This document shows positions 1 to 64,000 of a DNA stretch of 64,000 nucleotides, one piece after another (positions within the stretch are counted from its first letter, which is position 1; each line of letters starts with the position of its first letter). A program made the translations under genes and the position numbers. The notes beneath the pieces are model-generated. The model was not told the origin of the DNA, searched no databases, and saw only the letters and a program-made list of their open reading frames with translations. This DNA comes from an uncultured delta proteobacterium. Its GTDB lineage: Bacteria > Desulfobacterota > Binatia > Binatales > Binataceae. The DNA is taken from assembly GCA_963836955.1 (NCBI GenBank), contig CAWILO010000011.1, positions 776,715-840,714 of the forward strand. The letters run 5' to 3'.

Positions 1-7
1 CACGCTA

Positions 8-502
8 ATGACGCGGCTGCTGTACGAAGGATTCGCGGTCCACTGTGACGACATCGTCCTTTTGCGCCATGGTGACGTGCTTCCCTATCCCCGCCGATTC
101 TGGGTCCGGTCGCATGCGGTGCCATTGCTTCCGCAGATCGCGCCATTCGCTGCTCGGGCACCCGAAATGCGGGACCACTTCGTGCTGGATCCCACGGAGC
201 TCGGGTTTGAGTGGCAGATAGATGCCGCGCCTGCAGACACCGTCCTCTTTTTGGAGCCGAATCACGGTTCAACCACGCGGCTTGAGGCTTGCCCGAAGTA
301 CTTGATGGCCAAGCTCATCATGTCGCAATCTAATCTTCCTGCCGGCGGCGCATGCGACTGGGTGCGAGATGTGTGTGCGATGCTGGACCAAGCCGCGTCT
401 TATGTGCTACATAGCGGCAGTCTCGACACGGTTATCGAGGCCGTAAAGGAAGCGCTCGACCCAAGAATAGCGCAACCTGTAAGCGGGGAGGAGAGCCAAT
501 GA
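8..502 (+). CDS. hypothetical protein; the reading frame is open to the window start, so this may be the 3' part of a longer gene
   Basis: Track ORF of 164 aa with no in-frame stop upstream to position 2. Its stop overlaps the next start as ATGA at 499-502. I recognise no motif. Confidence 0.35.
   Translation: MTRLLYEGFAVHCDDIVLLRHGDVLPYPRRFWVRSHAVPLLPQIAPFAARAPEMRDHFVLDPTELGFEWQIDAAPADTVLFLEPNHGSTTRLEACPKYLMAKLIMSQSNLPAGGACDWVRDVCAMLDQAASYVLHSGSLDTVIEAVKEALDPRIAQPVSGEESQ
485..493 (+). promoter_or_regulatory. Shine-Dalgarno-like ggggaggag placed 6-14 nt before the ATG at 499
   Basis: Read directly: gcggggaggagagccaATGa. The upstream stop and downstream start overlap, consistent with translational coupling. 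Confidence 0.4.
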
Positions 503-834
503 GTGACGAAAAGCTTGATCGTGTGCTTCGAACCGTGGATCCGAGAAGGCGCTCTTTTCTCAAGAAGCTCGTTCTCGGCGCAGCTTTTTCCGTTCCGATC
601 ATAGCCTCATATTCCGTGAAGGACTTAGCGTATGCGCAGGTCGGGAGCCCACCGCCGACGACCACGAAGACGATCACGGTTACCACGAAGACCAGCACGG
701 TTACGACGAGCACGCCGGTTACGACGAGCACGCCGGTTACGACGAGCACACCGATTACGACGAGCAGCACGATTATGATCACGACGCCGCCGGCCACCCC
801 GATTACGACCTTCACGACTACGCCGCTGGGCTAG
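499..834 (+). CDS. small secreted protein with a Tat-type signal (RRSFLKKLVLGAA) and a Thr/Pro-rich repeat region
   Basis: N-terminus MSDEKLDRVLRTVDPRRRSFLKKLVLGAAFSVP resembles a twin-arginine signal. It is followed by the repeats TTSTPVTTSTPVTTSTPITT. Confidence 0.5.
   Translation: MSDEKLDRVLRTVDPRRRSFLKKLVLGAAFSVPIIASYSVKDLAYAQVGSPPPTTTKTITVTTKTSTVTTSTPVTTSTPVTTSTPITTSSTIMITTPPATPITTFTTTPLG
697..783. repeat. approximately 21-bp tandem repeat (acgacgagcacgccggttacg-like) in about 4 copies, encoding the TTSTPV repeats
   Basis: Seen directly in the sequence at 699-783. Coordinates are approximate. Confidence 0.5.
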
Positions 835-871
835 CCGCCTGATTTTTCCAAAGGCGCCGCGGGCTCGACGG

Positions 872-3800
872 TCAGGAAGATGTAACTGAAGTCGCATTCT
901 GCAACCGAGCGTCGTGTACGAATGGTGACAGCATCTCGCGAGCGAGCATCTTCGCGCCATGGCCCACGTCATAGACGTCGCTCTGGGCCGCCTTGAAAAG
1001 CGCAGGGAGCACGATGGGCCCGAGCCGAGCCACCGCTCCCCAGTTCTGTCCATCGATGTCGACATACGCCTGAAGCAAATCGCGGTAGTGTGAGCCGAGT
1101 TCGCGGCTGCAATCGACTCCTACCCGGAGCAGCGCCTGCGCCGCTTCGCGGGCGACGGCAGGCCACCGGTCCTGGAGAGCGGCAAGCAGTTCCGCCTTGG
1201 CATCAGAGGGAGCGATGCGCCCGAGGGCGGTAATCGCCCAGGTCCGGACCTCTGGATCAGGGCTGGCCAAAGCCCGGCGCAACGCCCCAGCGTCACGGGC
1301 ATCTCCGAAGCGACCGAGACCGGTCAGAGCCAGTTCGAGCAGCGATTTTCTCGGGCGGTGCGGTAGCGGCTGCGGGTCTCCTTCTCGCAAAAGTGCCGAC
1401 TCAAAGTGTGCAAAGCGGGCACCTGGAGAAAGAACGGGGACCAGCTTCTGTCTGCGTCCTCGAAAGCGAGGATGATACTCCGCTGAGAACGAACCCGCCG
1501 CCAAGAACATACGGAACGGCCGGCCTAGATTGTAGGCCAGGTGAGCCAGCCAGCCCTCGACTGTGACCACCAGATCGGCATACGTGGCGAAGTACTTGAA
1601 CACCCTCATCACTTGGTCGTTATAGGCGAGCGCGGACCGCTCGGAGAGCGCCGCCTTAGCTGCTTCGTCGGTCTCAGCAGGATCCGGCGCAATCCGAACG
1701 TCTGCACGGACGCTGGCTTCGAGCCGAGATAGAATAGTTTCTATTATGCGGCGACGGCCCCAAGGCTGGCCGTTAGGCAGAACGACGACCAAAAAGCCTT
1801 CGTCGACCAGCCCGGAGATCTCCGCCGCAAGGAGCGCGTCCTGCTCCAGGAAGCCCTTTGTGATGCCGCTGCCACCGAACGGATTCAGAATCGCAACCGC
1901 GTGCCTTCGGGAGCTTGGTTCCTGCGCGGTGAGCTCGGCCCAGAGTCGCTCTGCGTCGGCTGAGCGCGTCCCGGTCAGGACCGAGGGAGTAAGCGGAGTT
2001 TCTTCAGCCGCACGCTGCGGCAGGCCCAACTCGGCCAGCAGGCGCATCGTTGGCTCATACATGTTTCGAACCGTGCACTGGTCCAGCCCGCGAGATTGAG
2101 CGATGTCGATACCGCCGATCTTTACGGTTTGGTACAGGAAAGGTGAGCGGCTTCCGACATACCCCCCGCAGGCTCGGCCAAGGTCCCCCCTGATGACCAG
2201 GGCGGGCTGGTGCTCGGCGAGGTAGCGTTCGACGGCCGAGTGAACCTCGACCCGGAAGGTGAAACTTGGCCACTCGGGTTGGAAGAACTCGATCACGCCA
2301 TCGAGTCCTGCGAGCGCAGCCTGGATCGCCGCGTCGTCGCCAATCGGCACAGTCGTGATCCGGGGGTTGTCATAAAGATAGGTGCGCCAGGTGACGAGAG
2401 TGATCGAGAGCGCCGGGTTTACATCGAGCAATCCCTGAAGCAGTGGAGCTAGCCGCACCACGTCGTCTCCTTGTCCCATTCCGACGTTCAGAACCACGAA
2501 GAGTGCAATTGGGCGGTCTCTCAGGATCCCCGCGGCGGCCCCATGGAACGGGAAGCATCCCTCGAGTTCGAGCGAGAGCCACTCGCGTGCCTCCGCCGTG
2601 AGCGAGTGCTGAGCGGCCAACGAGTACAGCACGCAGCGATAGCGCGGCACATCCGAGAACGCACGTGCGATTTGCCGCAACCGCTCGGCGGTGAAAGCCT
2701 CAGGCGTGCTGAAGACGAAGCGCTCAACTCCTTGATCGAAAAGGTGCGGCCGGGAGCTGGCGAGTGCCGGCGACTCCGCCAGGGATATGATGCCATCCAG
2801 CCCGACAATGTCCTCGCGCCACTGAACGAACTCACTCACTAGAGGGAGCATAAGTTCGCGAGTGCCAGCGTCGAGGTGTTCGTCTCGAAGGATCTCGGAA
2901 ATGCGGGTCCAAGCGCGCGGCGCGATCGGGCTCGCTGCAAGAAACTCGAACAACTTCACAACTGCCCGGCCGATGGTCTCCGGGAGAGCGCTTCTTGTCA
3001 GGAGATGGGCAAGTCGCTCGACGAGCGACGGGTCGACCAAATCAGGCCGAGAGTAAAGGAGTGCGGCCAGCGTCGCCAGGGCGAGCTCGCAAAGGTCCTG
3101 ACTGTCCCTATCGAGTTGCAAAGCACCAGAAAGGTGCACGAGGCTCGCGGGGGCCAGCGATTCGGGGCAAGTCAGAGCCGTCCTGAGGACATCGGGGAGG
3201 GCGTGGCGCGCGGAAGAACGCTCTTGCTGTGAGGGGTGCGGGACCTCTCCAGGCCAACCGTGCAGATAAGGAGCCAGGAGCTGGCGGAGCACCGATTTGG
3301 CTTGCGACGCAAGAACGTAACTTTCGCTTTTTCCGGCGCGAAAAAGAGCCGGAAACGCGACGGGGCCCGCCTCGGCGACCGCGTGCCAGTTCTCGTGCAC
3401 GATATCTACCTGAATCTGAAGCAGGTCGCGATGTCGGGGCCCGAGTTCGAGGCCGCAGTCCACATTTCCCTCGAGCAGGGCCTCGGCTGCTGCTAGCACT
3501 ACAGTAGGGGCCCGATCCTCCAACGCCGCGAGAAGGTCCCTCTTTGCAGTGACCGGCGCGATCCTTCCGAGAGCGTCGACCGCCCATTTTCGTACGTCGC
3601 AATCCGGACTCGTCAGTGCTCGGCGAATCGCCGCGACGGTGTCGGCATCGGCGGGGCCGCGGAGTCCTGATAGGGCCAGCTCCAGTAAGGATTTCCTCGG
3701 GCCGTGTGGTAGTGGCGGGGAATCGGTGTCTCGCAGGAGCGCGCACTCCGCGTGAGAGATACGGCAGCGCTTCGAGAACGCGGTTACGAGCCGCTGTCCG

Positions 3801-5602
3801 CGCCCCCGTCCATACGGGAACCAGTCTGGTGTGAAGGATCCAGCCGCGAGGAATAGACGAAACGGGCGCCCGAGGTTGTAAGCGAGATGAGAAAGCCAAC
3901 CCTCCACGGTAACTACGAGGTCGGCGTAAGTAGTGAAGTACTTGAACAAGCGCATGATCCGGTCGGCGTACACGAGGTCGGGCCACTCGGCGAGGTCGAG
4001 CTGGGTCGCTCGATCGCTCTCTGCGGGATCGGGCGCCACCCGGACAGAGGCTAGGGTTTGCTGGTCGAGATGCGACAAGACGGCGAGAATGGTTTCGCGC
4101 CGGCCCCAAGGAGTGCCATTAGGCAGAATGACTACGAGATAGCCCTCGTCAACGAGGCCGCCGATATCAGCTGCGAGGACCCGGTCTTGGTGAAAGAAGC
4201 CCTTGGTGGGAGCGGCGCCACCGAATGGGTTCACTAAAACGGTTGCCCGGCGAGATGCAGAAAAATCTTGCTTCACGAGCTCGGCCCACGCGCGCTCGGC
4301 ATCGGCCGATCTCGCGCCGGTGAGAACCGACTGGGTGAGAGGCATCTCCTCGGCTACCCGCTGCGGCAAGCCAAGCTCGGCCATCAGCCGAAGACAGGGC
4401 TCGTAGATGCTGCTGAATGATCTCTGGTCCAGACCTAAGGAGTGTGCGACGTTACGGCCGCAGAGCTCTACTGTCTGGTAAAGAAACTCCGAGCGAATGC
4501 CGAGTTCCCCCTTTTGGGCTCGGCCGAGTTCTGCCAGAACCACGAAAGCCGGCCGACGCTCAACGATCAAGCGTTCGACGGCGGCGTGCAGCTTGAAGCG
4601 GTACGCGAAGTCGGGTCGGTCCGGTTGAAAGATCTCAATGACGCCTTCGTACGATTTCGCGAGTGCCGCTGCGACCGCGACATCGTCCTCAATCGATACC
4701 GTCTCCACGCGTGGGTTTTCGTAAAGATAGGTGCGCCGCGTAACCAGGGTGATGACGAGTGCGGGATTCGCATCGAGGAGCGCTTGCAGTAATGGCGCGA
4801 GTCGTACGATCTCGTCCCCCTGACCGAGAGCAATGTTCATAACGACGAGAAGCCGAACCGGACGATCCACGAGAACTGCCTCTGCAGTATCGCGAAGCGG
4901 GAAGCGCCCGGCGAGTCGATGCGTCAGCAGAGTCTCGACGTCCGCGGGGAGCGATCGGCGCGCCGCCAGGAAGTGAAGGACGTAGCGATAGCGCGGGGCA
5001 TGCTCGAAGAGCGTGGCGACACGGTCCAGCCGCTCGGCCGTAAAAGCCTCGGGCGTGGAAAAGACGAAAGGCTCGACACCGTGATCCAGGAGGAAGGCGC
5101 GGTGAACTGGAAGCGCTACGGACTCCGCGAGTTCGAGGACTCCATCCAGCCCCACGAGATCCTCGCGCCGCCGGACGAAATCACTTACAAGGGGAAGCAG
5201 TAGCTCTCGCGTTCTCGCCCCGAGGCGCTCGTCTAGCAGGATTCTGCGCAGCCGAGTCCAGGCCTGAGAGGCGGACGGGCTCGTGGTGAGGAATTCGAAC
5301 AGCCGCACCACGTTCGAGCTGATATCAGCCGGAAGCGACTCTGCGGAAGCGAGCTCGGCGAGTCGGTCGACAAGCTTAGATTCGACGAGGTCGGGACGAG
5401 AATAGAGGATCGCGGCGAGCGCTGAGAGCGCGAGTCTGGATAGCGCACAGTTTTCCTCGTCGAGCCTCAGCGCATCGATGACCGCAACAATTTTCGCTGG
5501 ATCGAGCGAAGATGGAGAGGTTAGTGCCAACAGCACGACCGCCTCAACAGCATCGCGCTGGTTGAGTGTCGCGCCAGAAAGCATCAGATTCTCATCGGTC
5601 AT
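872..5602 (-). CDS. 1576-aa protein made of two tandem ~788-aa modules. Each module is an N-terminal helical region, a glycosyltransferase family 9 (heptosyltransferase-like) domain and HEAT/PBS-lyase-type repeats
   Basis: The two halves align at roughly 55% identity. For example, RPVRLLVVMNIALGQGDEIVRLAPLLQALLDANPALVITLVTRRTYLYENPRV aligns with RPIALFVVLNVGMGQGDDVVRLAPLLQGLLDVNPALSITLVTWRTYLYDNPRI, and VLVNPFGGAAPTKGF aligns with AILNPFGGSGITKGF. The LGDG-like and NPFGG motifs match GT9 as recalled from memory. DVRKWAVDALGRIAP / EVRTWAITALGRIAP are HEAT-like. Confidence 0.6.
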   Translation of the reverse strand: MTDENLMLSGATLNQRDAVEAVVLLALTSPSSLDPAKIVAVIDALRLDEENCALSRLALSALAAILYSRPDLVESKLVDRLAELASAESLPADISSNVVRLFEFLTTSPSASQAWTRLRRILLDERLGARTRELLLPLVSDFVRRREDLVGLDGVLELAESVALPVHRAFLLDHGVEPFVFSTPEAFTAERLDRVATLFEHAPRYRYVLHFLAARRSLPADVETLLTHRLAGRFPLRDTAEAVLVDRPVRLLVVMNIALGQGDEIVRLAPLLQALLDANPALVITLVTRRTYLYENPRVETVSIEDDVAVAAALAKSYEGVIEIFQPDRPDFAYRFKLHAAVERLIVERRPAFVVLAELGRAQKGELGIRSEFLYQTVELCGRNVAHSLGLDQRSFSSIYEPCLRLMAELGLPQRVAEEMPLTQSVLTGARSADAERAWAELVKQDFSASRRATVLVNPFGGAAPTKGFFHQDRVLAADIGGLVDEGYLVVILPNGTPWGRRETILAVLSHLDQQTLASVRVAPDPAESDRATQLDLAEWPDLVYADRIMRLFKYFTTYADLVVTVEGWLSHLAYNLGRPFRLFLAAGSFTPDWFPYGRGRGQRLVTAFSKRCRISHAECALLRDTDSPPLPHGPRKSLLELALSGLRGPADADTVAAIRRALTSPDCDVRKWAVDALGRIAPVTAKRDLLAALEDRAPTVVLAAAEALLEGNVDCGLELGPRHRDLLQIQVDIVHENWHAVAEAGPVAFPALFRAGKSESYVLASQAKSVLRQLLAPYLHGWPGEVPHPSQQERSSARHALPDVLRTALTCPESLAPASLVHLSGALQLDRDSQDLCELALATLAALLYSRPDLVDPSLVERLAHLLTRSALPETIGRAVVKLFEFLAASPIAPRAWTRISEILRDEHLDAGTRELMLPLVSEFVQWREDIVGLDGIISLAESPALASSRPHLFDQGVERFVFSTPEAFTAERLRQIARAFSDVPRYRCVLYSLAAQHSLTAEAREWLSLELEGCFPFHGAAAGILRDRPIALFVVLNVGMGQGDDVVRLAPLLQGLLDVNPALSITLVTWRTYLYDNPRITTVPIGDDAAIQAALAGLDGVIEFFQPEWPSFTFRVEVHSAVERYLAEHQPALVIRGDLGRACGGYVGSRSPFLYQTVKIGGIDIAQSRGLDQCTVRNMYEPTMRLLAELGLPQRAAEETPLTPSVLTGTRSADAERLWAELTAQEPSSRRHAVAILNPFGGSGITKGFLEQDALLAAEISGLVDEGFLVVVLPNGQPWGRRRIIETILSRLEASVRADVRIAPDPAETDEAAKAALSERSALAYNDQVMRVFKYFATYADLVVTVEGWLAHLAYNLGRPFRMFLAAGSFSAEYHPRFRGRRQKLVPVLSPGARFAHFESALLREGDPQPLPHRPRKSLLELALTGLGRFGDARDAGALRRALASPDPEVRTWAITALGRIAPSDAKAELLAALQDRWPAVAREAAQALLRVGVDCSRELGSHYRDLLQAYVDIDGQNWGAVARLGPIVLPALFKAAQSDVYDVGHGAKMLAREMLSPFVHDARLQNATSVTSS

Positions 5603-5695
5603 TTGTCGCCCGTTGCCGCATGCAGTGTGATCCGGCGAGAATGCCTTTTAGCGCGACTGAGGCAGATATGAAATACTAATGACGGGGATTCACGA

Positions 5696-6127
5696 ATGAA
5701 GACGGATGGTGCGCGGACCGCAAAGTCAGTAACCATTGATGTCGCACCGGCGGATCTGCTCGACAGAATCACCGTGCTCGAGATTAAGAGCGAGCGGCTC
5801 ACCGCCGAACTGCCGTTGCGAAACGTGCGAACGGAGCTCGCATTGTTACGGGCCGCGCGCGATCGCTGGATACCTCCCGCGCCTGAGCTCGACCAACCGA
5901 CCGCTGAGCTCCGCCAAGTCAACGAGACTCTATGGGACTTGGAAGAAGCTGTTCGTCGCTGCGAAGCTGCCAACGACTTCGGCGAACAGTTCATTCAATC
6001 CGCGCGTTCGATAATACGCACGAATGACCGCAGGGCGGCGCTTAAGCGGGCGATCAACCGGACGCTCGGCGCGAGCTTTCAAGAAGAGAAGAGTTTTGCC
6101 CTGCCCGACCCCTCGGGGTCCGGCTAG
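5696..6127 (+). CDS. hypothetical protein (143 aa)
   Basis: Clean ORF between the GT9-like and GT25-like genes. No motif recognised. Confidence 0.4.
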   Translation: MKTDGARTAKSVTIDVAPADLLDRITVLEIKSERLTAELPLRNVRTELALLRAARDRWIPPAPELDQPTAELRQVNETLWDLEEAVRRCEAANDFGEQFIQSARSIIRTNDRRAALKRAINRTLGASFQEEKSFALPDPSGSG

Positions 6128-6139
6128 ACGTCCGGTTCG

Positions 6140-6927
6140 GTGAAGACTGGCGACCCCTTCGAATTCTTCAAAGCGATCTACTGCATTAATCTGGACAGCC
6201 GCCCTGACCGCTGGCAGGGGGCAACGCGCGAGTTCGCCGCTCTCGGGATCGCCGACCGGGTAGAGCGTGTGGCCGGCATCACGCACGTGGATCCCCACGA
6301 GGGTTGTCGGCTCAGCCACCTCGAGTGCGTGAGGCGCGCGGCCGCAGCCGGGGCTGAAACCGCACTTATCTTCGAGGACGACGTTACGTTGCCGGGGTTC
6401 TCGCGCGAGCTGCTGGCGAGGTCCTGGATCGGCTCCGCATGGTGCCCGATTGGGAGCTTTTCTTCCTTGGTGGCGTGGTCCTAGGCCGTCCTGCAGAACG
6501 ATGTGAGAATCTGTTCCGAGCACCCATCGCGCAGACTCACGCGTACGGGATTCATCGGCGGGCGTTCGCCGCGGTCGAGCGCTCCTATGCCCCAATCGAC
6601 CTTTTCTATGCGAATAACCTCAAATCGTACTGCGCGTATCCGATGCTCGCCTGGCAGCGCGACGGTTTTAGTAACATAGAGGGCGTCTCAACGTCGAGGG
6701 CGTATGAATCGAACCGGGCATACTTTCTTCTGAACTCGGCACCGCAGCACGAGGATGTCTTACGCGAGTTTCTTCTACGGCGATTCAGGGGACGCCTGAT
6801 CCGCCTCCGAATCCAACGACGTCTCGGTCAGAGCCTACGCCGTCTCGCTTCGCTCTTAGGTTTCATGCGGGGTCGCTCGCAAGTCAACCGCCCGATCACC
6901 AAGGACGAGGTCGTGCGAAAAATCTAG
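6140..6927 (+). pseudogene. glycosyltransferase family 25 (LPS/LOS glycosyltransferase-like), split by a frameshift near 6415-6430
   Basis: ORF 6140..6484 (YCINLDSRPDRW...IFEDDVTLPGF) continues in the other frame as ...VLDRLRMVPDWELFFLGGVVLG...AYGIHRRAF (ORF 6439..6927). The two pieces together cover a GT25-like domain. Confidence 0.55.
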
Positions 6928-7023
6928 ATGGTCGGAGGATGCGCGAGGCAGGCGAAACGTGGCTGCGCGCGATGCGTCGCAGGCGCGCGTGGAACCTCGC
7001 GCCTCTGACTCGGGCGTTCGGCC

Positions 7024-8172
7024 TCAGTAAGCGACGAATCCGCCGTTCTCGATCAGCTTCACGGGCACGCCCTCGACGTCTTTCGGCACTGCGGCTTTCG
7101 CCTGCGGGGTCATCTTCTTGACGTAAACTTCGATCGCGGGCTGACCGGGCTGGTCGCTGATCCCGATTGCGGTACCGACCGCGCCCGGGATCTTCATGAG
7201 CTCATCCTCGTGCCGGTCGCGAACCGCGGTGGCCGAATCGACGAGGTCCTTCGACATGCCAATATCCCCGGCTTGGACGTCGGCCGCCGCGGGCTCCAAG
7301 GCCACCGGCGCCGCACAAGTGCCCGTCATCGACACGCCAAGCGCGCTCAGCACATCGGAGATCGGATTCGCGATCGTCATCGATCCGTCAGCGGACCCTG
7401 CGAACAACAGCGCGACCGCCTGAGGGCAACTGTCCTGCGTTACGATCAGTGATCCAGAATCGCCGCCGCTGCTAAAACTCGAGTTGTTAATCACAACCTC
7501 GTTGATGAACTTCGCGTTTTCCCCACCGCCATAGCTTATCTTGAAATTGCCAGAAACCGACGAGATCGTGCCGAAGGTGAGGCAGGTCGTTCGGCCCATC
7601 TTTTGGACCGCCAGCCCGATCGAGGGCGTAGCCACAGTGCTATTGATCGGCCCGATATTCTGGATTTCGGGGTTCACCATTCCCGGATTCACGGCGGCGA
7701 TGGCAGCATCGATGGTGTTCTTGCCGCCTCCGAACTTGATCTTGACGGTGCGGGTGAACGTTGCAACCGCATCAGCCGGCGTCTTCGTGCAGGGTACTGC
7801 TGTGTCCACGAGTCCGGGTTGCACGATGAGCTCGCCAGACTTGGCCAGGTTTATGTCCGCAAGAACATGATTGTTGCTGAGGATGAATTTGTTGTTGATC
7901 TGGTCCTGTACCATCGACCCCAGCGTCCCGCTGAAGCACTGGCGACCATGGTGGAGGAACGCGTTGATATTTCCGCCTGACACGCCGAGGTCAAATGGGC
8001 GAGGCAACGTCGATTGTTGATTGCAGACGATGGTGATCGCGCCAGCCGGCATCGACGCGGCCCCGATCGTCAGCATGCAAATCGCCAACGCGGCCGCCGT
8101 AGTTTGATATTTCGTAGTGGGCTCCCCTCTCGGAAATCGAAATCTCAGGTTCATTAAATTATTTATATGCAT
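7024..8172 (-). CDS. secreted trypsin-like (S1 family) serine peptidase
   Basis: Signal-like TAAALAICMLTIGAASMPAGA. The serine motif is SGGDSGSLIV (GDSG) and a His region is NNHVLAD. The true start is probably the internal Met (MNL...) near 8154, because the called N-terminus lies in an AT-rich stretch. Confidence 0.5.
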   Translation of the reverse strand: MHINNLMNLRFRFPRGEPTTKYQTTAAALAICMLTIGAASMPAGAITIVCNQQSTLPRPFDLGVSGGNINAFLHHGRQCFSGTLGSMVQDQINNKFILSNNHVLADINLAKSGELIVQPGLVDTAVPCTKTPADAVATFTRTVKIKFGGGKNTIDAAIAAVNPGMVNPEIQNIGPINSTVATPSIGLAVQKMGRTTCLTFGTISSVSGNFKISYGGGENAKFINEVVINNSSFSSGGDSGSLIVTQDSCPQAVALLFAGSADGSMTIANPISDVLSALGVSMTGTCAAPVALEPAAADVQAGDIGMSKDLVDSATAVRDRHEDELMKIPGAVGTAIGISDQPGQPAIEVYVKKMTPQAKAAVPKDVEGVPVKLIENGGFVAY

Positions 8173-8357
8173 TTACAACAGAGAGTAATATCCTACACGA
8201 ACATCATTAGTTGTAGTGTTAATAAGCTGTCTGTTTGATATTATTTATAATATCTTGTAGACACCTTTGTGTGCGTTTGGGCGCCGCAGGAAAGATGCCT
8301 ACTAAACTCGGATCGCAAACCCGATTATCGGCGGTTTGCTAGCGAGGCTCGGCCCGA

Positions 8358-9119
8358 ATGTTCGGAGAGTTTCGGTATTTGTTGAGGTTCCGTATGAGCG
8401 AACCGGCAACCGCTCCAGGTGAGGCCAAACCGGCATGGCCATCGCTGCAACCGCTCGCGAAGATATTGCTCTGGGCGGCCGCAGCTCTGCTCCTGGCGCC
8501 AATGGTTTTTATCGTTGTCTTTCGGTTCGTAGCACCCCCCGTGACGCCACTGATGCTAAATCAGATCCTTCCAGGGCTATCGCATCCAACACCAATGGGT
8601 CTCTCTCAGCGCGATCGCGCCAGCGATGCGTCGAGCCGTCGTCGTTGCAGAGGACCCTCAATTCTGTGGCGAATTTATTGGGATCGATTTTCAGTCAATC
8701 GATCGCGAGATCCACGTATGGACCTCCGGCGGACGGCCCTCGGGGGCAAGCACGATCACCATGCAGACCGCTCGTAACCTATTCGAATGCCCAGGCCGCA
8801 GCTTCATTCGCAAACTTCACGAGCTCTGGATCACGCCGCAGCTTGCATTGCTCTGCCCAGGCGGCGCGTGCTCGAGGTGTATCTCAATGTCGTGGAATTC
8901 GGGCCTGGGTTGTTCGGTGTGCAAGCTGCTTCGCGTTACTACTTCGGCGAGGACGCATCGCAACTGAATGTGAAAAAGGCGACTCGGTTGGCCGCGGTGT
9001 TGCCGAACCCGCTTCACTGGTCTCCCAACAACCTCCGTCGGAAGGAACTCAGACAAACATGGGTGAATTCGATTCCGGTATTTTATGGAGACCAGGACTT
9101 GGAATGTGCAGATAGGTAA
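8358..9119 (+). pseudogene. mtgA: monofunctional biosynthetic peptidoglycan transglycosylase (MtgA) interrupted by two compensating frameshifts near 8560-8580 and 8830-8850
   Basis: Three track ORFs (8358.., 8626.., 8787..) tile one MtgA-like protein. The pieces read ILLWAAAALLLAPMVFIVVFRFVAPPVTPLML, then QWVSLSAIAPAMRRAVVVAEDPQF...GASTITMQTARNLFE, then RRVLEVYLNVVEFGPGLFGVQAASRYYFGEDASQL...AAVLPNP. Frames 1 and 3 are the same frame. Confidence 0.6.
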
Positions 9120-9518
9120 TCGTGGAAACTCCGCCAACAGTTGCTGATGGCCATGACGACACCGTCGATCTACTGCAATTATTTCAGCCGAGGACATACA
9201 TTTACTATCGACCGCCGTACTGTTTGAACTCGATACCTCGGAATAACGCAATTCAGTGTCGATTCCGTAATGTCAGCTATCCAAAAGACGTGACTGGCGA
9301 TGCGGATGCAGCGTGATGGAGTTCTCAAGCGCGAGGAATTTATCGAATCGCCGGTGTATTTCTACCAGTCGCGGCGCTCCTGGACTTATCGATTGCTGTT
9401 GGATTGGTCGGAACCGCTGCGACACGGCACTCTGGCCAAGAATTGTGAGTCGTTTAAGTTTCAATGGCGTCATGCGGGCCGGTTCTCGGCTTGACGGGCG
9501 TCCGAGAGCAGAAGTTGA

Positions 9519-10516
9519 ATGAAGATCTCAGTCATAGTTCCTGTCTTCGACAGCGAACGCACACTGGGCAGCTGCCTGAGTAGTGTTTTTGAGGCCGAGT
9601 ACTGCGATTTTGAAGTGATCGTCGTTGACGATCATTCGAACGACAACAGCCGCGCGATCGCGCGCACGATGCCCTGCAAATTGATCGAGCTGCCAATCAA
9701 CGGTGGCCCTGCCGCGGCAAGAAATTGTGGAGCAGCCGCTGCATCCGGCTCACTACTGTTCTTCCTCGACGCCGACATTCTGATTCGCCCCGACTCGCTA
9801 GGCCGAGTTGCGGGAATGTTCGCTCGGCGGCCAGATATCGCCGCGCTGTTCGGCTCGTATCAAGCCGACACCCCATCCCCCGATTTTTTTTCCCAATACA
9901 CAAGAACCTGCTTCATCACTATACGCATCAGATTTCACATTCGGAGGCGACCACGTTTGCAAGCGGGTTCGGTGCGGTGCGGGCCGAGGTCTTCGCCTCC
10001 CTCGGAGGCTTCGATCCGGCCCAGCGCTTTCTTGAGGACATCGAGTTCGGTTACCGCATGCACAGCGCCGGCCATCGCATATGGCTCGACAAGCAACTTC
10101 AGCTGACGCATTGCAATCGCTACACGTTCGCGAGCCTAGTCCGCTCCGATTTTTTCGGCCGAGCAATTCCCTGGGCGCACCTGATGCTAAAGCGTCGGAT
10201 TTTCCAAAATGATCTGAACACCAGGCTGAGTAACGTGGTCAGTGTTCCGGTTTCGGTACTGCTGCTTGCCGCACCACTTTCGATTCGCTCCGCATGGGTT
10301 GGAACAGTCGCATTGACGCTGATCATGTTGTTCCTGGTTCTTAATCGTGGATTCCTTAAATTTGTGTTGTGGCAGAGGGGTTGGCGGTTCACGCTTGAGG
10401 CCGCTGTGATGACGTGGTTTGCATACTTGTACAGCGCCTTGGGTGCGCTCGCCGGCTTCGCTGGTTACTTGCGAGAGCGGCTCAGCGGTAGCGACGAAAT
10501 GGAGCCGGATGCCTGA
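9519..10516 (+). pseudogene. GT2 glycosyltransferase (polyprenyl-phosphate sugar synthase-like, with C-terminal TM helices) frameshifted at a C5-T8 homopolymer at 9877-9891
   Basis: MKISVIVPVFDSE...VIVVDDHSNDNS...LFFLDADI in frame 1 continues in another frame as RFFFPIHKNLLHHYTHQIS...LEDIEFGYRMHSAGHRIW. The tiled gene aligns along its length with the intact paralogue at 59592..60623. The frame switch maps to ccccc gat tttttttt. Confidence 0.6.
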
Positions 10517-10862
10517 AAGATTTAAGGTCCTGCTAGTGACCTTGCAGCTCAACGACGCACGCTGCCGCGTCCTGGCCCTGCGCAAGTCAGGCCCCGCTAC
10601 ACGATTCCACGCCGTCAAGGGTCCCATTTCGGCGGCGACCTGAGCAGACGCACGTTGTAAATAGGGGCCACTTCGAAGGTTTTGTCCGTGGGACCGTAAT
10701 CGACGGTGATTACCTCAGTATCGTCCGAAGCGTTCGAATAGCGGCGCGCCGGGTTTTCGGGCAGATCTTATGCTGGCTTGCTGGCTCGGAAACGGAACTT
10801 GCTCGTTCGCTTAGACTCTAGCCGGCGAGTTTCAGTTGGCGGAACTTGGCGGCTAAATGAGA

Positions 10863-11294
10863 TTAGCGGCCCAACGCCTGACGGACGGTGTTGAGAATGT
10901 AGAAGAAGTCGCGCGCGACTCGCACTTCGCCGAACAGCGGTACTTCGGACAGCATCTTCATCTCCTCGTTCGTGATGTTGTGGGTGGGGTGGCGTCGCTC
11001 GTTGTCAAGGAACTCCTCCCACGACGAGGTCGAATTGGACTTCGGTTCGGGCCTCAACAGCGCTTGGGCTCGAGGATTGGCTAGAAAAAAAAGCTCCCGG
11101 CGGTCGAGCCTGAGAACTTCTGCCAGCCGGGCGAGGATCTTGTCCGAGGGATGACTCCTGCCAGACTCGAGCATTCCAACATATTGTACTGAGATCCCGA
11201 CGTGGCGTGAGAGCTGCTCCCGAGTGAGATCTAGCATGCGTCGCCGCTCACGAATTACCCGTTCGAACGTTCGTGCCTTGGATCGGGATCGCAT
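10863..11294 (-). CDS. XRE-family helix-turn-helix transcriptional regulator
   Basis: HTH motif LTREQLSRHVGISVQYVGMLESGRSHPS. Confidence 0.6.
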   Translation of the reverse strand: MRSRSKARTFERVIRERRRMLDLTREQLSRHVGISVQYVGMLESGRSHPSDKILARLAEVLRLDRRELFFLANPRAQALLRPEPKSNSTSSWEEFLDNERRHPTHNITNEEMKMLSEVPLFGEVRVARDFFYILNTVRQALGR

Positions 11295-11442
11295 ATCAGG
11301 GGTGAGTTAACGAACAGATGAGCGCCAGCGAATCAAAAGCCGGGCAATCTGGACCGCCGCCGCTTTGAACATTGGCTTAGGAGCTGGCGCATTGCTAGAG
11401 CCTAGGATAGGCCCTCTCAAGTGGCTGCACGAGTTCCGGCGG

Positions 11443-11715
11443 TAAAGATAGAGAGAACTTCTAGGTGGGTCAAGCCCGTAGCCGTCCACTCGTCACAGAT
11501 ACACGGCGAAAATCACGAAAGCAAACGCAGCGACGAGCCGTAATGGCGGGTTTGAACATTGGGTATAGATGGCGCATGCTGGCGCAGGATATCCACCTGG
11601 TCTCGCTCGGAGTCGGCGTCAAGATAGAAGAGCACGCGAAAGATAGAGAGAACTTCTCGCCGGGTCAACCCCGTAGCCGCCCACTCGTCAACAGGTACAC
11701 GGCGAACATCACGCC
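11443..11715. repeat. two imperfect direct copies (~70 bp, ~85% identity) starting aaagatagagagaacttct, about 195 bp apart. Copy 2 lies inside ORF 11513..11818, and copy 1 is a frameshifted fragment of the same segment
   Basis: Seen directly: 11443-11517 versus 11638-11712. Confidence 0.5.
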
Positions 11716-11818
11716 TGCCGGCATCCGATCGGGATGCCCGTCCTTGAATACCGCGATCCATGAACTCGTGGTTCTCTGCCATAGCTTCCCACGCCTGCTT
11801 CCGGAGCCCGAAGAACAA
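11513..11818 (-). CDS. hypothetical small protein (101 aa). Part of its coding sequence is duplicated upstream
   Basis: The ORF contains copy 2 of the repeat (VPVDEWAATGLTRREVLSIF). The upstream copy is out of frame. The coding status is uncertain. Confidence 0.25.
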   Translation of the reverse strand: MFFGLRKQAWEAMAENHEFMDRGIQGRASRSDAGRRDVRRVPVDEWAATGLTRREVLSIFRVLFYLDADSERDQVDILRQHAPSIPNVQTRHYGSSLRLLS

Positions 11819-12543
11819 TATGGCCCCGACCTGGATCCGCTGATCACGCGCTCGACCAATCGGAAAGCGAGCGCGATCAGCTCAGCGGCGCCCTTTGGCG
11901 TAGCGGTCTATAGCAAGCAGGAAGAGATGACAGGCGGATCACTCAAGCCAAAGTCTTTCCTCGTCGGCGGCAACACGACGCTCAACGCGCCAGCTGGCGA
12001 TAACTTCGGCCCAGAGATCACCAACTAATCGATACAAACCCAAGCGCCACCGCCCCTTAAGCCAGAGGGGCGCTGGCCCTGGTGCACAACTACCACGACT
12101 CCAACCACGCGTGACACCGGCCTGATCCTCCCCAATTGTCGCTCGCACGCTTTCCGTGGTTGTCGGCCTGTCCCTGGCCGAAGTGGCGCTCACAAATCGA
12201 CGGGCGTCGGCGCGGCTCGAGGCCTGAATCAGTTTACGATCGTGCTGCACGGCACGGTCTCGCGGGTCAAATCCACTTACCTCGGCAATAGCTTATGACG
12301 GAGGGCGAGGTTCTCTAGTTCAAGAACAGCCCGACTACGGAATCAGCATCCAAGCCGAGAGACCATCGATCGCAAGAGCCGGAAGCACGCCGGCGATACT
12401 AGCCGGCGCATTCCCAAAACTCTAGGCTTTTTGTAGCTTTCAGAGTTTTTACTAGCCACAGATGCCTGGAAGCGGCTTGCAAAACGGGCGAGTTAAGGAG
12501 TATATCCGTTGTGTATCTTTAGACCCCGAAAGAGAGGTGGGCT

Positions 12544-12783
12544 TTGCGCGCTCGGATTGCGAAATGGGGAAACAGCCTGGGTGTTCGGATCCCGAAAGCC
12601 GTCGCCAAGGAAGTCGGGCTCGATGAAGGGGCGAACGTGGAAGTGAGGGTCTCCGGGCGAAATCTCGTCCTTGCTCCTGCTAGTCGCGAGTACAGCCTGA
12701 ACGAACTGGTCGCAGGGATCACGCCGAAGAACCGTCACGGGGAAATTGACTGGGGCGCGCCTATAGCCAACGAGAACTGGTGA
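12544..12783 (+). CDS. mazE: MazE/AbrB-type antitoxin
   Basis: IAKWGNSLGVRIPKAVAKEVGL is a SpoVT/AbrB swapped-hairpin motif. It overlaps the downstream toxin gene by 4 bp. Confidence 0.7.
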   Translation: MRARIAKWGNSLGVRIPKAVAKEVGLDEGANVEVRVSGRNLVLAPASREYSLNELVAGITPKNRHGEIDWGAPIANENW

Positions 12784-13124
12784 GCGCCGCGCGCTACGTA
12801 CCTGAACGCGGCGATCTTCTCTGGCTGACGTTCGATCCGCAAGCCGGCCACGAACAGGCCGGACGCCGCCCCGCTCTCGTGTTATCTCCCGCAGCGTACA
12901 ATCGTCGGGCGAACTTGGCGCTCGTGTGTCCGATTACGAGCCGGGCGAAGGGCTACCCCTTCGAGGTTGCGCTTCCAGCGGACTTGCCCCTGTCCGGCGT
13001 TGTCTTGGCGGACCATCTCAAGAGCGCGGACTGGGCGGCTCGACGAGCAGAGTTCGTAGCCAAGGTTTCCGCGGACGTGCTCGCGGAAGTGACCGCCAAG
13101 CTCCGGCCGTTGCTGGGTTTATAG
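12780..13124 (+). CDS. mazF: MazF/PemK-family endoribonuclease toxin
   Basis: YVPERGDLLWLTFDPQAGHEQAGRRPALVLSP...LALVCPITS is PemK/MazF-like. It sits in a 2-gene operon with the antitoxin. Confidence 0.7.
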   Translation: MSAARYVPERGDLLWLTFDPQAGHEQAGRRPALVLSPAAYNRRANLALVCPITSRAKGYPFEVALPADLPLSGVVLADHLKSADWAARRAEFVAKVSADVLAEVTAKLRPLLGL

Positions 13125-13301
13125 GGAGCACAGATGCCGCGGATCTTTGACGTCATCGACGCTGCGCTGTTCCCCTGTGGCTTCTCCTAACCTGATCCGC
13201 GCAAGGAAGACACAAAGGGTGGCGCGGACGTTCAAGATGACCTTTTCCGAATGCACCGGTCAACCTGATCGCACACTCTCCGGCTTGACGCGGCGCTGAT
13301 A

Positions 13302-13805
13302 TTATTGCCGGGTCCATTCGCCGGCAATCAGTACCACACCGGGCTGAAGATTGGTTGCCTTCACAACCTTGTCGCCTTGCGCGATCACCAGCGCCTGCTG
13401 GAAAGATTCGGAGCACTGCGGATCCGAAGACGAAAGGTTGATCGAGTCAGTGCCGGTGCCGTTGGGATTGACGGTGTACATGCCGCTTATGCCGACGTTG
13501 ATGCAGGAATGGCCGCCGCCGTTAGTGGTGAAATTGTAGCTTTCGGTGCCGCTCAGATGGCCGGCGCCGTCGGCGTGGTACACTCCCGTTCCGCCCACGA
13601 ATTCCACGCTGGTCGCGCCAGGAATCGCGGCCGAGAAAGAGAACCCATAGTTGCCCTTGATGCTCGCGGGGGAGAAACCGGTCTGCGCGGTGGCAATAGC
13701 ACCCGACGAACGGCATCCGGCGTAAGCACAACATCCCAGCCCCAGTATAGCCAATCCAAGCAACCGGCGATTTACCATCAGCTCCTCCGCTATTTCTTTT
13801 CCCAC
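13302..13805 (-). CDS. secreted hypothetical protein / putative lipoprotein
   Basis: N-terminal LLGLAILGLGCCAYAGC is signal/lipobox-like. The rest is Gly/Thr/Ser-rich. Confidence 0.4.
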   Translation of the reverse strand: MGKEIAEELMVNRRLLGLAILGLGCCAYAGCRSSGAIATAQTGFSPASIKGNYGFSFSAAIPGATSVEFVGGTGVYHADGAGHLSGTESYNFTTNGGGHSCINVGISGMYTVNPNGTGTDSINLSSSDPQCSESFQQALVIAQGDKVVKATNLQPGVVLIAGEWTRQ

Positions 13806-14600
13806 AACCCGCTGAACATTCCGCGCTCAGTCTATTAGCCCGAACGCTAGACTCGGTTGCGCTCCAGCCCGCCAATTTGATGGTGCAGCGCGGTCAGTTC
13901 CAACACCAGCTCGGTACGGGTCCGGACGTGGCTTACGGCGACCTGGAGTGCCCGTGGCGGCCCAGCATTACTAAGACTTTTGAGACACAACACTAGCCGT
14001 AAAAGCGTCCCAAATTCTGCTTGAGTCGGGCCACCGGCGTAACGACCGCTCAGTCGAGAACCTCGCGCATTCTGGTCCACCTCGCCAGCGGATCCATCAG
14101 GGAGCCGAAGGGCCCGAGCAGGAGGTCGACAACCCCGAGTATCAAGAAAGCGCGATGCACGAATCAGCCGCCAGCGTATTGTTTGATTCAAATCCGCTGC
14201 GGCGGCGGCTTCCAGATGCGCGCGGCGATCGCCTTTGCTTCAGCACGGCTTCAAGTTCGTCAAAGTAGCAGCTCGCGAAGTTGGGCCAATCCATCAAGTC
14301 AACTTCCAGGTTGAACCTTCCATTCGGGCTGAACCCGCGATGCCATTGGTAGTTGAAGAAGGAAATGACATCGACGATAGCAGGTTCCTCGGCAAACTCA
14401 GCTTAAAATACACCCGAAAGTTTGGTCCGACAGCGCCGTGCTCACGGTAGCGAAGCGGCACGGTTAACGGCTCAATTGTCGGAATGATGGCGCGCGTTCA
14501 AAACCGCGGTGGTTGGGTTCTACCGCGCGGCACGCGAGAAGAAAGCGTTGCCGCCACCAACGTGGCAGCGGCAATTCAAATTAGACGCCACATAATCAAC

Positions 14601-16370
14601 TTAGAACCCACACGTGCAGATGCCATGCCCCGAGCCGTGTTGGTTGATAAATTCGCATTGGTTGAAGAGGTTGTTAAGTTCCGGCGCTTCGAGAACAGAA
14701 TTCGCGAACGCTGCGACCGACGTCTTCGTTACGAACCCAAAGGGCGGAGTGAAACCCGCCTGATTGCTGGCCATCGACTCAGTATGGTTGATCCACGCGT
14801 GTAGTCCCCGTTCCTGCGGCATGGGAAACGTCTCGCTGTTCGGGCAGATGGAGGTCTCCCCGGGGCCCACTGATAGCGGCGGGACACCTACGATCTTGAT
14901 TACGCCAGCCTCCAAAGACCCACCGGTGAGGGGATTCGAGGTCAGATTACCTATCGTGGAAAGGGTCAGCAATGCGTTAGGCGATAAATCGCATGAACAG
15001 CATTCCTGCATTTCCTGTATATCATCGAACACATAAATGTTCGCGCATATGTCACCCTTGAGTGCGGGGTTGGTGAAATTGCCCGCGTTCACGATACGGA
15101 GCAGGGCGTCGCCGGCGCCTCCCGAATGACCCGGCCCGCCATAGCCACCCTCTGATTTGTCGAAGGCGGTCGACGTGTCGTAGTAGCTTATCAACATATT
15201 CACAGTAACCATGAGCGTCGCGGCGGACGAGACGCTGGTAGCGCCTTCGGTGGTCTGCAAGGCGCCGGCCGGCACCGTGTTGACAAAGCTACCCACGGTC
15301 GACGAGGTCACGTTCACCGTTAATGTGCAGAAGCCTGGAATGGCAACGCTGCCGCCCGGGATTGTGCTCCCACTCGGCAAGGTCACCGAGGAGCCGAACG
15401 GGGTTGCAGTCGGCACCCCAACGCCACAGGTGGTGGCGACGTTCGGTGTACCGGCAATCATCAAGCCAGCCGGCAAGTTGTCGGTGAAATCCGCGGTCAA
15501 AGTGGCCTCAGCTGAGTTGGTGTTGGTAAAAGTAATGGTTTTGGTCGAGCTACCGCCCCCAGTGATGGTGGACGGGATAAAGGACACGAAGACCCCGACA
15601 CCGCCCGAAGGCGGCACACCGGAGCATACGGTCGCGTTGACGGTGTCATTAATCAACGTCACTGCGCCATTCTGCGCCAAGGCTCTACCGCTGAGGGTGA
15701 CACCGTTATTCATGCTGATGCTCTGGAGCGCGATAATAGTTCCCGCGAACGTAGTGGTTGTATCGAGAGTCGCGGAGCTGCCGACCTGCCAAAAGACGTT
15801 GCAAGGTTGAGCGCCACCTTCAAAAACAACCGACGAGCCGGGTCCGGTCGTGAGCGTTGACCCTATCCTGAAAACCCAGACATCCGTGGGGCCGCCATTA
15901 AATGTGAGCGCTCCTGAATTCTGCACTGATGACGAAAAACAATAGACGCCTGGGAGGAGTGTTTGTCCTGCCAGATCCATCGGCCCAAAGGGACCGAAAT
16001 CGCAAGCCTGGCTGCCTAGATTATTGGCCGCCGTGGTGGCATCAGTCTGAGCCCCAAGCGCGACCGCATCAGTTATATGTGTTGTTCCCGGAGGCACCAC
16101 GATCCCTGGAGGAAATCCGGTGACCGCGGTGCCCGGGCTGAGACCCAAATCTCCCCTGATGATGCTAGGGCCGGTATTGGTCACCGTCGAGCTACCCAGG
16201 ACCGCAAAACTTGCCGCCTGGCCCAGTGGAGGAGCTGTCGCGGCCCATGCCGGGGAGGTGCCGGAAAGAAGCGCTGCCAATGCCACGGTTTCCAAGACAC
16301 TCAAGTAGGCCGGCAAAGTTAAACTTCCGATCCGTTTCATGGATTCCTCCCCAACGTGTTGGTCCCCCAC
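14601..16370 (-). CDS. ice-binding-like (DUF3494) family secreted protein with a C-terminal Cys-rich domain
   Basis: Signal peptide, then AAPPLGQAASFAVLGSSTVTNTGPSIIRGDLGLSPGTAVTGF...TFAGTIIALQSISMNNGVTLSGRALAQNGAVTL, typical of DUF3494 as recalled. The C-terminal region holds more than 10 Cys (CCSCD...CTCGF). Confidence 0.55.
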   Translation of the reverse strand: MGDQHVGEESMKRIGSLTLPAYLSVLETVALAALLSGTSPAWAATAPPLGQAASFAVLGSSTVTNTGPSIIRGDLGLSPGTAVTGFPPGIVVPPGTTHITDAVALGAQTDATTAANNLGSQACDFGPFGPMDLAGQTLLPGVYCFSSSVQNSGALTFNGGPTDVWVFRIGSTLTTGPGSSVVFEGGAQPCNVFWQVGSSATLDTTTTFAGTIIALQSISMNNGVTLSGRALAQNGAVTLINDTVNATVCSGVPPSGGVGVFVSFIPSTITGGGSSTKTITFTNTNSAEATLTADFTDNLPAGLMIAGTPNVATTCGVGVPTATPFGSSVTLPSGSTIPGGSVAIPGFCTLTVNVTSSTVGSFVNTVPAGALQTTEGATSVSSAATLMVTVNMLISYYDTSTAFDKSEGGYGGPGHSGGAGDALLRIVNAGNFTNPALKGDICANIYVFDDIQEMQECCSCDLSPNALLTLSTIGNLTSNPLTGGSLEAGVIKIVGVPPLSVGPGETSICPNSETFPMPQERGLHAWINHTESMASNQAGFTPPFGFVTKTSVAAFANSVLEAPELNNLFNQCEFINQHGSGHGICTCGF

Positions 16371-17408
16371 GCTTGTTGCGGATGTCCTCTACTGAAGTAG
16401 GCTTTTAATAACACTTTGGCTAGCGACGGACAAATCAGGCGAATGCGGGCACAGTTCGATCTGTCGAACGTCGGACGCAGGCCCGGCGACAAGGGTTTAC
16501 GGGAACGTTGAGCAGCGACAGGTGCGCTCTCCGGGGTCGCTGCCGGTCAGAAATCGCGCAATCGCGCAATCTCGTCTCCGCTCAACGTCCCCAGCTCAAG
16601 CAGCGCCCGCGCGATGGCGACCACGACGAGTTCCCGAGCCCGAAGGCGGGCTGAGCTGTTCTTCGGATAGCCCTCTCATCACCAACCACGACGGTTTGCC
16701 GGCGCCGCTCCGCTCAAGCATCCACAGAGATGCTCGACGCGAGTCATCAGGGTCCGCAATTCGCGCGGCAGTATTCTGGCTGAAGAAAATGCCGACTTCG
16801 GCATTTTCATTCTTTCTGGCGTCGAAGATCACGTGCTAATCTTCGACGCGACCGGTGAACATTCTATGGACTCTAGGAATGGCTACCGCATCGATCGCTA
16901 CCGCCCGCGCGTGGAAGGTAGGGTCCCTCTCACAACAGTCTCCCCCGAGATGCCCATGAGCACCGCGGACGACTCCCCCCGCTGCTGCCCCGGAACATGC
17001 CCCATTTTGAGTTGGGGCACAAATTATTGCTTAGAACTTTCAGCGTGCAGGCGCCAATACTTCTTTCCTATAGACCTAATAGCCGCGAGCTATTAAGTCG
17101 CAGGTCGCTGCAAGAGCGAATTTGCTATAGAAACGTGATGTAAGTGAGGCAGATAAGCGAATCTCAACGACGAGCGAGATCAGGCTGCAGCTTTGTCGGT
17201 CTCCGAGACCGGCGATGACGGATTTAAACCCGACCTCTTATCTCGTTGTCTGGCTTCTGGGTGTGCTGCATTTCTCAAAAATGCAAGGCTTACCTCGAGA
17301 GAACTTATTCTTTGCTCTGTTGTTCTTGAGTCGCATCCTGAGCAGATGCCGAGACGGCATTCTTCTCGCTCCCATCCAATCGCATCGTCAGCAGGAAGGA
17401 CGCACTAA

Positions 17409-18526
17409 ATGAAAATCACCAGCAGCGTCAGGGCCAAACATCGCGGTGTGACGTATGTCGTCGCCATCCTTACGTGTTCTCTCGTGTTCGCGAAGATCGG
17501 GCAGGCCTGCACCGGCATCAGGCTCATAGCCGAGGACGGGACCGTGGTCTACGCGCGCACACTGGAGTTCGGCGTCGATCTCGACTCGGACGTGCTCATG
17601 GTGCCGCGCGGTTATGCACGAACTGGTACCACGCCACAGGGCGAGAATGGACTTAGGTGGACCTCCAAGTATGCTTCGGTCGGTGCCAATGGTGTCGGGC
17701 TGCCGTATTTGTTCGATGGTCTCAATGAGAAGGGCTTGGCCGTCGGCTTATTCTATTTTCCCACTACCGCCGGCTATGCGAGATACAACGCTGCCGAGGC
17801 CTCCAAGACGATTGCACCCTGGCAGGTCGGTTCGTGGGTTTTGGAAAATTTCGCGACGGTCGAAGAGGTCAAACAAAACATTGGAAGTGTCGCGGTCGCG
17901 GAGGTCGTATTCAAGCAATGGGGCTTCGTGCCGCCGGTGCACTTCGTGGTTCATGACGCCTCGGGCAAGAGCATCGTGATCGAATACGTTGAAGGAAAAC
18001 TCCATGTTCATGACAACGTGATAGGGGTGATGACCAATTCGCCAACCTTCGACTGGCATATGACCAATCTGCGCAACTATGTGAACTTCTCTATGGTGAA
18101 TAAACCGCCGATAGAAGTCGGCGGTGTCAGCCTGACCGCGCTTGGCCAGGGCACCGGGATGCTAGGGATGCCGGGCGATTTTACTCCGCCGTCGCGGTTC
18201 GTCCGGGCCGTGGCTTACACCACCTCGGTTCTACCTTCCAGGACCGGCGCCGAGGCGGTGCTCCAGGCATTTCACATTTTGAACAACTTCGACATTCCTG
18301 AAGGCGCTGCCCGCGAAGAAGCAGAAGGACGCGAACGGCAACATCGTCTCCGATCGCACCATCTGGACGAGTGCTGCGGACCTAAAGGCTAGGCGATTCT
18401 ATTTCCGAACTTACGAGAACAGCCAGATTCGTTCAGTGGATCTGATGAAAATGCCGCTCGCTGCCAAAGACATTGCCAGGATTTCGATGAAAGGCCCGGA
18501 GGTCATCAAATCACTGAACCCCTAAG
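17409..18526 (+). pseudogene. choloylglycine hydrolase / linear amide C-N hydrolase (Ntn hydrolase, penicillin V acylase/BSH family), frameshifted near 18310-18340
   Basis: Signal, then the nucleophile context AKIGQACTGIRL. The track ORF ends in a junk tail (EEAEGRERQHRL...). The adjacent frame reads NGNIVSDRTIWTSAADLKARRFYFRTYENSQIRSVDLMKMPL...SLNP and ends with a stop near 18526, which is the typical family C-terminus. Confidence 0.6.
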
Positions 18527-19101
18527 CGGGCTAACAGTGTCGCATGGGTGAAGCGGCGCGACCCTCTACGCTCGGTTCAGCGTTTACTGATGGCCCGGGG
18601 CACGGAGTTCGGCCCTGACGCAAGCACAGCTGGAACTTCGATTTCGAGCGGTATGCGCGACGCTATCGACCCTTGTAACGTGCCTATGCCAACCGGCTCG
18701 AATCGTGCGTCGCAGAACTCCTCGGCTGCCTTTGCAACAACCTAGCCTTCGGGGCTCTCTACCAGGATAAGGAGCCGAGGATCGAATTAGTTACCACGTA
18801 TGGCAAGGCCACGAAGAGAAGGATGATCCAGATCAACGACCGCTGCGCGCCGAGGCGAGGAGAAAACACTTAGCTATAGACAACACACGTCGGAGACTTG
18901 AACGCCTCTTTCAGAGAAGGCGCGGCCCCCGTGCCGATGGCCGCAAGGTCGGCAGCCGCGAGCGCGCGGCTTGAGCGGGCGAAGATCGAGAAGTTGCGCT
19001 CTTCAGCTCCGCAAGCCTTTGCCGTCTTGAGGCTGTGGAGGTGTTCGATCGTAACTGCATATAGCGAGGCCTTGAAATCGGACTGTTTCTGGCCCGCTTG
19101 T

Positions 19102-19710
19102 TCAATCGCTCGAGTGCGCCCGTGGAGAGCGATTTGCGAGCACTGCACCGCAGCTCAACACCAGCAGGGTCATCGCGGCAGAGAGCCGAAACGCGAGCAC
19201 GCAATACAGAGCGGTCAACAAAATATCTCCCGCAACAAGCATGATGTCGTAGGCTGCTTGTCCTATGCGATCGAGTTCGCCGGTCAGCGCATGGGTAAAA
19301 TCCGATGCTCGGCTGCGGCAAATGAACAGCCAGTCAGCGTTCGCGATCGCGCGATAGAGCCGCAGACGCATATCGAGCACAAACTGCTGCTCGACCGCGA
19401 ACATCGCCACGCTCTGCAGCCTGCCGACGATCGTTCGCAGCGCAATCAGCGCCACCCACATAGCGAGCAGAATTTCCAGTGACGGAGTGACCCCCAGAGC
19501 AGAAAATGCGCGTTCGATCACGCGCGCGTAGCCGCCCGCTGAACCTTGGCCGGCAAGGTTCATTCCCGCCGCTTCGAGGGTCGGTAGCAACAGCAGGATA
19601 CCGAAGCCTTCAGTGAGAGAGAACGCAACCATCAAGACAACCGCGCCGCCCAGACGCCATCGCGTGGCCCGCGCAAGTTGAGAGAAGAAGATGCGCGCGG
19701 TACGTCCCAT
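19102..19710 (-). pseudogene. ABC exporter transmembrane domain (type I exporter, McjD-like position). Only about 4 TM helices are present. The 3' part, including the ATPase, is absent
   Basis: 202-aa ORF with an ABC-exporter TMD-like N-terminus (RWRLGGAVVLMVAFSLTEGFGILLLLP...). No Walker/LSGGQ motifs appear in any frame in the 575 bp downstream. Confidence 0.5.
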
Positions 19711-21002
19711 TAATTCGCAGTCTGCGTCCCGCGTTGCACCAACCGGGGACTATGCAGGAGCAGGAGGCGCGCTGGGCGAGTCAAGTAATACGTCCAATAG
19801 AGCGCGCGCGGCAGCGGCAGTGCCTCCCAGTCCTCGATGGTCGGGCGCAGCCCGCGATCTATGAGGTAGCGCGCGCGCTTTTCCCATCCTTCGATCGCGT
19901 TAAGCGGCACTAGCAAGTCGGAATATACGGAAGGCACGAGTCCGGGCGCAGGAAAAAGCCGGCTGGCAATCTCGCGCGCCAGCCGCATCGCATGCGGGTC
20001 TGACACGGCACGCCCGAGCACGCTTGCGGGAACCTGCGCACCCGCAAACACGTAAGCGAGCAGTGCGCCAAGGCGCAGCATCCTGCTGCATCTGAGCCGT
20101 TCCATCTCCCACTCGTCGCGCTCCCAATCGACCAGGCCCGTGGCGGTGAGCGCGGCGATATCGCACATCGCACGCAAGGACCCCCATGCCCATCCGTGCC
20201 TGGTCGCGTGCGCGATGCTGAAGATCAAATGGTCGTCCGGAGCCAGCGTATGCATCCAGCGCCCAGCGAGCTCGACTGCAACGGCGTTGCGCCAGACCGT
20301 TTCATAGTCCGGACGGAAGGGAAAATAGATTGGCACCAACCCTAGATGCAGGTCGATCAACGGGCCGCCTTGCTTCTCGAACTGATCCTCGAAGCATCGG
20401 AAGAAACCAAAGTCCGGAGCGCCGGCTTGATGCCGCTTGGGGCGATAGCCCCGTTCCGCAAGGACCCTGCTAATCTGCGGCAAGTCGCCTTGGCGAATGA
20501 GGATATCTAAGTCGCCTGACTGACGTGCTGCGAGATCTCCGAAGGCTTGAACTGCAAGCGCTGGTCCCTTGAGCGCAAGCATCCCAAGCTGGGCCGACGC
20601 GAGCGCTTCATGAACCGCGAGGAGCTCACGCGCGAGCCGGTGATGCGCGAGCGCGTTCGCCGCGTTCCCAGCGCGAAGGCACGCGGCGATGTAGGCTGGA
20701 ACGCGCTCCACGCATTCTCGGGCCAGGAAGCTATGCACGGGAGGGATGACGAAATGCCCCGCGGCCTCAGACGCAACTCGCTCCCAGTCGAGATCACGGG
20801 CGGCGAGTGCAATCGCGCGGGCACGCGACTCAGAGGTCGCAGGCGTCGAACTGCACGCAGCGATCAGCTGCCCCTCGAGCGGCAGCGCGGCACGCAGCGA
20901 TTGGGCTATATCATCCATAAAGGGCCAGCGGTATTCTAATCGCGTCGATCCCGTCGCCATGTTACCGACCGCTCCGGGGGCAAGCGTCGTACTCTGTGCC
21001 AC
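19710..21002 (-). CDS. nucleotidyltransferase-family protein of the kind found in HPr-kinase-associated lasso peptide clusters
   Basis: GDLDILIRQGD motif. It is a clear paralogue of 53974..55164 (GDIDFLIADRHD). It overlaps B2 by 41 bp. Confidence 0.55.
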   Translation of the reverse strand: MAQSTTLAPGAVGNMATGSTRLEYRWPFMDDIAQSLRAALPLEGQLIAACSSTPATSESRARAIALAARDLDWERVASEAAGHFVIPPVHSFLARECVERVPAYIAACLRAGNAANALAHHRLARELLAVHEALASAQLGMLALKGPALAVQAFGDLAARQSGDLDILIRQGDLPQISRVLAERGYRPKRHQAGAPDFGFFRCFEDQFEKQGGPLIDLHLGLVPIYFPFRPDYETVWRNAVAVELAGRWMHTLAPDDHLIFSIAHATRHGWAWGSLRAMCDIAALTATGLVDWERDEWEMERLRCSRMLRLGALLAYVFAGAQVPASVLGRAVSDPHAMRLAREIASRLFPAPGLVPSVYSDLLVPLNAIEGWEKRARYLIDRGLRPTIEDWEALPLPRALYWTYYLTRPARLLLLHSPRLVQRGTQTAN

Positions 21003-21435
21003 GAAAGAGCTCAGCGTAGCGGCCAGATTCGAAAGCGCCGCCGATCACGATTTCGCCCATACACTCGACCCATGCGTGGGCATCGAGTCGGCCCGCCGGA
21101 CTCTTTGACGCGCCGATCCGCAATTCGCTGGGTAAACCGAGTCCGCTCAGCATACGCTGCACCGCAACCGCGCGCACCAGACAGTTGCGCCCGCCCGGAA
21201 CGCACGCGCCTGCGGCTGCGACGACCCGTCCAACACGCGCCGCAAACAGCGCTGGGTCGTCGATGTAAGGGCTCTTTCGAGCGGGCACAGCAGCCCAATC
21301 GCGCACGCGAGCGAACGACAGCAGAAGCAGCCTCGCTCGCGCTTCAAGCACGGCGAGCAGCGCCCTGGGCAGTATTATCCACTCCGCTGCGGATAATTTG
21401 CGAATTCTTTGAAAGCGAGCGAACACTGTGCTCAT
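20962..21435 (-). CDS. lasso peptide biosynthesis B2 protein (transglutaminase-like leader peptidase)
   Basis: 157 aa. Cys in VPGGRNCLVRA and the HAW motif in RLDAHAWVECMGEIV match the B2/transglutaminase-like Cys-His core as recalled from memory. Confidence 0.6.
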   Translation of the reverse strand: MSTVFARFQRIRKLSAAEWIILPRALLAVLEARARLLLLSFARVRDWAAVPARKSPYIDDPALFAARVGRVVAAAGACVPGGRNCLVRAVAVQRMLSGLGLPSELRIGASKSPAGRLDAHAWVECMGEIVIGGAFESGRYAELFRGTEYDACPRSGR

Positions 21436-21486
21436 GCCCGCGCCAATTGCGCCACGGCATTCCGAGCTTCAACGCGCACCTGAGAG

Positions 21487-22428
21487 CTAGGCACTCTCAC
21501 GATCGCAGCCGCTCATATCCGCCAGCACCATTTCGCGCAAGCCGGACAACGCCGCGAAGTCGCTCGGAAGTATGAGATTCTTTACCGGTACTTTCGCGAC
21601 GACCAGCTCGATGAATCGAAACTTACGGAGATTGGCGGCGCCATCAGTCGGATTGAACCAACACGACGCCGAAGCCAGTTCCATGAAGGCTTCGGCCTGG
21701 GAAAGCGGTTCGATTCTGGGCGAAGCTGTACGGGAGTCCGCGACGCCCTGCCGGCTCAAGCGAAAAATCCGCGTTAGCGGTTGTGGTCGGGGTGCGAAGC
21801 TTGAGTGGAGATCAAGCGCGCGTCGCTTTGAGCCATAGCCTGCGATGACGTGAGAACGAGCGGTGTCGATTTTCAGCGCTTCTAGGCTGTCGTTCTGCAG
21901 GCGCGCGCCCGGGTACCCTGGGATGAGAACGATTCGGCCCCCGCTGCTCAGACTCAGCAGGACGGAGTCGTCGCCCAGCAGCGGGAATCCTGCAAGCGCA
22001 AGGCTTGCCGCAAGCGTCGATTTCCCGGTACCGCTCGGGCCGATAAACGCGCACGCTCCGTAGTCGGTTAAAACCGCGGTCGCGTGTATCGACTCGATTC
22101 CGAACAGATCGAGAACACCCGGGATAACGGCATCGAGAAGCAGATGTCGTAGTGCTTCGGGAAAAATTTCTGCGCGTGTCCTGCAGCACTCTATCGCACG
22201 CAAAAGACAACTGCGCCCACCGGGAACGCGCGCGGTTGCGGCTGCCAAGGCTCGTACAATACGCGCCGCGAGCCAGGGTGCGGCAGCCCAATCACGCACC
22301 CGATCAATCGGTACCAGAAGCAGTCTCGTTCGCGCCAAAAGCACAGCGAGCAGTACCCTGGGCAGCCTCATCCAGTCCGCAGCGGGTAACGCGCGGAACT
22401 TTCGGATCCGGGCGAACGCAGTTCTCAT
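21487..22428 (-). CDS. in-frame chimera: an N-terminal ~78 aa homologous to the B2 protein N-terminus, fused to the C-terminal ~235 aa of an HPr-kinase-related kinase
   Basis: MRTAFARIRKFRALPAADWMRLPRVLLAVLLARTRLLLVPIDRVRDWAA...VPGGRSCLLRAIE aligns with B2 (MSTVFARFQRIRKLSAAEWIILPRALLAVLEARARLLLLSFARVRDWAA...VPGGRNCLVRAV). From CC...EALRHLLLDAVIPGVLDLFG...FIGPSGTGKSTLAAS onward it is about 75% identical to kinase 22684..23682. Confidence 0.6.
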   Translation of the reverse strand: MRTAFARIRKFRALPAADWMRLPRVLLAVLLARTRLLLVPIDRVRDWAAAPWLAARIVRALAAATARVPGGRSCLLRAIECCRTRAEIFPEALRHLLLDAVIPGVLDLFGIESIHATAVLTDYGACAFIGPSGTGKSTLAASLALAGFPLLGDDSVLLSLSSGGRIVLIPGYPGARLQNDSLEALKIDTARSHVIAGYGSKRRALDLHSSFAPRPQPLTRIFRLSRQGVADSRTASPRIEPLSQAEAFMELASASCWFNPTDGAANLRKFRFIELVVAKVPVKNLILPSDFAALSGLREMVLADMSGCDRESA

Positions 22429-22453
22429 TGCGAAGACCAGTGTGGCGGCACCT

Positions 22454-22481
22454 ATAGGTGAGGTCGACTAGGTGAGGTCGA
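22454..22481. repeat. perfect 14-bp tandem duplication taggtgaggtcgac x2 immediately upstream of the chimeric gene
   Basis: Seen directly in ctataggtgaggtcgactaggtgaggtcgaccgtc. Confidence 0.55.
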
Positions 22482-22683
22482 CCGTCAGCACACTTCCGAG
22501 AATTTAATCTGCACCGACGTGCTCTCCTCCGGGCCAGCAAGCGACCGCAGCACGCGCGCGGCGAGATCGCACGGGGAAAGGTCGCATTGGGCATCCGGTG
22601 AACCCTACCTTAGAGGTAGCTTTTACCGGAAACACCTTACATCGACATAAACAACGGCCACAGCGTTTGGCTGACGATCACGT

Positions 22684-23682
22684 TCAACACGTCATGCCGG
22701 ATTCAGGTCTGAAGTTGTCGCGATCGCAACCACTCAAATCCGCGAGCACGATCTCGCGTACCTTGGGTAACGCGACGAAGTCATTCGGAACAACGAGCCT
22801 CCTCACTGGCACTTTCGCGACGACCTGCTCGAGGAAGTGAAATTGGCGGAGATTGGCGGCACGGTCGGTTGGATTGAACCGATAGGACGCCGAGGCCAGT
22901 TCCATGAAGGCTTCAGCGGATGACAATCGTTCAATCCTAGGTAATGCCGCAGGGGAGTCCCCGTCGTCGGACCTCCTCAGACGAAAAATCCGCGTAAGCG
23001 GCTGCGGCTGGGAGACGAAGCTCAAGTGGAAATCAAGCGCGCGTCGCTTGGAGCTATAGCCCATGATGGCGTGGGACCGAGCTGGGTCGATCCTCAGTGC
23101 CTCGAGGCTGTCGCGCCACAGACGCGTGCCTGGGTACCCGGGTGTGAGAAGGATCCGGTCGCTGCAGCTCAGGACGACGCAGTCGTCGCCCAGTAGCGGG
23201 AAGCCCGCACGTACAAAGCTTGCCGCGAGCGTCGATTTCCCGGTACCGCTCGGGCCGATAAACGCGCACGCTCCGTAATCGGTTAGAATGGCGGTCGCGT
23301 GCATCGACTGCTTTCCCATCAGATCGAGAACGTCTGGGATGACAGCGTCGAGGAGCAGATGCCGCAACGTCTCGGGTGAAACTTCTCCCCACTTAGCGCA
23401 ACATTCAATGCTGTTGCCACGCTCGCTGACGAAGAAATCGGCTACCTCGGAGAATCGCAGCAGGTACCCGTCCTTGCACTTCGCACAAAGCAGCCACTCC
23501 TGCCCATTGGCAAGGTTTCCCCGCTTAAAGATAGCGCTCGGGTCAAAGCGGATCTGTCGCGAGGTATGGAATCGCGAATAAACGACCGGGACCGTTACCC
23601 GCTCGATCCGTGTGCTTTCGCTGAGTTCGGGAAGCGCGGCGTCCGAGCTTAAGATCGCGCCGTAGATTTGGTAGATGGGCAC
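22684..23682 (-). CDS. HPr kinase/phosphorylase C-terminal-domain-like kinase (HprK-related kinase). Expected to phosphorylate the precursor/lasso peptide C-terminal Ser
   Basis: P-loop FIGPSGTGKSTLAAS, then GFPLLGDD. The start is GTG per the track. Kinases of this type occur in the paeninodin/pseudomycoidin-type lasso clusters (established knowledge, from memory). Confidence 0.65.
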   Translation of the reverse strand: MPIYQIYGAILSSDAALPELSESTRIERVTVPVVYSRFHTSRQIRFDPSAIFKRGNLANGQEWLLCAKCKDGYLLRFSEVADFFVSERGNSIECCAKWGEVSPETLRHLLLDAVIPDVLDLMGKQSMHATAILTDYGACAFIGPSGTGKSTLAASFVRAGFPLLGDDCVVLSCSDRILLTPGYPGTRLWRDSLEALRIDPARSHAIMGYSSKRRALDFHLSFVSQPQPLTRIFRLRRSDDGDSPAALPRIERLSSAEAFMELASASYRFNPTDRAANLRQFHFLEQVVAKVPVRRLVVPNDFVALPKVREIVLADLSGCDRDNFRPESGMTC

Positions 23683-24030
23683 CGATCAAGACAGATGGAA
23701 ATTCAAATTCCGAAGCGTTGCGATCAGGTAAAATGCTTTGTGGCGTTATCGGTACCTTTTGATCCAGAACCGGCGGTGATCTTCGCGATGTTGCCATACC
23801 GGATCAGCGTCGGTTTGACGTAATCGCCGCGTCGCCGAGTAGAAGTGGGGCGGTTCGCTTGCGAAACGGGCTTGTCGTCAGCTTTCACAGAAACCCTCCC
23901 CTGAAGCTCGCTTCATGCAATCCAATCATTAGCAGCGCCCACAAAAGCTACATGAGAACGGCGCGACGATGCAACCAGTGCTTCGATTTTCGAGATAAGT
24001 GTGCCTTCGCACAGAAACGAATTGTTGAGT

Positions 24031-25974
24031 CTAGTAGGTCCTCGCTCGCATCGATAGATCAGCATTTGGTCCGCGGAGAGCGGTCATCCAGATTTCCAGT
24101 CCGAACAATGCGAATATTGCCCACATGTAGTGCGCATACCTGGCGTCGCGCGCCTCGTACAGCCGCCACGCGGAGTCGCATGCCTCGCTGAATCTTTTGG
24201 CGCTCACCCACTCGACCTCCGCGTGTCCCGGGACTTGTGCTAGCCGATGTCCTACATTTTTCGTCACTCGCATAAAGACATCATCAAAAAGCGCCTTGCT
24301 CGGGCGCGTCACGATTCGTTGCGGGAGCAGCGGGCGCATTGCTTGGCGCATCAGAAGTCTCGGGCGGCCCTGGTTCCAGCGGTATTCCTCCGCGAGTCCG
24401 AGGACGAACTCTATGACTCTCCGGTCACAGAATGGGTACCGATAGTCGAATCCCAAGCGCACGGCGGTGCGTTCGAGTCCTTCCATAACGTAAGCGGTCC
24501 AGCCGTCGCGGAGCAGATTGTAAATGCTTTGAACAGCGGGAGTTTCGCGTTTAACTTCGTTGCGAGCGGCCATTACGCGATCCTTCAGAGCAATTCGGCG
24601 CGTGAAATTCGGATCGAGCCATCCTTGCCACGCATCGGTCCGGATGTGATCCCTTCCGAGCGCTCGCCGCACCAACTTCCGCAGCTGAATTGGCGCGAGC
24701 GGCCATACGCCCGAGCGCAGCAAAATATGGATAATCCCTTGCGTGACCTCGCCCGCCGCCTGGTTTCTCCGGAGCAACCGAAGCGCGCGCCAGAACCTGA
24801 TCGGATGGAAGCCACGAACCAGCGCCGCAAGGTCGCTGGAGTTTCCATCCATAACGTGATCTCCGCCATGACCGTTGAGACATACGCGCAGCCCCATGCG
24901 AGCGACCGCTCGTTCAAGGTCTTCCATCATAACGGCGTTAGGAAGTCGCGGTAACTCAAACGTCTGCCGCACGCGGTCTGCGAAGTAATCGATCTCGGGT
25001 TCGAACGGTTCGCAGCGATGTGTGGAAAAGCTCCAGGCGCGTTCGACTTCTTCGATATATTCGCGCTCGTCCGCTCTGGGATCCGAAAAAACAAGCGAGA
25101 ATGCTTCGATACGATTGCTGACCACCCCGCGCCGGCTTAGGTCGCAACCGATGCTGACGATCGACGACGAATCCAGACCGCCACTCAGCTGAGACGCGAC
25201 ATCGCCGGGCGCGCGCATCCTGCATCGAACGGCCTCGACTAGCAGCTCGCGCAAAGCATCGGCACAATCATTGTAGGACGACAGACGAATCTGCTTGACT
25301 GAACCGGGATCGAAATATCGCCGCTTTCGGATTCCGCCGCTGTCTACTGCGAGGCAGCAGCCTCCCTCGAGCCGGAACACACCGCAGATGGCGGTTTCCT
25401 CACGCGTGTAAGGACCGCCAGCCAGGAATTCACCCAGGAATGCTTCATTCGGCGAGCGCTCGATCTCCGAGTCCTCGAGGATTTGGATCAACTCCGACGC
25501 GCACAAAAACTTTTTTCCGTTAAAGTAGTAGTGGAGCGGCTTGAAACCGAGCGGATCGCGCACGCACAGCATCTTGCGCCTGCGGCTGTCCCACACCACG
25601 ATCGCAAAATCGCCGAGCAGACGGTTCCAAGTTTCCTCATTCCAAAGCTCGAAGCATCGTCCGACGAGCTCTACGTCGGTCGGTTCATCCAGCGTAACGC
25701 CCGAAGATTCCAGTTCTCGCGCGAGTTCCCTTCGGTTGTCGATGCGTCCGTCGAAGATAACTCGGATGGTCGCGTCCGCGTTGACCCAGGGCTGCTCCTC
25801 GTGCATGGCCTCGGGCGTGGTGGCGAGCTTGCGAAACGCCAGGCCGGCCGCACCTTCGGTCCAGTACCAGACACCGTCGGGACCCCGATCGCGCACCGCG
25901 TCGGCCATCGCGCGCAGCGAAGCCCGCTCGGCCGGCCGCTCGTCGACGTTGAATATCCCTGCTATTGCGCTCAT
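24031..25974 (-). CDS. asparagine synthetase (AsnB)-family protein, a putative lasso peptide cyclase (C protein)
   Basis: 647 aa. The N-terminus MSAIAGIF is AsnB-like but has Ser where AsnB has the Cys2 nucleophile (MCGI). That is consistent with a cyclase that does not hydrolyse glutamine. The SGGLDSS PP-loop ATP-pyrophosphatase motif is present. It overlaps the PqqD gene by 4 bp. Confidence 0.7.
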   Translation of the reverse strand: MSAIAGIFNVDERPAERASLRAMADAVRDRGPDGVWYWTEGAAGLAFRKLATTPEAMHEEQPWVNADATIRVIFDGRIDNRRELARELESSGVTLDEPTDVELVGRCFELWNEETWNRLLGDFAIVVWDSRRRKMLCVRDPLGFKPLHYYFNGKKFLCASELIQILEDSEIERSPNEAFLGEFLAGGPYTREETAICGVFRLEGGCCLAVDSGGIRKRRYFDPGSVKQIRLSSYNDCADALRELLVEAVRCRMRAPGDVASQLSGGLDSSSIVSIGCDLSRRGVVSNRIEAFSLVFSDPRADEREYIEEVERAWSFSTHRCEPFEPEIDYFADRVRQTFELPRLPNAVMMEDLERAVARMGLRVCLNGHGGDHVMDGNSSDLAALVRGFHPIRFWRALRLLRRNQAAGEVTQGIIHILLRSGVWPLAPIQLRKLVRRALGRDHIRTDAWQGWLDPNFTRRIALKDRVMAARNEVKRETPAVQSIYNLLRDGWTAYVMEGLERTAVRLGFDYRYPFCDRRVIEFVLGLAEEYRWNQGRPRLLMRQAMRPLLPQRIVTRPSKALFDDVFMRVTKNVGHRLAQVPGHAEVEWVSAKRFSEACDSAWRLYEARDARYAHYMWAIFALFGLEIWMTALRGPNADLSMRARTY

Positions 25975-26270
25975 CTGCTGTTTCGCCCGTGGGCGGGCAA
26001 CTTAGCCGCAGCCTTGATCAGACCTTCCTTCGAGAGTTCATCTATGAGTTCGTCGAAATCACGCTCAACCTCGTCGCGGGAAGCGTTGTATTGGGTGGCT
26101 ACGGTTTGCAGGATCTCTTCGCGCCTTCGGCCGTCCGCGATCAAGGTCCAGATGCGTGCGCCGACCCGCTCCAGCCCGAAATAGATGCCAGTATCGAGCT
26201 TGAGGATTACCACCTCGTCACCGAGGTCGGTCCAGGTCACTTCGTCGACAATTCGAAGGGCATTCGTCAC
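25971..26270 (-). CDS. PqqD-family protein (RiPP recognition element; lasso B1)
   Basis: 99 aa. LRIVDEVTWTDLGDEVVILKLDTGIYFGLERVGARIWTLI is a typical PqqD/RRE fold sequence. GTG start per the track. Confidence 0.65.
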   Translation of the reverse strand: MTNALRIVDEVTWTDLGDEVVILKLDTGIYFGLERVGARIWTLIADGRRREEILQTVATQYNASRDEVERDFDELIDELSKEGLIKAAAKLPAHGRNSR

Positions 26271-26323
26271 GGCATCAGACCCGGTTGCTCTGAGAGTAAT
26301 TTCGAGACTTGAATCATCCGCAC

Positions 26324-28201
26324 TCAGATCGGCCGGACCACTCCGATCGGCATGGCACCAGGCGCTGCACCCACGCCCGAAGGTTCACGTGGCACGAGTT
26401 CCTGCGTCTCGTTCAGCTCCATCGAGAATCTCCGCACCGGTATTCCGTGCGTCCGCCCAAAGCGGCGAAGTCTTTCCATCTGCTCGGCACCGAGCTCTTC
26501 GTCGGCCACGATGATCTCGGTGAACGGCACCCGCGTGTGGATGGACTCGATGTCCTCGGGTGTGCCGAGCACTTCCTCTCCGTCCAAGATTTTGCCGTGC
26601 TTGAATGCGTCCCTGTCGACGAATCCAACAACGCGGGCCGAGCGCGCGCGCGCCTTCAAGATGAATTCCGCAGCCACGGTTCCGATTTCTCCGGCTCCCA
26701 CCACTAACACCCTGTTCGTGACGGTCGCGAGGCGGTTGATCAGCTTGCGCAGCACCTGGAACGACATCCGCGTCGCGACCAAAAGGTTGACCAGCAGGAG
26801 CGCATACAGCACCGCAATTGATCCGGAATGCCTGATGGGCAGGAAATCGGAGCCAATCGCCACCAAGATTCCCGCGATTATCGCGCCGCCGGCGAAACGG
26901 AAGCTGTCCGTGAGACCCGCGTAGCGCCAGATTCCACGATAGACGCCCGCGAGCAGAAAGGCGGGGTACGTCAGCAGGATCACCCACGGCAGCCCGCGGA
27001 CCATCGATGCGAGCACCTCGGGCGTGAACTTGAAGTCAAGCCGCAACGCGCACGCGCCGAAGTATGCCGCGCTGATCAGCGCGGTGTCCATCGCCGCCTC
27101 TGCAATTCGACGTTTGTAGCCGAGAGAAAGAATGTACCGTGCTAGCCCCTGAAGGTAGCCGTACGCCACGCTCGGGGGGCTTGAGTCGAAGGTCAAATCG
27201 ATGAGGAAAAGCGCAATCACCGCTGCCGCGAGGGCGATGAACGGCAGCGCCGCAACGACGTCCGCATGTGGCAACAGGTTCGCCGCAATCGCGCATCCGG
27301 CGGCGACCGCGGCCACCGCCCAAATCGACGCGACAACCCGCCACTCCGTCAATCCGAGCGAGAGCAGCCGATCGTGGACGTGCTCCAATCCGTGCCGCGA
27401 AATCGCCTTTCCGGTGGCCAGCCGAGCCGCCGTCACGATCCCCGCGTCGAGCAATGGCACCAGCATTACCAGCAGCGGAAAGATCCACAGAGTGAGCCGC
27501 GAGTTCGCCGCGAGTGCTCCTCCTTGAATAGCCAGCACACCGAGCATGTATCCGATCGGGAGCGCACCGGCGTCGCCCATGATGATCGATGCGGGAGGGA
27601 GATTGAAGATAAGAAACCCCCCCAGCGCTCCCGCGACAGCGAGGCTCGGCGCGGTCACCGCGGGCATTCCAAGCACGATGCCGATCGTCGCAATCGCAGC
27701 GGTGACCATAATTCCTATCCCTGCCGCGAGACCGTCGAGTCCGTCCACGAGGTTGAACGCGTTGGTCGTTGCGATTAGCCAGAAGATGGTGATCCCGACG
27801 TCCAGCAATTGCCAGGGAGTGAACGCGTAATGTGGCAGCGCGAAGATCGCGGCCAACGTGATGATCGCAAGCTGGCACAAAAACTTCTGTCCGGGGCTCA
27901 GCACCAGCGCATCATCTACCAGACCGACCATCAGCATCGCCCCGGCGCCGATCGCCATCCACCAGTCCAGGTGGCCGGTTACCGCGAGGGCGACGATGAT
28001 CGAGGCGACAATCGATATGCCGCCCGTAGCAGGAACTCGCGCATCGCTGAGCGGCGAGGCTACCCTCGCGGTGATGCGCATCCACCGGCCAATGCGCGTT
28101 GTCACAGGCATCGTAACAATCGCTGTCAAGAACGCGATTGCAGCCGTCGTCCACGGATTTGTTAGAAGGTCGTACATGGTTGAGCTCATCAAGGCCTGCA
28201 T
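26324..28201 (-). CDS. initiating polyprenyl-phosphate HexNAc-1-phosphate transferase (WecA/MraY family, GT4-type) fused to a C-terminal Rossmann-like domain
   Basis: Multi-TM N-terminal part with NAFNLVDGLDGLAAG and IIMGDAGALPIGYMLG (WecA/MraY signatures). The C-terminal 160 aa (VLVVGAGEIGTVAAEFIL...VVGFVDRD) are nucleotide-binding-like. Confidence 0.6.
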   Translation of the reverse strand: MQALMSSTMYDLLTNPWTTAAIAFLTAIVTMPVTTRIGRWMRITARVASPLSDARVPATGGISIVASIIVALAVTGHLDWWMAIGAGAMLMVGLVDDALVLSPGQKFLCQLAIITLAAIFALPHYAFTPWQLLDVGITIFWLIATTNAFNLVDGLDGLAAGIGIMVTAAIATIGIVLGMPAVTAPSLAVAGALGGFLIFNLPPASIIMGDAGALPIGYMLGVLAIQGGALAANSRLTLWIFPLLVMLVPLLDAGIVTAARLATGKAISRHGLEHVHDRLLSLGLTEWRVVASIWAVAAVAAGCAIAANLLPHADVVAALPFIALAAAVIALFLIDLTFDSSPPSVAYGYLQGLARYILSLGYKRRIAEAAMDTALISAAYFGACALRLDFKFTPEVLASMVRGLPWVILLTYPAFLLAGVYRGIWRYAGLTDSFRFAGGAIIAGILVAIGSDFLPIRHSGSIAVLYALLLVNLLVATRMSFQVLRKLINRLATVTNRVLVVGAGEIGTVAAEFILKARARSARVVGFVDRDAFKHGKILDGEEVLGTPEDIESIHTRVPFTEIIVADEELGAEQMERLRRFGRTHGIPVRRFSMELNETQELVPREPSGVGAAPGAMPIGVVRPI

Positions 28202-28416
28202 GATGCTTGGGCGCTGAAGCTATTTGCGCTATTGCGCCCGATAAGGGGCCGCGGTTAGGACCGTCTGCAGTGTGGCGTACGGTCGTTCGCATACGAAGGC
28301 GCCGGAATGCTCCGCGGCGGGGCCGGTTCGCCAGGGTGAGCCGCGAATCTCACCAGGAAAAACCCGACTGCAATCTTAATTTCGCTTTGAAACAAACAGG
28401 CCCCCAAGCGTCGCGA

Positions 28417-29472
28417 TCAGGCATTAGAGGACATGCATTCATTCCGGAATTTTTCATTCACCTGCCGCTCAATCCAGGCGTAGGTACGCGCGAGTCCCTC
28501 CTCCAAGGAAATCTCAGGCTCCCAGTTCAGGACCGCGCGCAGTCTGGTGTTGTCGGAATTGCGTCCGCGCACACCCTGCGGACCAGGCACATGCTTGCGG
28601 CTGATCCGAATGCCCGCGATGTCCGCTACAATTTCGGCAAGTTCGTTTATCGTAACCATCCGGTCCTGCCCAAGGTTGAGCGGCTCGTGGTAGTCCGAAC
28701 GCATCACCTTGCAGATCCCGGTGACGCAGTCGTCCATATAACAGAACGAGCGGGTCTGCTCGCCGTCTCCCCAGATCTCGACTTCGTGATTTCCGGTCAG
28801 CTTTGCGTGCGCCACTTTGCGGCTCAATGCAGCCGGTGCCTTCTCGCGTCCGCCCTCCCAAGTGCCGAAGGGGCCGAAGATATTATGGAAGCGGACTATC
28901 CGCGTCTCGATTCCGTAGTCTTCGCGATAGTGGGTGCACAATCGCTCGGTGATGAGCTTCTCCCATCCATAGGCGTCCTGCGGCTGTGCGGGGTAAGCGT
29001 CTTCCTCCTTAAGAGGAGCTGCGTCGGTCTTGGTCTGCTTGTATTCGGGATAGACGCAGGCCGACGAGCTGTACAAATAGCGGCGTACCCCGTTGCGATG
29101 CGCAGCCTCCAGAGTCTGAAAGTTGATCGTCGCGTTGTTGTAGAGGATCTGCGAGTGATGAGAGGAGATGAAACCCATCCCGCCCATGTCCGCGGCGAGC
29201 GCATAGACCTCCTCGATGTCACGTGTCGCCGTAACGCAATTCTCCCAGATGCGAAGGTCCAGGAGATGAAATTCGTCGCAGTCCGACGGACGGAATTCCG
29301 GCTCTTTGATGTCGACGCCGCGGACCCAGTATCCGTCGCGTTTGAGACGGCTGGCCAGATGACTCCCGATGAATCCACCAGCTCCAGTAACGAGAATTTT
29401 TGTCGTCATTGTGTCAACAGGTTTGACTTTTATTTCACGCTGAGCGAGCTGAGATTCCATCAAGCTGACCAT
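28417..29472 (-). CDS. GDP-mannose 3,5-epimerase homologue (NAD-dependent SDR epimerase). The true start is probably the internal MTTKILV near 29409
   Basis: Long collinear similarity to plant GME as recalled from memory: ILVTGAGGFIGSH...CDEFHLLDLR...LAADMGGMGFI...YSSSACVYPE...PQDAYGWEKL...FHNIFGPFGTWEGGREKAPAA...WGDGEQTRSF...HVPGPQGVRGRNSDNT. Confidence 0.7.
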   Translation of the reverse strand: MVSLMESQLAQREIKVKPVDTMTTKILVTGAGGFIGSHLASRLKRDGYWVRGVDIKEPEFRPSDCDEFHLLDLRIWENCVTATRDIEEVYALAADMGGMGFISSHHSQILYNNATINFQTLEAAHRNGVRRYLYSSSACVYPEYKQTKTDAAPLKEEDAYPAQPQDAYGWEKLITERLCTHYREDYGIETRIVRFHNIFGPFGTWEGGREKAPAALSRKVAHAKLTGNHEVEIWGDGEQTRSFCYMDDCVTGICKVMRSDYHEPLNLGQDRMVTINELAEIVADIAGIRISRKHVPGPQGVRGRNSDNTRLRAVLNWEPEISLEEGLARTYAWIERQVNEKFRNECMSSNA

Positions 29473-29493
29473 AGCCCGCTGGTCATGGTTCGC

Positions 29494-30354
29494 TCAACGT
29501 TCCGGGCGTTGTGCGGCGACAGCCTGTCTCAAGCGGATCTTCAGCGTCTCGGCGAGCGCACGATAGAGAAACCGAGGGCCGTCGACCAGGTCACGGCGCC
29601 ACAGCTTCGCCGGTTCCAGCGCAAGCCGCCATAGCCACTCGAGACCAGCGTCGGCAACCCATGCGGGTGCCCGTCTCACCTGTCCGCTGACAAGACGGAA
29701 CGCCGCTCCCACCCCGACAACCACGGGCACCCGGAGCGCGTCCAGATTGCTGTGAATCCACCACTCCTGTTTGGGGAGGCCGAGACCGACCCAGAGCACG
29801 TCCGGCCGCGCTTCGTTTATCTGCTTCACCATCGCCAGCTCTTCTTCGCGTTCCAACTTTCGAAAAGGCGGAGACAGGGTTCCAACCACGCGGTGACCGG
29901 GATGCCGCCGCTCGAATCGTTCCTTCAGCGCAGCGAGCGTTTCCTCGGTGTCGCCATAGAAAAAGCTCCGGTGACCCGTCCGATTGGCGCGCGCGGCGAA
30001 GCCCGCCAGCAATTCGGGGCCGGGAACCCGGCCCGGTAGCGGCAAGCCGTGCAGCCGCGATATCCAGACCGGGGCAATTCCATCGGGGCAGAAGAGATCC
30101 GCCGAGTTGAGCACGTCGCGCAGCCGCGGGTTCCTGTGCGCCTCCCAGATTCCGTGAAAGCCAGTGGCGACGACGAAGCGGCACCGCTCCTCGCGCAGCT
30201 CGATAAAGCGCTCGATGCGATTCAGTGCCTCATCGATCGTCACCCTGGAAATCGAGCACCCTAGGATTTCAATCGACGGGGGTCGCACCTGGCGCTCGGC
30301 TTGGGACATTTCGCCACTAACTATGGAAGTCATGAGGCGTCGGTTCCTCGACAC
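29494..30354 (-). CDS. WecB/TagA/CpsF-family glycosyltransferase (GT26)
   Basis: VGLGLPKQEWW and GLEWLWRL are GT26 signature motifs as I recall them. Confidence 0.65.
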   Translation of the reverse strand: MSRNRRLMTSIVSGEMSQAERQVRPPSIEILGCSISRVTIDEALNRIERFIELREERCRFVVATGFHGIWEAHRNPRLRDVLNSADLFCPDGIAPVWISRLHGLPLPGRVPGPELLAGFAARANRTGHRSFFYGDTEETLAALKERFERRHPGHRVVGTLSPPFRKLEREEELAMVKQINEARPDVLWVGLGLPKQEWWIHSNLDALRVPVVVGVGAAFRLVSGQVRRAPAWVADAGLEWLWRLALEPAKLWRRDLVDGPRFLYRALAETLKIRLRQAVAAQRPER

Positions 30355-30434
30355 AATGGGGCAGTCTGTAGTGTGAGCACGACAACAGAACCTTGCTCGG
30401 CGCGCTCAGCGCGCAAAGTTTCGCACCCGAATCA

Positions 30435-31811
30435 TCAGCGGTAGGCCCGCGCATCGAATGCAACAGTTGCGGCGCCTTGGGTCGTTGGCCAAGTCTCCGC
30501 GCTCTGGCGGGCATTTCGAAGATTCGCGGCGCGAATCAATGCTCCGAGGTAAACCATCGCCGGCAGCTGCAGCATCAGGTCGACGCTGAACAACGCGGCG
30601 GTATTCTCGGGAAACGTCCGGAGGGTGAAAAAGACCATCAGGCCGGCGACCTGCACGAACATTATTGAATCATCCGCAGGCACGATATCCGGCCTCCATG
30701 CCGCGCGCGCGAGATATACAAGGGCGATGGCGAAACCCAGCGTCCAGGCGCCTCCGCCGAGAAACCCTCCGCATAGCAACGCATACAGGACGCCGTTCTG
30801 CGCATTCCGAAAGATAATCCGGCGGTCCCCTTGCGGCCCGTAGCCGATGATCGGCGCGCGCAGGATGGCGAGCCAAGCATTGTTGAAAATGCCCATGCGC
30901 CCGTGCATCCGCATCAGATTGCGGTCATTGCGCGTTGCGAATCCCCAAAGGTAGTGCAATGTATCGTGCGATATGAAATTGAGACCGATGGCGCCGACGG
31001 TCAGTGCCAGCGTCAGAATACCGATCGTGCGTGCGCGACCTCCCAGTAACAGCATCACGACTCCCAGTGCCGCCACGAATGCCGCGAGCGATCCACGCGA
31101 CTGCATCACCCAAACTAACCACGCGCATCCAGCGAAGAGCGCAATCCACCCTACCCGGGTCCATCGCTCTGCCCGCCACATTGCAGCGCATGCAACGATT
31201 GCCACCGCAGCCGCAAAGCGTGAAATCCCGGTCGAACGCACCATCGCCATGCCCGCAACCGTCGGCACCTTCACATTTATGCCATAGCCGCTGAGTCCCT
31301 GCTTCGTCTCCTCTGCGAGATGGCCTCGGCCGACGTAAGCGACGATCGCAAGAATCACGGCGGCCGTGACCCAGCTCAGCCGGTTGAGCGATGCCGCGCC
31401 GGCAATTTCGCCGCCGCATTCTGCCAGGTACATTTCACCAGCGCCCAGCGTCGCGATGAATGCGAGCCCCCAATAGCCCCACGCAAACCAGTTCTCCACC
31501 CCAATACTCGCGATGAGACAGATGCCCCCGTAAAGAAACCACAGCCACTCGGGCGGGGTCGGCTCGCGCATACGGGTATTGCTGCGGCCAAGCAGATGAA
31601 GAATCCAAATCGGCAGGACCACGAGCGGAAGCGTTGCGCGGATGCCATTGAACGCGACTGTCCATCCGCTCAGCATCCGGTCGAGATCAATATCCCAAGG
31701 ACCCGTGTCAATCGATCCCCAGAGCGCAACCCAACACAGTGTAGGAACGACCGGAAGCATGATTCCGGTTACAGTACGCGGGGACCGAGATGCTGACGCC
31801 GATCGCGTCAT
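30435..31811 (-). CDS. O-antigen ligase/polymerase-family membrane protein (Wzy-like)
   Basis: About 10-12 predicted TM segments and an O-antigen-ligase-like loop region. There is no sequence-level proof of function. Confidence 0.5.
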   Translation of the reverse strand: MTRSASASRSPRTVTGIMLPVVPTLCWVALWGSIDTGPWDIDLDRMLSGWTVAFNGIRATLPLVVLPIWILHLLGRSNTRMREPTPPEWLWFLYGGICLIASIGVENWFAWGYWGLAFIATLGAGEMYLAECGGEIAGAASLNRLSWVTAAVILAIVAYVGRGHLAEETKQGLSGYGINVKVPTVAGMAMVRSTGISRFAAAVAIVACAAMWRAERWTRVGWIALFAGCAWLVWVMQSRGSLAAFVAALGVVMLLLGGRARTIGILTLALTVGAIGLNFISHDTLHYLWGFATRNDRNLMRMHGRMGIFNNAWLAILRAPIIGYGPQGDRRIIFRNAQNGVLYALLCGGFLGGGAWTLGFAIALVYLARAAWRPDIVPADDSIMFVQVAGLMVFFTLRTFPENTAALFSVDLMLQLPAMVYLGALIRAANLRNARQSAETWPTTQGAATVAFDARAYR

Positions 31812-33133
31812 AGCTGGTCGACCGCAGTCTCAGTTGTGGCATGCGTCGAGCCGCCACGGGAGACGTCGCCGGCTTCGACTCGAGCGCGATGATGGTTCAT
31901 GGCGTCGTGATAGACTCGCTCGACCGCCTCGGCCTTAGCCTCCAGCGAATAAGCGCGAGCACGGCGCAATGCTCCCCCTGCAAGCTGCTGGCGCCGCTCT
32001 TCGTCGGATGCAAGCTGGGCAACAGCGCCCGCAAGTCGTTGCTCGAATTCGCGTGCGGAGCGGATGGGCAGCTTGATGCCGCACTCGTCAGTGACGGCGT
32101 CCGAAAATCCGCAATGGTCGGGGCAGATAACAGGAACCCCTTGTGCAAGAGCTTCGATGATCACGGTCGAGGTCAGATCCTTGAGACTGGTGATTACGAA
32201 CACGTGGGCACGGCGCAGTCCGTTTAGTGCCTCGTAACGCGGAACCTGTCCATGCCAGGTGCATCGCGCATCGATGCCAAGCCGCGATGCTAGGCTCTGC
32301 CACTGTCCCCGGCACGGTCCGTCGCCGTAGATATCCAGATGCCAATTCGCGGGGTTCGCGTGCAAAGCGCGCAGGAGCAACTGAAGAGCCTTGCCCGGGA
32401 GATGAAGTCCGCTCCATGCGATTCGGAGCGGTTCGGCGGGAGCGCGAAGCGCTAATTCCTTCGCGGCCTCAATTGGAGCGCCCACCTCGGAAATGACCTC
32501 GCTGGGCACTCCATACCAGCGGAGAATTTCGGCCTGTATGCCGGAAGTGGCCGCGATCACGGCGCTCGCGCGCCTGAATGCTTTGCGCGGCGCGCGTAAA
32601 AATCTCTTGTGCCAGGAGTTGACGATGTTTCTTGCCGCATAATAGGCGGCACCTTGAACGCCCATGGCCGGAACCAGGCGCCAAGGCGTGTTTTCGAGTC
32701 CACCGATAGGCCCCCATACGAACGGAAGGTCGAGTTTCCACAGATAGCCCGGAAAACGGAACCCCACGTATGTAATCTGATGGAAGAGGTCGAAGCCTAT
32801 TTTGCGATGAAGGCGAGAGCCCAGAAGGAATGCGCCGCGCAGCCATGACCGATAGGCCCAGTTCATCGCGGGCTTGACGATGGAGTTCTCGACCCGGATC
32901 CAAGCGGGGGTCGGCCGATAATGCCATGACTTCTCCTCGACGTAGACGAAGTGGAGATTGTCGTAGCAGTCCGGGCGGTTTCGCAACTCTGCTTCGATGT
33001 CACGTCGGTGGTGCTCAGCGGTAAGCACCCACACCTCGTAATTCCGTGCGATCGCGTTCACCCAGCCCCATCCCACGCCGTCCTCCGACCCGCGCAAGGG
33101 ACTACACGCGTAAGCACAAGCCAGCACTTTCAC
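31808..33133 (-). CDS. glycosyltransferase family 4 (GT-B, Glycos_transf_1)
   Basis: N-terminus MKVLACAYACSP...GVGW. The C-terminal half is a retaining GT4-like core (FVITSLKDLTSTVIIEALAQGVPVI). Confidence 0.6.
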   Translation of the reverse strand: MKVLACAYACSPLRGSEDGVGWGWVNAIARNYEVWVLTAEHHRRDIEAELRNRPDCYDNLHFVYVEEKSWHYRPTPAWIRVENSIVKPAMNWAYRSWLRGAFLLGSRLHRKIGFDLFHQITYVGFRFPGYLWKLDLPFVWGPIGGLENTPWRLVPAMGVQGAAYYAARNIVNSWHKRFLRAPRKAFRRASAVIAATSGIQAEILRWYGVPSEVISEVGAPIEAAKELALRAPAEPLRIAWSGLHLPGKALQLLLRALHANPANWHLDIYGDGPCRGQWQSLASRLGIDARCTWHGQVPRYEALNGLRRAHVFVITSLKDLTSTVIIEALAQGVPVICPDHCGFSDAVTDECGIKLPIRSAREFEQRLAGAVAQLASDEERRQQLAGGALRRARAYSLEAKAEAVERVYHDAMNHHRARVEAGDVSRGGSTHATTETAVDQL

Positions 33134-33137
33134 CGGT

Positions 33138-34079
33138 TCAACTCTCTCGCTTCGCCGTTCGCGGGATGGGACGTGCCCCGAGCAACCGCCGAACTTCGGC
33201 AGTCATCCCCGCACAATTGCCCGACATGCGAGACAGCGCGCCGCGCTCGAGACGAGCGGCGGCGTGGCACATCGTGATGCCCATCCGAAGCATCAGGCCG
33301 AGCCAGCACTTTCGATATGAGAGACCGTGCTTGGTGACGACGTAGAGGCGGTTTCGGACCTCGGTCTTTCCGAAAGCATAGTTGCGCGCGTGCCGATTAA
33401 CCGACGGGTGATGCGCGTAGCGGGCATTGGCGACAACGGCGAGCCGCCAGCGGCGCCGAATGGTGAAGCTGAAGTCGAGATCCTCCAGGTAACTGTAACC
33501 CGTGAAAAATTCGTCGAACCGACATGTCTTCAAGACATCGGCACGCCACGCAACTGCGCCGCTCGGCAGCCAATCGACGTAGGTGTTTTTCGACACGAAG
33601 CCGGTCATTGTCTGCCAACCGGAAGGCGTCACCCTTCCCGGTTCGCCGCTGTAAACGCCAAGCGCCCTTATGAGGCGCCAGCGCTTGAGCCGCGAGAACG
33701 CCTGGATGGGATGGTTGACCATGTTGAAGGCGGCACCGCCGACGTCGGCGGGAGCGGCGTCCCAGAAGGCGAGCATCTTATCCACGGCATTGGGTTCGAG
33801 AGTTGCATCGTCGTCAAGGAAGGCGATCAGATCGATATCGGCCGGGACAGCTTCGATTCCCGCGTTGCGCTGCCCCGAGGCGGAGGGCGGCTGGTGATGA
33901 AGGTATTGTAAAAGTAGCCGATGGTGGAACTGGTCAACGACTGGCTGTACCCGGATAACGCTGGAATCGACCACAACAACCAGATCCGGCAGATGCGATT
34001 GCGCTGCGAGGCTTTCCAGCATGCGGCACAAGTCGGCTGGGCGGTCCTTTGTCGCGACGACAAAACAGAGCTTTTTCAC
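33138..34079 (-). CDS. glycosyltransferase family 2
   Basis: MKKLCFVVATKDRPADLCRMLESL...FLDDDATLEP has the GT-A fold and a DxD motif. Confidence 0.6.
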   Translation of the reverse strand: MKKLCFVVATKDRPADLCRMLESLAAQSHLPDLVVVVDSSVIRVQPVVDQFHHRLLLQYLHHQPPSASGQRNAGIEAVPADIDLIAFLDDDATLEPNAVDKMLAFWDAAPADVGGAAFNMVNHPIQAFSRLKRWRLIRALGVYSGEPGRVTPSGWQTMTGFVSKNTYVDWLPSGAVAWRADVLKTCRFDEFFTGYSYLEDLDFSFTIRRRWRLAVVANARYAHHPSVNRHARNYAFGKTEVRNRLYVVTKHGLSYRKCWLGLMLRMGITMCHAAARLERGALSRMSGNCAGMTAEVRRLLGARPIPRTAKRES

Positions 34080-35320
34080 AGAGGCGCCTGTAATGTTCGC
34101 GCCGGGCTGTCAGCGGCCAATGCGACCCGAGCCGACAGGCTGGATTTGGCGAGGAATTTTTCGACGGCGGCGCGGAGGTCGCGCATGAAGCGCTCGGCGG
34201 AATACCCTTCCCCTTGCCGCCTCAGATGGTCCAAGAGGCTTGCCTGCAACTGCCGCCGGCTGAGGACCGCGCAGATCTTCTCTACTGCGTCATCGTCGCC
34301 ATGGTAGAGCAAAGCGTCGTGGCCAAGAATCTCCGTGGGTCCGCCCTCGACCGGAGCAAACGTGATGCATCCCGCTTTGACCATCTCCGCGACGCCAATC
34401 CCGAAGCCCTCACCCTCCGCGCCGTGAATTCCGTAGCGACATCCGCCAAATAGTTCGGCTTTCTCGTCCGCTGTCATACTGCCCTCAAGAACTACCCAAG
34501 AAGAATTCTCGTGGGCAAGGGACGCTATCTGTTTGGCGTAAAGCGAACCGTCTAGACCGCCAGCTATCCGAAGACGAACTGCGTAGCCGCGCTGGCGGAC
34601 CTTTGCGATAATCCTGACAATTCGGCCGATTCGCTTTTCAGGGGAAACCCTGCCGATGCAGACGAAATCGTCGCGCCGGCCCTCCCAAGGAATGTGGCTT
34701 ATATTCGTCGCGACGGGCGGATAAAGAACCTCGGACGCGAGGCCGTACCTGATCCGTAGCCTTTCTGCTGTCCATCGTGAGTTTGCGAGAATCAGGTCCT
34801 CGCAAGAGAGGAAGTCCCGGTTCGACGGTGGGGAAATGCTCCGGACGAGCGCCAGGTAGGCGCGCCGCAGGATAGGTCGGCGGTGAAATATCCCTTTGAA
34901 GCCGCCGGGAGGGGGATGATATTTCGTTCGCAATTCCTCGTCCCACGAGAAGTCGGCGATGAACTGAATCGCAGGAACGCCGAAGTCGCTCGGGTTGTAA
35001 GCGCTGATCAACAAATCGTATTTACTCCATACCGCACGCGACGCACGATGGAACAGGGCACCGCGAATTGCGGCACCCCACTCGACTCTTGCAAGCGACC
35101 ACGGCAACTTGAGCTCAACTATCTGGCATTCATCGGGATTGACCGAGGTGCCGCAAAAGGCGTTGAGCTTCGGAAGATCGATTCGCCCACTCGCGACGAG
35201 AGCGATTCGATAGTCGCGTTTGAGCGCTTCGAGTGTCCACAATGCGACCGCCTCGGACCCGCCAAATCCCATCCGCGGATGGAAGACGGCTACTGACAGC
35301 TGGCTTTCGCGCTCACGCAT
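34076..35320 (-). CDS. glycosyltransferase family 4
   Basis: GT-B C-terminal core EGFGIGVAEMVKAGCITFA (E-x7-E-like). Confidence 0.6.
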   Translation of the reverse strand: MRERESQLSVAVFHPRMGFGGSEAVALWTLEALKRDYRIALVASGRIDLPKLNAFCGTSVNPDECQIVELKLPWSLARVEWGAAIRGALFHRASRAVWSKYDLLISAYNPSDFGVPAIQFIADFSWDEELRTKYHPPPGGFKGIFHRRPILRRAYLALVRSISPPSNRDFLSCEDLILANSRWTAERLRIRYGLASEVLYPPVATNISHIPWEGRRDDFVCIGRVSPEKRIGRIVRIIAKVRQRGYAVRLRIAGGLDGSLYAKQIASLAHENSSWVVLEGSMTADEKAELFGGCRYGIHGAEGEGFGIGVAEMVKAGCITFAPVEGGPTEILGHDALLYHGDDDAVEKICAVLSRRQLQASLLDHLRRQGEGYSAERFMRDLRAAVEKFLAKSSLSARVALAADSPARTLQAPL

Positions 35321-35349
35321 TTGAGTCGGTGGCTGAAGAAGCTATTGAT

Positions 35350-36375
35350 TCACCGGCCAAGCAAAAGCCCTGGCAGGCCTTTTCTACCTCGCCCCTCTAT
35401 CCGTTTTAGAGCCTGCGCGATTCGTTTGGGAGATATGCTGTATCCTACAACCCATACGCTGTAAACGAGCTTTCGCCGCAAGTTCCAGTACGGCTGTCGC
35501 CAGGTGGCAGAAACCGCCCTGCGCGTGAGTTCAAATAGTCTGTCATCCCACGGATGATTCGCGGGGCTTTCGCGAAGGGAGCTAATACGGCTCACCCAGT
35601 GCTGAGGGTACCTGCTGAGCCATTTTTCGAGGGATCCGATCTGATCGGGCGCTAGAGCGCGAAGAGACCTGTGGAGATTGAAGTCGCAGACGATCGCGCG
35701 TCTGATCTGCGCAACGTCCTCAGGTGCGCCCGCGATCATATTCTTTCCGTGAACTCGGTATCTCCCAAGCGGCCGACTCAGCGAAACCACTTCTCCGAAC
35801 AGAGAGCTCGCGGCCGTCAAGAAACCATCTGCGCAAATTTGCCAATCACTCTCTGGAATTGGCATGATCCCTTGCAGAACCGCCTTAGAGAACGCGTTTC
35901 CGCTCGTGGGTGAATCCACGCCGAACGGTCCTAAGGTTGCGCTCGGCACCGGCGAACCCCCTACTTGTCTACCTACAGGGTTACCGAGGGCATCGATGAC
36001 ATCTAGCGGAAAATGGATTCGCACAACGCCGTCGTGCCAGGCAGATAGTAAGGTATCGGCAGCTTCCGGCGACAAAGCATCGTCTGCATCCAAAAACAGC
36101 ACTAGGGCCCCGCTCGATTTTGCGAATCCTGCGTTTAAAGCGGAGGCTTGGCCGCCATTTTTCTTAAAAATGCGTCGGACTGTTGGTCCATAGCTTTCGA
36201 GAATCGCCCGAGAATTGTCAGTCGAGCCGTCGTCAACGACGATTACCTCGACTGCGTCTCGACGGGTTTGGCCTAGCGCGCTATCGATCGCCTGTGGAAG
36301 AAATCGCGCGTAGTTGTAGTTGTTGATTATGATACTGAGGACCGACATCGTGGCCCAAGTTCGCCCAACGGGCAA
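35350..36375 (-). CDS. glycosyltransferase family 2. The likely start is the internal MSVLSIIINNYN near 36348
   Basis: LSIIINNYNYARFLPQAIDSAL...EVIVVDDGSTDNS...LFLDADD is a canonical GT2 N-terminal domain. Confidence 0.65.
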   Translation of the reverse strand: MPVGRTWATMSVLSIIINNYNYARFLPQAIDSALGQTRRDAVEVIVVDDGSTDNSRAILESYGPTVRRIFKKNGGQASALNAGFAKSSGALVLFLDADDALSPEAADTLLSAWHDGVVRIHFPLDVIDALGNPVGRQVGGSPVPSATLGPFGVDSPTSGNAFSKAVLQGIMPIPESDWQICADGFLTAASSLFGEVVSLSRPLGRYRVHGKNMIAGAPEDVAQIRRAIVCDFNLHRSLRALAPDQIGSLEKWLSRYPQHWVSRISSLRESPANHPWDDRLFELTRRAVSATWRQPYWNLRRKLVYSVWVVGYSISPKRIAQALKRIEGRGRKGLPGLLLGR

Positions 36376-36647
36376 GCTTAATCTCGTGTGGTTGCGAGGG
36401 GTGCTATTTGATGTACAGCAATGAGCGTCTCATGTCGTATCAAAGACGCAGCCTTGGATGCGAAGTGTGCTCGAAACGGCACTTCGCGCGAAACTGCCAG
36501 TTTTGCCAGAGCCGCCAAATTATCGGCATCGAAAGTCTGCAGGTGTCGTGACGGTTCGAACACACGCCAGTTTGCTCGGAACCATAGATGCAACAAACTT
36601 GCGACGCGGGGCGCGATGATAACGGTCATCGAACGCGAGATTGCTCG

Positions 36648-38120
36648 TCATTCGGCCGCCCCTGCTGCGGGGACACTAGCGCTGTGCAAATAACCTCGGA
36701 CGACCGCCTTCTCGTTGCTGTCGAGCAAAACCGTCCAGCTGAGCAGCGCGAATGAGCCTACCGCCCCGGCCAGGAAGAGACCTTTAGCAGCGAGGTCCAT
36801 AGGGAGCGCCCCGAGGCCAAGGACAACAAGCGCGAGCGCGGCCATTTTTGCCAGTCTGTTTATAGCGGGGGCTGCTAGCGGCAGAAGGCCGTGTGCGATG
36901 ATCAACAGGAAGACTATTTCCACGGTCACTCGGGCCGTCCAAGCGATTGCGGCTCCAACGATCCCGTAACGCGGAAGCATCCACCAGAGCAACGCGAGGT
37001 AGAACGGAACCTCGGCAACATGAAGCTTCGCAGTAAGATCAGGACGATGCGCGGCCTGAACGAGGCCGTAGGGCGCGGAGGCGAGGCAATTGACGAACGT
37101 CCCGACCGCGAGCCATCGGAGCACGCCCGCGCTATGAGCCGCGAACGGGTGACCAAGCCATACGGCTAGGCCTTCAGGCGCAAGTGCGACAAGGAGTAGC
37201 ACCGGCACAAACAGGGCGAGCAGCGTATAGCGCGTGGCGCGTTCAAAAATTAACGTTGCGCGCGCCGGATTCCGGGCGAATGAACCTGAGAAGGCGGCAA
37301 AGATGACCCCTTCCATCGCTCCAGAGACTACGCCGAGTTTGCCTGCGACCTGGAAGGGTACGGCGTAATACGCAATCGCTGCCATCGAGAGCATCGCGCC
37401 GATCAGGAAACGGTCAAAATAGGCCATAATTGGGCCAATCACTGTCGATACGGTGATCCAGCTGCCGAAACTCACCATTGGGCGGACCGCGGCGCTACGA
37501 GGGTGAATTTCGCGCCGGAGCGCTGGAACGGCCCGGAAACACAGCCACAACGTCGCAAACCATCCGGCGAGACGGACCGCCACTACCATTGCGACGAGCC
37601 AGCCGAGGCTGTGTGAGAACGGCAACACGAGGAGCGGGCCGACATAGGAGAAGATGCCGCTGGGCACGCGGACCGCGTTTATGAGGTCGAATCGCTGTAA
37701 GGCGGAGAGTGTGCCACCCAAGCTGCCGCCACTGATGACAAAAGGCATCGAGAGCGCGAGGAGGTAGAACGCGTGCAAGCTTTCGGGCCGCAGCCTGGAG
37801 GGAATTTTGAGGACGTCGTACACCAGCCAGGGAGCAAGTGCTGCCACCAGGACACTGCCCGCGGCACCGAACGCCAGCATCAGGAACAGCGAGGTCCAGA
37901 ACAGGTCGGGAATCTTTTCCTGTTCGCTCGACGCCACGGCCTCGGCGATGAACTTAGTCGCGGCACGGCCAAGACCTAAGTCGAACAGTCCGAAGTAGCC
38001 GACCACCATCATGGACAGAGTGAGGACACCATAACGATCCACCCCAAGTGCGCGAATAACGATCGGCAACGCGACGAGCGCAACCAGAAAGGGCGCGACC
38101 TCGCCCGCGAGGTTGATCAT
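36648..38120 (-). CDS. Wzx-type oligosaccharide flippase (MOP superfamily polysaccharide biosynthesis protein)
   Basis: 490 aa with about 12-14 TM segments. The N-terminal IRALGVDRYGVLTLSMMVVGYFGLFDLGLGRA resembles Wzx/RfbX. Confidence 0.6.
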   Translation of the reverse strand: MINLAGEVAPFLVALVALPIVIRALGVDRYGVLTLSMMVVGYFGLFDLGLGRAATKFIAEAVASSEQEKIPDLFWTSLFLMLAFGAAGSVLVAALAPWLVYDVLKIPSRLRPESLHAFYLLALSMPFVISGGSLGGTLSALQRFDLINAVRVPSGIFSYVGPLLVLPFSHSLGWLVAMVVAVRLAGWFATLWLCFRAVPALRREIHPRSAAVRPMVSFGSWITVSTVIGPIMAYFDRFLIGAMLSMAAIAYYAVPFQVAGKLGVVSGAMEGVIFAAFSGSFARNPARATLIFERATRYTLLALFVPVLLLVALAPEGLAVWLGHPFAAHSAGVLRWLAVGTFVNCLASAPYGLVQAAHRPDLTAKLHVAEVPFYLALLWWMLPRYGIVGAAIAWTARVTVEIVFLLIIAHGLLPLAAPAINRLAKMAALALVVLGLGALPMDLAAKGLFLAGAVGSFALLSWTVLLDSNEKAVVRGYLHSASVPAAGAAE

Positions 38121-38378
38121 CGTGTTGCGGGCCAGCAGCCGCCCGCCTGTCAGATTTGAGGCGTCGTTCAGGGATCAATCCACATCGCTCGCGAATTGTC
38201 CACACGCCCGGAGACGTCGAGAAGGACAAAGCTTAAGCCGTTTCGGAGGAACAATTCCACGAGGTCAAGCGCGAGCTCAGATGCTGACTGGGCTGACAAA
38301 CGGGGCGTTCTTCTCTGAGGGAAGGAAACAATCTGCAGTGAAACACCGCGCTCGCCAAAATTGCGCAACGGCTACGAC

Positions 38379-41243
38379 CTATCGTGGCAATTTGTTGGCG
38401 CTGCCCGCCCCGCGCGCCGGCGCAACATTCTCCGCGGCATCCGAACGCCCGGCAGCCACTTTCTTCTGGAAGGCTGCGTAGCTCTCGCGCACCTCGACGT
38501 CGTTCGGAGCAAGCGCGCGCGCGCGGAGATAGTCGCGGTCGGCGGCGACGTATTGGTAGGCGCCGTCCTCCGCGCCTGCCAGCCCAACCCACGCGCGGGG
38601 GTTCGTCGGATCGACTTCCGTGGCGCGCCGAAAGGTCTGAGCTGCTCGCTCATAGTCGCGGTCGCCCAAGTAGAAAGAACCCAAGCGGAGGAGGTTGTCG
38701 TAGGTCGGCTCGTACTCGACCATCTTCACCAAGGCCGCGCGCGCCTTGTCGGGTTGGTCCGAGGTCTGCGCAACCTGCGCGAACGCTGCAAACAGAGGAA
38801 CCGGGTCGACGCCGGCATCCAGCCCTTCCTTTAGGGCGATCTCGGCGTCAGGGACGTTCTTCTGTGCGACAAACACCTCGGTCAACAGAGCGGTGTATGG
38901 CTCCGGATCTTCCGGGCGTAGGGCGCGGGCCCCCTCAAAGCAGCGGCGCGCCCGGTCAAGTTGGTCCGCGCTCGCATAGGTCTGCCCCGCTATCACCAGA
39001 AGTTGCACACGACTACGGGGATCCTGCTCGGAGGCCGCACCACGCTCGTAGACCTGCGCGGCATCCAGACTGCGCTCGGTATCGGTGTAGAATGTGCCGA
39101 GGCTCCTGATAGCATCGGGGTATCCGCGCGCCACCGCTTCGACCAGACCCTGTTCGATCGCATGGCGATCGGGTTCTGCCAGGTAAGGCACTATCCGAGG
39201 GCTGAGGTAGATGTGGTTATTAGAGCTGGGCGCCCACATCACTGAGATCGTAATCTGATTTAGCGCCTCGGCGATGCGCCCATCGTCGGCCAGGCCGTGA
39301 GCGTAGAGGTCGCGCGCGAACGGATTGCGCGGATCGATCCATACCGCCCGCGCAGCCTCCGCGAGCCCTGCCGGCGAGTTCCCGTACCACGACGCCAGAG
39401 CGAGGTGCAGACCGGCGTTGGCCGGATGCAGCAACACCATTGTGCGCGCAGCATCAAATGTTTTGGGCGGCGCATAGTAGGGGTAAATCACGCTTCCTTG
39501 GACGGTGGAGGCAATCGCCAGAATCCCCGCCGCCGCAGCTGCGTACGGACCGGCACCTCGAACAAACCCACGGGCGCGGCTCGAGGACTCAGTTTCTTGC
39601 GCGCCGGCGACCGCGATCCTCACCATCAAGGCCGCGTAGATCGCGAACAGAAACCCGATAGCCGGGGTGGTGAGGCTGAAATCAAACAGCTCGTGGAATG
39701 CTTCGACCGACACTCCGGCCACTAAAGCGGCTATCGTCAGTTGCGCGCTCGGGGACACGCGGTCCCATCGCTTCCATATGACCCGCGCGGTTCGCCATCC
39801 GATCATTGCGAATGCCGCAACGCCCAGGATTCCAAGTTCCGCCGCAATTTCTACATAGTCGTTGTGGGCGTTACGAAAAACCTGGTCAGGCCAAGGACCT
39901 GTCCGATAGTGAGGGAACACTTCGGGCCACGATCCGAAGCCGACCCCCAACAACGCATAGTCCCGGAACATTCGAAGCGTGTCGTGCCAGATATGAACGC
40001 GGTACCAAAAGCCGAGCCCGCCGGCGACGCTCTGGCCGATCCGCGTGTCGACCTCCCCCCTACCCGCGGAACCTATCAGAGCGATCGACATCGCTGCGAC
40101 TGCAAGCGCCGCAAGTCCCAGCCACGGCATCCAGGCGCGCGCACCATCGGCGCGCGCGCGGAACACGGTGGGTGTTCTTATTCGACTTGCCAGAACAGCA
40201 AACAGTACGCAGGACACCACCGTGCCAGCCCAGATTGCACGCGATTCACTCAGAAGTATCGCGCACATCACAACGACCAGCGCCGCGCTGCACAGTATCG
40301 GCACCGTCTCATCGCGGTCCCGCCCGCCGTTGCCTGCTAACGCGCCCCAGGCCCGCGAGATGAACAGCGGAACGGTCATCGCGAGATAGACAGCAAAGTG
40401 GTCGGGATCGATGAAAGGGCCCATCATGCGCGGCCGGTTCAGGTTTGGCGCGCCCCAATCGAGCGGGACAAAGAACCACAGCACCTTACCGTTCCAGGTG
40501 ACCTGCTGCGCCAGTCCGATAGTCGCCACGGCAAATCCACTGATCAGGATCACCGCTACGAGCAAACGGGTAAGCGGGTCCTCGTCGCGCTGGGTCGCCG
40601 CGGACGCGACCGGATAGAGCGCCACAATCAAAAAAAGCCCGAACGCTGCTAGGAGTTGCAGCGCGCTTGCAATCCCGAGCGGGGGCGCCAGCGACAACGA
40701 CCGCCAAGCAGTTCCATACCAGCCCGGGTCCGCCGGGGAGCGACCTACCACGGGCGGCGAAGCCGTGTCACGGCTCCCGCGCTTCGAGGTGAATGGAACC
40801 GGCGCGCCGTTCTTCGCCTCGATTTCCGTCGGCAGTGCCACTAGCTGGGTCTTGTAGGTCGCCGACTGTGCCGGCTCTGCTTTCGGCCGGTGATAGTCAA
40901 GCGCTTTCGGCCACCCATCCAGCGCGTGCTGATAAAGGTCGTATGCTCGCGGCGACAGGACGTGCAAAACCGACGGCGGCATGGGTAGCAGCTGGAAACC
41001 GATAAGCAGCGCCAGTACGGCAGCGGGTGCCGCGATGCTCAGCACCGACGCCGCTCCCTTGATCGCCGGTTGCGGCGCTCGCATCCGCAGGAGCGTCGCG
41101 GCCAGCATAGCGAAGACCACGGTCTCAGCCGTGTGATACGCCCATGGATGAACCGTCCCGAAGCATGGGGGGGTAACAAGGATCAGAAGGACCAGCCCCC
41201 CGACCACTGCACGGTCGGTCAAATCAATCAGCTGGGTGCGCAC
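38379..41243 (-). CDS. O-antigen ligase/Wzy-like polytopic membrane domain fused to C-terminal TPR repeats
   Basis: 954 aa. A multi-TM N-terminal ~550 aa is followed by a soluble repeat region with TPR-like periodicity (AQVYERGAAS..., AGQTYASADQLDRARRCFEGARALRPEDPEPY...). Confidence 0.55.
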   Translation of the reverse strand: MRTQLIDLTDRAVVGGLVLLILVTPPCFGTVHPWAYHTAETVVFAMLAATLLRMRAPQPAIKGAASVLSIAAPAAVLALLIGFQLLPMPPSVLHVLSPRAYDLYQHALDGWPKALDYHRPKAEPAQSATYKTQLVALPTEIEAKNGAPVPFTSKRGSRDTASPPVVGRSPADPGWYGTAWRSLSLAPPLGIASALQLLAAFGLFLIVALYPVASAATQRDEDPLTRLLVAVILISGFAVATIGLAQQVTWNGKVLWFFVPLDWGAPNLNRPRMMGPFIDPDHFAVYLAMTVPLFISRAWGALAGNGGRDRDETVPILCSAALVVVMCAILLSESRAIWAGTVVSCVLFAVLASRIRTPTVFRARADGARAWMPWLGLAALAVAAMSIALIGSAGRGEVDTRIGQSVAGGLGFWYRVHIWHDTLRMFRDYALLGVGFGSWPEVFPHYRTGPWPDQVFRNAHNDYVEIAAELGILGVAAFAMIGWRTARVIWKRWDRVSPSAQLTIAALVAGVSVEAFHELFDFSLTTPAIGFLFAIYAALMVRIAVAGAQETESSSRARGFVRGAGPYAAAAAGILAIASTVQGSVIYPYYAPPKTFDAARTMVLLHPANAGLHLALASWYGNSPAGLAEAARAVWIDPRNPFARDLYAHGLADDGRIAEALNQITISVMWAPSSNNHIYLSPRIVPYLAEPDRHAIEQGLVEAVARGYPDAIRSLGTFYTDTERSLDAAQVYERGAASEQDPRSRVQLLVIAGQTYASADQLDRARRCFEGARALRPEDPEPYTALLTEVFVAQKNVPDAEIALKEGLDAGVDPVPLFAAFAQVAQTSDQPDKARAALVKMVEYEPTYDNLLRLGSFYLGDRDYERAAQTFRRATEVDPTNPRAWVGLAGAEDGAYQYVAADRDYLRARALAPNDVEVRESYAAFQKKVAAGRSDAAENVAPARGAGSANKLPR

Positions 41244-41305
41244 GCAGTCGCAAACCTACCGGCATCGCTAGAGGATCGTGGTCGACGAAGAAACGACGAG
41301 CACGC

Positions 41306-43714
41306 CTAGGTTCCGTCGCTCACGCGCTTGGGACTGTCGGCCGCTGGAGAACTGTCCTCGAACGATGTTTCCGCGGCCTCTACGTTTTCGAAGTTATCGA
41401 AACCCTGGTAGTAGGCTTGGTAGGCCTTCGAGTAATAGTGCGGGTAATCCGCCTTGTGCAGCCGCACCTTGTTGAGTACGACGCCTAGAATCTTGGCATG
41501 CGCGTACTCCAGACGGCCCAACGCCGCGGCGACCTGATGGCGGGGTGTGTGTCCCCCGGCCACAACCAGCACCACCCCGTCAACCGCATGAGCAAGATCG
41601 AGCGGGTCGCTCACCAACATCACCGGCGAAGAATCGATGATGATGTAATCATACGTTTCAGAAAGTTCCCCCAGGAAATCCTTCATCCGCGCTGAACCGA
41701 GCAGCTCACTTGGGTTCGGAGGAATCTTCCCGCAACTCAGAAAAAAGAGATTTTCCACCGGGGTCGGATTCACCAGCTCCTTTCCGCCCGCCCCGGTGAG
41801 CGCCTCACTGAGACCCGCCCCGTTTTTCAAACCAAGTAAACGATGGCATCGCGGGCGCCGCATGTCAGCGTCGATTATCAAGACTCGTGAGCCGATCTTC
41901 GCGAACACCGAGGCGGTGTTGACGGTAACCGTGGTCTTTCCTTCGCCGGGAACGGCACTGGTGAACATGGTCACCTTCGGCGGCGCCCCCGCCCGCGACA
42001 AGCGCAGCGAGGTGCGAAGATGCCGAAAGGACTCGCCCAGTATTGAGTATTTGCCGTAGGTCGCGACTAGGTCACGTCCATGCGCGTCATTGGCGGGCAG
42101 CTCGGCTACCGCAGGCTTTGTCAGGTATCCCGCGCCGTAGCGCGCGCCGAGCGAGATGGCGTTGGTGAAGTCAGGTATCATCGCCAGACCGGGAAGCTTC
42201 AGATATTCTTCCATTTCCTCGGCGGTCTTAAGGGTGTTGTCGAGCCGTTCGATGAGTAGCGCCGCACAAATCCCCAGCAGTAATCCTAGCGCGCCCGCGG
42301 CTACCAGGTCGCGCTTGGTGCGCGGGCTAGATGGGGCGAGCGGCGGTTGCGCCGCGTCTACGATCGAAGTGTTGGACGCGTGTGCGTCGACGGTCAGGTT
42401 CTTCATCCGCTTGAGCACGGCGTTGTAAAGCTCGCGGTTAGTGTCGGCCTCGCGTGCAAGCATCACGTATTTGATCGCGGCGTCGTTGAGCCCCAGCGCA
42501 AAGCTCTTCTCCTTGTCGAGCTCGGCGGCGATCGCTTGTTCGCTCTCGAGCGCGGCCTGATATTGCTCGTTTACGCTCGCGACCGCGGTCTTGAGCTCGC
42601 TATCCATAACCCCGCGCGTCCCGTCGATCTTTTCGCGGAGCTCTCGCATTTCGGGATAGTCATCGGTGTACTCGCCGCGCATACTGGCGTAGCGCGATTC
42701 GAGCTGGTCAAGGTCACTTTTCAAGCCCTGGATAACCTTATTGTCCATCACCTGGGGCAAGGCATCGGTGCGGCCAGCCTTCACGAGCTGGAGCTGGGTG
42801 CCCAAGGTGATGGTCTTGAGGTGCGCATCCTGAAGGTCACGGTTGAGTTTGTTGAGCTGTTCGACCACCACGTCCTGGTTGCCGTTGAGTGAGATCAGCC
42901 CCGGGACGATACCCTTGTCGCGCCGGTAGTTGTTGAGCGCCACTTCCGATTGTTCGACGCGCTGCTTGAGTTCGTCGAGCTTGCCGGCCAAGAATCGCTG
43001 AGCCTCGTCGCTCGCCTGAGCGCTAAGCTCGATTCCCTGCTCAATAAATGCCCGCGCATGAGCATTAGCCATTCGCGCCGACAACTTGGGATCCGAGGTG
43101 GTGAACTCGACCTGCACCAATTGTGTGTTTTCGATGGGCTTGACCCGCAGCGCGTCCAAATACCATTGGACCACCGAACGGGGAACGCTCTCGGACAGTG
43201 GATCGTCCAATGTCGGAGCGGCGTGCTTCTCCGCAAGGCTGGGAAACCAACCGGCAAGCGCGGACCGCAAGACGCCCCACCCCGGCAACCACGACCCGGA
43301 AGCGGGTGACGACCCGGCCCCTAGCTTCATTAGCCCTTGGTCGAGAATCACCCGGGTTGCGAGGCTGCTTGACTTGAGCAGCTCGTGCTGCGTGTCATCA
43401 TACGGTTCCCGAGACGAGTCCTGCGTCGAGGAAAGGTTTTCGTCCTCGATTACCCGCGACGGGGCGTATCGTATGAGCAACGTGGTGCTGGCCGTGTAGC
43501 TAGGCTCTGTCATCAAATCGTGCATCAGCGTGAGACCCACACATACCGCCGCGATCACAAGCGCCACGCGTAGGTGCTTGTGCACGATGCGACGGTATTC
43601 GTGAAACTCAACCCAAGCCATGTGACCTGGATTGCGCGGCGGGCGGCGCATCAAGCGCGCTTGCACGACCTGCGTAGGCTCGTCACCCGGTTCCGACATT
43701 GTAGATTCTGGCAT
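41306..43714 (-). CDS. polysaccharide co-polymerase (Wzz/GumC-like) fused to a BY-kinase tyrosine autokinase with a C-terminal Tyr cluster (Wzc-like)
   Basis: N-terminal TM + Wzz region and a long coiled coil, then Walker A VPGEGKTTVTVNTAS and Walker B LIIDADMRRP. The C-terminal tail is DYPHYYSKAYQAYYQGF. Confidence 0.7.
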   Translation of the reverse strand: MPESTMSEPGDEPTQVVQARLMRRPPRNPGHMAWVEFHEYRRIVHKHLRVALVIAAVCVGLTLMHDLMTEPSYTASTTLLIRYAPSRVIEDENLSSTQDSSREPYDDTQHELLKSSSLATRVILDQGLMKLGAGSSPASGSWLPGWGVLRSALAGWFPSLAEKHAAPTLDDPLSESVPRSVVQWYLDALRVKPIENTQLVQVEFTTSDPKLSARMANAHARAFIEQGIELSAQASDEAQRFLAGKLDELKQRVEQSEVALNNYRRDKGIVPGLISLNGNQDVVVEQLNKLNRDLQDAHLKTITLGTQLQLVKAGRTDALPQVMDNKVIQGLKSDLDQLESRYASMRGEYTDDYPEMRELREKIDGTRGVMDSELKTAVASVNEQYQAALESEQAIAAELDKEKSFALGLNDAAIKYVMLAREADTNRELYNAVLKRMKNLTVDAHASNTSIVDAAQPPLAPSSPRTKRDLVAAGALGLLLGICAALLIERLDNTLKTAEEMEEYLKLPGLAMIPDFTNAISLGARYGAGYLTKPAVAELPANDAHGRDLVATYGKYSILGESFRHLRTSLRLSRAGAPPKVTMFTSAVPGEGKTTVTVNTASVFAKIGSRVLIIDADMRRPRCHRLLGLKNGAGLSEALTGAGGKELVNPTPVENLFFLSCGKIPPNPSELLGSARMKDFLGELSETYDYIIIDSSPVMLVSDPLDLAHAVDGVVLVVAGGHTPRHQVAAALGRLEYAHAKILGVVLNKVRLHKADYPHYYSKAYQAYYQGFDNFENVEAAETSFEDSSPAADSPKRVSDGT

Positions 43715-45132
43715 CAGAATGCACTCATCATCGCCGCGGCCGGGCCCATCGTAGCTAACCCCTGCGCCGCGAGGTACAGGGCGTATCCGGGAATTTTCAC
43801 CGCCGAATATCCAACGTCCACAACGTCGTTCGCCTGCAGGGCGACGTCGGGTGCCTCGCCCTGCTGAACCGCTGCCAGATTTACCTGGATTACTTTGGTC
43901 TGCTCACCCGGTTCGTGCCGCATGATCTTCACCGTGGTCGGATCCGCCGCGAACAACATACCTCCGGCCGCGGAAACAGCACTCAAGGCTGTCAAGCCGT
44001 GAGTCACTGGAAGCACCATAGGTTTATAGACCCAGCCAACGACCGAAGTTTGGCCTGCGGGAGGCACATACAGAGTATCGCCAGGCCGTACCTGGAGATT
44101 GACATATCTCCGGTAGGGCGAGTCGCCATCCAAAGCGATCACGTATGCGGAGCCGGCATCGAATTCGTTCTGGGAGGGTGGCCGAACCCACGGGGTATAG
44201 TCGCCTTTCACTGCGGTATTGGTGACGGCACCCGAAGATTGCGGCGTGGAATTGTTGACAGCGCCGAGCGCAGCGGTCGGGGCCTCGGGCGTTTTGGGCA
44301 TCGTCGCGCCGTTGGCGGCCTGCTGCGCGAGCATCGAGTCATCGTTTGAGCCTGCCCGCGCGGGGTTGAGCAGCACCTCACGCGCGGCGTTGTCGCTGAG
44401 CCCTCCGGCTCGTTCGATCAGATCACGAACGGTGTCACTGGGCCCGTTGAGTACATAAAGCCCCGGGGCGTGCACAGCGCCCATCACCCCCACCACCCTG
44501 CTCGAATAGCTCTTCACTAGCAGATTGATTTCCGGATGGTATACATACTTGTGGAGCGCGTTGGCCAGCTGGTTGATGATCTCCGGTTCCGTTAGTCCCG
44601 CAACGTGGAACGACCCCACCAGCGGAAGCGTAATGTCGCCCTTTCCGTCGACACGAACGTTACGGTCTTTGAGTTCCCTTACGTTCGGCACCGAAATTTC
44701 TAGCATGTCGCCGGGTCCGATCGTTAAGTCCTTTTGTTCGCTCGCGCGTTGCTGCCAGAGTTTGTCAAGCGCGGTATCCGATTGTTCGGGGGTAAGCTGA
44801 GCTGCTGAAGGTGAGACTTGGCTACCTGGCGCCGGTGGCGCCTGCGACGCGCACCCAGCGAGCGCCGCGGCCAGCACAGCAAGAAGCGTCACCCGAAAGC
44901 TAGGGACGCCGCCGGGGTTAGGTGCTCTTGCACTCCGAGTCAGACTTAGCGGACCCATTGTTGCTGACCGTGTTTTCTGAGCGCTGAACGTGGATCGAAC
45001 CTCTTTGTAAATCACACTGATCCTGCCCGACTCAATCAAGTCTTCTGAGCCCTGTTGCGAATGGGTTAGGATACTAACCTCAACCAAAGAAATTGTAGGG
45101 CTGCTTCGACACGAAATCCGAAACCGTGCCAT
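43714..45132 (-). CDS. Wza-like outer-membrane polysaccharide export (OPX) protein. The true start is probably the internal MGPLSL... with a lipobox LAGC
   Basis: Poly_export/SLBB-like region LTIGPGDMLEISVPNVRELKDRNVRVDGKGDITLPLVGSFHVAGLTEPEI. Confidence 0.6.
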   Translation of the reverse strand: MARFRISCRSSPTISLVEVSILTHSQQGSEDLIESGRISVIYKEVRSTFSAQKTRSATMGPLSLTRSARAPNPGGVPSFRVTLLAVLAAALAGCASQAPPAPGSQVSPSAAQLTPEQSDTALDKLWQQRASEQKDLTIGPGDMLEISVPNVRELKDRNVRVDGKGDITLPLVGSFHVAGLTEPEIINQLANALHKYVYHPEINLLVKSYSSRVVGVMGAVHAPGLYVLNGPSDTVRDLIERAGGLSDNAAREVLLNPARAGSNDDSMLAQQAANGATMPKTPEAPTAALGAVNNSTPQSSGAVTNTAVKGDYTPWVRPPSQNEFDAGSAYVIALDGDSPYRRYVNLQVRPGDTLYVPPAGQTSVVGWVYKPMVLPVTHGLTALSAVSAAGGMLFAADPTTVKIMRHEPGEQTKVIQVNLAAVQQGEAPDVALQANDVVDVGYSAVKIPGYALYLAAQGLATMGPAAAMMSAF

Positions 45133-45284
45133 TTGTCCATCGCTTATCGAGCGAAGCTCATGTCACGGCCGCCCCGCCGATCGATGGAACCACCCTGCCC
45201 AGAAACGAAGACTAACGACATTCGCGGAGCCTCGCTCACCGGAAAACTCCCCGCTACGATAAGATCCCTCAGTGCGACTCCCCA

Positions 45285-45719
45285 CTATGACCGTGCTGTA
45301 ACCGAACCCCATGTGGCACCGCCAACCGCCGCGCTCGGGGACGTGCAGGTTCCGTCTATCGCGCCCGGGCGACCGGTCGCGAGAGCGCTGGCGCTTTGCG
45401 AGACCATCCAATAAACGCAAAGACCTTCCGGCGGCACGCCGGTCTCGACCGTCTGGCCCTGGTACTTGGTCCCAGGCAAGTTCAGGGAGATGCTGTATTC
45501 CCCGGTCGCAATCCCCCCGATCGAGTAGCGTCCATTGGTGTCGGCATCCGCCTTGCCAACGACATTGCCCGTTTGGTCTTTAACGCTGACATGCGCGGAG
45601 GTCACTGGACGGTTCTGAGTGTCGGTGACCGATCCTGCGATTTCCGCCGACCGGGTCTGCACCGCGAGCATTAGCAACCCCAGCGCAAAAAGGCCCGTCA
45701 AAAGAGGCCTATTTATCAT
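45285..45719 (-). CDS. small secreted carboxypeptidase-regulatory-like (CarbopepD_reg) domain protein
   Basis: Signal peptide, then IAGSVTDTQNRPVTSAHVSVKDQTGNVVGKADADTNGRYSIGGIATGEY, a prealbumin-like fold motif. Confidence 0.4.
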   Translation of the reverse strand: MINRPLLTGLFALGLLMLAVQTRSAEIAGSVTDTQNRPVTSAHVSVKDQTGNVVGKADADTNGRYSIGGIATGEYSISLNLPGTKYQGQTVETGVPPEGLCVYWMVSQSASALATGRPGAIDGTCTSPSAAVGGATWGSVTARS

Positions 45720-46460
45720 CCTCTCTTTCGTTCACTATCCTGTTCAGGATTGTGTCGGATTGCTGAAATCTTGTGCGCAATGGTGCGCGAGTTCATCGGA
45801 GGCTGATCGTGCCATTCCAGTTCCACCTGACCGGCAGACAAAACGAGAAACGAACGCAACCTATCTAATGAAAAGGGCTACCCGCCGAGCCGCTGCTCCC
45901 GCTAAAACAGCCCGGACCTGCACAAGCACCCAATCCAGAACTTGTAGCGACCGCCAGCGACTGCCCCGATCGAAGCCCGCCTCCAAGCGGTTATGCCAAA
46001 CACAATGCGTCCGCCATCCCTTCCGTCTTGAAACGGCGGCTATTCTTTTAGATCGCCTGTGACGCCGAATCCCCGAACCAATCAAGCCACAATCCGCCTC
46101 AACCGATCGAACCGTCTTAAGTCCTACCGACTAGAGTCCTTTATCGATGGAGCAAAACAACAGTCAAGCAAGCAAACAACGGTCAACAATGGCATTTTGG
46201 TGAGTTTGCCTACAAAAAGTTAAGCGGCATGAATGCTCCGCACCGGCCTCATGACAGGTCAACTTCGCCGTAGATCGTAAACGAGAACATTTTTAAGGTC
46301 GGAATGGACCGCGATTGAGAGGAGAGGGTACGTCGCCGGGCCGGCGGCTGTCAACGCTCGTGTTCCGTTTCGGTACTGGCGTATTTGAGAACCTGCAGGC
46401 GGAAATTGAGAAGCTCAACCAGGTAAGTTGAAAACCAAACTCCGCGTGATCATATTTCTA

Positions 46461-46500
46461 GTCGATCGCATATATCGCATATATTGATCGAATATGCGAT
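46461..46500. promoter_or_regulatory. quasi-palindromic operator-like element: atcgcatat twice in direct orientation 10 bp apart, plus the inverted copy atatgcgat
   Basis: Read directly: tcgatcgcatatatcgcatatattgatcgaatatgcgat. It lies in an 830-bp non-coding region upstream of the polysaccharide operon. Confidence 0.35.
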
Positions 46501-46850
46501 GCCAACATCTCAGCCATCGGTAGTCAATCGAAACGGACTTGAGCATTAACACGGCTCCAAGGTATCCATTGTTCTCCCGGGTCGCGCCCACTGCGTTGGG
46601 GAGAATACGTCATGGCGTTTGCTGACACTATAGATGACGATGTCGGCAAGAAGCTGTGAGCGATCAATACCGACCCTCACTTTCAGCAAAATCATTGTCA
46701 ATGGCTGAAGGATTTCGGACACCAAAAGGTTCACGATCAGATTGAGTCCCTCGTCACTATTATGAAACTCTGCGACCATATGGAAGATTTTCGCCGTAAG
46801 TCTGCGCGCGTGTTGAGGAAGAGCGCGATAGCCGAGCAAATGAGCCTCAA

Positions 46851-47087
46851 TTGGGTTCAGCGATGAAGACCCGCCACGTCGCCGAGCCTGGCCCGATTAT
46901 GACCCCTAATGAAGTAGCCCAGTACCTGCGCATCCATTACACGACGCTTTATAGGCTGATTAGACGGGGCGAAATACCAGCTTTCAAGGTCGGCAGCGAC
47001 TACCGTTTCAGGCGAGATGCAATCGAGAAATGGGTCGCCGAAAAGCAGCGGACGCAGGAGCGTTCAAAAGTAGTATCCGCAAGCTGA
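46851..47087 (+). CDS. excisionase-family helix-turn-helix DNA-binding protein. The true start is probably MTPNEVAQYL near 46899
   Basis: TPNEVAQYLRIHYTTLYRLIRRGEIPAFKVGSDYRFRRDAIEKW matches the MerR-like excisionase HTH pattern. Confidence 0.55.
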   Translation: MGSAMKTRHVAEPGPIMTPNEVAQYLRIHYTTLYRLIRRGEIPAFKVGSDYRFRRDAIEKWVAEKQRTQERSKVVSAS

Positions 47088-47411
47088 GCGTGGTTCCTTT
47101 TGCAACTCTGCATACGGGTTGATTTGTGCCTGAAAATGAGAAGCCAGCGCAACGCCAGTCCGTTGCCGACCGAGAGGGGAGCAAAAGACACAACTCAGCC
47201 TGCCAAATCTCGAATTACCAAATTGCCGCGCGAGCGTCTATCGAGTTTCAGAACTTAGGATACTTGCGTTTTGCACTTGGGACATTCAGTTGCGATTTTA
47301 GGAAGGTGCCTTAGGGTCTGCATCCGGGAGAACGGCGCACAATCGCGACCGATTTCAGGAGCCAACTAGATCAATTGCGCCCTCGCCATGTCACCTTCAA
47401 CTGGAAAGGTA

Positions 47412-48155
47412 CTATTTCGAGGGGCTCGACGTACCGCCACTGCCGTTAAACCCTCCCGCTCCAGCCGCTATACCCGCACCGAGGCCGGCCGCCAAGCCTA
47501 ATCCCAGCGCCGTCGGACCGAGGGCGCCCGATCCTCCCGAGCTCTCAAAAAAGAATCCGCCGCAAGGGACGGTGGTTTGTTTACCGGCGTGAACGTCCAC
47601 GCAATCGGGGGGAGTGGCAGTATTGCACACCTGCACAGTGCCGTCCTGGACATCGACCTCAGTGAACTGAAAGCAATCCGGATATTTCGACTGCGGGGCT
47701 TGGCTGGAAATCACATTGAAACCGGTTCCGCGAACCGCTCCGATGGCGTTGGGTGTATGCACTTCAAATGTGGTCGAACTTCCGCTTCCGCGCATCGCGC
47801 CCACAATCAAGGAGTGCAAATCGCCGTTCACCAGTCCCACCTTGCTCGGCGCACCGACTCCGTTAACCAGCACGCTCTCATCTATAGTCAGCGTTGACGA
47901 CGCGCCCAATTGTAGAGAACTGTTATCGACCAGGCCGATCGTCAGCGACGCGTTAGGGTCCGTCACAATCTTATCGTGCAGCATGACCGGCATGTTCTGT
48001 GCTGCGGCGACCGTCGCACCGCCTCGTTGGATGTTCGCGGTTCCCTGGATTTGCGTGATCGTGCCGACGTCGTTTTGCGCATGCGCAGCCGGAGCCGCCG
48101 TCACAATTGTCAGCATCGCCAGACCGAAGAGCACTGCAATTCGCAAGGAGCTCAT
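47412..48155 (-). CDS. secreted FecR-domain protein with a Gly-rich C-terminal tail
   Basis: Signal peptide, then TITQIQGTANIQRGGATVAAAQNMPVMLHDKIVTDPNASLTIGLVDNSSLQLGASSTLTID, which is FecR-like. Confidence 0.5.
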   Translation of the reverse strand: MSSLRIAVLFGLAMLTIVTAAPAAHAQNDVGTITQIQGTANIQRGGATVAAAQNMPVMLHDKIVTDPNASLTIGLVDNSSLQLGASSTLTIDESVLVNGVGAPSKVGLVNGDLHSLIVGAMRGSGSSTTFEVHTPNAIGAVRGTGFNVISSQAPQSKYPDCFQFTEVDVQDGTVQVCNTATPPDCVDVHAGKQTTVPCGGFFFESSGGSGALGPTALGLGLAAGLGAGIAAGAGGFNGSGGTSSPSK

Positions 48156-48836
48156 ATTGCTCTACCTCTACTTCTACCCATTGTCCCTTTCCTTCTCCCC
48201 TGCGAATTCGCGCAGCACTATGACATAGCGCCAATATTGACGAAAACCTGGCGCTTCTGGCGTGATTAAGGACATAGCTCAAATGATCAGCACTGTGTAG
48301 TGCCGTCACCACGAAACGGACTCAATTTTTAAGGGCATCGGTCAAGGTTCCCGCGAGCTCTGCGAGTTGGGTCTGAGTTTAGTCCAAGCCTGCTGCTCAG
48401 CCGTTTGGCGTCCGCCGAAATCTGCCGAAAGATCCGATTCCGATCTCGGCATTAAACCGCGTATATAACTGACAATACAACGTTGACGCAATCGTGTTTG
48501 TGGCTCGCATCGCTAAACGGCCATGAAAGCGATGCGAGTCGTCGGCGACCTTATGGAAGCCGCGATTCACCTCGGACTATGGCGACAGACTGCGCCGTTC
48601 TCAGGAAAATCTGAAGCGTCGTCGCGCCAGTTGAGAACCAGAGGAGCAAGTAAGAATGTTCCCCGCTAGTCAACTTTCAGAGCGGATCTCTCCGCGCACC
48701 TTACTTGGCCCCGGAAATCGATCCATCGTGGAGGGCCGGCAACCAACCACTAAGCCAAACGGATCAAGCGGCCTACATACGGACGGCTAGTCCCTCGCGC
48801 GCAGCGATCGCAGCACCGAAATCAAGCGCGCGGTTT

Positions 48837-49100
48837 CTAGGTGTGCCTTTTGACGGGGCGGCTGTTAAGTCCGGAATCGGATCTATCTTTTTCCGACCCC
48901 GGTACCCTACGATCAGCGAGATATTGCTCCAAATCGTCTGACCGGAAGCGTTTCGCTCGCCCAATTTTATAGTGGGGAAGGTCGCCACGCGCCACCATCC
49001 GATATATGGTCATTTCGGTCAGCTGCAGGAGATCAGCCAACTGCTGGACGGTGTAAAATTCCTTTGGGCCCTCAACCGAAGTGTCCATTCGTTTTTTCAA
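48837..49100 (-). CDS. excisionase-family helix-turn-helix DNA-binding protein
   Basis: FYTVQQLADLLQLTEMTIYRMVARGDLPHYKIGRAKRFRSDDLEQY. Confidence 0.55.
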   Translation of the reverse strand: MKKRMDTSVEGPKEFYTVQQLADLLQLTEMTIYRMVARGDLPHYKIGRAKRFRSDDLEQYLADRRVPGSEKDRSDSGLNSRPVKRHT

Positions 49101-49713
49101 TCTCCACCTCTTCCAGGTTCGACGACGTCTATCGGGACTGCACTCGCTCCCCTCGAATGACTCTCCCGCGCGAGCTAGCTTCAGTTTTCTGCAAACCGCT
49201 CCGAAGTTGCCTCACGGCTACATCCGTCTTCCAATGATGAAGAAAGCAGAGTGCAGGGAAAAAGAAAAGCTTTTCTTGGTTGTGGTAGGCTGGTCCATCA
49301 ACAAGTATTAAATTGATTCTTTATGTTTACTCGAATTGTTAAGCCTTGACAATACGTGTGACTTTCTGCGGTGCGGTCTCAATTTGGGGCTGAGTGTCTG
49401 AATTTCAATGTCAGAGCGTCTTGGTTTGCGGCGGCTCTGCCGATCTAGAGCCCAGGTGGGTTCATGCGGCGAAAGGCAGAAGCGAGATCGCGTGTGGCCG
49501 ATAGCCTCGGCGTACGTCGATGTATGTCACGCGACAATCGCGACGATGCCGGTGACTAGGCGGTCGCATTTCGCCGCTCATTGTCGCACAAAGGGAACTT
49601 CTACGCCGCCGTCCGCTGAGCGATGTCGATGAGTCTCCACGGGGACTGTAGCTCGTCGCTCAGAACAGAGGGCCCGTACAATTCGCGTCAGCCTCGAGAG
49701 CGAGCGGGCCTCG

Positions 49714-50331
49714 CTACCGCTGCTTCGACTTTCGAATCGCGGCTAACATGAAAAGGAAATCGCGCGAGTTCCGTGCCTCGCCCATCAAGGCCACCTTCGA
49801 GAGGACCGTCAGTTCCGCGCCGGTGATCCCGTAACGGCGGTGCAGGCTCTCGTTTCTAACGAACAGCTCCCAAGCGCTTTGATGTCTCGCCTCAGGTCGA
49901 TGTTCCGTCAATCCACTGGCGTGAGGGTGACCTCGGAAAGCTCGCTGACATGCTTCAGTTCCTTCCTTTGCAGGGGAGTGCTGATCGAGCTTCAGAAGGC
50001 GAAGGATGGGACTGACCTTTAGCTGCGATGCGGAAGCTGCGACCCGAATTTGTTCACGAATTTCGGGCTGACTGGCGAGAACCGGGTGGCTCTTTCGTGG
50101 ATCAAAAAAGAGCGGCTCGTCAGGAGCCGGTTTACGTCCAAATTTAACCTCAAATGCGCGAAAACGATGGCGAATGACTTCCAGCAGTGCACATTTCGGA
50201 CACGGCCTGGACCAACTGCAGGTAGCTGCGTTAAGTGATGAAGTTGATGGAAGCATTTTAATGCGCTTGTACTCCTTTCTTAACTTTTCGTTATTTTTCT
50301 GAGGATTTGAATCACCTGAGCTGTTTAGCAT
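49714..50331 (-). CDS. hypothetical protein (205 aa)
   Basis: ORF in the AT-richer region. No recognisable motif and no tyrosine-recombinase signature. Confidence 0.3.
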   Translation of the reverse strand: MLNSSGDSNPQKNNEKLRKEYKRIKMLPSTSSLNAATCSWSRPCPKCALLEVIRHRFRAFEVKFGRKPAPDEPLFFDPRKSHPVLASQPEIREQIRVAASASQLKVSPILRLLKLDQHSPAKEGTEACQRAFRGHPHASGLTEHRPEARHQSAWELFVRNESLHRRYGITGAELTVLSKVALMGEARNSRDFLFMLAAIRKSKQR

Positions 50332-50529
50332 TCGTTTGATGTCTAACGCAAGTGGTTAAAAATGGCGGTAGCGCCGGATAACTCGCAAGAAAATCCCAGT
50401 GGTCAATCAAGACGAAGTTTGCAAAGTACTGCAGGTTGGTGAATCTCTCTGGATCACCAAGCCGCGGGGACCGTGATCGATCGATGGGAGCGGGTGCTCG
50501 AAGACCAGGGACAAGTGGTGCCTTCGGTT

Positions 50530-50814
50530 TTAGCGAATTGTTACCGTCACATCGAAGAGACGCGCGTACATCGATTTGTCGTCTCGAACAGAGATTCCGA
50601 TCGCTCCTTCAGGTACCTCCCGCTGAACGAACTGATACACGACGCTCACGACCGAGTGGCGTTTGTCCGCCCCAGACGGGTTCGGGAGAATAATCTCTTC
50701 CCCAACACGGGGGACGCTGCCGGCTTCATAAAAAGGCACATGCCACTTGTGCCCACGACCATCGTCAAACGTAACGCAGTTATGTGGAACAGTCGTAGAT
50801 GTTTTTTTTGGCAC
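50530..50814 (-). CDS. hypothetical protein (94 aa)
   Basis: Composition looks like real protein. It lies just downstream of the tRNA-like sequence on the same strand. Confidence 0.3.
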   Translation of the reverse strand: MPKKTSTTVPHNCVTFDDGRGHKWHVPFYEAGSVPRVGEEIILPNPSGADKRHSVVSVVYQFVQREVPEGAIGISVRDDKSMYARLFDVTVTIR

Positions 50815-50878
50815 TGGAACCCCTTCACTGATTCAGCAGGAATCTGCACAGCCTTGCCAGTTTCGTCCGCTTTCATGT

Positions 50879-50957
50879 TGGCGCGCCGCACCGGGATCGA
50901 ACCGGCGTCTCCCGAAGGCGAACTCCGAGCGCTTTGCCAGAGCTAAGCTAACGGCGC
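50879..50957 (-). tRNA. tRNA-like sequence (possible tRNA gene or pseudo-tRNA) with a tentative anticodon loop GTTCGCC (TCG, Arg)
   Basis: The minus-strand sequence is gcgccgttagcttagctctggcaaagcgctcggagttcgccttcgggagacgccggttcgatcccggtgcggcgcgcca. The 7-bp acceptor stem pairs, the D-arm is GCTT/AAGC with GG in the loop, the T-arm is GCCGG-TTCGATC-CCGGT, and the 3' end is CCA. The anticodon arm needs one extra nucleotide and has C at position 37, so it is not canonical. Confidence 0.4.
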
Positions 50958-53489
50958 GTTGAGGGTAGCGACGAGTTTTTGGTAAGGCACAACCGCTATG
51001 ACCTTGGTGCGGCCGGCGCCTACTCCGGCGGACGCGATTGACGGTCAGGCACTGCATCCGGCTCGCTTCCTTAAGTCTCAATCTGACCAAGGTGCTCTGA
51101 GACCAACTCCGACGAGCGCCTTCGTATATTCTCGGCGCCCACACTGAGTGCGTCGCACACGTGAGAATGACAGAAGGCTTGTGATGCCGTTGGAGAAGAC
51201 CCAAGACGACGCCTCATTGAAAGATTTTTTATCTGCGCTTTGCTGCGATTTGGCGAGACTCGATAATCCCGCGGGACATTAATGGCGTCGGCCCGGCAGA
51301 CCGAGCATTGGACGTTGCTCGCTCGAAACGGTCTGTGCGCCAACCAATTCGAAGAACTGGCTCTGCAGAATCGCATCAGGTGGCGGACTCAGCAGACCAC
51401 TTCAAAAGCCACTTGCCTAGAATCATTCTCATAGCCTATTTGGCTTCGTCATTTTCCGGCCTATTGCGGTTTACACGCCTTCACAGTACGTGCTCCGCCT
51501 CCGCCCCCAGTTGCTGAACGTGACACCGTTGGACAAGAAATGAATCGTTCAAAATTAAATTAACTACTGTAAAACTATTAATCATTTAGAATCACTTCAT
51601 AACTTATAATAACATATCGTAGATTGCTAGATAATGCAAAGGTCATATCGGTTAGTAATAGTTGTCATCTTGTAGCGGAATTCAGCTCTCGGTAGTATTC
51701 CAAATCACTCAGTCGAAACCTGCTGAACCGGCCATCTGGTCGCCACGACATTCGCGGGAAGTAGGCCCTTCCCCTCCATATGCAGTGGACCGGATTGGTC
51801 GAGTTGGGCGCGTCGGAGCACCAGCCGAAGAGCGCGCGCTGCATATCTCGAAAAAAAGCCCTCGGATCACAACTCCGAGGGCTTGAAGCAACCGCCTTTC
51901 GGCATCACCTCTCTGGCCGGATTCTCGGGGGAGAGCAACCGCCAGAATCAGCAATCCTAGCAGCGCGCCATCTTAAGTCAAGCCCTGTGGTGTCCAGCTA
52001 ATTCAGCGGCTTCTGTAGCTGTATACATGCGAAAACGCGGTTTATCTGACGCTATATTTCTTCACAATTTCGGTGCAGACGTCGATATCATAGGGGATGG
52101 TTGCGCAGGGACACAGGTCCACGAGCCTCTTGTCCGTAGCAAAAACTCCAAAAGAGTCGTTTGAGATTCACCTTCGCTACGAACGGCTCGCCGCCTGATT
52201 CGTCCCTGATTCCTGCTGACCAACGGTTGCGCGCGGGCCGGTACCTCTTCGTTTGAAAACTCTGTATCGCAGGTTGTCGATCTCGATCAGGTCCGCCTCT
52301 TGTGGTTCAGATCGTATCTCTCTCTCATTTTAGCGCATCCATTACCGATTCTCTCAGCCGCTCAAATTCAAGTTCGGAGGAAATTTTTGGTAGGGACAGC
52401 CGATCCAGACTGAGCGCGATACGATAGTTGCGGTCGAAGCCTATCTTCACAGGAACCAGGTAAGGTTGGCTGACGCCTTCCCGCCCGACCAATGCCTTGA
52501 AACTGTGAATCTTCTGGAAGAATTCGCTGACAAACTGCAAGCGCTTAGGCGACCTCCGAGACAATAGCTCCGCAAGGAAGCGCGAGATTTGTTGATCCCA
52601 TGGATGTAGATTAGTCCATGCCCCTCGCAAGGGCTTTCATCGCGCTGTCCAGCTCTGAAAATTTCCCGGCGCCGTGCAATCTCATCCGCCGTGTTTTCAT
52701 AGGAGTGCGAGCTAGCTGGGTTTGGCTACGTTTCAACCCGGCGCCCCGTCGTTCCCCGGCGCGCCAAATCGGACCGGTTGCGGGTGGTAGGGGGCGCAGT
52801 CTTCGGGAATCGTAGTGAGGGTCCCGCAATTCTTCATCCAGTTGGTTGTCGGTTGGGTTTCCCGGACGGCCTCTAGGAAAATTGCTGCACTCGCTCTAGC
52901 TCCCGGCCTCTTTTCAGCCCGATTTCGATCTCGCGCCGCCGACCGTTTGCCATAAGCCCGCAAACTTCGTAGTCCTCGGATCGTTCATGGTGTCATCGCG
53001 CTAGCTGGTTCGCTTAACGCCCGTTTTTCTGGCCCGCTGGTGCACCCATCAGCCGCTTAACCATCCAATCGCATTCCCCATCGGGTACTTTAATATTTTG
53101 CTTCATATTGTGAATCGCAGGAGTCTTTGATCCGCTCTGGCCCTCCCTTACGCAGCGAAGGACAAAGAGCGTCGCTCCGATACGAATCGCTCTACAATCT
53201 CCGAGCTTGCAACGAGTATTCGCTTGCCAGTATTTTGGTTGCGCGCTCATCTCTAGTTCCGCCGATTCCTGAATCAAAGTGTTCCCGCGCTTCCGCTCCT
53301 TGGCACGCCGCATCACTTGATTCCCGACTATCCGAAGACCGGTGCTAACACGCTGATGCCGATGTTTGGTGGGCAGGTTTTTGGTAGGAACCTGCCCCTA
53401 AACCCATCGGGTTGCCTAACGGTTGCGATTGGCAATGCGCAGAGCTTCTCCATCGTCAATCGTCCGCAATGGCCGAAGATGCTTCAAAC

Positions 53490-53702
53490 CTAGCGCGAGC
53501 GGTAGCGTTCAAGCGCGAGCAAGACTCCACCAATCAGAAGCGCCAAGCCGCTGGCCCCAGTTCCCGGATCAAGTTCTGGAGCGCACCAAAACCGACTCCG
53601 ATCTCCCCACTCCGCCCATGCGACTCCTCCAAAGGCAATCGCGAAGAGGACCGCAGCGGTAACCGTCCAGACCCAGCTTGGAAGCTTTGCGCGATCGTTC
53701 AT
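53490..53702 (-). CDS. small two-TM membrane protein (hypothetical)
   Basis: 70 aa with two hydrophobic helices. An AT-rich putative promoter lies upstream at 53700-53810. Confidence 0.3.
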   Translation of the reverse strand: MNDRAKLPSWVWTVTAAVLFAIAFGGVAWAEWGDRSRFWCAPELDPGTGASGLALLIGGVLLALERYRSR

Positions 53703-53973
53703 AACACGTCATACCTCCGTAAAGAGTTTAAATACAACAAGAGCATAGAATTGTCAACTCAAAGAGATTAAAATATTGAAAAATAAATCAAACATTAGAT
53801 GGCGCGGCGTGCCGCGCCACCCGGGTGGGGAGTCCTCGCTCCGGCAGCCAGGTGCAGAGAAACGCGTTATCCGCGTGCTCCGGAAGCCGCGACCTGTGAC
53901 ACCTTGATTCAGCTCCTCATTGTCGTATTGTTCTGTCCGAGACGCGGCGGTCGCGCGACCTGTTAGTCTCGCT

Positions 53974-55164
53974 CTACGCGAAGTATCGTCTCGGCGGCCG
54001 GTGCGCAGCGAGACGAAACGGAAGCGAGAGCCCCCACCAGAAGAAGGCGCGTAGCGGCGAAGTATCGTAGAGGCGGAGGGCCCAGGCCTTGCGCCGAAAC
54101 GTGCCGCTGGATCCTCTCAGAAGTTCCAGCTTCGCATCGACATCAGTGAAGAGAAGATGGCGTCGATGCTGCGCGATAGACTCCGCTAGAGCTGGAAACT
54201 CATCGCGACAGTCGAGGACGTCGAGAACGAGGTCGAGAACATTGACCGAGATGCGTAGCAGACGTTCCTCGGCGCGCCCCGCGAAGAATACCTCCCAGTG
54301 GAGAGTCCCGGCGAGCCGGCTGAAGATTGCATAGAGATCGACGAAGGACTTGAGGCGAAGAATGCCGACCTGGACATCGCCGTGGATCGAAAGCAACTGG
54401 AGGACCAGCTCATGCTCGGCGTCGAGCGCGAGAAAGTGGACATTCCGAACCCGGACCTGCTTCTTGCGGCGCCAGATGTCCGAATAGTCCAGAGCAAATG
54501 AGGGGTGCTGGCGGAGCACCCAGTGAAGGTCGAGAGGCGCGAGCGGACCATCGAATTCGAAGTCGTGCGTGAATCTGGCCATAAGCGCCCGCGACCCAAG
54601 AATACGGGAGCGGCGTCGATATCCGAGGCCGCGAATAATCTCCTCGAATGCGGAAAGGTCGTGGCGGTCTGCGATCAGGAAGTCGATGTCGCCGACGTGT
54701 CGGGCGGCGAGCTGCCCGAAGTACTCCTCGGCCAGATGCAGTCCCTTTAAGAAGACGACCTCGCGCCTGCTCTGCCGAAGCGTCTGGTCAAGCTCGGCGA
54801 CCCGGGCGAGAAGCAATAGATTCCATCGCCACTGGGTGAGAAACGATCTTCGAAGGAATTCGACAGCCGGCTCTGGAAGGAGTGGTGCGAGCGAGTGGCT
54901 CTGTGCCGCATGGAAAACGCATGATGCGACCCGTTGGACATCGACATACTGGATAAAGGCGTGCCAATCGAAGTCCGTTGCCCCAGACAGAGCCTCGACC
55001 GTTTCGCCCTGGCCGCGGACGATCGCGCGAACGAGCTGGAACTCCCGTTTCGGCGCGTTCCGCGTCACCTTTGCTTCACCCAGAGAACAGATAGTGCCTG
55101 CAGCCAGCCGGATCGTTCGAAGACCTATCACGTCAAGTGTGCGTTCGGCTAGGTCAAGACCCAC
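53974..55164 (-). CDS. nucleotidyltransferase-family protein, an orphan paralogue of the lasso-cluster nucleotidyltransferase at 19710..21002
   Basis: Shared architecture and motif GDIDFLIADRHD (versus GDLDILIRQGD). The protein is 396 aa. Confidence 0.55.
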   Translation of the reverse strand: MGLDLAERTLDVIGLRTIRLAAGTICSLGEAKVTRNAPKREFQLVRAIVRGQGETVEALSGATDFDWHAFIQYVDVQRVASCVFHAAQSHSLAPLLPEPAVEFLRRSFLTQWRWNLLLLARVAELDQTLRQSRREVVFLKGLHLAEEYFGQLAARHVGDIDFLIADRHDLSAFEEIIRGLGYRRRSRILGSRALMARFTHDFEFDGPLAPLDLHWVLRQHPSFALDYSDIWRRKKQVRVRNVHFLALDAEHELVLQLLSIHGDVQVGILRLKSFVDLYAIFSRLAGTLHWEVFFAGRAEERLLRISVNVLDLVLDVLDCRDEFPALAESIAQHRRHLLFTDVDAKLELLRGSSGTFRRKAWALRLYDTSPLRAFFWWGLSLPFRLAAHRPPRRYFA

Positions 55165-55364
55165 CGATTGCCGACGATAATCTGCCGTTCAATCGACCAG
55201 CTATCTGACTAAGCCGGGCAGACGGGACCCTTAACAGAGCGGCTGATATCAGCGTGAAATTGAAAGTCAGGATTATCACTCATGGTGACAGTGAAGAGTG
55301 GTGCGCGTTCGGTGCGCGCTCAAAGCCCGCGGTTCAGATGGACCGTTTGATTGGGACCACCTTC

Positions 55365-55724
55365 TCAGGAAGCTTTTGCCTTTCTCTCCGCCCAGCGCTT
55401 CTTCATCGCTTCGGACAGCTTCTTTCTGCCTGCGGGTGTGAGTCGCCCGCGTCTCTTTGGCGCGGCAGCCTTAGCCGACAAATTTTTCGCCCGCCGCTCC
55501 GCCCAACGTTTTTTCATCGCCAGTGACAATCGCCGTCGCCCCGCCGAGGTAATGCCGCCCTGTCTCTTACGCACAGCTTTTCGAATGGCACCTTTGCCAC
55601 TCACACCGGTGGTTTCGATTAGAGCAGCAATTGCCCGACCAATCTTGTCTCTTTCGCTCTTCAATTCTGTGATGATTGTGCTTAGGTCCAATATCGGCTC
55701 TCCTTGACTGAACGGTTGAAACAT
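55365..55724 (-). CDS. small basic protein with an N-terminal coiled-coil-like region and two tandem ~25-aa basic repeats. It may be DNA-binding or nucleoid-associated
   Basis: The internal Met of track ORF 55365..55925 gives MFQPFSQGEPILDLSTIITELKSERDKIGRAIAALIE, then GGITSAGRRRLSLAMKKRWAERRAK and GRLTPAGRKKLSEAMKKRWAERKAK. The matching DNA repeats are visible at 55380-55560. Confidence 0.4.
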   Translation of the reverse strand: MFQPFSQGEPILDLSTIITELKSERDKIGRAIAALIETTGVSGKGAIRKAVRKRQGGITSAGRRRLSLAMKKRWAERRAKNLSAKAAAPKRRGRLTPAGRKKLSEAMKKRWAERKAKAS

Positions 55725-56526
55725 TATCGGGTCTGCACGAAGGAACTTCAATAGCTTCCAATTCCGCACGCCTGTTGGAAGGACGTGAGCGCGAAAGAGC
55801 GCAAGGATTGATGCGCCACGCGTAGCGCGCGCGCTATAGGATGAGCGGTCGCCCGAGGAACGGTTGCGTACAATAGAGGCGCGCGCAAAGAAAGTGGGAA
55901 AAGCAGCGGGAGTAAACCCGAGCAAGGCTGCATCACACGGGACGACAATCGCCTATAGAGTGAAAGAGCTTCTCGAGAGTCGCGCCAGACTTCATCACGC
56001 CGGTCGACAATAGGGACGACAGCTCGAACTCAACCGCCGCGCCAGGCGTCCGGAACACCCTGTGCGTCTCCGATGCGCCCGGATTCGGGTATGAGAAGCG
56101 ACAGCCGCTAGGATGTCAACCACAGACAGAGATTCGCGGCAGATTGTATCAACCGGCAGCCAGCTATCAGAACGCGCTGTGCTCGCAGAGTCCTTCGACT
56201 CGTCACCGCGATAAGGGTTTCGGTTTCAATTGAGATGCTCGAGAATGAGAGTGCGCCAAATAAAGACTCTTGGCTGGAACGGAACATTCAGCGCGCTCAA
56301 TCCTGCGGATGTACCGTTGCTCTACCCAGGACCTCTGGTCGGTCACAACTATCCCGTAAGTGGATCGTCAACTCCTGGCGCGCTGCGCACTTGAAGGTGA
56401 AGCGCGCGTCGTCATATTTCGGCGGACCCATGCTAGTCGTCGCGTCGTTCGAAGCTCCCACGCTCGCGTTCGAGCCCCCGATGAAGTTCCGGTCGAGCTC
56501 CGTTGGAGTTTTCGTTGGAGAGACTG

Positions 56527-57630
56527 CTAGTGTTGTGTCCCATTAATAAGTTTACAGATGCGCCGGAGTTTGTCGAATATCGAGTTGGCGGTGGCAGTCC
56601 AAACGAAGGGCCGCTTGTGGGCGTTGTAATGAGCGACGTAGGCGTCGATCTTCCCCACCAGTTGACGGACGTTGCGAAACGAACCGCGGCGAATCGCTTG
56701 CTGGGTGATAAGCGCGAACCAGCGCTCGACCTGGTTGAGCCAGCTCGAGTAGGTGGGCGTGAAGTGAAGGTGAAAGCGCCGATGGCTGGCGAGCCACGCT
56801 TTTACCTTGGGATGCTTGTGAGTCGCGTAGTTGTCGGCGATCAGGTGCAGTTCGAGGTCGGCCGAGATGTTAGCATCCAGATGTTTCAAAAAGCTCAGGA
56901 ACTCCTGATGGCGATGGCGCGGCTTGCACTGGGAGATGACCCCGCCGTCAACGATGTCCAGTGCCGCGAAGAGCGTGGTAGTGCCGTGGCGATAGTAATC
57001 GTGCGTTACCCCCTCGACATAGCCGAGCCCCATCGGCAGCACCGGCTGGGTGCGCTCCAAGGCCTGCACCTGGCTCTTCTCGTCCACGCACAATACCAGC
57101 GCGTCGTCCGGCGGATTGAGATAAAGCCCAACGATGTCGCGCACCTTTTCGACGAAAAACGGGTCGGTGGAGAGCTTAAAGCTCTTGCTCCGATGCGGCT
57201 GCAAGCCGAACAGCGCGAAGTAGCGCGCGACCGTGCTCTTGGAGATGCCGGTATGCGCAGCCACGCTACGCACGCTCCAGTGGGTGGCGACGGCAGGCTG
57301 GCTGTGCAGCACCTTGCGCAGCAAGGCCGCTACTTGTTCGTCGCTATGGCTGCGCGGTCGGCCCGAACGAAGTTCCGCGTGCAGCCCGGCGATGCCGCGG
57401 TGTTGATAACGCTGGCGCCACCGACTGACCACCGGAGCACTAACCCCGCAGCGCCTGGCGACCTCTCGGTTGGCGCTGCCAGCGGCCGACAGCAGCACGA
57501 TCTGCGCGCGCCGCACCAACGAATGCGGCAGGCTGCGCGAACGCACGATCGAGCGCAGTTGCGACCGCTCCGACTGACTAATGATCAACGTTGTATTCGG
57601 CCTGCCCATCCTAACCTCCGGCCGAACCAT
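56527..57630 (-). CDS. IS630-family (Tc1/mariner-like) DDE transposase
   Basis: N-terminal HTH region, then a DDE domain with LHLIADNYATHK...TPTYSSWLNQVERWF, which is characteristic of IS630. Confidence 0.7.
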   Translation of the reverse strand: MVRPEVRMGRPNTTLIISQSERSQLRSIVRSRSLPHSLVRRAQIVLLSAAGSANREVARRCGVSAPVVSRWRQRYQHRGIAGLHAELRSGRPRSHSDEQVAALLRKVLHSQPAVATHWSVRSVAAHTGISKSTVARYFALFGLQPHRSKSFKLSTDPFFVEKVRDIVGLYLNPPDDALVLCVDEKSQVQALERTQPVLPMGLGYVEGVTHDYYRHGTTTLFAALDIVDGGVISQCKPRHRHQEFLSFLKHLDANISADLELHLIADNYATHKHPKVKAWLASHRRFHLHFTPTYSSWLNQVERWFALITQQAIRRGSFRNVRQLVGKIDAYVAHYNAHKRPFVWTATANSIFDKLRRICKLINGTQH

Positions 57631-57677
57631 AGCAGATGGACTCGCGTCTGTAAAGTTATTTATGGGACACTATACTA
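56528..57677. mobile_element. IS630-family insertion sequence (~1.15 kb) with ~30-bp imperfect terminal inverted repeats (GTGTCCCATTAATAAGTTTACAGATGCG / CGCGTCTGTAAAGTTATTTATGGGACAC) flanked by TA
   Basis: TIRs read directly at about 56530-56563 and 57643-57675. TA dinucleotides are at 56528-56529 and 57676-57677. A single transposase gene sits inside. Confidence 0.65.
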
Positions 57678-58042
57678 GCGCATGGTCTCCGGGCGCGACG
57701 CCGGTGGATTCGCAGGCTGCGCGCCTGTCCTTGATATCCGCCCACGCCGTTCTCGCAGCCTTCGTCAGGTTCAGCCAGGAATCAATCCGCTGACGAAGAC
57801 AAACCACACTTGAGCATGCGGGGGGAAAACAATTTCCGCAATCATCGCGAGAAGTGTTTCGCATGACAAGCACGTTCGACCGATCCATGTTGTCGCCAGC
57901 TATGACAGCGACTACTCGGCGAAACTTCTCGCGCGCAAGCAGTTGGTGCTGTTTTATGCCAGAACCAAGCTGTTCCAAGCGGTTGACTGGCTCTTGTCCA
58001 TTGGTGTAGCGAATACGCGTACTCAATAGGTCAGACCCCATC

Positions 58043-59575
58043 TTGGATTCCAAGCCTCCAGAACGCGTCGTAATTTTCGGTGCAGGCCCGGCGGGCCTCA
58101 CATCCGGCTATGAGCTGGCCAGAAAAGGGCATCGGGTTCTCCTCCTTGAGCAGGATCCGCGCTACGTGGGCGGACTCGCGCGGACGATCGAATACAAAGG
58201 CTTTCGGTTCGATATTGGAGGGCACCGCTTCTTTTCGAAGAACCCGGAGATAGAGGCACTCTGGACCGAGTTGATGGGCGAGCGGATGCGCGTTCGGCAT
58301 CGGCTTTCGCGTATCTACTACCGGGACCGGTTCTTCAAGTATCCGCTGGAGCCGTTCGACGCGTTGCGAAAGCTTGGTCCGCGCGAGGCTGCCTCCTGTC
58401 TCTTGAGCTATCTGCGGGCGCAACTACGTCGGCAGGAGCCCGTGCGAAGCTTCGAAGACTGGGTCGTGCGGGCATTTGGGCGCCGGCTGTACGAAATTTT
58501 CTTCCGAAGTTACACGGAGAAGGTTTGGGGTGTGCTATGTTCCGAGATTAGTGCGGACTGGGCCGCCCAGCGGATCAAAGGATTATCGCTGGTCTCGCTC
58601 ATGCGGAGTCTGCTACCGGGCCGACCTCGCAGGGGAGCGGTCATCAAGACCCTGGTCGACAGCTTTCGCTATCCGCCGCACGGGCCTGGAGAGGTATGGG
58701 AGAGAGTCGCCGGCCTTATCGAGGAGACGGGCAGCGAGGTGCGGATGGGCGAGCGCATCGTTCGCATTGGACGCGCTGCGGGACGCGTGACTTGCGTCAC
58801 GACCCAGAGCGACGAAAACATCCATACTCATCAAGGTGACCACTTCATATCGACGATGCCGTTGGCGCAATTGGTATCGGCGCTCGATCCGGCAGCGCCG
58901 GACGAGGTGATTGCCAGTGCACGGGCCCTGCGCTATCGGGATTTCATTGCCGTCGGTGTGATCCTTAAGCAGGCGGCAGTTTTCCCGGACAACTGGATTT
59001 ATATTCATGACCATCGCGTGCACGTGGCGCGGATCCAGAACTTCAAGAATTGGAGCGCGGAGATGGTCCCCGATCCGCGCTTCACGATGCTTGGAATGGA
59101 GTACTTCTGTTTCGAGAGTGATGCGCTGTGGTCGGCCACGGACGAACAGCTAGTCGCGATGGCGAAGGGGGAGCTTGCTAAGCTCGGGCTTGCGAGAAGC
59201 TCCGATGTGATCGACGGAATCGTGGTTCGCCAAAGCAAGGCCTATCCAATGTACGATCACGACTATAAGACCAACGTGACCCGGGTCAGGGACTTTCTGG
59301 AACTCGCGACAAGCAATCTTCAGGTGGCGGGCCGCAACGGGATGCATAAGTACGACAATCAGGATCATGCAATGCTGACCGGGTTGATGGCGGCGCGAAA
59401 CATAATGGGCAGCTCGTTCGATCTTTGGCGGGTCAATTCCGACGCCGAATATCTGGAAAGCGATGCGGACGACGAGGCTGCCGAGTACAGGACCCAGCCA
59501 ACAGCAATCGACGAAGAGCGCCAGCTGCCGGGTCTTTCGACGCTCGACCTGACTCCTTCCGCGCGCGACAGATGA
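58043..59575 (+). CDS. FAD/NAD(P)-binding oxidoreductase (amine-oxidase/protoporphyrinogen-oxidase-like fold)
   Basis: N-terminal dinucleotide-binding motif VVIFGAGPAGLTSGYELARKGHRVLLLE. Its stop lies 16 bp before the GT2 start. Confidence 0.6.
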   Translation: MDSKPPERVVIFGAGPAGLTSGYELARKGHRVLLLEQDPRYVGGLARTIEYKGFRFDIGGHRFFSKNPEIEALWTELMGERMRVRHRLSRIYYRDRFFKYPLEPFDALRKLGPREAASCLLSYLRAQLRRQEPVRSFEDWVVRAFGRRLYEIFFRSYTEKVWGVLCSEISADWAAQRIKGLSLVSLMRSLLPGRPRRGAVIKTLVDSFRYPPHGPGEVWERVAGLIEETGSEVRMGERIVRIGRAAGRVTCVTTQSDENIHTHQGDHFISTMPLAQLVSALDPAAPDEVIASARALRYRDFIAVGVILKQAAVFPDNWIYIHDHRVHVARIQNFKNWSAEMVPDPRFTMLGMEYFCFESDALWSATDEQLVAMAKGELAKLGLARSSDVIDGIVVRQSKAYPMYDHDYKTNVTRVRDFLELATSNLQVAGRNGMHKYDNQDHAMLTGLMAARNIMGSSFDLWRVNSDAEYLESDADDEAAEYRTQPTAIDEERQLPGLSTLDLTPSARDR

Positions 59576-59591
59576 AGCGCAGACAAGATAA

Positions 59592-60623
59592 GTGCTAGTG
59601 AAAGCGGAGTCGCAGATCCCGTCGCTCTCTGCGATCGTACCCGCTCGAAACGCGGAATCGACTCTCGCACAATGCCTGGACGCTCTAACTGCGCAGGCCT
59701 CAGATGATACCGAGATAATCGTCGTTGATGACGGTTCGACGGACAAAACCTTCGAAGTCGCCTCCCGCTACAATGTGCGGCTGCTCAGGCTGCCGCGGAA
59801 TATGGGACCCTCGGCGGCGCGGAACCGGGGCGCGAAGATGGCGCGTGCGCCAGTGCTGCTCTTCCTTGACGCTGACGTAGAGCTCGCTCCCGGTGCGCTT
59901 GCCCGTTCGAAAGCCTCGATGTCCCGGACTGACGTGAGTGCTATGATCGGTTCGTATGACGATGATCCGGCGGCCAAGTCCTCGATCAGCCGCTTCAAGA
60001 ATCTCTCCCACCATTACTTTCACCAGCGCTCGCGCCCTGATGCGACGACCTTCTGGGGCGCCTGCGGCTTAGTTAGGCGCGAATTATTTTTCGAGTCGGG
60101 AGGATTTGACGAACACTGCTACTGGATCGAGGACGTCGAGCTCGGCTACCGGATGACGGCTCGCGGGGTTCGGATTGTCATGGATCCAGGACTGCAAGTG
60201 AAACATTTGAAGCGATGGACTTTTGGATCGCTGGTCGCCACGGACGTCCGGGGCCGGGCAATCCCGTGGACAATTCTCTGGTTGGAGGGAAACCGCTTAC
60301 CCGTAGATCTGAACTTCTCCGCCGATCAGCGGATAGCCGCTATAGTAGCTCTTGCGATCGTGATAGTAACTTCGGTTGCAGTCCTCAGATTCCAGCTCTG
60401 GATGCTTGTCGCTACATTAGTCGCACTGGCTATCTGGCTAAATCGAGATCTCTACCGATTGCTATTCAAAAAGGGAGGATTTTGGCTTTCGGTCAAGGGC
60501 TTCTTACTGCAGCAGCTATACTACTTGTATTCCCTGTTCGGCATTGGCGCCGGCGTTGCAATCTACCTTGTGCGATCGTTCGCCCGCCGTTTGGGGGCGG
60601 CGGTCAAATGCGTTCATGATTGA
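59592..60623 (+). CDS. GT2 glycosyltransferase with C-terminal TM helices (polyprenyl-phosphate sugar synthase-like, GtrB/ArnC-type architecture). It is the intact paralogue of the frameshifted gene at 9519..10516
   Basis: SLSAIVPARNAESTL...EIIVVDDGSTDKT...LFLDADV (DxD), then 2-3 C-terminal TM helices. GTG start per the track. Confidence 0.65.
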   Translation: MLVKAESQIPSLSAIVPARNAESTLAQCLDALTAQASDDTEIIVVDDGSTDKTFEVASRYNVRLLRLPRNMGPSAARNRGAKMARAPVLLFLDADVELAPGALARSKASMSRTDVSAMIGSYDDDPAAKSSISRFKNLSHHYFHQRSRPDATTFWGACGLVRRELFFESGGFDEHCYWIEDVELGYRMTARGVRIVMDPGLQVKHLKRWTFGSLVATDVRGRAIPWTILWLEGNRLPVDLNFSADQRIAAIVALAIVIVTSVAVLRFQLWMLVATLVALAIWLNRDLYRLLFKKGGFWLSVKGFLLQQLYYLYSLFGIGAGVAIYLVRSFARRLGAAVKCVHD

Positions 60624-60815
60624 ATCGCGCGTTTGCGATGCTCACACCATCATAGCGATGGCATCCCGGTGATCCGGCCACGGGAGGCGCGGCAGCTCCC
60701 TTCGGTGCCTAAGTCTTCGGCGGTTTCGGAGTGCAGTCCCTCACCGAAAGCTGGTACCGAAAGTTAAGATTCACCCAAACGAGACCAATGCCGACGACGC
60801 TAGCGCCATCATCGG

Positions 60816-62441
60816 TCATGGGGTCGCGGGCAGGCTCGACGGTGCGCGATAGAGGAGCACGCCGCCGATGTCTGTCGGCGGTGCAACTCCCAGGGACGAT
60901 AGCAGCTTCGGCCAGAACCCTTGATGACGCTGATCCACGATTATTGCGCTCACCTGATGCGACCCTAGAAAGGCCGATAGCTGCTCCGACCCCCCCGCAA
61001 TTCGGAAATACATGTTCGTCTGGGCCAGCCAGAGCGCGCTGTTACCACGGTTACCCCAAGGTAGCACCATTACTGTCTCATCTCGCTTCAAATAGTGTTG
61101 ATAAGTCCCGGTTAAAAAGAAAGCCGGAGTCTCAACTTCCGATGTGCCAACCGATCTGAAGTAAGATACGTTTGGCCACAGGAACAGAACAATGAGTCCC
61201 CCGATTATCAGTCGTGCAACACCGGTGTGTACGGGGTTGCTCAAATATATCGCCGCCATCATGCCTGCGATCAAAAATGTGTACATACTTAAGCGTGCGG
61301 GAAGAACTTGATCAATGAGGGGCAGCCACTTACAAACCGTCCAAGGTAGCACAATTGTGGGTTTGCCAGCTACGTGTAGAACGGGACCCAGCGAACATAT
61401 ACAGACAAGCAAGAAAGCCAACGCTAGCAGCCTCGTCCCTAACCTGGACCAAAATACGATCGTAAAAACCAACAAAACTGCCAGAAGCGGAAAGCCTAGG
61501 TAACTAGTGGCTTCAGCAAAGTTGCCCCTGAAGTGAGCAGCCACGGCGGCAAATTGTTTGTGACCAAGTAGTGTCACGGGTGTTGGTAAGAAAAAGTTGA
61601 GAAGATCGGCCGAGAACTTTTGCGCAGAATTTATTTCTAAGGGTTCACCGTGTAGGAACACGTAATAGAGATGCGGGGAAAGGAGCACGGCGGCTATCAT
61701 GCAAGCATAGCAAATTGGTCTAAGCATGAGCCCGATGCGCCGCTTGCTGTCTGCGGGTAAAATCAGCAACGCCAATATAAGAGCAACCGCTCCGACAACG
61801 ATTGCGCTGGCGAAAACTTCGGTGGAGGTCAAGAACTCGAATGTTAATGCGAGCGTCAAGAGTATAACGAAGCAACGCCTGCTGATAGCTCGATCTAATG
61901 CGAGCATGACCAGCAGGACTGCGATCGGTACAGGGAACACGATAACGAGAAACAGATGGCCGATCATTTGACCTAACATGTAAGTAGAGAAACCAAAAAT
62001 ATACCCGCCCAACAGTGCGGGCCAGAATCGTTTGGTTATATAATGGCACAAACAAAATGCAGCCCAGGCGGCGGATGTTGGAGCAAGCAAGCAGAGGAAG
62101 TTGTAGGCGACCACTGGGCCCAACAGACGAGTGATTGGATAAGCGAGCAGGCTCGGACCGGGCATGCTCGTAGCCCAAGCGAGGTTGGCACCTGTCGGCG
62201 AAATGAATGGATTCAGATGATTGGCAAGAGCATGTGGCCACCATACGAGGCACCACAGAAAGATATCCGGGTCGGTACCCATCCCAACGTAAAACTGGGT
62301 TGGATGGAATAGTACGGGAACGCCGAAGAAGTAGATGGACAACGACAGATAGATTATAAAGGCCGAGGCGTTCCGAACACTTCTGGTTCCAAGTAGCCGC
62401 TCAGCCCTAAGATGAAGTCTTGCGTCTTTATTTAGTGCCAT
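60816..62441 (-). CDS. large polytopic membrane protein (541 aa, 12 or more TM helices), a possible GT-C-type glycosyltransferase
   Basis: Hydrophobicity pattern only. Its placement next to a polyprenyl-phosphate sugar synthase-like GT2 suggests a lipid-linked sugar transfer pair (inference). Confidence 0.4.
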   Translation of the reverse strand: MALNKDARLHLRAERLLGTRSVRNASAFIIYLSLSIYFFGVPVLFHPTQFYVGMGTDPDIFLWCLVWWPHALANHLNPFISPTGANLAWATSMPGPSLLAYPITRLLGPVVAYNFLCLLAPTSAAWAAFCLCHYITKRFWPALLGGYIFGFSTYMLGQMIGHLFLVIVFPVPIAVLLVMLALDRAISRRCFVILLTLALTFEFLTSTEVFASAIVVGAVALILALLILPADSKRRIGLMLRPICYACMIAAVLLSPHLYYVFLHGEPLEINSAQKFSADLLNFFLPTPVTLLGHKQFAAVAAHFRGNFAEATSYLGFPLLAVLLVFTIVFWSRLGTRLLALAFLLVCICSLGPVLHVAGKPTIVLPWTVCKWLPLIDQVLPARLSMYTFLIAGMMAAIYLSNPVHTGVARLIIGGLIVLFLWPNVSYFRSVGTSEVETPAFFLTGTYQHYLKRDETVMVLPWGNRGNSALWLAQTNMYFRIAGGSEQLSAFLGSHQVSAIIVDQRHQGFWPKLLSSLGVAPPTDIGGVLLYRAPSSLPATP

Positions 62442-62867
62442 ATTCGGCTACGCTTTCCTCGATCTGCGTATCCGATCCGCCCGTGAGGGCTTGCCAACGT
62501 TGACCAAGTCGCCATCGACACCGGTCAGCAGGCTCGTTGATGGTATTGATATCGTCTCGTAGCCGACGAAGACAACCACAAAGACTGCGGCCAGGAATTC
62601 TGTCAACCTAACCGTCAAGGTTTGGCGATTCGGGTCACCCTGACCCGAGCTTCTTGAAGGTGCGAAATTGCTAACAGGGCTCTCCGCCACGAGTTGGAAC
62701 GTATGCAGAAAGCAGACGTAAGTTCTCATCCAGCGGCTTCGAGCGTCACGCGCTCATAGACGCCGTGGACGTGGATGAATATCGAAATTGAGCCCAGAAA
62801 CGGAGACCTCTTGTCGAAAAATCTTCTTCCTTACCGCGAGGCCCTGCAGAGATTCGATGAATGAATC

Positions 62868-64000
62868 TTAAACGGCGGACGTGCCACGGACCGACAAGTT
62901 GGGCATAGAGGTTTCAGTGCTGGCGGCAGTCGCGCCAGTTTGCTGCCGCCATAGCGAGGCGTACAGGCCTTGCCGCGCCAGCAGATCTTCATGGCGGCCT
63001 TGGTCGATGATTCGGCCGCGTTCCAGGATATAGATCCGATCGGCGTAAATCACAGTGGATAGACGGTGGGCAATCAGGATTGCGATTGCCCGGCGATTCG
63101 CGGTCACGCGGCGGATGGTTTGGCTCACTTCCTCCTCGGTCAGCGAGTCGAGCGAAGAGGTGGCTTCGTCGAAAATCACAACCTCAGGTCGGCGCAGCAA
63201 CGCTCGTGCGATCGCGAGCCTCTGCTTTTCGCCCCCCGACACCTTCACGCCGCCCTCACCGATGGTAGTGTCGAGACCGCCGTTGACGCGCTTGAGCATT
63301 GGCAGGGCCGCCGCCTGCTCCAACGCCTCGAGGCATTCGGCGTCGGTCGCGTCGGGCCGAACGAAGAGCAGATTGTCGCGGACCGAACCGGAGAAGAGCT
63401 GAGTGTCCTGAGTGACGAGGCCGATGTGCTCGCGCAGGCGGTCGGGATCGATCCGGGATGAATCAATGCCATTATATTCGACGGTGCCGGAGCGGGGCGT
63501 ATAGAGGCCTACGATCAGCTTGACCAGTGTGGTCTTGCCGGAGCCAGTTGGGCCGACGAAGGCTATCGTCTCGCCGCGAGAGACTTCGAACGAAACGCCG
63601 CTAACTGCGGGAACGGTCGCACCCGGATGCTGGAAACTCGCGTCGTGGAAATTCAGGCTGTGCAGCTGGCCGATCGGAACGGGATGCTTTGGGCGAGTTT
63701 CCCGCGGCCGCTCCATGAATACCGCGAAGTTGTCGAGCGAGGCTTCCGTCTGGCGATACAGATTGAAGAGCTGTCCCAGCTCCTGCATCGGGGTGAAGAT
63801 GAAATAAGTGTAGAGGAACAGTGAGAAGAACGCACCGACTGTGATTCGCTGGGTGAACAGGAAATAAAGCAGGAGCGCCAGTATAGCGGCGCGGCTCAGA
63901 TTTGTGCAGATGCCCTGAGTGAAAGTCAGTGCGCGAATATGGCCGATCTTCTGAAGCTGAAGGTCGAGGATTTGATTGGCGCTGTAGTCGAGCCGCGCGA
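62868..64000 (-). CDS. ABC exporter (fused permease + ATPase), 3' part. The gene continues beyond the window end
   Basis: Walker A GPTGSGKTTL, signature VSGGEKQRLAIARAL, Walker B VVIFDEATSSLD, H-loop AHRL. The reading frame stays open upstream of the called Met to position 64000 (…TVGAFFSLFLYTYFIFTPMQ). Confidence 0.7.
   Translation of the reverse strand, partial: ARLDYSANQILDLQLQKIGHIRALTFTQGICTNLSRAAILALLLYFLFTQRITVGAFFSLFLYTYFIFTPMQELGQLFNLYRQTEASLDNFAVFMERPRETRPKHPVPIGQLHSLNFHDASFQHPGATVPAVSGVSFEVSRGETIAFVGPTGSGKTTLVKLIVGLYTPRSGTVEYNGIDSSRIDPDRLREHIGLVTQDTQLFSGSVRDNLLFVRPDATDAECLEALEQAAALPMLKRVNGGLDTTIGEGGVKVSGGEKQRLAIARALLRRPEVVIFDEATSSLDSLTEEEVSQTIRRVTANRRAIAILIAHRLSTVIYADRIYILERGRIIDQGRHEDLLARQGLYASLWRQQTGATAASTETSMPNLSVRGTSAV

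Follow-up and report, generated by a model that had tools for sequence, protein, structure and literature searches.

Clusters for linear polyphosphorylated peptides (LPPs) have been described as a RiPP family of Bacillota (Popov et al., Nat Commun 2026, PMC13381572). These clusters follow a precursor/RRE/HprK logic in a glycosyltransferase-rich setting, and the glycosylation partner was left unidentified (PMC13381572). The core of the LppA precursor begins with AQSNWK, in which S3 is polyphosphorylated (PMC13381572). The tailoring set of the lasso peptides paeninodin and pseudomycoidin is related to that of LPPs (PMC6993621). Among described systems the Bacillota LPP family is the closest to the loci analyzed in this study; the GT9-like/HEAT enzyme reported here is not part of it.

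Enzymes that glycosylate proteins and peptides are found in several families. The BAHT protein O-heptosyltransferases TibC and AAH (structure 4rap) are GT9-like cytoplasmic enzymes that heptosylate serines of autotransporter adhesins. The SunS-type glycocin S-glycosyltransferases combine GT2 with a TPR-like domain and OGT combines TPR with GT-B. GtfA/GtfB is a paralogous GT-B pair, obligate on its Ser/Thr-rich substrate, which glycosylates serine-rich repeat adhesins and in which one partner is non-catalytic.

The window analyzed in this study is a stretch of 64,000 nucleotides, and it and the related loci share several characteristics with the LPP clusters. In both, genes for a separate PqqD-type RRE and for an HprK-like kinase lie beside the precursor gene or genes. 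One to several precursors occur, with a conserved N-terminus and a highly variable C-terminus, and the genes are set in glycosyltransferase-rich or polysaccharide loci with a lasso-type cluster nearby. Partial resemblances are an aromatic-x-x-P motif in the leader, a serine near the core start that may be the counterpart of LppA S3, and an NTP_transf_5-type nucleotidyltransferase, often present but in the window distant from the cassette. There are also differences. LPPs are described as restricted to Bacillota, whereas the loci here come from soil lineages outside Bacillota. The leader motif is F-x-x-P here and Y-x-x-P ([Y/W]-x-x-P) in LPP, and the leader here adds a (K/R)R-x-F-L-K-K element and an A-x-A-Q end. 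For the SpI-like (SipW-type) leader peptidase and the MsbA-like exporter no counterpart was found here, with neither Peptidase_S24/S26 nor an MsbA-type ABC exporter in the gene tables of L001, L003, L004, L024, L051, L052, L053 and L054. The text of PMC13381572 does not contain 'heptosyl', and its sole 'heat' stands in an unrelated methods sentence.

Comparison with the protein glycosyltransferases revealed analogies of a looser kind. Structural similarity to TibC/AAH is far weaker than to WaaC/WaaF and no autotransporter substrate gene adjoins the protein, which is not assigned to the BAHT family; TibC forms a dodecamer, has an iron finger and lacks helical-repeat domains, and its substrates are large autotransporters, not leader-bearing peptides, with no RRE or kinase partners. 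The design of a helical-repeat domain that would present an extended peptide to a glycosyltransferase recalls SunS and OGT, GtfA/GtfB illustrates how two paralogous GT-B proteins can act as an obligate pair, and GT2-TPR genes of SunS-like architecture adjoin one type of precursor (SN-type, see below). However, the catalytic families of these enzymes (GT2, GT41 and GT4/GT8) are different ones, unrelated in sequence, and the analogies are limited to function.

Domain architecture of the 1576-aa protein

The features of the ORF and its neighbors are listed in Table 1. A gene call with an identical 1576-aa product exists on a 961,263-bp NCBI/ENA contig.

Table 1. Position, strand and basis of the features at the two-module locus (window coordinates).
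Feature	Position	Strand	Basis or remark
HprK-related kinase gene, 3' part, cut by window start	1..502	+	local HMM from cassette P-loop proteins, E 5e-63
Precursor peptide, 111 aa, convergent to the ORF	499..834	+	translation; AGGAG upstream of ATG
Precursor leader, aa 1-47, with RRRSFLKK, AFSVPII and AYAQ	499..639	+	
Precursor threonine-rich core, 64 residues, with 18-bp tandem repeats	640..831	+	
Whole ORF, two paralogous [helical repeat + GT9-like GT-B + HEAT] modules fused in frame	872..5602	-	1576 aa, single ORF, ATG start
Module 2 C-terminal HEAT repeats, aa ~1416-1576, and stop codon	872..1357	-	Pfam
Module 2 GT9-like GT-B domain, aa ~1036-1415	1358..2497	-	motifs kept
Module 2 N-terminal helical repeat domain, aa ~806-1035	2498..3187	-	collinear with module 1
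Inter-module linker, aa ~786-805	3188..3247	-	pLDDT <50 in two-module model
Module 1 C-terminal HEAT repeats, aa 631-785	3248..3712	-	Pfam HEAT_2 and modelled helices
Module 1 GT9-like GT-B glycosyltransferase domain, aa 246-630	3713..4867	-	
Module 1 N-terminal all-alpha repeat domain, aa 1-245	4868..5602	-	
DUF6165 gene, divergent, 143 aa	5696..6127	+	PF19662, E 3e-11
GT25-like glycosyltransferase gene, split by 1-bp deletion relative to L024	6140..6927	+	PF01755

An earlier note on this DNA had proposed a three-part module of helical domain, GT9 heptosyltransferase-like domain and HEAT repeats, and this arrangement was recovered, with HEAT_2 above the Pfam cut-off of 27.7 bits in both halves. 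In module 1 the match covers aa 641-709 (31.6 bits) and in module 2 aa 1420-1491 (41.5 bits), where a HEAT match at 1441-1465 was also found. The HEAT region of the module 1 model is formed by helices from 634 to 779, and a HEAT_2 match occurs in 45 of the 46 family members. By the Pfam cut-off and the paired-helix model, these regions qualify as HEAT repeats (PF13646/PF02985). The N-terminal domain of module 2 consists of helices only, with pLDDT >90 in the two-module model. When the entire protein and its separate halves were scanned with Pfam and NCBIfam, HEAT-type matches alone were obtained, with GT9 absent, and designed alpha-repeat proteins were the sole matches in a PDB sequence search.

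A promoter scan found no site, and a terminator scan found fewer sites than expected by chance. Overlapping the start codon is an ORF at 5599..5994 (-), a candidate upstream gene that was rejected, being antisense to the DUF6165 gene called in orthologous contigs.

Fold and conserved residues of the glycosyltransferase domains

The model of module 1 has a pLDDT of 92.6 and a pTM of 0.92, and its best structural neighbors are GT9 enzymes by a wide margin. The predicted fold is GT-B, with GT9 enzymes as the closest structural relatives. Alignment with hhalign of the glycosyltransferase domain alone against a three-sequence E. coli WaaC/WaaF/WaaU alignment gave 96.5% probability (E 8e-10) over the full length, pairing K467 with WaaC K192 and E567-G-W-x-x-H572 with WaaC D261-T-G-x-x-H266; the register of the Asp in GQGD263[DE] is ambiguous in this alignment, and the D-T-G of GT9 is replaced by E-G-W. 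When the full-length family profile was aligned with single sequences the match was weak (WaaC 0.85%, WaaF 64% probability). The Pfam GT9 model PF01075 gave no match at E<=1 for the whole protein or either half and matched one of 46 family members (E=0.05); a distant relative in L022 passes it with 29.9 bits against a cut-off of 22. The GT9 assignment made in the earlier note is supported by the fold and by the WaaC/WaaF/WaaU profile and is not supported as formal PF01075 membership.

Comparison with WaaC (HepI) and WaaF (HepII) (PDB 2h1h/2gt1/1psw) and with 3tov revealed common motifs, namely a G-D loop after strand 1, the K192-equivalent lysine and [DE]-x-G-x-x-H-[LV]-A. However, identity to these enzymes is just 17-19%, under PF01075 detection, the protein adds a 245-aa helical and a 150-aa HEAT domain in two tandem copies, and its neighbors are peptide-modification genes, not waa genes.

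The motifs GQGD[DE], NPFGG..KGF and VEGW..HLAY are kept in both modules, and both copies of the glycosyltransferase look intact in the active-site comparison that had been suggested earlier. Module 1 carries GQGDE (260-264), NPFGGAAPTKGF (458-469) and VEGWLSHLAY (566-575), and module 2 carries GQGDD (1043-1047), NPFGGSGITKGF (1240-1251) and VEGWLAHLAY (1348-1357). Across 46 family sequences, both modules among them, 26 alignment columns show no variation, and the aligned equivalents of the GT9 donor-binding and catalytic positions are invariant or nearly invariant in the family. Against the 79%-identical L051 orthologue, dN/dS is 0.22 for the glycosyltransferase domain of module 1 and 0.19 for that of module 2; values in the domains lie at about 0.2-0.4, compared with 0.82 in the linker (20 codons), and the protein is under purifying selection.

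One alternative is a catalytically inactive scaffold or adaptor, a GT9-like pseudo-enzyme that would assemble the RRE, kinase, nucleotidyltransferase and precursor, or hold the threonine-rich peptide, with no sugar transfer. HEAT/ARM repeats are typical scaffolds, the domain lies outside Pfam GT9, and paired paralogous GT-B systems, e.g. GtfA/GtfB, have one non-catalytic partner. We nevertheless consider an inactive scaffold unlikely: the residues aligned with the GT9 donor-binding and catalytic positions are retained in each of the two modules, they are invariant or nearly so across the 46 sequences, and no other part of the protein is as constrained as the two glycosyltransferase domains.

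In a two-module AlphaFold run (aa 246-1419) both halves were folded and the linker was disordered. With all single-module homologues aligned to module 2, the run gives nothing firm on module contacts; its pTM of 0.59 provides no confident inter-module arrangement, a point against the main reading given below.

Age of the duplication and reality of the fusion

The two halves had been described as collinear along about 780 aa at roughly 50-60% identity, and local alignment agreed, placing aa 16-781 against 799-1563 at 58.4%. The half-against-half alignment (residues 1-790 and 791-1576) contains 447 identities in 766 positions and one single-residue gap, and its BLOSUM62 score of 2201 is far beyond chance. 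Identity per domain is 55% in the N-terminal helical, 61% in the glycosyltransferase and 57% in the HEAT domain. At the DNA level the halves are 61% identical. Because third-codon-position identity is just 39%, dS is ~1.85 and the longest exact word in common is 16 nt, the tandem repeat is, as judged from sequence divergence, an ancient duplication and not an assembly duplication or collapse.

Orthologues at 69-79% identity that are full-length or span the junction have an in-frame junction identical to that of the query. The full-length orthologue P0058 (1569 aa) is collinear, with 69% identity over the 1567 aligned columns reported by BLAST and 1% gaps, and the junction is read in frame in P0001, P0002, P0003, P0005 and P0058. 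Other relatives have one module or two neighboring genes; the modules are separate adjacent genes in L001 (GTGA overlap), L029, L030 and L039, and some relatives carry fusions to GT2 or Anp1 domains. The double protein is as unusual as had been supposed, since among 1.84 billion representatives two full modules were found in only a single cluster at 50% identity.

A further alternative is that the single ORF is an artefact, produced by a frameshift joining two adjacent overlapping genes or by a duplicated or collapsed assembly. The L001 modules are separate genes with a 4-bp overlap, so one indel could join them; frameshifts occur in related long contigs, e.g. at window position 3696 in L024; in P0002 and P0005 the reading runs through the ends; and the GT25 and GT2 genes of the window have frame-breaking indels relative to L024. 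Against this, orthologues at 99%, 79% and 69% identity have a homologous linker that matches in length and keeps the frame, no indel between window and L024 lies near the junction, and the halves lack any exact word >16 nt. The misassembly or collapsed gene pair foreseen in the earlier note is ruled out by the saturated synonymous divergence together with the orthologue junctions, and an artefact of any kind is very improbable. In this ORF two paralogous enzymes are genuinely fused, and the fusion is maintained by selection.

Neighboring genes and the conserved cassette

The stop codon of the kinase gene overlaps the precursor ATG (ATGA), and in the near-identical contig L024 the full kinase gene and a PqqD gene lie just past the window edge. 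Full-length kinase orthologues match TIGR04352 HprK_rel_A (E 3e-13 and 2e-7) and PqqD-type proteins match TIGR04353 (E 1e-4), all under the curated cut-offs. The DUF6165 gene is a recurrent family neighbor and also adjoins the family gene in L025 and L051. The adjacent GT25 gene reported earlier was confirmed, PF01755 scoring 29.3 bits at window 6140..6484 against a cut-off of 24; the intact L024 orthologue scores 26.6 bits, and the indel lies at window position ~6422. A trypsin-like peptidase is encoded at 7024..8172 and is not a conserved neighbor. Further along the window are a lasso-type cluster (19.7-26.4 kb) and a Wzx/Wzy exopolysaccharide locus (26-45 kb). Two copies of an NTP_transf_5-type nucleotidyltransferase gene are present 14 kb and 48 kb away, the nearer one belonging to the lasso-like cluster.

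Comparison of loci revealed that a precursor peptide and a PqqD-like gene, with or without an HprK-like gene, adjoin close homologues in >13 distinct loci. In L003 only the peptide, PqqD-type, HprK-related kinase and GT-HEAT genes occur, amid unrelated neighbors and with no sugar-related genes around, and in L004, L052 and L053 the peptide lies within an operon of many glycosyltransferases and methyltransferases. An NTP_transf_5-type gene is separated from the cassette by no more than a few genes in L001, L004, L025, L052, L053 and L054. In the reverse test, the GT-HEAT gene was present in three of four loci picked by the peptide alone. The cassette loci belong to Methylomirabilota/Rokubacteria, Acidobacteriota and similar soil lineages, and homologues also occur in Thermomicrobia and Chloroflexia. 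A full-text literature search for HprK-related kinase, DUF6165, heptosyltransferase + RiPP and twin-arginine + RiPP returned nothing relevant.

The earlier note had inferred an LPS-core-type transferase. In its general form this reading holds that the protein is a glycosyltransferase for LPS core, lipooligosaccharide or another glycolipid or polysaccharide, transferring two sugars in succession onto a polysaccharide or a lipid-linked acceptor, with the HEAT repeats scaffolding envelope-biosynthesis enzymes. It draws on WaaC and WaaF being the closest folds, on the name 'ADP-heptose:LPS heptosyltransferase' given by one source to the relative P0055, on the GT25-like and GT2 genes just upstream, on the Wzx/Wzy locus and on the GT2 or Anp1 fusions of relatives. 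The conserved partners, however, are the precursor peptide, the PqqD-type chaperone and the HprK-related kinase, and no waa, Kdo or lipid A gene was found among the conserved family neighbors. The L003 cassette stands apart from any sugar-related gene, the GT25 and GT2 neighbors are not conserved in L001, L003 and L051, and Thermomicrobia and Chloroflexia are, to our knowledge, generally held to be without LPS. An LPS acceptor is disfavored because of this gene context, and we regard a glycolipid or polysaccharide transferase as improbable; in the window itself a polysaccharide role is conceivable because GT25, GT2 and a large exopolysaccharide locus are present. The conserved neighbors suggest a role in decorating a small threonine-rich peptide, not in building the LPS core.

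The precursor peptide family

The leader profile matched a total of 402 small proteins. The leader family recurs beside GT-HEAT genes at other loci with variable cores, and the F-x-x-P-x-[VILMT] motif was found in all of 120 family peptides. In 60 of 63 SN-type cores, Asn preceded by a small residue (S-N in most) occurs within the first eight residues after ..AQ, and several of these cores stop directly after S-N-x. In threonine-rich cores a Ser occurs within the first five residues (43 of 52); the core in the window starts with AQVGS. In SN-type clusters a GT2-TPR gene of SunS-like architecture always follows the peptide. N-glycosylation at N-x-S/T after the SN-type leader was considered and rejected, as the identical AQSN in LppA is a serine phosphorylation site, which better accounts for the conservation.

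The window peptide has Tat-like features (RRRSFLKK, a hydrophobic stretch and AYAQ), and its best NCBIfam match is a Tat-target model with E of just 0.03. The Tat-type twin arginine R-R is present in just 10 of 120 family peptides and K-R in 109.

Proposed role in peptide glycosylation

Taken together, our analysis leans towards the reading that the 1576-aa protein is a paired glycosyltransferase that acts on peptides in an LPP-like pathway, and the link to this pathway is an association by gene neighborhood. Each module would be a cytoplasmic glycosyltransferase with a divergent GT9-like GT-B domain between N-terminal helical repeats and C-terminal HEAT repeats. The PqqD-type recognition protein would bind the F-x-x-P leader of the small precursors, the HprK-related kinase would phosphorylate the conserved serine at the core start, and the GT-HEAT protein would glycosylate the peptide. 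The convergent 111-aa precursor, with its threonine-rich 64-residue core, is the probable substrate in the window. The helical repeats may hold the extended peptide, or a chaperone-leader complex, at the active site, and the two modules may transfer different sugars, act at different sites or form a fixed heterodimer. The acceptor could be a Thr/Ser hydroxyl or a phosphoserine-linked glycan.

Several observations count against a peptide glycosyltransferase. The locus L054, which has the peptide, contains no GT-HEAT gene within -6.5/+10 kb; the family loci L005 and L025 are without peptide and PqqD genes; and around distant homologues (36% identity or less) no PqqD-like, HprK-like or leader-type gene was found at any locus, even at lax thresholds. 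Characterized GT9 enzymes mostly have sugar or lipid acceptors, and the Pfam GT9 model misses the domain. The GT2-TPR protein of the SN-type clusters could be the true peptide glycosyltransferase, with the GT9-like enzyme merely extending the glycan.

A wider version of the peptide glycosyltransferase reading is offered more tentatively, as a possibility that we ourselves doubt. GT9-like/HEAT proteins may be the hallmark of a so far undescribed non-Bacillota branch of LPP-type pathways, in which PqqD-bound peptides, phosphorylated on a conserved serine, would receive sugars in the cytoplasm, threonine-rich cores in large number, and would exit via the signal-peptide-like leader, with neither a peptidase nor a pump of their own. 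The 'missing partner' for LPP glycosylation, postulated by the authors of the LPP study, would then be this enzyme, and the double module a hard-wired heterodimer building a mucin-like glycopeptide.

Significance

About 400 candidate precursors, which fall into two clear types of core, emerge from this study, as does a concrete candidate for the LPP glycosylation step that resisted reconstitution. Like LPPs, the peptides adjoin polysaccharide loci, and the compact cassette of peptide, chaperone, kinase and glycosyltransferase makes a peptide role directly testable. The natural series of single gene, adjacent pair and fused protein provides a clean case for why paralogous glycosyltransferases pair. 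If the proposed role is true, a GT9-like enzyme flanked by helical repeats would be a new type among the few peptide and protein glycosyltransferases, and a RiPP family described in 2026 from Bacillota alone would reach several soil phyla.

Structure of the double-module protein

Self-alignment of the 1576-aa product (residues 1-790 against the rest) paired aa 16-781 with aa 799-1563, with 447 of 766 columns identical (58%) and one single-residue gap, which bears out the two collinear halves claimed in the earlier note. DNA identity between the halves of the ORF was 61%, and only 39% at third codon positions; synonymous divergence was dS ~1.85 and the longest exact word common to both was 16 nt. 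Because of the last three values the module duplication is, on the sequence evidence, ancient and an assembly artefact impossible, which contradicts the misassembly or collapsed gene pair that had been named as an alternative. Gene calls on a 961-kb contig already include the identical product.

Pfam and NCBIfam searches of the protein found HEAT repeats only (aa 641-709 and 1420-1491) and no glycosyltransferase family, even at E<=1, and a PDB sequence search with it returned designed alpha-repeat proteins only. AlphaFold, given 46 homologues, modelled module 1 very confidently (pLDDT 92.6, pTM 0.92) as three domains (see the table). The GT-domain profile matched E. coli WaaC/WaaF/WaaU over its full length (probability 96.5%, E 8e-10). 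In module 1, the WaaC K192 region has its aligned counterpart in NPFGG..K467GF, and the D-[ST]-G-x-x-H-L-A-A motif in VE567GWxxH572LAY; the loop that follows strand 1, with its invariant GQGD263[DE], aligned with loop G12-D13, the exact register of the Asp being ambiguous. Comparison of the active-site residues of the two copies, as the note had proposed, revealed all three motifs (NPFGG..KGF, VEGWxxHLAY and GQGD[DE]) in each module. Across all 46 family sequences, both window modules among them, 26 columns are invariant. One of the 46 matches the Pfam GT9 model (E 0.05), and a distant relative in locus L022 passes it. Fold and motifs make the domain GT9-like, yet it lies outside the Pfam GT9 model; structurally, the original GT9 assignment was essentially right. 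Relative to the 79%-identical L051 orthologue, dN/dS was low in the GT domains of module 1 (0.22) and module 2 (0.19), and for this reason both copies look functional; the helical and HEAT domains gave 0.28-0.37 and the 20-residue linker 0.82. A non-catalytic scaffold, for which the HEAT matches might speak, is unlikely beside the retained motifs.

Fusion of the modules across the family

The family of this module (GT-HEAT) is small: one search gave 57 proteins, and among 1.84 billion cluster representatives a profile search found several dozen single-module clusters (~650-850 aa) and two full modules in one cluster only, P0058. This 1569-aa protein is collinear with the window protein (69% identity, 1567 BLAST-aligned columns, 1% gaps), and an in-frame homologous linker also occurs in the proteins P0001 (79%), P0002, P0005 and P0003 (99%). 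In the near-identical contig L024, no indel relative to the window was found near the module junction, the sole indel within the large ORF being a frameshift at window position 3696. That the single ORF is an artefact is very improbable.

In L001 (Ca. Methylomirabilis) the modules are separate adjacent genes (784 and 792 aa, GTGA overlap), at L029, L030 and L039 a second, independent-looking module pair occurs as adjacent genes, and many genomes carry a single module only. The nearest named relatives are from Ca. Methylomirabilis and Rokubacteria. One protein encoded in the window shares a cluster, at >=90% identity, with a protein labelled Ca. Binatus; tentatively, the DNA probably derives from a soil bacterium belonging to one of these groups. 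In a neighbour-joining tree, each of the two modules in the window is closer to single-module relatives (66-67% identity) than to the other module (58%). Pairing of paralogues recurs; the window lineage has the pair in fused form. Modelling of aa 246-1419 gave both halves folded and the linker disordered (pTM 0.59), with uninformative inter-module contacts.

At L051 the gene calls place the N-terminal helical domain of the first module in a gene of its own, through a frameshift error or else a natural split between domains. Distant GT9-like relatives from Planctomycetes and Omnitrophota lie in open frames of at least 2000 aa (L018, L019, L022), which run stop to stop and may each join two or more genes; that of L022 also includes a sigma-70 domain, and that of L018 holds two GT modules. 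The proteins P0052, P0053, P0055 and P0056 belong to the same set of relatives, of which others have the GT9-like module fused to GT2 or Anp1-type domains.

Precursor peptides

The product of the peptide gene beside the large ORF reads MSDEKLDRVLRTVDPRRRSFLKKLVLGAAFSVPIIASYSVKDLAYAQ then VGSPPPTTTKTITVTT..., with a threonine-rich core encoded with 18-bp tandem repeats. Core repeat number differs by 18 bp between the window and L024 (12862..12879), and from these sequences close strains seem to differ in the length of the core.

The leader profile search returned 402 small proteins, annotated only as 'hypothetical protein' bar one evident mislabel and containing no Pfam domain; the 120 best listed measure 53-90 aa. 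All of the 120 best carry F-x-x-P-x-[VILMT], and x-F-L-K is preceded by K-R in 109 and R-R in 10. Fifty-two are of a Thr-rich type, in which the leader ends ..SVKDLA-x-AQ and the core (median ~20 aa, 41% Thr) has Ser within its first five residues in 43 of 52; the window peptide belongs to this type and is long for it. Another 63 are of an SN type, with leader end ..SMDGLS-x-YEA-x-AQ and a short core, 60 of which have a small residue then Asn (mostly S-N) in the first eight residues. GT clades roughly follow core type, with L004, L006, L033 and L053 in the P0038-P0045 clade.

At some loci the same leader precedes larger products, ~110-200 residues beyond it, so it may be a general tag rather than strictly a RiPP leader. 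In these, S-N-[ILM] often stands shortly after the leader, and the L033 tail resembles, by eye, a phage tail-fibre intramolecular-chaperone domain.

The cassette at the window locus and elsewhere

In L024 the full-length counterpart of the truncated window gene encodes a 296-aa P-loop protein and is followed by an 87-aa PqqD protein. The cassette P-loop proteins match TIGR04352 'HprK-related kinase A' (E 3e-13 and 2e-7), and the small proteins match PqqD and TIGR04353 'HPr-rel-A system PqqD family peptide chaperone', all below curated cut-offs. Compared with the 99%-identical L024, the window has 10 indels in 10.5 kb (e.g. ~6422, 8343-8858, 9899); frames are broken in its GT25-like and GT2 genes, and in the large ORF and peptide gene of L024, through either assembly errors or strain-level pseudogenes.

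Local HMMs made from the cassette genes were run on the neighbourhoods of GT-HEAT homologues. A leader-type peptide and a PqqD-like gene, joined in some cases by the kinase, adjoin close homologues at L001/L002/L026, L003, L004, L006, L007, L012, L017, L024/window, L030, L031, L033, L040, L048 and L051; with these HMMs the genes were not found at L005, at L025 or around homologues of <=36% identity. L003 is the cleanest case, with GT-HEAT gene, 58-aa peptide, kinase and PqqD amid unrelated genes. At L004, L052 and L053 the peptide lies within an operon of GT2-TPR, GT4, Anp1, GT10, NodZ, methyltransferase and sugar-nucleotide genes. The reverse test, from peptides, found a GT-HEAT gene at three of four loci (L052, L053 and L055, in the last at the contig end in the convergent layout of the window) and none at L054.

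At every SN-type locus read, a GT2 with C-terminal TPR repeats lies directly 3' of the precursor gene, which is the architecture of SunS-type glycocin glycosyltransferases; it is absent beside Thr-rich-type precursors. At L001, a precursor pair was duplicated in one segment along with 3'-terminal sequence of the second GT-HEAT gene, leaving four precursors and a stray GT C-terminus fragment.

Coordinates of features in the window and at homologous loci
Sequence	Position	Strand	Feature	Remarks
Window	1..502	+	gene truncated by window start	stop overlaps ATG of 499..834
Window	499..834	+	precursor peptide gene	111 aa; convergent with large ORF
Window	661..775		repeats in Thr-rich core	18-bp and 21-bp tandem repeats (VTTSTP units)
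Window	872..5602	-	double-module ORF	single ORF; start ATG; 1576 codons
Module 1	residues 3-245		domain 1	all-helical
Module 1	residues 250-625		domain 2	two Rossmann-like halves
Module 1	residues 634-779		domain 3	HEAT helices
Window	6140..6927		GT25-like gene	frame-breaking indel
Window	9519..10516		GT2 gene	frame-breaking indel
Window	14601..16370	-	589-aa protein	Ice_binding-like domain (PF11999, E 6e-57) then DUF7933; NCBIfam ice-binding protein model below cut-off
Window	19710..26384	-	lasso-peptide-type cluster	
Window	19710..21002	-	NTP_transf_5	lasso-type cluster
Window	21487..22428; 22684..23682	-	two HprK_rel_A-like P-loop proteins	lasso-type cluster
Window	24031..25974	-	Asn-synthase-like lasso cyclase	NF033535, E 7e-116, below cut-off
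Window	25974..26384	-	lasso PqqD chaperone	lasso-type cluster
Window	26324..45132	-	Wzx/Wzy-type exopolysaccharide locus	WbaP-like initiating transferase, epimerase, two Wzy_C (one with TPR), four GT1/GT2, flippase, GNVR tyrosine-kinase-type co-polymerase, Poly_export protein
Window	53974..55164	-	second NTP_transf_5 gene	distant from both peptide cassettes
L001	11558..13093; 11883..12527		segment duplication	
L051	9258..10004		separate helical domain	248 aa; overlaps rest (10001..13978) by 4 bp
L018	3..6470		long open frame	
L019	2319..9473		long open frame	
L022	5755..20073		long open frame	
L004	18500..19627		GT2-TPR gene	
L052	10225..11670		GT2-TPR gene	
L053	10315..11436		GT2-TPR gene	
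L054	6793..7923		GT2-TPR gene	
L007	5475..6137		large leader-bearing product	
L017	13072..14647		large leader-bearing product	
L030	7354..8247		large leader-bearing product	
L031	3224..4084		large leader-bearing product	
L033	1712..2284		large leader-bearing product	

Comparison with the LPP system

The linear polyphosphorylated peptide (LPP) family of Bacillota, with a conserved Y-x-x-P leader and variable C-terminus in its precursor (PMC13381572), is the closest described system. Both systems have the logic of RRE (PqqD-type peptide-binding protein), kinase and precursor, and the common core start AQ-S-N is striking. LPP clusters are located in polysaccharide/glycosyltransferase-rich loci, often beside paeninodin-type lasso clusters (PMC13381572); similarly, the window holds a lasso-type cluster (19.7-26.4 kb), an exopolysaccharide locus (26-45 kb) and two NTP_transf_5 genes, and its lasso cluster and cassette mirror the lasso/LPP co-location reported for Bacillota. 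However, the phyla differ, and the GT-HEAT cassette leader is distinguished by F-x-x-P, a Tat-like (K/R)R-x-FLKK element and an A-x-A-Q end. LPP clusters include an SpI-like leader peptidase and an MsbA-like exporter (PMC13381572), whereas both genes are absent from the GT-HEAT cassette loci read. The activity of the LPP NTP transferase could not be reconstituted and the authors proposed an outside partner for it; the LPP paper makes no mention of a GT9-like/HEAT enzyme (PMC13381572).

Proposed function

Overall, our analysis somewhat favours a peptide-directed glycosyltransferase. The PqqD protein would bind the F-x-x-P leader, the HprK-related kinase would phosphorylate the conserved serine, and the GT-HEAT protein would dock via its helical repeats and glycosylate the core, with sugar transferred either to its many threonines or to a phosphoserine-linked glycan. 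In place of a dedicated peptidase and pump, the leader itself may suffice, as it resembles a signal peptide and ends in A-x-A. A polysaccharide or LPS role, with which the glycosyltransferase-rich surroundings could agree, is as doubtful as the scaffold reading; the LPS-core transferase proposed earlier is probably wrong, as the family is tied to an LPP-like cassette. For such a glycosyltransferase, the two modules may differ in the sugar that they add or in the site at which they act, or may form a fixed heterodimer. Within an uncharacterised GT9-like/HEAT family that is tied to an LPP-like peptide-modification cassette, the 1576-aa protein is one of the rare fused forms.

Follow-up and report, generated by a model that had tools for sequence, protein, structure and literature searches.

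A B2-kinase chimeric gene formed at a tandem-duplication junction inside a lasso-peptide cluster of an uncultured bacterial clade

The lasso-peptide cluster and its chimeric gene

The window, that is, the whole stretch of 64,000 nucleotides that was analysed, carries a lasso-peptide gene cluster on its minus strand, with the gene order B1-C-A-K-[chimera]-B2-N-D (Table 1). A split B protein, composed of a PqqD-type B1 and a transglutaminase-like B2, is found together with an Asn-synthase-like cyclase C, and both an HprK-like kinase (K) and an NTP_transf_5 enzyme (N) are present. This gene content (C, A, K, B1, B2, N and D) matches that of the paeninodin/pseudomycoidin type. In clusters of that type, the precursor is phosphorylated by K, and hexose addition to the phosphate requires the NTP-transferase-like N (PMC9266682; PMC6993621). 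The psmN gene holds the same cluster position as N (PMC6993621).

Table 1. Features of the lasso-peptide locus, in window coordinates
Feature	Coordinates	Strand	Description
B1	25971..26270	-	PqqD-type RiPP recognition element; PF05402 PqqD, E 9e-17
C	24031..25974	-	Lasso macrolactam cyclase, Asn-synthase-like; PF00733 + GATase_7
A	23724..23888	-	Precursor peptide; start codon uncertain
K	22684..23682	-	Full-length HprK-like lasso tailoring kinase; KN+KC by HMM
Insertion, ~205 nt	22503..22707	-	In K 3' end; supplies last 7 codons and stop of present K
Relic of ancestral K 3' end (..FSEVC stop)	22485..22502	-	Aligns with K 3' ends of L002, L004 and L007
Chimera	21487..22428	-	313-aa ORF, B2(N)::kinase(C)
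B2-derived part, aa 1-78	22195..22428	-	Helical B2 N-part to just past the catalytic Cys
Kinase-derived part, aa 79-313	21487..22194	-	Last N-domain strand and complete HprK/P-like catalytic domain
Chimera-to-B2 spacer	21436..21486	-	Diverged second copy of the K-to-B2 spacer
B2	20962..21435	-	Full-length lasso leader peptidase; PF13471 Transglut_core3, E 5e-20
N	19710..21002	-	PsmN-type nucleotidyltransferase-fold tailoring enzyme; PF14907 NTP_transf_5, E 8e-47
D	18921..19710	-	ABC exporter remnant; aa 1-263 of ~596, frameshift near 19134

The B2 protein scores well above the cut-off of the lasso_biosyn_B2 model NF033537 (80.9 bits, cut-off 33), and the precursor passes that of the lasso leader model NF033521 (20.7 bits, cut-off 19). 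The match of the cyclase to NF033535 (388 bits, E 7e-116) is strong yet under the curated cut-off of 525, and B1 also stays under the curated cut-offs of the NCBIfam lasso PqqD chaperone models, with 51.7 and 45.7 bits. K gives weak Hpr_kinase_C and HprK_rel_A matches; its AF2 model (pLDDT 91) has an all-beta N-domain of eight strands at residues 1-97, followed by a catalytic domain that begins with the helix 103-121. The PDB yielded no relatives of the lasso kinase or of B2 by sequence, and no Rfam family matched the locus or any other part of the window.

The leader of precursor A, ending in YVKPTLIRYGNIAKITA, fits the motif YxxPxLx3Gx5Tx. The predicted core, GSGSKGTDNATKHFT, begins with GSGSKGTD, which provides an N-terminal Gly and an acidic residue within positions 7-9 and would close a G1-D8 ring. 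It ends in ...KHFT, with a C-terminal Thr instead of the canonical Ser, and the precursors of related loci end in T, P, D or A. The exporter gene D was traced by tblastn with the intact exporter of locus L004 and gives a weak ABC_membrane match; it is cut off at the same residue in the window and in L001, and in the window it is frameshifted as well. Since the exporter is truncated in this lineage, the window copy of the cluster may be decaying, even though constraint holds for the chimera family overall.

The reading frame between K and B2 had been predicted to be an in-frame gene of 313 amino acids that fuses the start of B2 to the end of K, and it is indeed open over that length. In BLASTP, residues 1-79 align with residues 1-90 of B2 at 54% identity (E 2e-19) with a single 11-residue gap, and the match includes the predicted segment VPGGR(S/N)CL(L/V)RA. 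Residues 78-312 align with residues 91-323 of K (E 3e-116), including the P-loop GPSGTGKST; the homology to the kinase is therefore as described originally, but the identity is 71% and not the ~75% given then. The two homologies abut at one point. At the DNA level, a kinase-type repeat (21953-22194 ~ 23168-23409, 80%) and a B2-type repeat (22195-22269 ~ 21169-21243, 79%) meet exactly at 22194|22195, within the interval 22190-22200 where the breakpoint had been placed, and in the protein the join reads ...C74-L-L-R-A78 | I79-E-C-C....

HMMs built in this analysis map the chimera as B2[1-94] followed by KC[2-230], with no KN. As predicted, the Cys of B2 (C74) is still there but nothing of its His/Asp half, and of the kinase the catalytic domain remains whereas the N-domain is gone. 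Both breakpoints fall within domains, which counts against a functional product: that in B2 lies just past the start of the Cys helix, and that in K before the final strand of the N-domain, so that one of the eight strands in the K model is kept.

Occurrence in related loci and origin by tandem duplication

Besides the window, seven other loci (L001-L006 and L041) have the chimera, and the reading frame is intact in the eight loci. The assemblies come from ENA, NCBI, JGI and Logan, and at least six are independent. A protein search at full-length coverage gave four proteins, P0001, P0002, P0003 and P0004, with 96%, 76%, 62% and 60% identity to the chimera. Their contigs, together with the MAG L006 and the JGI contig L041, have the order B1-C-A-K-chimera-B2-N(-D), and chimera-bearing contigs have upstream glycosyltransferase and epimerase genes in common. 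Among 1.84 billion representative proteins, just two 50%-identity clusters cover the full chimera, with no full-length match outside the clade. P0117, which appeared to match from residue 7, proved to be an ordinary kinase. In L001, the N-domain of K and the region around codon 12 of the chimera contain frameshifts, which may stem from errors of long-read sequencing.

The KN HMM matches the kinases of all 46 related loci and is absent from the chimera. The remaining 38 related loci all encode, by HMM, a normal KN+KC kinase and no chimera, and in those checked for B2 (L007, L008, L042 and L043) K is followed directly by B2. A single kinase-B2 pair is thus the ancestral state and the commonest one, in agreement with the original prediction. 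That prediction also implied an event local to this genome, and here the evidence points elsewhere: the chimera is old, being present in the seven other loci with identities that run from 96% down to 60%.

The repeat unit consists of KC, the spacer and B2N, about 1 kb in all. Its copy number is one in L007, L042, L043 and L008, two in the window and others, and three in L002 (GCA_052916045.1), whose order is K - chimera - chimera - B2. The spacers agree with such a unit. The three spacers of L002 align with one another, and L007, which has no chimera, has a single K-to-B2 spacer that aligns with them too. In the window, the K-to-chimera spacer (255 nt) and the chimera-to-B2 spacer (51 nt) do not align with each other, because the K 3' end in the window/L001 lineage has received the insertion of ~205 nt; among the loci compared, the window and L001 alone carry this insertion, and no second copy of it was found elsewhere in the window. 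It has left the former end of K (..FSEVC stop) stranded in the spacer. The chimera-to-B2 spacer of the window is orthologous to that of L004, and its kinship with the K-to-chimera type can still be recognised. A 14-nt tandem duplication lies in the spacer at 22455-22482. Neither the promoter and terminator scans nor the folding of the long spacer as RNA (z = -1.3) gave anything notable.

Our results indicate that the chimera was formed by tandem duplication inside the cluster, as had been proposed; the homologies abut, and the parental genes flank the chimera intact and in the expected order. The internal deletion that was part of the proposal is unneeded, given that one tandem duplication with breakpoints in the middle of K and in the middle of B2 yields K - chimera - B2. 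The longer route, in which the whole [K-B2] pair is duplicated and a deletion then runs from mid-B2 of the first copy to mid-K of the second, gives exactly the observed order and the same final sequence. It requires two events where one suffices, however, and passes through a K-B2-K-B2 intermediate that occurs in none of the related loci; moreover, the unit that is repeated, and that was amplified again in L002, is KC-spacer-B2N, the unit of the one-step and not of the two-step route. We regard the two-step route as very improbable.

All chimeras have the junction in common (LRAI|ECC, IRMA|EYC or VRAI|EYC), and 10-11 residues of the B2 loop ARKSPYIDDP are missing from each of them; for this reason the data argue for a single origin of the chimera. 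When the kinase C-domains are placed in a neighbour-joining tree, those of the chimeras cluster together (61% bootstrap), in a group that sits inside the kinases of the clade and adjoins the K genes of the window, L001 and L007 (80%); outgroups are excluded with 100% support. The tree of the B2 part, with bootstraps of 7-39%, gave no resolved grouping and was left out of inference. In the trees of C and N, the chimera-less L007 falls inside the chimera-bearing set with 100% support, and L042, also without the chimera, has the same chromosomal context as the chimera-bearing loci. The simplest reading is that the duplication probably collapsed secondarily, by recombination between the repeats, in L007, L042 and L043. 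Because gene trees of different markers conflict, the chimera may also have spread laterally by recombination.

The idea that the gene is an assembly artefact, or a member of an ancient fusion family unrelated to its neighbours, is effectively refuted: apart from the general possibility of misassembled repeats in metagenomes nothing speaks for an artefact, the copies are no more than 71-80% identical and so not confusable in assembly, and the same architecture is seen in the ENA, NCBI, JGI and Logan assemblies. The original prediction had named a conserved, independent fused family in related genomes as evidence against itself, and this applies by half: the fused architecture is conserved, yet it is not independent, given that the kinase half nests among the clade's own K genes and that the 1.84 billion representative proteins contain no full-length match outside the clade. 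An architecture that recurs in seven further loci and at least six independent assemblies cannot be chance. The gene originated once, by a tandem duplication with intragenic breakpoints, and it has persisted.

Several chimeras have changed further. Those of the L004 type (L002 copy 1, L004, L005, L006 and L041) are mosaics, chimera-like over the 5' two-thirds and closer to their own K in the 3' third, with a join that leaves a partial internal duplication of 25 residues. In L003, the chimera runs in frame into full-length B2, forming a protein of 484 amino acids.

The following course of events accounts best for these observations. In the ancestor of a small uncultured clade, a segment of ~1 kb from mid-K to mid-B2, comprising the catalytic domain of K, the spacer and some 90 codons from the start of B2, was duplicated once in tandem, leaving K and B2 intact. 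The new junction gene took over the start codon and the first ~80 residues of B2, in frame with a complete HprK/P-like catalytic domain. Later, the unit was amplified again in one lineage (the two chimeras of L002), the L004 type was patched by recombination with K, read-through into B2 arose in L003, and the lineages of L007, L042 and L043 probably collapsed to a single K-B2 pair.

Constraint on the two halves and possible functions

The kinase half, with an intact catalytic domain, is under purifying selection. Between chimera orthologues its dN/dS is 0.20-0.47, compared with 0.19-0.33 for true K orthologues, and in two phylogenetically independent pairs, pooled, pN is 0.171 against a pS of 0.406 (Fisher p = 3e-18). 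Repeated gene conversion from K was considered as a cause of this constraint and rejected, given that the window chimera has 78% identity to L002_CH2, the second chimera of L002, and 71% to its own K; L002_CH2 in turn is no more than 59% identical to the K of its own locus. The residues H115, K136, D153 and D154 do not vary in an alignment of 15 kinases and chimeras. This His-Lys-Asp-Asp set is reported to be essential in lasso kinases, as shown for ThcoK, and the Asp-Asp pair was mutated in PsmK (PMC9266682, PMC6993621). The window chimera retains 32 of the 32 positions that are conserved at 85% or more in the kinase family. In its AF2 model, most of the stretch from residue 90 to 308 has a pLDDT above 70, and Foldseek matches residues ~90-308 to the HprK/P catalytic domains 2qmh, 1kkm and 1jb1 (E ~1e-6), as befits a P-loop catalytic domain of HprK/P type.

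The B2-derived half is different. Its constraint is marginal (pN/pS 0.237/0.335, p = 0.04), and its 78 residues have a pLDDT of 30-43 in the AF2 model. The chimera does not match the Pfam and NCBIfam B2 models (PF13471, NF033537), and a complete Cys-His-Asp core is lacking. Judged by its sequence, the B2-derived segment is not a peptidase, since the His/Asp half of B2 is absent.

Taken together, these features suggest that the chimera is most likely an additional ATP-dependent tailoring kinase, one that lacks the N-domain of K. An enzyme of this kind is plausible because the isolated C-terminal catalytic domain of HprK/P from L. casei is active. The chimera would be expressed, and the B2 piece would chiefly allow translation to start and would form an N-terminal extension under loose constraint. 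Lacking the N-domain, the enzyme would probably differ from K in the state or site of its substrate, perhaps by adding extra phosphates or by using another hydroxyl, and it might co-assemble with K. The phospho-acceptor may differ from a C-terminal Ser, because the precursors of the clade end in T, P, D or A. A Ser-terminated peptide, which the original prediction suggested as test substrate, would be unsuited to this cluster, since the predicted core ends in Thr. No pattern was seen between the presence of the chimera and the precursor features compared (C-terminal residue and Ser/Thr count). On balance, we think it probable that both parts of this account hold, namely the one-step tandem-duplication origin and a chimera that works as a second tailoring kinase, the activity being deduced from conservation.

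A different view would be that the chimera is a non-functional by-product of the duplication, open by chance or solely for the expression of the downstream B2 and N. The weak constraint and poor model of the B2-derived part would fit this view, as would the loss of the Cys in two lineages (to Gly in P0002 and to Phe in P0003), the absence of the gene from the close relatives L007, L042 and L043, and the pseudogene state of the exporter in the window. The L004 type has also lost four conserved residues through damaging-looking changes (V132F, R187W, K212E and F281L); it is nonetheless constrained, with a dN/dS of 0.28 between L002 copy 1 and L004. Against this view, the amino-acid sequence of the kinase half is strongly constrained at synonymous divergences of 0.4-0.9, the window type keeps every catalytic and family-conserved residue, the frame is open in eight loci with all observed indels in multiples of three, and translational coupling alone would leave the amino-acid sequence unconserved. 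A mere by-product is, in our opinion, rather unlikely.

It could also be proposed that the B2-derived N-terminus is a docking module that brings the kinase to the B1/B2/C complex or to the leader-core junction, and so couples phosphorylation to processing. The B2-family positions RVRDW, AAR and PGGR are kept in all chimeras, and the in-frame fusion of chimera and B2 in L003 hints at a physical association. However, the fragment has been cut out of one compact domain, its model is disordered, and the constraint on it is marginal. Furthermore, the B1-B2 interface is reported to be a beta-sandwich contact (PMC13381572), and a helical B2 fragment, judging by the general B2 fold and the low-confidence model of the chimera, would lack that interface. 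Docking therefore seems to us quite unlikely. The same holds for the broader proposal that the B2 N-terminus was co-opted for targeting, with phosphorylation coupled to leader cleavage and cyclisation and directed to a site other than the C-terminal Ser that these precursors lack, which we consider a distinctly doubtful one. If true, it would represent a natural re-targeting of a RiPP tailoring enzyme by exon-shuffling-like recombination between enzymes of the same pathway, and the L003 fusion would be a further step in the same trend.

Relation to known kinases, peptidases and junction genes

If the chimera is a second tailoring kinase, as we favour, its closest counterparts are the lasso kinases PadeK, ThcoK, SyanK and PsmK, and LppK of linear polyphosphorylated peptides, with which it has in common the P-loop HprK/P-like catalytic domain. 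As in lasso tailoring kinases, its gene lies beside the precursor gene in a split-B cluster that also has a PsmN-type gene. In contrast to these enzymes, the all-beta N-domain (~95 aa, with a YxxYG...PEL motif) is replaced by ~78 residues of B2, and the chimera exists beside a normal K. PadeK, ThcoK and PsmK phosphorylate a conserved C-terminal Ser, which the precursors of the chimera clade do not have; the kinase family can use a Ser that is not C-terminal, as LppK does (PMC13381572). The fold is that of HprK/P, a P-loop kinase related to PEPCK. From HprK/P itself the chimera is set apart by a sequence identity of just 13-18%, by the absence of a PTS context, and by scores far under the family cut-offs of Pfam and NCBIfam. 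The first ~78 residues resemble the lasso leader peptidase B2, including PGGRxC with the nucleophile Cys in the window; they differ from it in that the C-terminal His/Asp half is missing and that the Cys has been replaced in some chimera orthologues.

Chimeric genes at tandem-duplication junctions with intragenic breakpoints are known from bacterial gene amplification and from studies of new genes in eukaryotes. Like those genes, the chimera combines the 5' part of the downstream gene with the 3' part of the upstream gene between intact parents, and the copy number of its unit varies between relatives and collapses in some. It departs from known junction genes in persisting through divergence down to 60% identity with one half under purifying selection, and in sitting inside a natural-product gene cluster. 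In the library searched, no second, truncated or B2-fused kinase was reported from lasso clusters. To judge from the alignments, the chimera is a paralogue of the lasso tailoring kinase with a swapped N-domain; it arose at the junction of a duplication and is confined to a small clade.

This small clade of lasso clusters thus has two kinases, one of them without the usual N-domain. Because of this, and because its precursors have no C-terminal Ser, the chemistry of its products (the site and number of phosphorylations and the later PsmN-type modification) may differ from that of paeninodin and pseudomycoidin. The comparison of K with the chimera offers a direct handle on the role of the kinase N-domain. 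Moreover, the loci preserve a clean natural record of the birth of a gene, in which the parents, the junction, the repeat unit and its re-amplification are all visible, together with a patch from paralogue to paralogue, a secondary fusion and a probable collapse, and in which one half of the new gene is clearly under purifying selection while the other half drifts.

Chimera variants among related loci

The chimeric gene takes several forms in the related loci that carry it. In L002, a tandem pair of chimeras (857-2966) stands between the kinase K and the leader peptidase gene, in the order K - CH1 - CH2 - B2, the first being of the type found in L004 and the second of the window type; both types may already have been present in the ancestor, or the array may have been re-amplified in L002. 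In L003 (7099-8607), the chimera continues in frame through a complete B2, so that the product is a B2N-kinase-B2 protein of 484 aa (P0003), seen on one contig only and possibly a sequencing error. The chimeras of L004 (7989-9098), L005, L006 and L041, together with CH1 of L002, are mosaics whose 3' third is converted from the kinase of their own locus, the conversion having left a 25-residue partial internal duplication. Mosaic chimeras lack four residues conserved in the family (V132F, R187W, K212E and F281L). In L001 (6687-6957 and 7943-7990), the N-domain of the kinase and the chimera, the latter around its codon 12, show apparent frameshifts. P0143, another chimera protein of the L001 type, is a fragment with a frameshift. 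Errors in long-read assembly, and not real decay, may account for these.

A single K-B2 pair is found in the close relatives L007, L042 and L043, although their cyclase (C) and PsmN-type (N) genes nest among those of the chimera-bearing loci. The upstream context of L042 is that of the window; L007 and L043 have another, in which an NTP_transf_5 gene runs in the opposite direction. In these three loci, either the duplication has collapsed or the cluster has been exchanged by recombination.

Flanks and genomic setting of the cluster

The last 7 codons and the stop of the present-day K come from a 205-nt insertion which, like a 14-nt tandem duplication nearby, is confined to the window and L001. 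No further copies of this sequence (22455-22707) were found elsewhere in the window, nor was there an Rfam match for it. The truncation of the ABC exporter gene (D) is also common to the window and L001, but the frameshift near 19134 is in the window's remnant and not in that of L001.

Features of the window
Feature	Position	Strand	Remark
Choloylglycine-hydrolase-family gene	17409-18392	+	next after exporter remnant
ABC exporter remnant (D)	18921-19710	-	residues 1-263 of about 596 left
14-nt tandem duplication	22455-22482		GTCGACCTCACCTA x2
Insertion, 205 nt	22503-22707		in 3' end of kinase gene K
Precursor gene	23724-23888	-

Polysaccharide-synthesis genes, encoding Glycos_transf_4/CoA_binding_3, epimerase and WecG-type transferase proteins, consistently adjoin the lasso cluster (window 26324-28201, minus strand, and upstream; L001, L003, L004, L006, L041 and L042). 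A similar embedding of paeninodin-like clusters, in capsular polysaccharide loci of Bacilli, is reported in a 2026 paper (PMC13381572).

Precursor cores and kinase domains

The last residue of the predicted lasso cores (window, L003, L004, L006, L007 and L008) is T, P, D or A. In every kinase-containing lasso cluster that has been characterised, the phospho-acceptor is a C-terminal Ser, which these cores lack. Position 2 of the predicted cores in this clade is commonly Ser/Thr.

Another route of duplication for the HprK-like lasso-type kinase is seen in P0131, an unrelated protein of 685 aa from the representative library, in which two complete kinases are fused head to tail. Across the kinase genes of all related loci, evolution is much faster in the N-domain than in the catalytic domain, the same proteins having 43-48% identity to the window K in the former versus 62-81% in the latter. 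This fast evolution of the N-domain would fit a role in recognition of the variable precursor.

Follow-up and report, generated by a model that had tools for sequence, protein, structure and literature searches.

Does the polysaccharide locus at positions 26324-45719 of the window (the whole 64,000-nucleotide stretch of DNA that was analyzed) build its polymer with an L-hexose made by an epimerase that it encodes itself? We place a probability of about 70% on a Wzx/Wzy-dependent capsule or exopolysaccharide (EPS) locus in which a true GDP-mannose 3,5-epimerase (GME, or GM35E) feeds GDP-L-galactose and/or GDP-L-gulose to the polymer. The source organism, known from metagenome assemblies only, is a soil-type diderm bacterium, most likely of the Binataceae.

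Gene content of the locus

The block comprises 13 open reading frames (ORFs), all co-oriented on the minus strand, and the limits given for it in an earlier, sequence-only reading are exact ORF ends. Pfam and NCBIfam profile searches, with bit scores compared to model cutoffs, demonstrated at the level of sequence families the identities of the components. These bear out that reading's Wzx/Wzy block with its core machinery present, including the Wza-like OPX protein, PCP/BY-kinase with Tyr cluster, Wzx, two GT2, two GT4 and one GT26 glycosyltransferases it had named. The OPX protein for outer-membrane polysaccharide export (43714-45132) matches Poly_export (64.8 bits), SLBB_2 (57.7 bits) and SLBB (45.2 bits); its sole hydrophobic segment lies at residues 74-96 of the ORF, so translation may actually begin downstream of the first ATG. 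The Wzc-like fusion of a PCP-2a co-polymerase with a BY tyrosine autokinase (41306-43714) matches GNVR (39 bits) and TIGR01007 (tyrosine autokinase, 171.6 bits against a cutoff of 108), contains all three BY-kinase motifs (Walker A GEGKT, A' VLIIDAD and B YIIIDSSP), and ends in a cluster of six Tyr (KADYPHYYSKAYQAYYQGF). The Wzx-type MOP flippase (36648-38120) has about 12-13 hydrophobic segments and matches Polysacc_synt (53.5 bits, cutoff 28.2) and Polysacc_synt_3 (44.6 bits). The glycosyltransferases are GT2 enzymes at 35350-36375 and 33138-34079 (Glycos_transf_2, 94.2 and 50.2 bits), GT4 enzymes at 34076-35320 and 31808-33133 (Glycos_transf_1, 44.6 and 65.2 bits), and a GT26 enzyme of the WecG/TagA/CpsF family at 29494-30354 (Glyco_tran_WecG, 189 bits). 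A small secreted CarboxypepD_reg-domain protein (45285-45719, 45.1 bits, hydrophobic segment at residues 2-20) is encoded 153 bp upstream of the OPX gene, and its membership in the locus is uncertain. The lasso-peptide cluster next to the locus forms a unit of its own and encodes no glycosyltransferase.

Two Wzy/ligase-like proteins had been proposed, of which one stands and the other finds weak backing. The 954-aa protein (38379-41243) passes Wzy_C (73.1 bits, residues 320-478), with about 13 hydrophobic segments and C-terminal TPR families at residues 786-925; it may act as a polymerase or in a ligase-like role. The 458-aa polytopic protein (30435-31811), a probable Wzy polymerase with about nine hydrophobic segments, scores 28.9 bits against Wzy_C (E = 1.1e-6), under the gathering score of 31.7, and has no NCBIfam match. 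An XrtA/PEP-CTERM EPS system was rejected, as PrsT, pepcterm_export, pepcterm_ChnLen and pepcterm_TyrKin all score under their cutoffs. The window ORFs scanned (at least 180 aa in 1-26000 and at least 150 aa in 45000-64000, not nested in a longer ORF) included no exosortase.

The putative initiator (26324-28201, 625 aa) belongs to the PNPT (MraY/WecA) superfamily, with Glycos_transf_4 (PF00953, 104.2 bits) at residues 82-227. The description "WecA-like" holds for the superfamily; as a WecA equivalog the protein is rejected (TIGR02380, 69.8 bits against a cutoff of 326), and it carries an extra module. This C-terminal part consists of transmembrane segments and CoA_binding_3 (26.2 bits, residues 418-556), and positions 2-219 of the TIGR03025 profile map to residues 371-590. 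The protein contains no Bac_transf domain by Pfam. Since superfamily membership is what PF00953 establishes, HexNAc-1-phosphate transfer is a prediction as to the sugar; homologues are named GlcNAc-1-P transferase by JGI. The PNPT plus CoA_binding_3 architecture occurs in most of the 120 homologous clusters listed, and nearly all organism-named clusters among them are from Binataceae.

The locus resembles those for E. coli group 1 capsules and colanic acid (Wza-Wzc, WcaJ/WbaP or WecA) in having an initiator, glycosyltransferases, Wzx, a candidate Wzy, a PCP-2a/BY-kinase with a Tyr cluster, and an OPX protein with Poly_export and SLBB domains. It differs from them in lacking a Wzb phosphatase gene, in its PNPT plus CoA_binding_3 initiator and second, TPR-bearing Wzy_C protein, and in its source of L-sugar, which is GME here and GMD/Fcl for the L-fucose of colanic acid. 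In the locus of a sister genome (L001), the 3' module GT4-Wzy-GT26-GME-PNPT is 80-88% conserved and the remaining glycosyltransferases vary. Within the module, the GT4 at 31808-33133 shares 80% and the 458-aa Wzy-like protein 83% identity with its counterpart. In the variable part, the GT4 at 34076-35320 shares 60% identity (tblastn), and the GT2 at 33138-34079 has no counterpart detected in the L001 locus, where three other ORFs are found instead.

The epimerase

The longest ORF for the epimerase, a short-chain dehydrogenase/reductase (SDR), spans 28417-29472 (351 aa). Its most likely start is Met22, giving a 330-aa product (28417-29409), because gene calling on an independent assembly (Logan contig L161) yields the identical product and homologues are about 330 aa long. 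The enzyme lacks the N- and C-terminal extensions of plant GME, which is 377 aa in UniProt. It matches Pfam Epimerase (162.6 bits) and has the canonical GxxGxxG glycine motif (GAGGFIG, residues 30-36 of the 351-aa ORF), whereas plant GME has GxxGxxA.

Three lines of evidence uphold the earlier claim of a GME homologue. The SDR is 56% identical to Arabidopsis thaliana GME (AtGME; PDB 2C59, 2C54, 2C5A and 2C5E) over 313 residues, and a PDB search returned the AtGME structures (best 2c59) at E = 4e-123 and 414 bits versus E = 1e-31 and 113 bits for GDP-fucose synthase. In an alignment, the triad S137, Y168 and K172 corresponds to AtGME S143, Y174 and K178, and the fingerprint residues are C139, K211 and R304. 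GM35E is told apart from GDP-fucose synthase (GMER) by a Cys acid, Lys base and Arg in place of Cys/His/Lys (PMC8787198). The Cys/Lys/Arg set was present in AtGME and all 20 prokaryotic GME-type sequences, and Cys/His/Lys in both Fcl controls. The phylogeny that had been proposed, of the SDR against GME, GDP-fucose synthase and other epimerases, was run as a neighbor-joining tree; the SDR, AtGME and the 20 prokaryotic sequences form one clade in 98 of 100 bootstraps, with GDP-fucose synthases, one GDP-mannose dehydratase and other SDRs outside it. The grouping that would have refuted the claim, with a GDP-fucose synthase or another epimerase, was not seen. We conclude that sequence comparison supports a genuine GDP-mannose 3,5-epimerase orthologue with that activity predicted. 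It shares with AtGME the extended-SDR fold family, catalytic residues and clade, but AtGME serves ascorbate and cell-wall synthesis and lies outside any operon.

The first characterized bacterial GM35E, MfGM35E of Methylacidiphilum fumariolicum, is 50.5% identical to AtGME (Gevaert et al., 2019; PMC6678494), so the SDR of the window stands closer to AtGME when the two are compared through this published identity. The MfGM35E gene likewise lies beside a glycosyltransferase, and its authors hypothesized a role in a cell-surface glycan (PMC6678494). Its neighbors, a glycosyltransferase, a methyltransferase and a PGP synthase, were described only in terms of a possible LPS role, whereas the gene in the window sits inside a full Wzx/Wzy and OPX/PCP locus. 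Two other bacterial GME homologues, BlmG (bleomycin) and MtdL (A201A), supply L-gulose or L-galactose (PMC6678494) and are encoded in secondary-metabolite clusters, in contrast to the polysaccharide export locus of the window.

Proposed pathway and the adjacent GT26

In the proposed pathway, the PNPT would load HexNAc-1-phosphate onto undecaprenyl phosphate, and the GT26, two GT4 and two GT2 enzymes would assemble a repeat unit of about six sugars. Wzx would flip this unit, a Wzy_C protein would polymerize it, and the PCP/BY-kinase and OPX proteins would carry out export. GME would convert GDP-D-mannose to GDP-beta-L-galactose and/or GDP-beta-L-gulose, and one or more of the transferases encoded in the locus would place the L-hexose in the repeat unit. 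Operon position and the recurrence of this context in many other species suggest that the GME product is used by this locus, and the polymer probably contains L-galactose or L-gulose because the epimerase is encoded within the gene cluster. GDP-mannose is assumed to come from elsewhere in the genome, as the window contains none of the genes for making it; an earlier statement to that effect agrees with our scan, in which no ManA, ManB or ManC was found among the window ORFs covered (the size limits are those given for the exosortase).

As to which transferase would add the L-hexose, the coupling of GT26 to GME is the most useful new lead. In 10 of 14 species loci (at least six phyla), GME and GT26 genes share an orientation and are separated by less than about 110 bp, with either gene coming first. 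Among the 80 closest metagenomic relatives of GT26, 31 have a GME-type gene within 300 bp; the subset of 42 with at least 1200 bp on each flank contributes 14 of these. When species and metagenome loci are pooled, the 47 GT26 relatives with a GME-type gene within 2 kb represent 32 clusters at 70% identity. A nearby GME is missing in 21 of 78 relatives with readable context. Elsewhere, GMD and Fcl adjoin GT26 relatives (loci L135 and L137), as do Cys/His epimerase-reductase-type SDRs (L084 and L154).

Because its subfamily adjoins GME-type or GDP-fucose synthesis genes, GT26 may be the enzyme that transfers the L-sugar, attaching it as second residue to the lipid-PP-linked primer; we propose this tentatively, at somewhat less than even odds. 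Were the enzyme inverting, an alpha-L linkage would result. GT26 resembles TagA/TarA, WecG and GumM (xanthan) in fold family and in its PDG and PKQE motifs, which are invariant in 14 GME-linked homologues, and the location of its gene beside that of the initiator points to a second-step transferase that would act on the first, lipid-PP-linked sugar. Known donors of characterized GT26 enzymes are UDP-ManNAc, UDP-ManNAcA and UDP-Glc. A serious contender, also short of an even chance, is a conventional TagA/WecG-type GT26 that transfers ManNAc or ManNAcA to GlcNAc-PP-undecaprenol, with the L-sugar added later by a GT2 or GT4 enzyme; the locus and epimerase would be unchanged. The best solved-structure match is the ManNAc transferase TagA (7mpk, E = 5.8e-37), enterobacterial common antigen (ECA) and teichoic acid linkage units classically pair a WecA-family initiator with a GT26 as the next enzyme, and the GT4 at 31808-33133 also recurs in five other GME-GT26 loci (29-35% identity). 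GT26 may simply be a second-step enzyme kept beside the initiator, and adjacency is silent on donor specificity. Against the conventional assignment, GT26 passes the superfamily model alone (TIGR00696, 151.3 bits against 69) and was rejected as a TarA (NF041710, 116.4 against 350), WecG (NF002980, 73.3 against 323) or EpsA (126 against 500) equivalog. Neither a UDP-GlcNAc 2-epimerase nor a UDP-ManNAc dehydrogenase is found in the window, and the UDP-GlcNAc 2-epimerase and UDP-sugar dehydrogenase families do not recur beside the GME-less GT26 relatives. The sole recurring sugar-nucleotide genes beside the subfamily are GME, GMD plus Fcl, and related epimerase-type SDRs, a genomic coupling to GDP-L-sugar rather than UDP-ManNAc(A) synthesis that separates it from TagA/TarA, WecG and GumM.

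Fate of the polymer and distribution of GME-type genes

The presence of two Wzy_C-family proteins, where the Wzy pathway requires one, raises the prospect that the 954-aa TPR protein ligates the L-sugar repeat unit to a lipid or protein, in the manner of an O-antigen ligase or O-oligosaccharyltransferase, and that free EPS is not the form, or not the sole form, of the product. The Wzy_C family does take in WaaL ligases and PglL-type O-oligosaccharyltransferases. We consider such ligation improbable, as the locus encodes a full PCP-2a/BY-kinase and OPX pair typical of capsule/EPS export, and the window offers no pointer to an acceptor.

Returning to free capsule or EPS made with a GME product, the setting is less unusual than first thought, because bacterial polysaccharide loci commonly contain GME-type genes. 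The earlier remark that L-galactose is rare in bacterial glycans holds for characterized glycans only. More than 8000 database proteins match the SDR, many already named GDP-D-mannose 3',5'-epimerase by JGI, and just three or four members of the family have been assayed (PMC8787198). UDP-Glc/GDP-Man dehydrogenase genes lie about 1 kb or closer to GME in 10 of 80 other loci, where GDP-uronic acid substrates are possible; for the window enzyme, a different GDP-sugar (e.g., GDP-mannuronic acid or GDP-heptose) or a single epimerization leading to another unusual sugar is quite unlikely, given that no dehydrogenase or heptose-pathway gene is found in the locus or window, that AtGME has the same residues at all six catalytic and fingerprint positions, and that the window enzyme's identity to AtGME exceeds that of the characterized bacterial enzyme, a GDP-mannose user. 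Across these 80 species' loci, GME-type genes occur among polysaccharide genes, with neighbors that include GT4 (36), PCP/BY-kinase (22), GT26 (14), ABC-2/Wzt (13/10), OPX (13), GT2 (12 + 12) and Bac_transf initiators (10).

Organization of the polysaccharide locus

Thirteen ORFs, all on the minus strand and either overlapping or separated by short gaps, occupy positions 26324-45719. Profile searches assigned them to a small secreted protein with a CarboxypepD_reg domain (45285-45719), an OPX exporter with Poly_export and SLBB domains (43714-45132), a fusion of a PCP-2a co-polymerase with a BY tyrosine kinase (41306-43714), a 954-aa Wzy_C protein (38379-41243), a Wzx flippase (36648-38120), two GT2 (35350-36375 and 33138-34079) and two GT4 (34076-35320 and 31808-33133) glycosyltransferases, a 458-aa polytopic protein (30435-31811; Wzy_C score of 28.9 bits vs a gathering score of 31.7), a GT26 glycosyltransferase (29494-30354), an SDR (28417-29472 as the longest ORF) and a 625-aa PF00953 phosphotransferase (26324-28201). 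The kinase carries Walker A (GEGKT), A' (VLIIDAD) and B (YIIIDSSP) motifs, and its tail, KADYPHYYSKAYQAYYQGF, contains six tyrosines. The inventory and coordinates of the sequence-only reading were therefore correct, and the component identities are established at the level of sequence comparison. The 38379-41243 protein combines approximately 13 hydrophobic segments with Wzy_C and C-terminal TPR repeats, and coexists with the weaker Wzy-like protein at 30435-31811.

The locus ends at 26324, because a separate lasso-peptide cluster lies directly downstream of the phosphotransferase. Promoter and terminator predictions across 26000-45999 were no more numerous than in shuffled controls and did not refine the operon boundaries, and an Rfam scan of the window returned no match at gathering thresholds. 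Membership in an XrtA/PEP-CTERM system was rejected, as every match was sub-threshold.

The nearest genome locus (L001), from a MAG labeled "uncultured delta proteobacterium", is syntenic with the window. The phosphotransferase (84% identity), epimerase (88%), GT26 (86%), Wzy-like protein (83%) and adjoining GT4 (80%) are all highly similar, and this 3' module is thus a conserved core. The second, upstream GT4 is just 60% identical, and no counterpart of the GT2 at 33138-34079 was detected in L001. In the compared region (window, 33138-35320), this GT2 is the sole gene separating the two conserved GT4 genes, versus three other ORFs (319, 400 and 303 aa) in L001 (1142-6225). The region is serotype-like and variable within an otherwise 80-88% conserved locus; the transferases outside the core vary as they do in serotype loci.

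A GDP-mannose 3,5-epimerase within surface-polysaccharide loci

Among solved structures, the best match of the SDR is Arabidopsis GDP-mannose 3,5-epimerase (GME, also GM35E; E = 4e-123, 414 bits), with GDP-fucose synthase the next family at just E = 1e-31 (113 bits). The window and Arabidopsis proteins share 56% identity over 313 residues, and window residues S137, C139, Y168, K172, K211 and R304 align with S143, C145, Y174, K178, K217 and R306; the glycine motif of the window protein is GAGGFIG. GM35E differs from GDP-fucose synthase in having Lys rather than His as the catalytic base and Arg rather than Lys as the Cys-acidifying residue (PMC8787198). The C/K/R set is present in the window protein, the Arabidopsis enzyme and every aligned GME-type sequence, whereas two GDP-fucose synthases drawn from related loci show C/H/K in the same alignment. 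In a neighbor-joining tree, the window protein, 20 prokaryotic homologues and the Arabidopsis enzyme formed one clade (98 of 100 bootstraps) from which GDP-fucose synthase (Fcl), GDP-mannose 4,6-dehydratase (GMD) and other SDRs were excluded. Grouping with a different epimerase or reductase, which would contradict the earlier assignment to GME, was not observed. Met22 is the most likely start of the gene (28417-29409, 330 aa): an identical 330-aa product was called on an independent assembly, where the same GT26 and the 625-aa transferase flank it, and homologues are approximately 330 aa long.

Epimerase matches at E ≤ 1e-50 exceed 8000 database proteins, many already labeled "GDP-D-mannose 3',5'-epimerase" by JGI; in 2011, 43 bacterial homologues were counted in nr (PMC3220709). 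Relatives are encoded in at least 598 stretches of a species-dereplicated genome collection, and span Chloroflexota, Acidobacteriota, Gemmatimonadota, Planctomycetota, Rhodothermales, Acidimicrobiia, Pseudomonadales and methanogenic archaea. The physiological role of bacterial homologues has so far been a matter of guesses, namely LPS or antibiotics (PMC6678494). All-versus-all clustering of GME neighbors in 80 species loci revealed polysaccharide genes throughout, including GT4 (36 loci), PCP/BY-kinase (22), other SDRs (21), GT26 (14), ABC-2 permease (13) with Wzt ATPase (10), OPX (13), two GT2 clusters (12 each), Capsule_synth (11), sugar-nucleotide dehydrogenase (10), Bac_transf initiators (10) and carbamoyltransferase (6). 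The window arrangement is one instance of this widespread pattern and, taken singly, an ordinary example of a kind of system already known and common in metagenomes, with a gene annotated by automatic pipelines. Together, the window locus and the survey place GME squarely in surface-polysaccharide assembly across many soil and sediment phyla. Among the papers searched, none linked a polysaccharide cluster of bacteria to L-galactose or L-gulose made by GME. Routine composition analyses do not distinguish D from L configuration, and either sugar may therefore be under-reported in EPS from the environment.

Three further associations emerged from the survey. In 11 genomes, mostly Chloroflexota (loci L003, L005, L009, L010, L013, L015, L018, L019, L020, L031 and L078; e.g., L019:2423-3325), GME is followed downstream, within 200 bp in nine of the 11, by a member of a family of approximately 300-aa proteins that matched nothing in Pfam or PDB. 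This family could be an undescribed L-sugar transferase or modifying enzyme of that lineage. In five of the six loci with a carbamoyltransferase (Carbam_trans_N/C; e.g., L025:8165-9937), no more than 200 bp separate it from GME, a pairing that recalls the bleomycin disaccharide of L-gulose and 3-O-carbamoyl-mannose. Finally, a UDP-glucose/GDP-mannose dehydrogenase family gene lies approximately 1 kb from GME in 10 of the 80 loci (e.g., L002:8371-9744), and GDP-uronic acids might be made or epimerized in those lineages.

GT26 as a candidate L-sugar transferase

The GT26 gene lies upstream of the epimerase gene and ends 21 bp from its longest ORF. A GT26 homologue accompanies GME in 14 of the 80 species loci, which represent at least six phyla, and those outside the sister genome are 38-43% identical. 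The two genes are co-oriented and no more than approximately 110 bp apart, in either order, in 10 of the 14, and a Bac_transf initiator adjoins the pair in eight of the 14, forming a recurrent initiator-GME-GT26 cassette. Approached from the GT26 side, 31 of the 80 closest metagenomic relatives (36-71% identity) have a co-oriented GME-type gene (≥45% identity) within 300 bp; the same adjacency is seen in 14 of the 42 relatives for which both flanks extend at least 1200 bp. Pooling species and metagenome loci gave 47 GT26 relatives with a GME-type gene within 2 kb. At 70% identity they form 32 clusters, and the signal therefore does not stem from repeated sampling of a single lineage.

Some GT26 relatives lie beside other genes. 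In two loci (L135, 3932-6990; L137, 3926-6988) GT26, GMD (E = 1e-135 to 1n7g) and Fcl (461 bits) are consecutive, without GME. In two others (L154, 12-3110; L084, 1729-3514) Cys/His epimerase-reductase-type SDRs adjoin GT26, likewise without GME; L154 also carries heptose-pathway genes. The neighbor genes in all four are routes to GDP-L-sugars. L-fucose is 6-deoxy-L-galactose, and adjacency to either GME or GMD/Fcl thus fits a GT26 subfamily that uses GDP-beta-L-hexoses, a reading we hold somewhat short of even odds. Against it, TagA, a ManNAc transferase, is the nearest solved structure, characterized GT26 enzymes are known to use UDP-sugars, and adjacency cannot prove donor specificity. Nothing relevant on GT26 with GDP-sugars emerged from the papers searched. 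Around the 21 GT26 relatives that lack an SDR close by are GT2, GT4, Bac_transf and methyltransferase genes; no UDP-GlcNAc 2-epimerase or dehydrogenase recurs beside them.

We propose, with a probability of about 0.35, that a GT26 (WecG/TagA/CpsF) subfamily including 29494-30354 takes GDP-L-galactose or GDP-L-gulose (L-fucose in some lineages) rather than UDP-ManNAc(A). Together with an initiator and GME, the subfamily would make up a mobile cassette of three genes that places an L-sugar as the second surface-polysaccharide residue in Binatia, Acidobacteriota, Gemmatimonadota, Chloroflexota, Rhodothermales and Acidimicrobiia. If true, this would add a new donor class to GT26 and be the first L-galactosyl/L-gulosyl transferase family in bacteria. 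The conserved pairing of GT26 with GME (and with GMD/Fcl) is the one lead worth experiment, and it names a concrete candidate for the GDP-L-Gal/GDP-L-Gul transferase listed as lacking in glycoengineering (PMC8787198).

Initiation, proposed pathway and neighboring features

The initiator at 26324-28201 comprises PF00953 (MraY/WecA-type), a C-terminal TM region and CoA_binding_3, without a Bac_transf domain, and scores 69.8 against the WecA equivalog cutoff of 326. Its C-terminal module is similar to what WbaP-type transferases carry in their N-terminal half (TIGR03025 positions 2-219). A recent domain swap, with this module coming from the WbaP-type transferase of the PGT-GME-GT26 cassettes, was rejected on an identity of just 26% over approximately 100 residues and on the lack of any Bac_transf remnant in the window. 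Homologues number 703 proteins at E ≤ 1e-20; the approximately 615-aa architecture is found in most of the 120 homologous clusters listed, mostly from Binataceae, and named homologues of both epimerase and initiator are mostly "Candidatus Binataceae".

In the proposed pathway, the sequence of events and the identities of the sugars are inferred, as is what the second Wzy_C-TPR protein does. The initiator, by family, would make HexNAc-PP-undecaprenol, and GME would convert cytosolic GDP-mannose to GDP-L-Gal/GDP-L-Gul. The L-hexose would be inserted by GT26, or alternatively by a GT2 or GT4, and the other four transferases would finish a repeat unit of approximately six sugars. Wzx would flip this unit, a Wzy_C protein polymerize it, and BY-kinase/PCP and OPX export the polymer. 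Among window ORFs of at least 180 aa in 1-26000 and at least 150 aa in 45000-64000, none nested in a longer ORF, there was no mannose-6-phosphate isomerase, phosphomannomutase, GDP-mannose pyrophosphorylase or UDP-GlcNAc 2-epimerase, in agreement with the earlier suggestion that GDP-mannose is supplied from elsewhere. Every computational test available supports the sequence-only interpretation of the locus.

The abutting lasso-peptide cluster (19102-26270, minus strand) looks complete, with the precursor peptide not identified. It encodes a PqqD RRE recognition protein (25971-26270, 61.6 bits), a lasso cyclase (24031-25974; NF033535, 388 bits, under the 525 cutoff), two HprK-related kinases (22684-23682 and 21487-22428), a transglutaminase-like Transglut_core3 protease (20962-21435), an NTP_transf_5 protein (19710-21002) and a 202-aa ABC membrane fragment (19102-19710). 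The cyclase also adjoins the initiator in L001 (63% identity). An EPS amidotransferase role for this asparagine-synthase-like protein was rejected, given its PqqD, protease and kinase partners.

On the other side of the locus, 48200-53900 is gene-poor (no ORF longer than 205 aa), with a G+C of 0.525-0.55 vs approximately 0.60 elsewhere, and has a tRNA-Arg(TCG) within it, at 50879-50957. Beyond this stretch come another NTP_transf_5 gene (53974-55164) and then a DDE_3 transposase (56527-57630). Elsewhere in the window are a 1576-aa protein (872-5602) with C-terminal HEAT repeats as its sole recognizable feature, and a 589-aa protein (14601-16370) with an Ice_binding-like domain (193 bits) and DUF7933.
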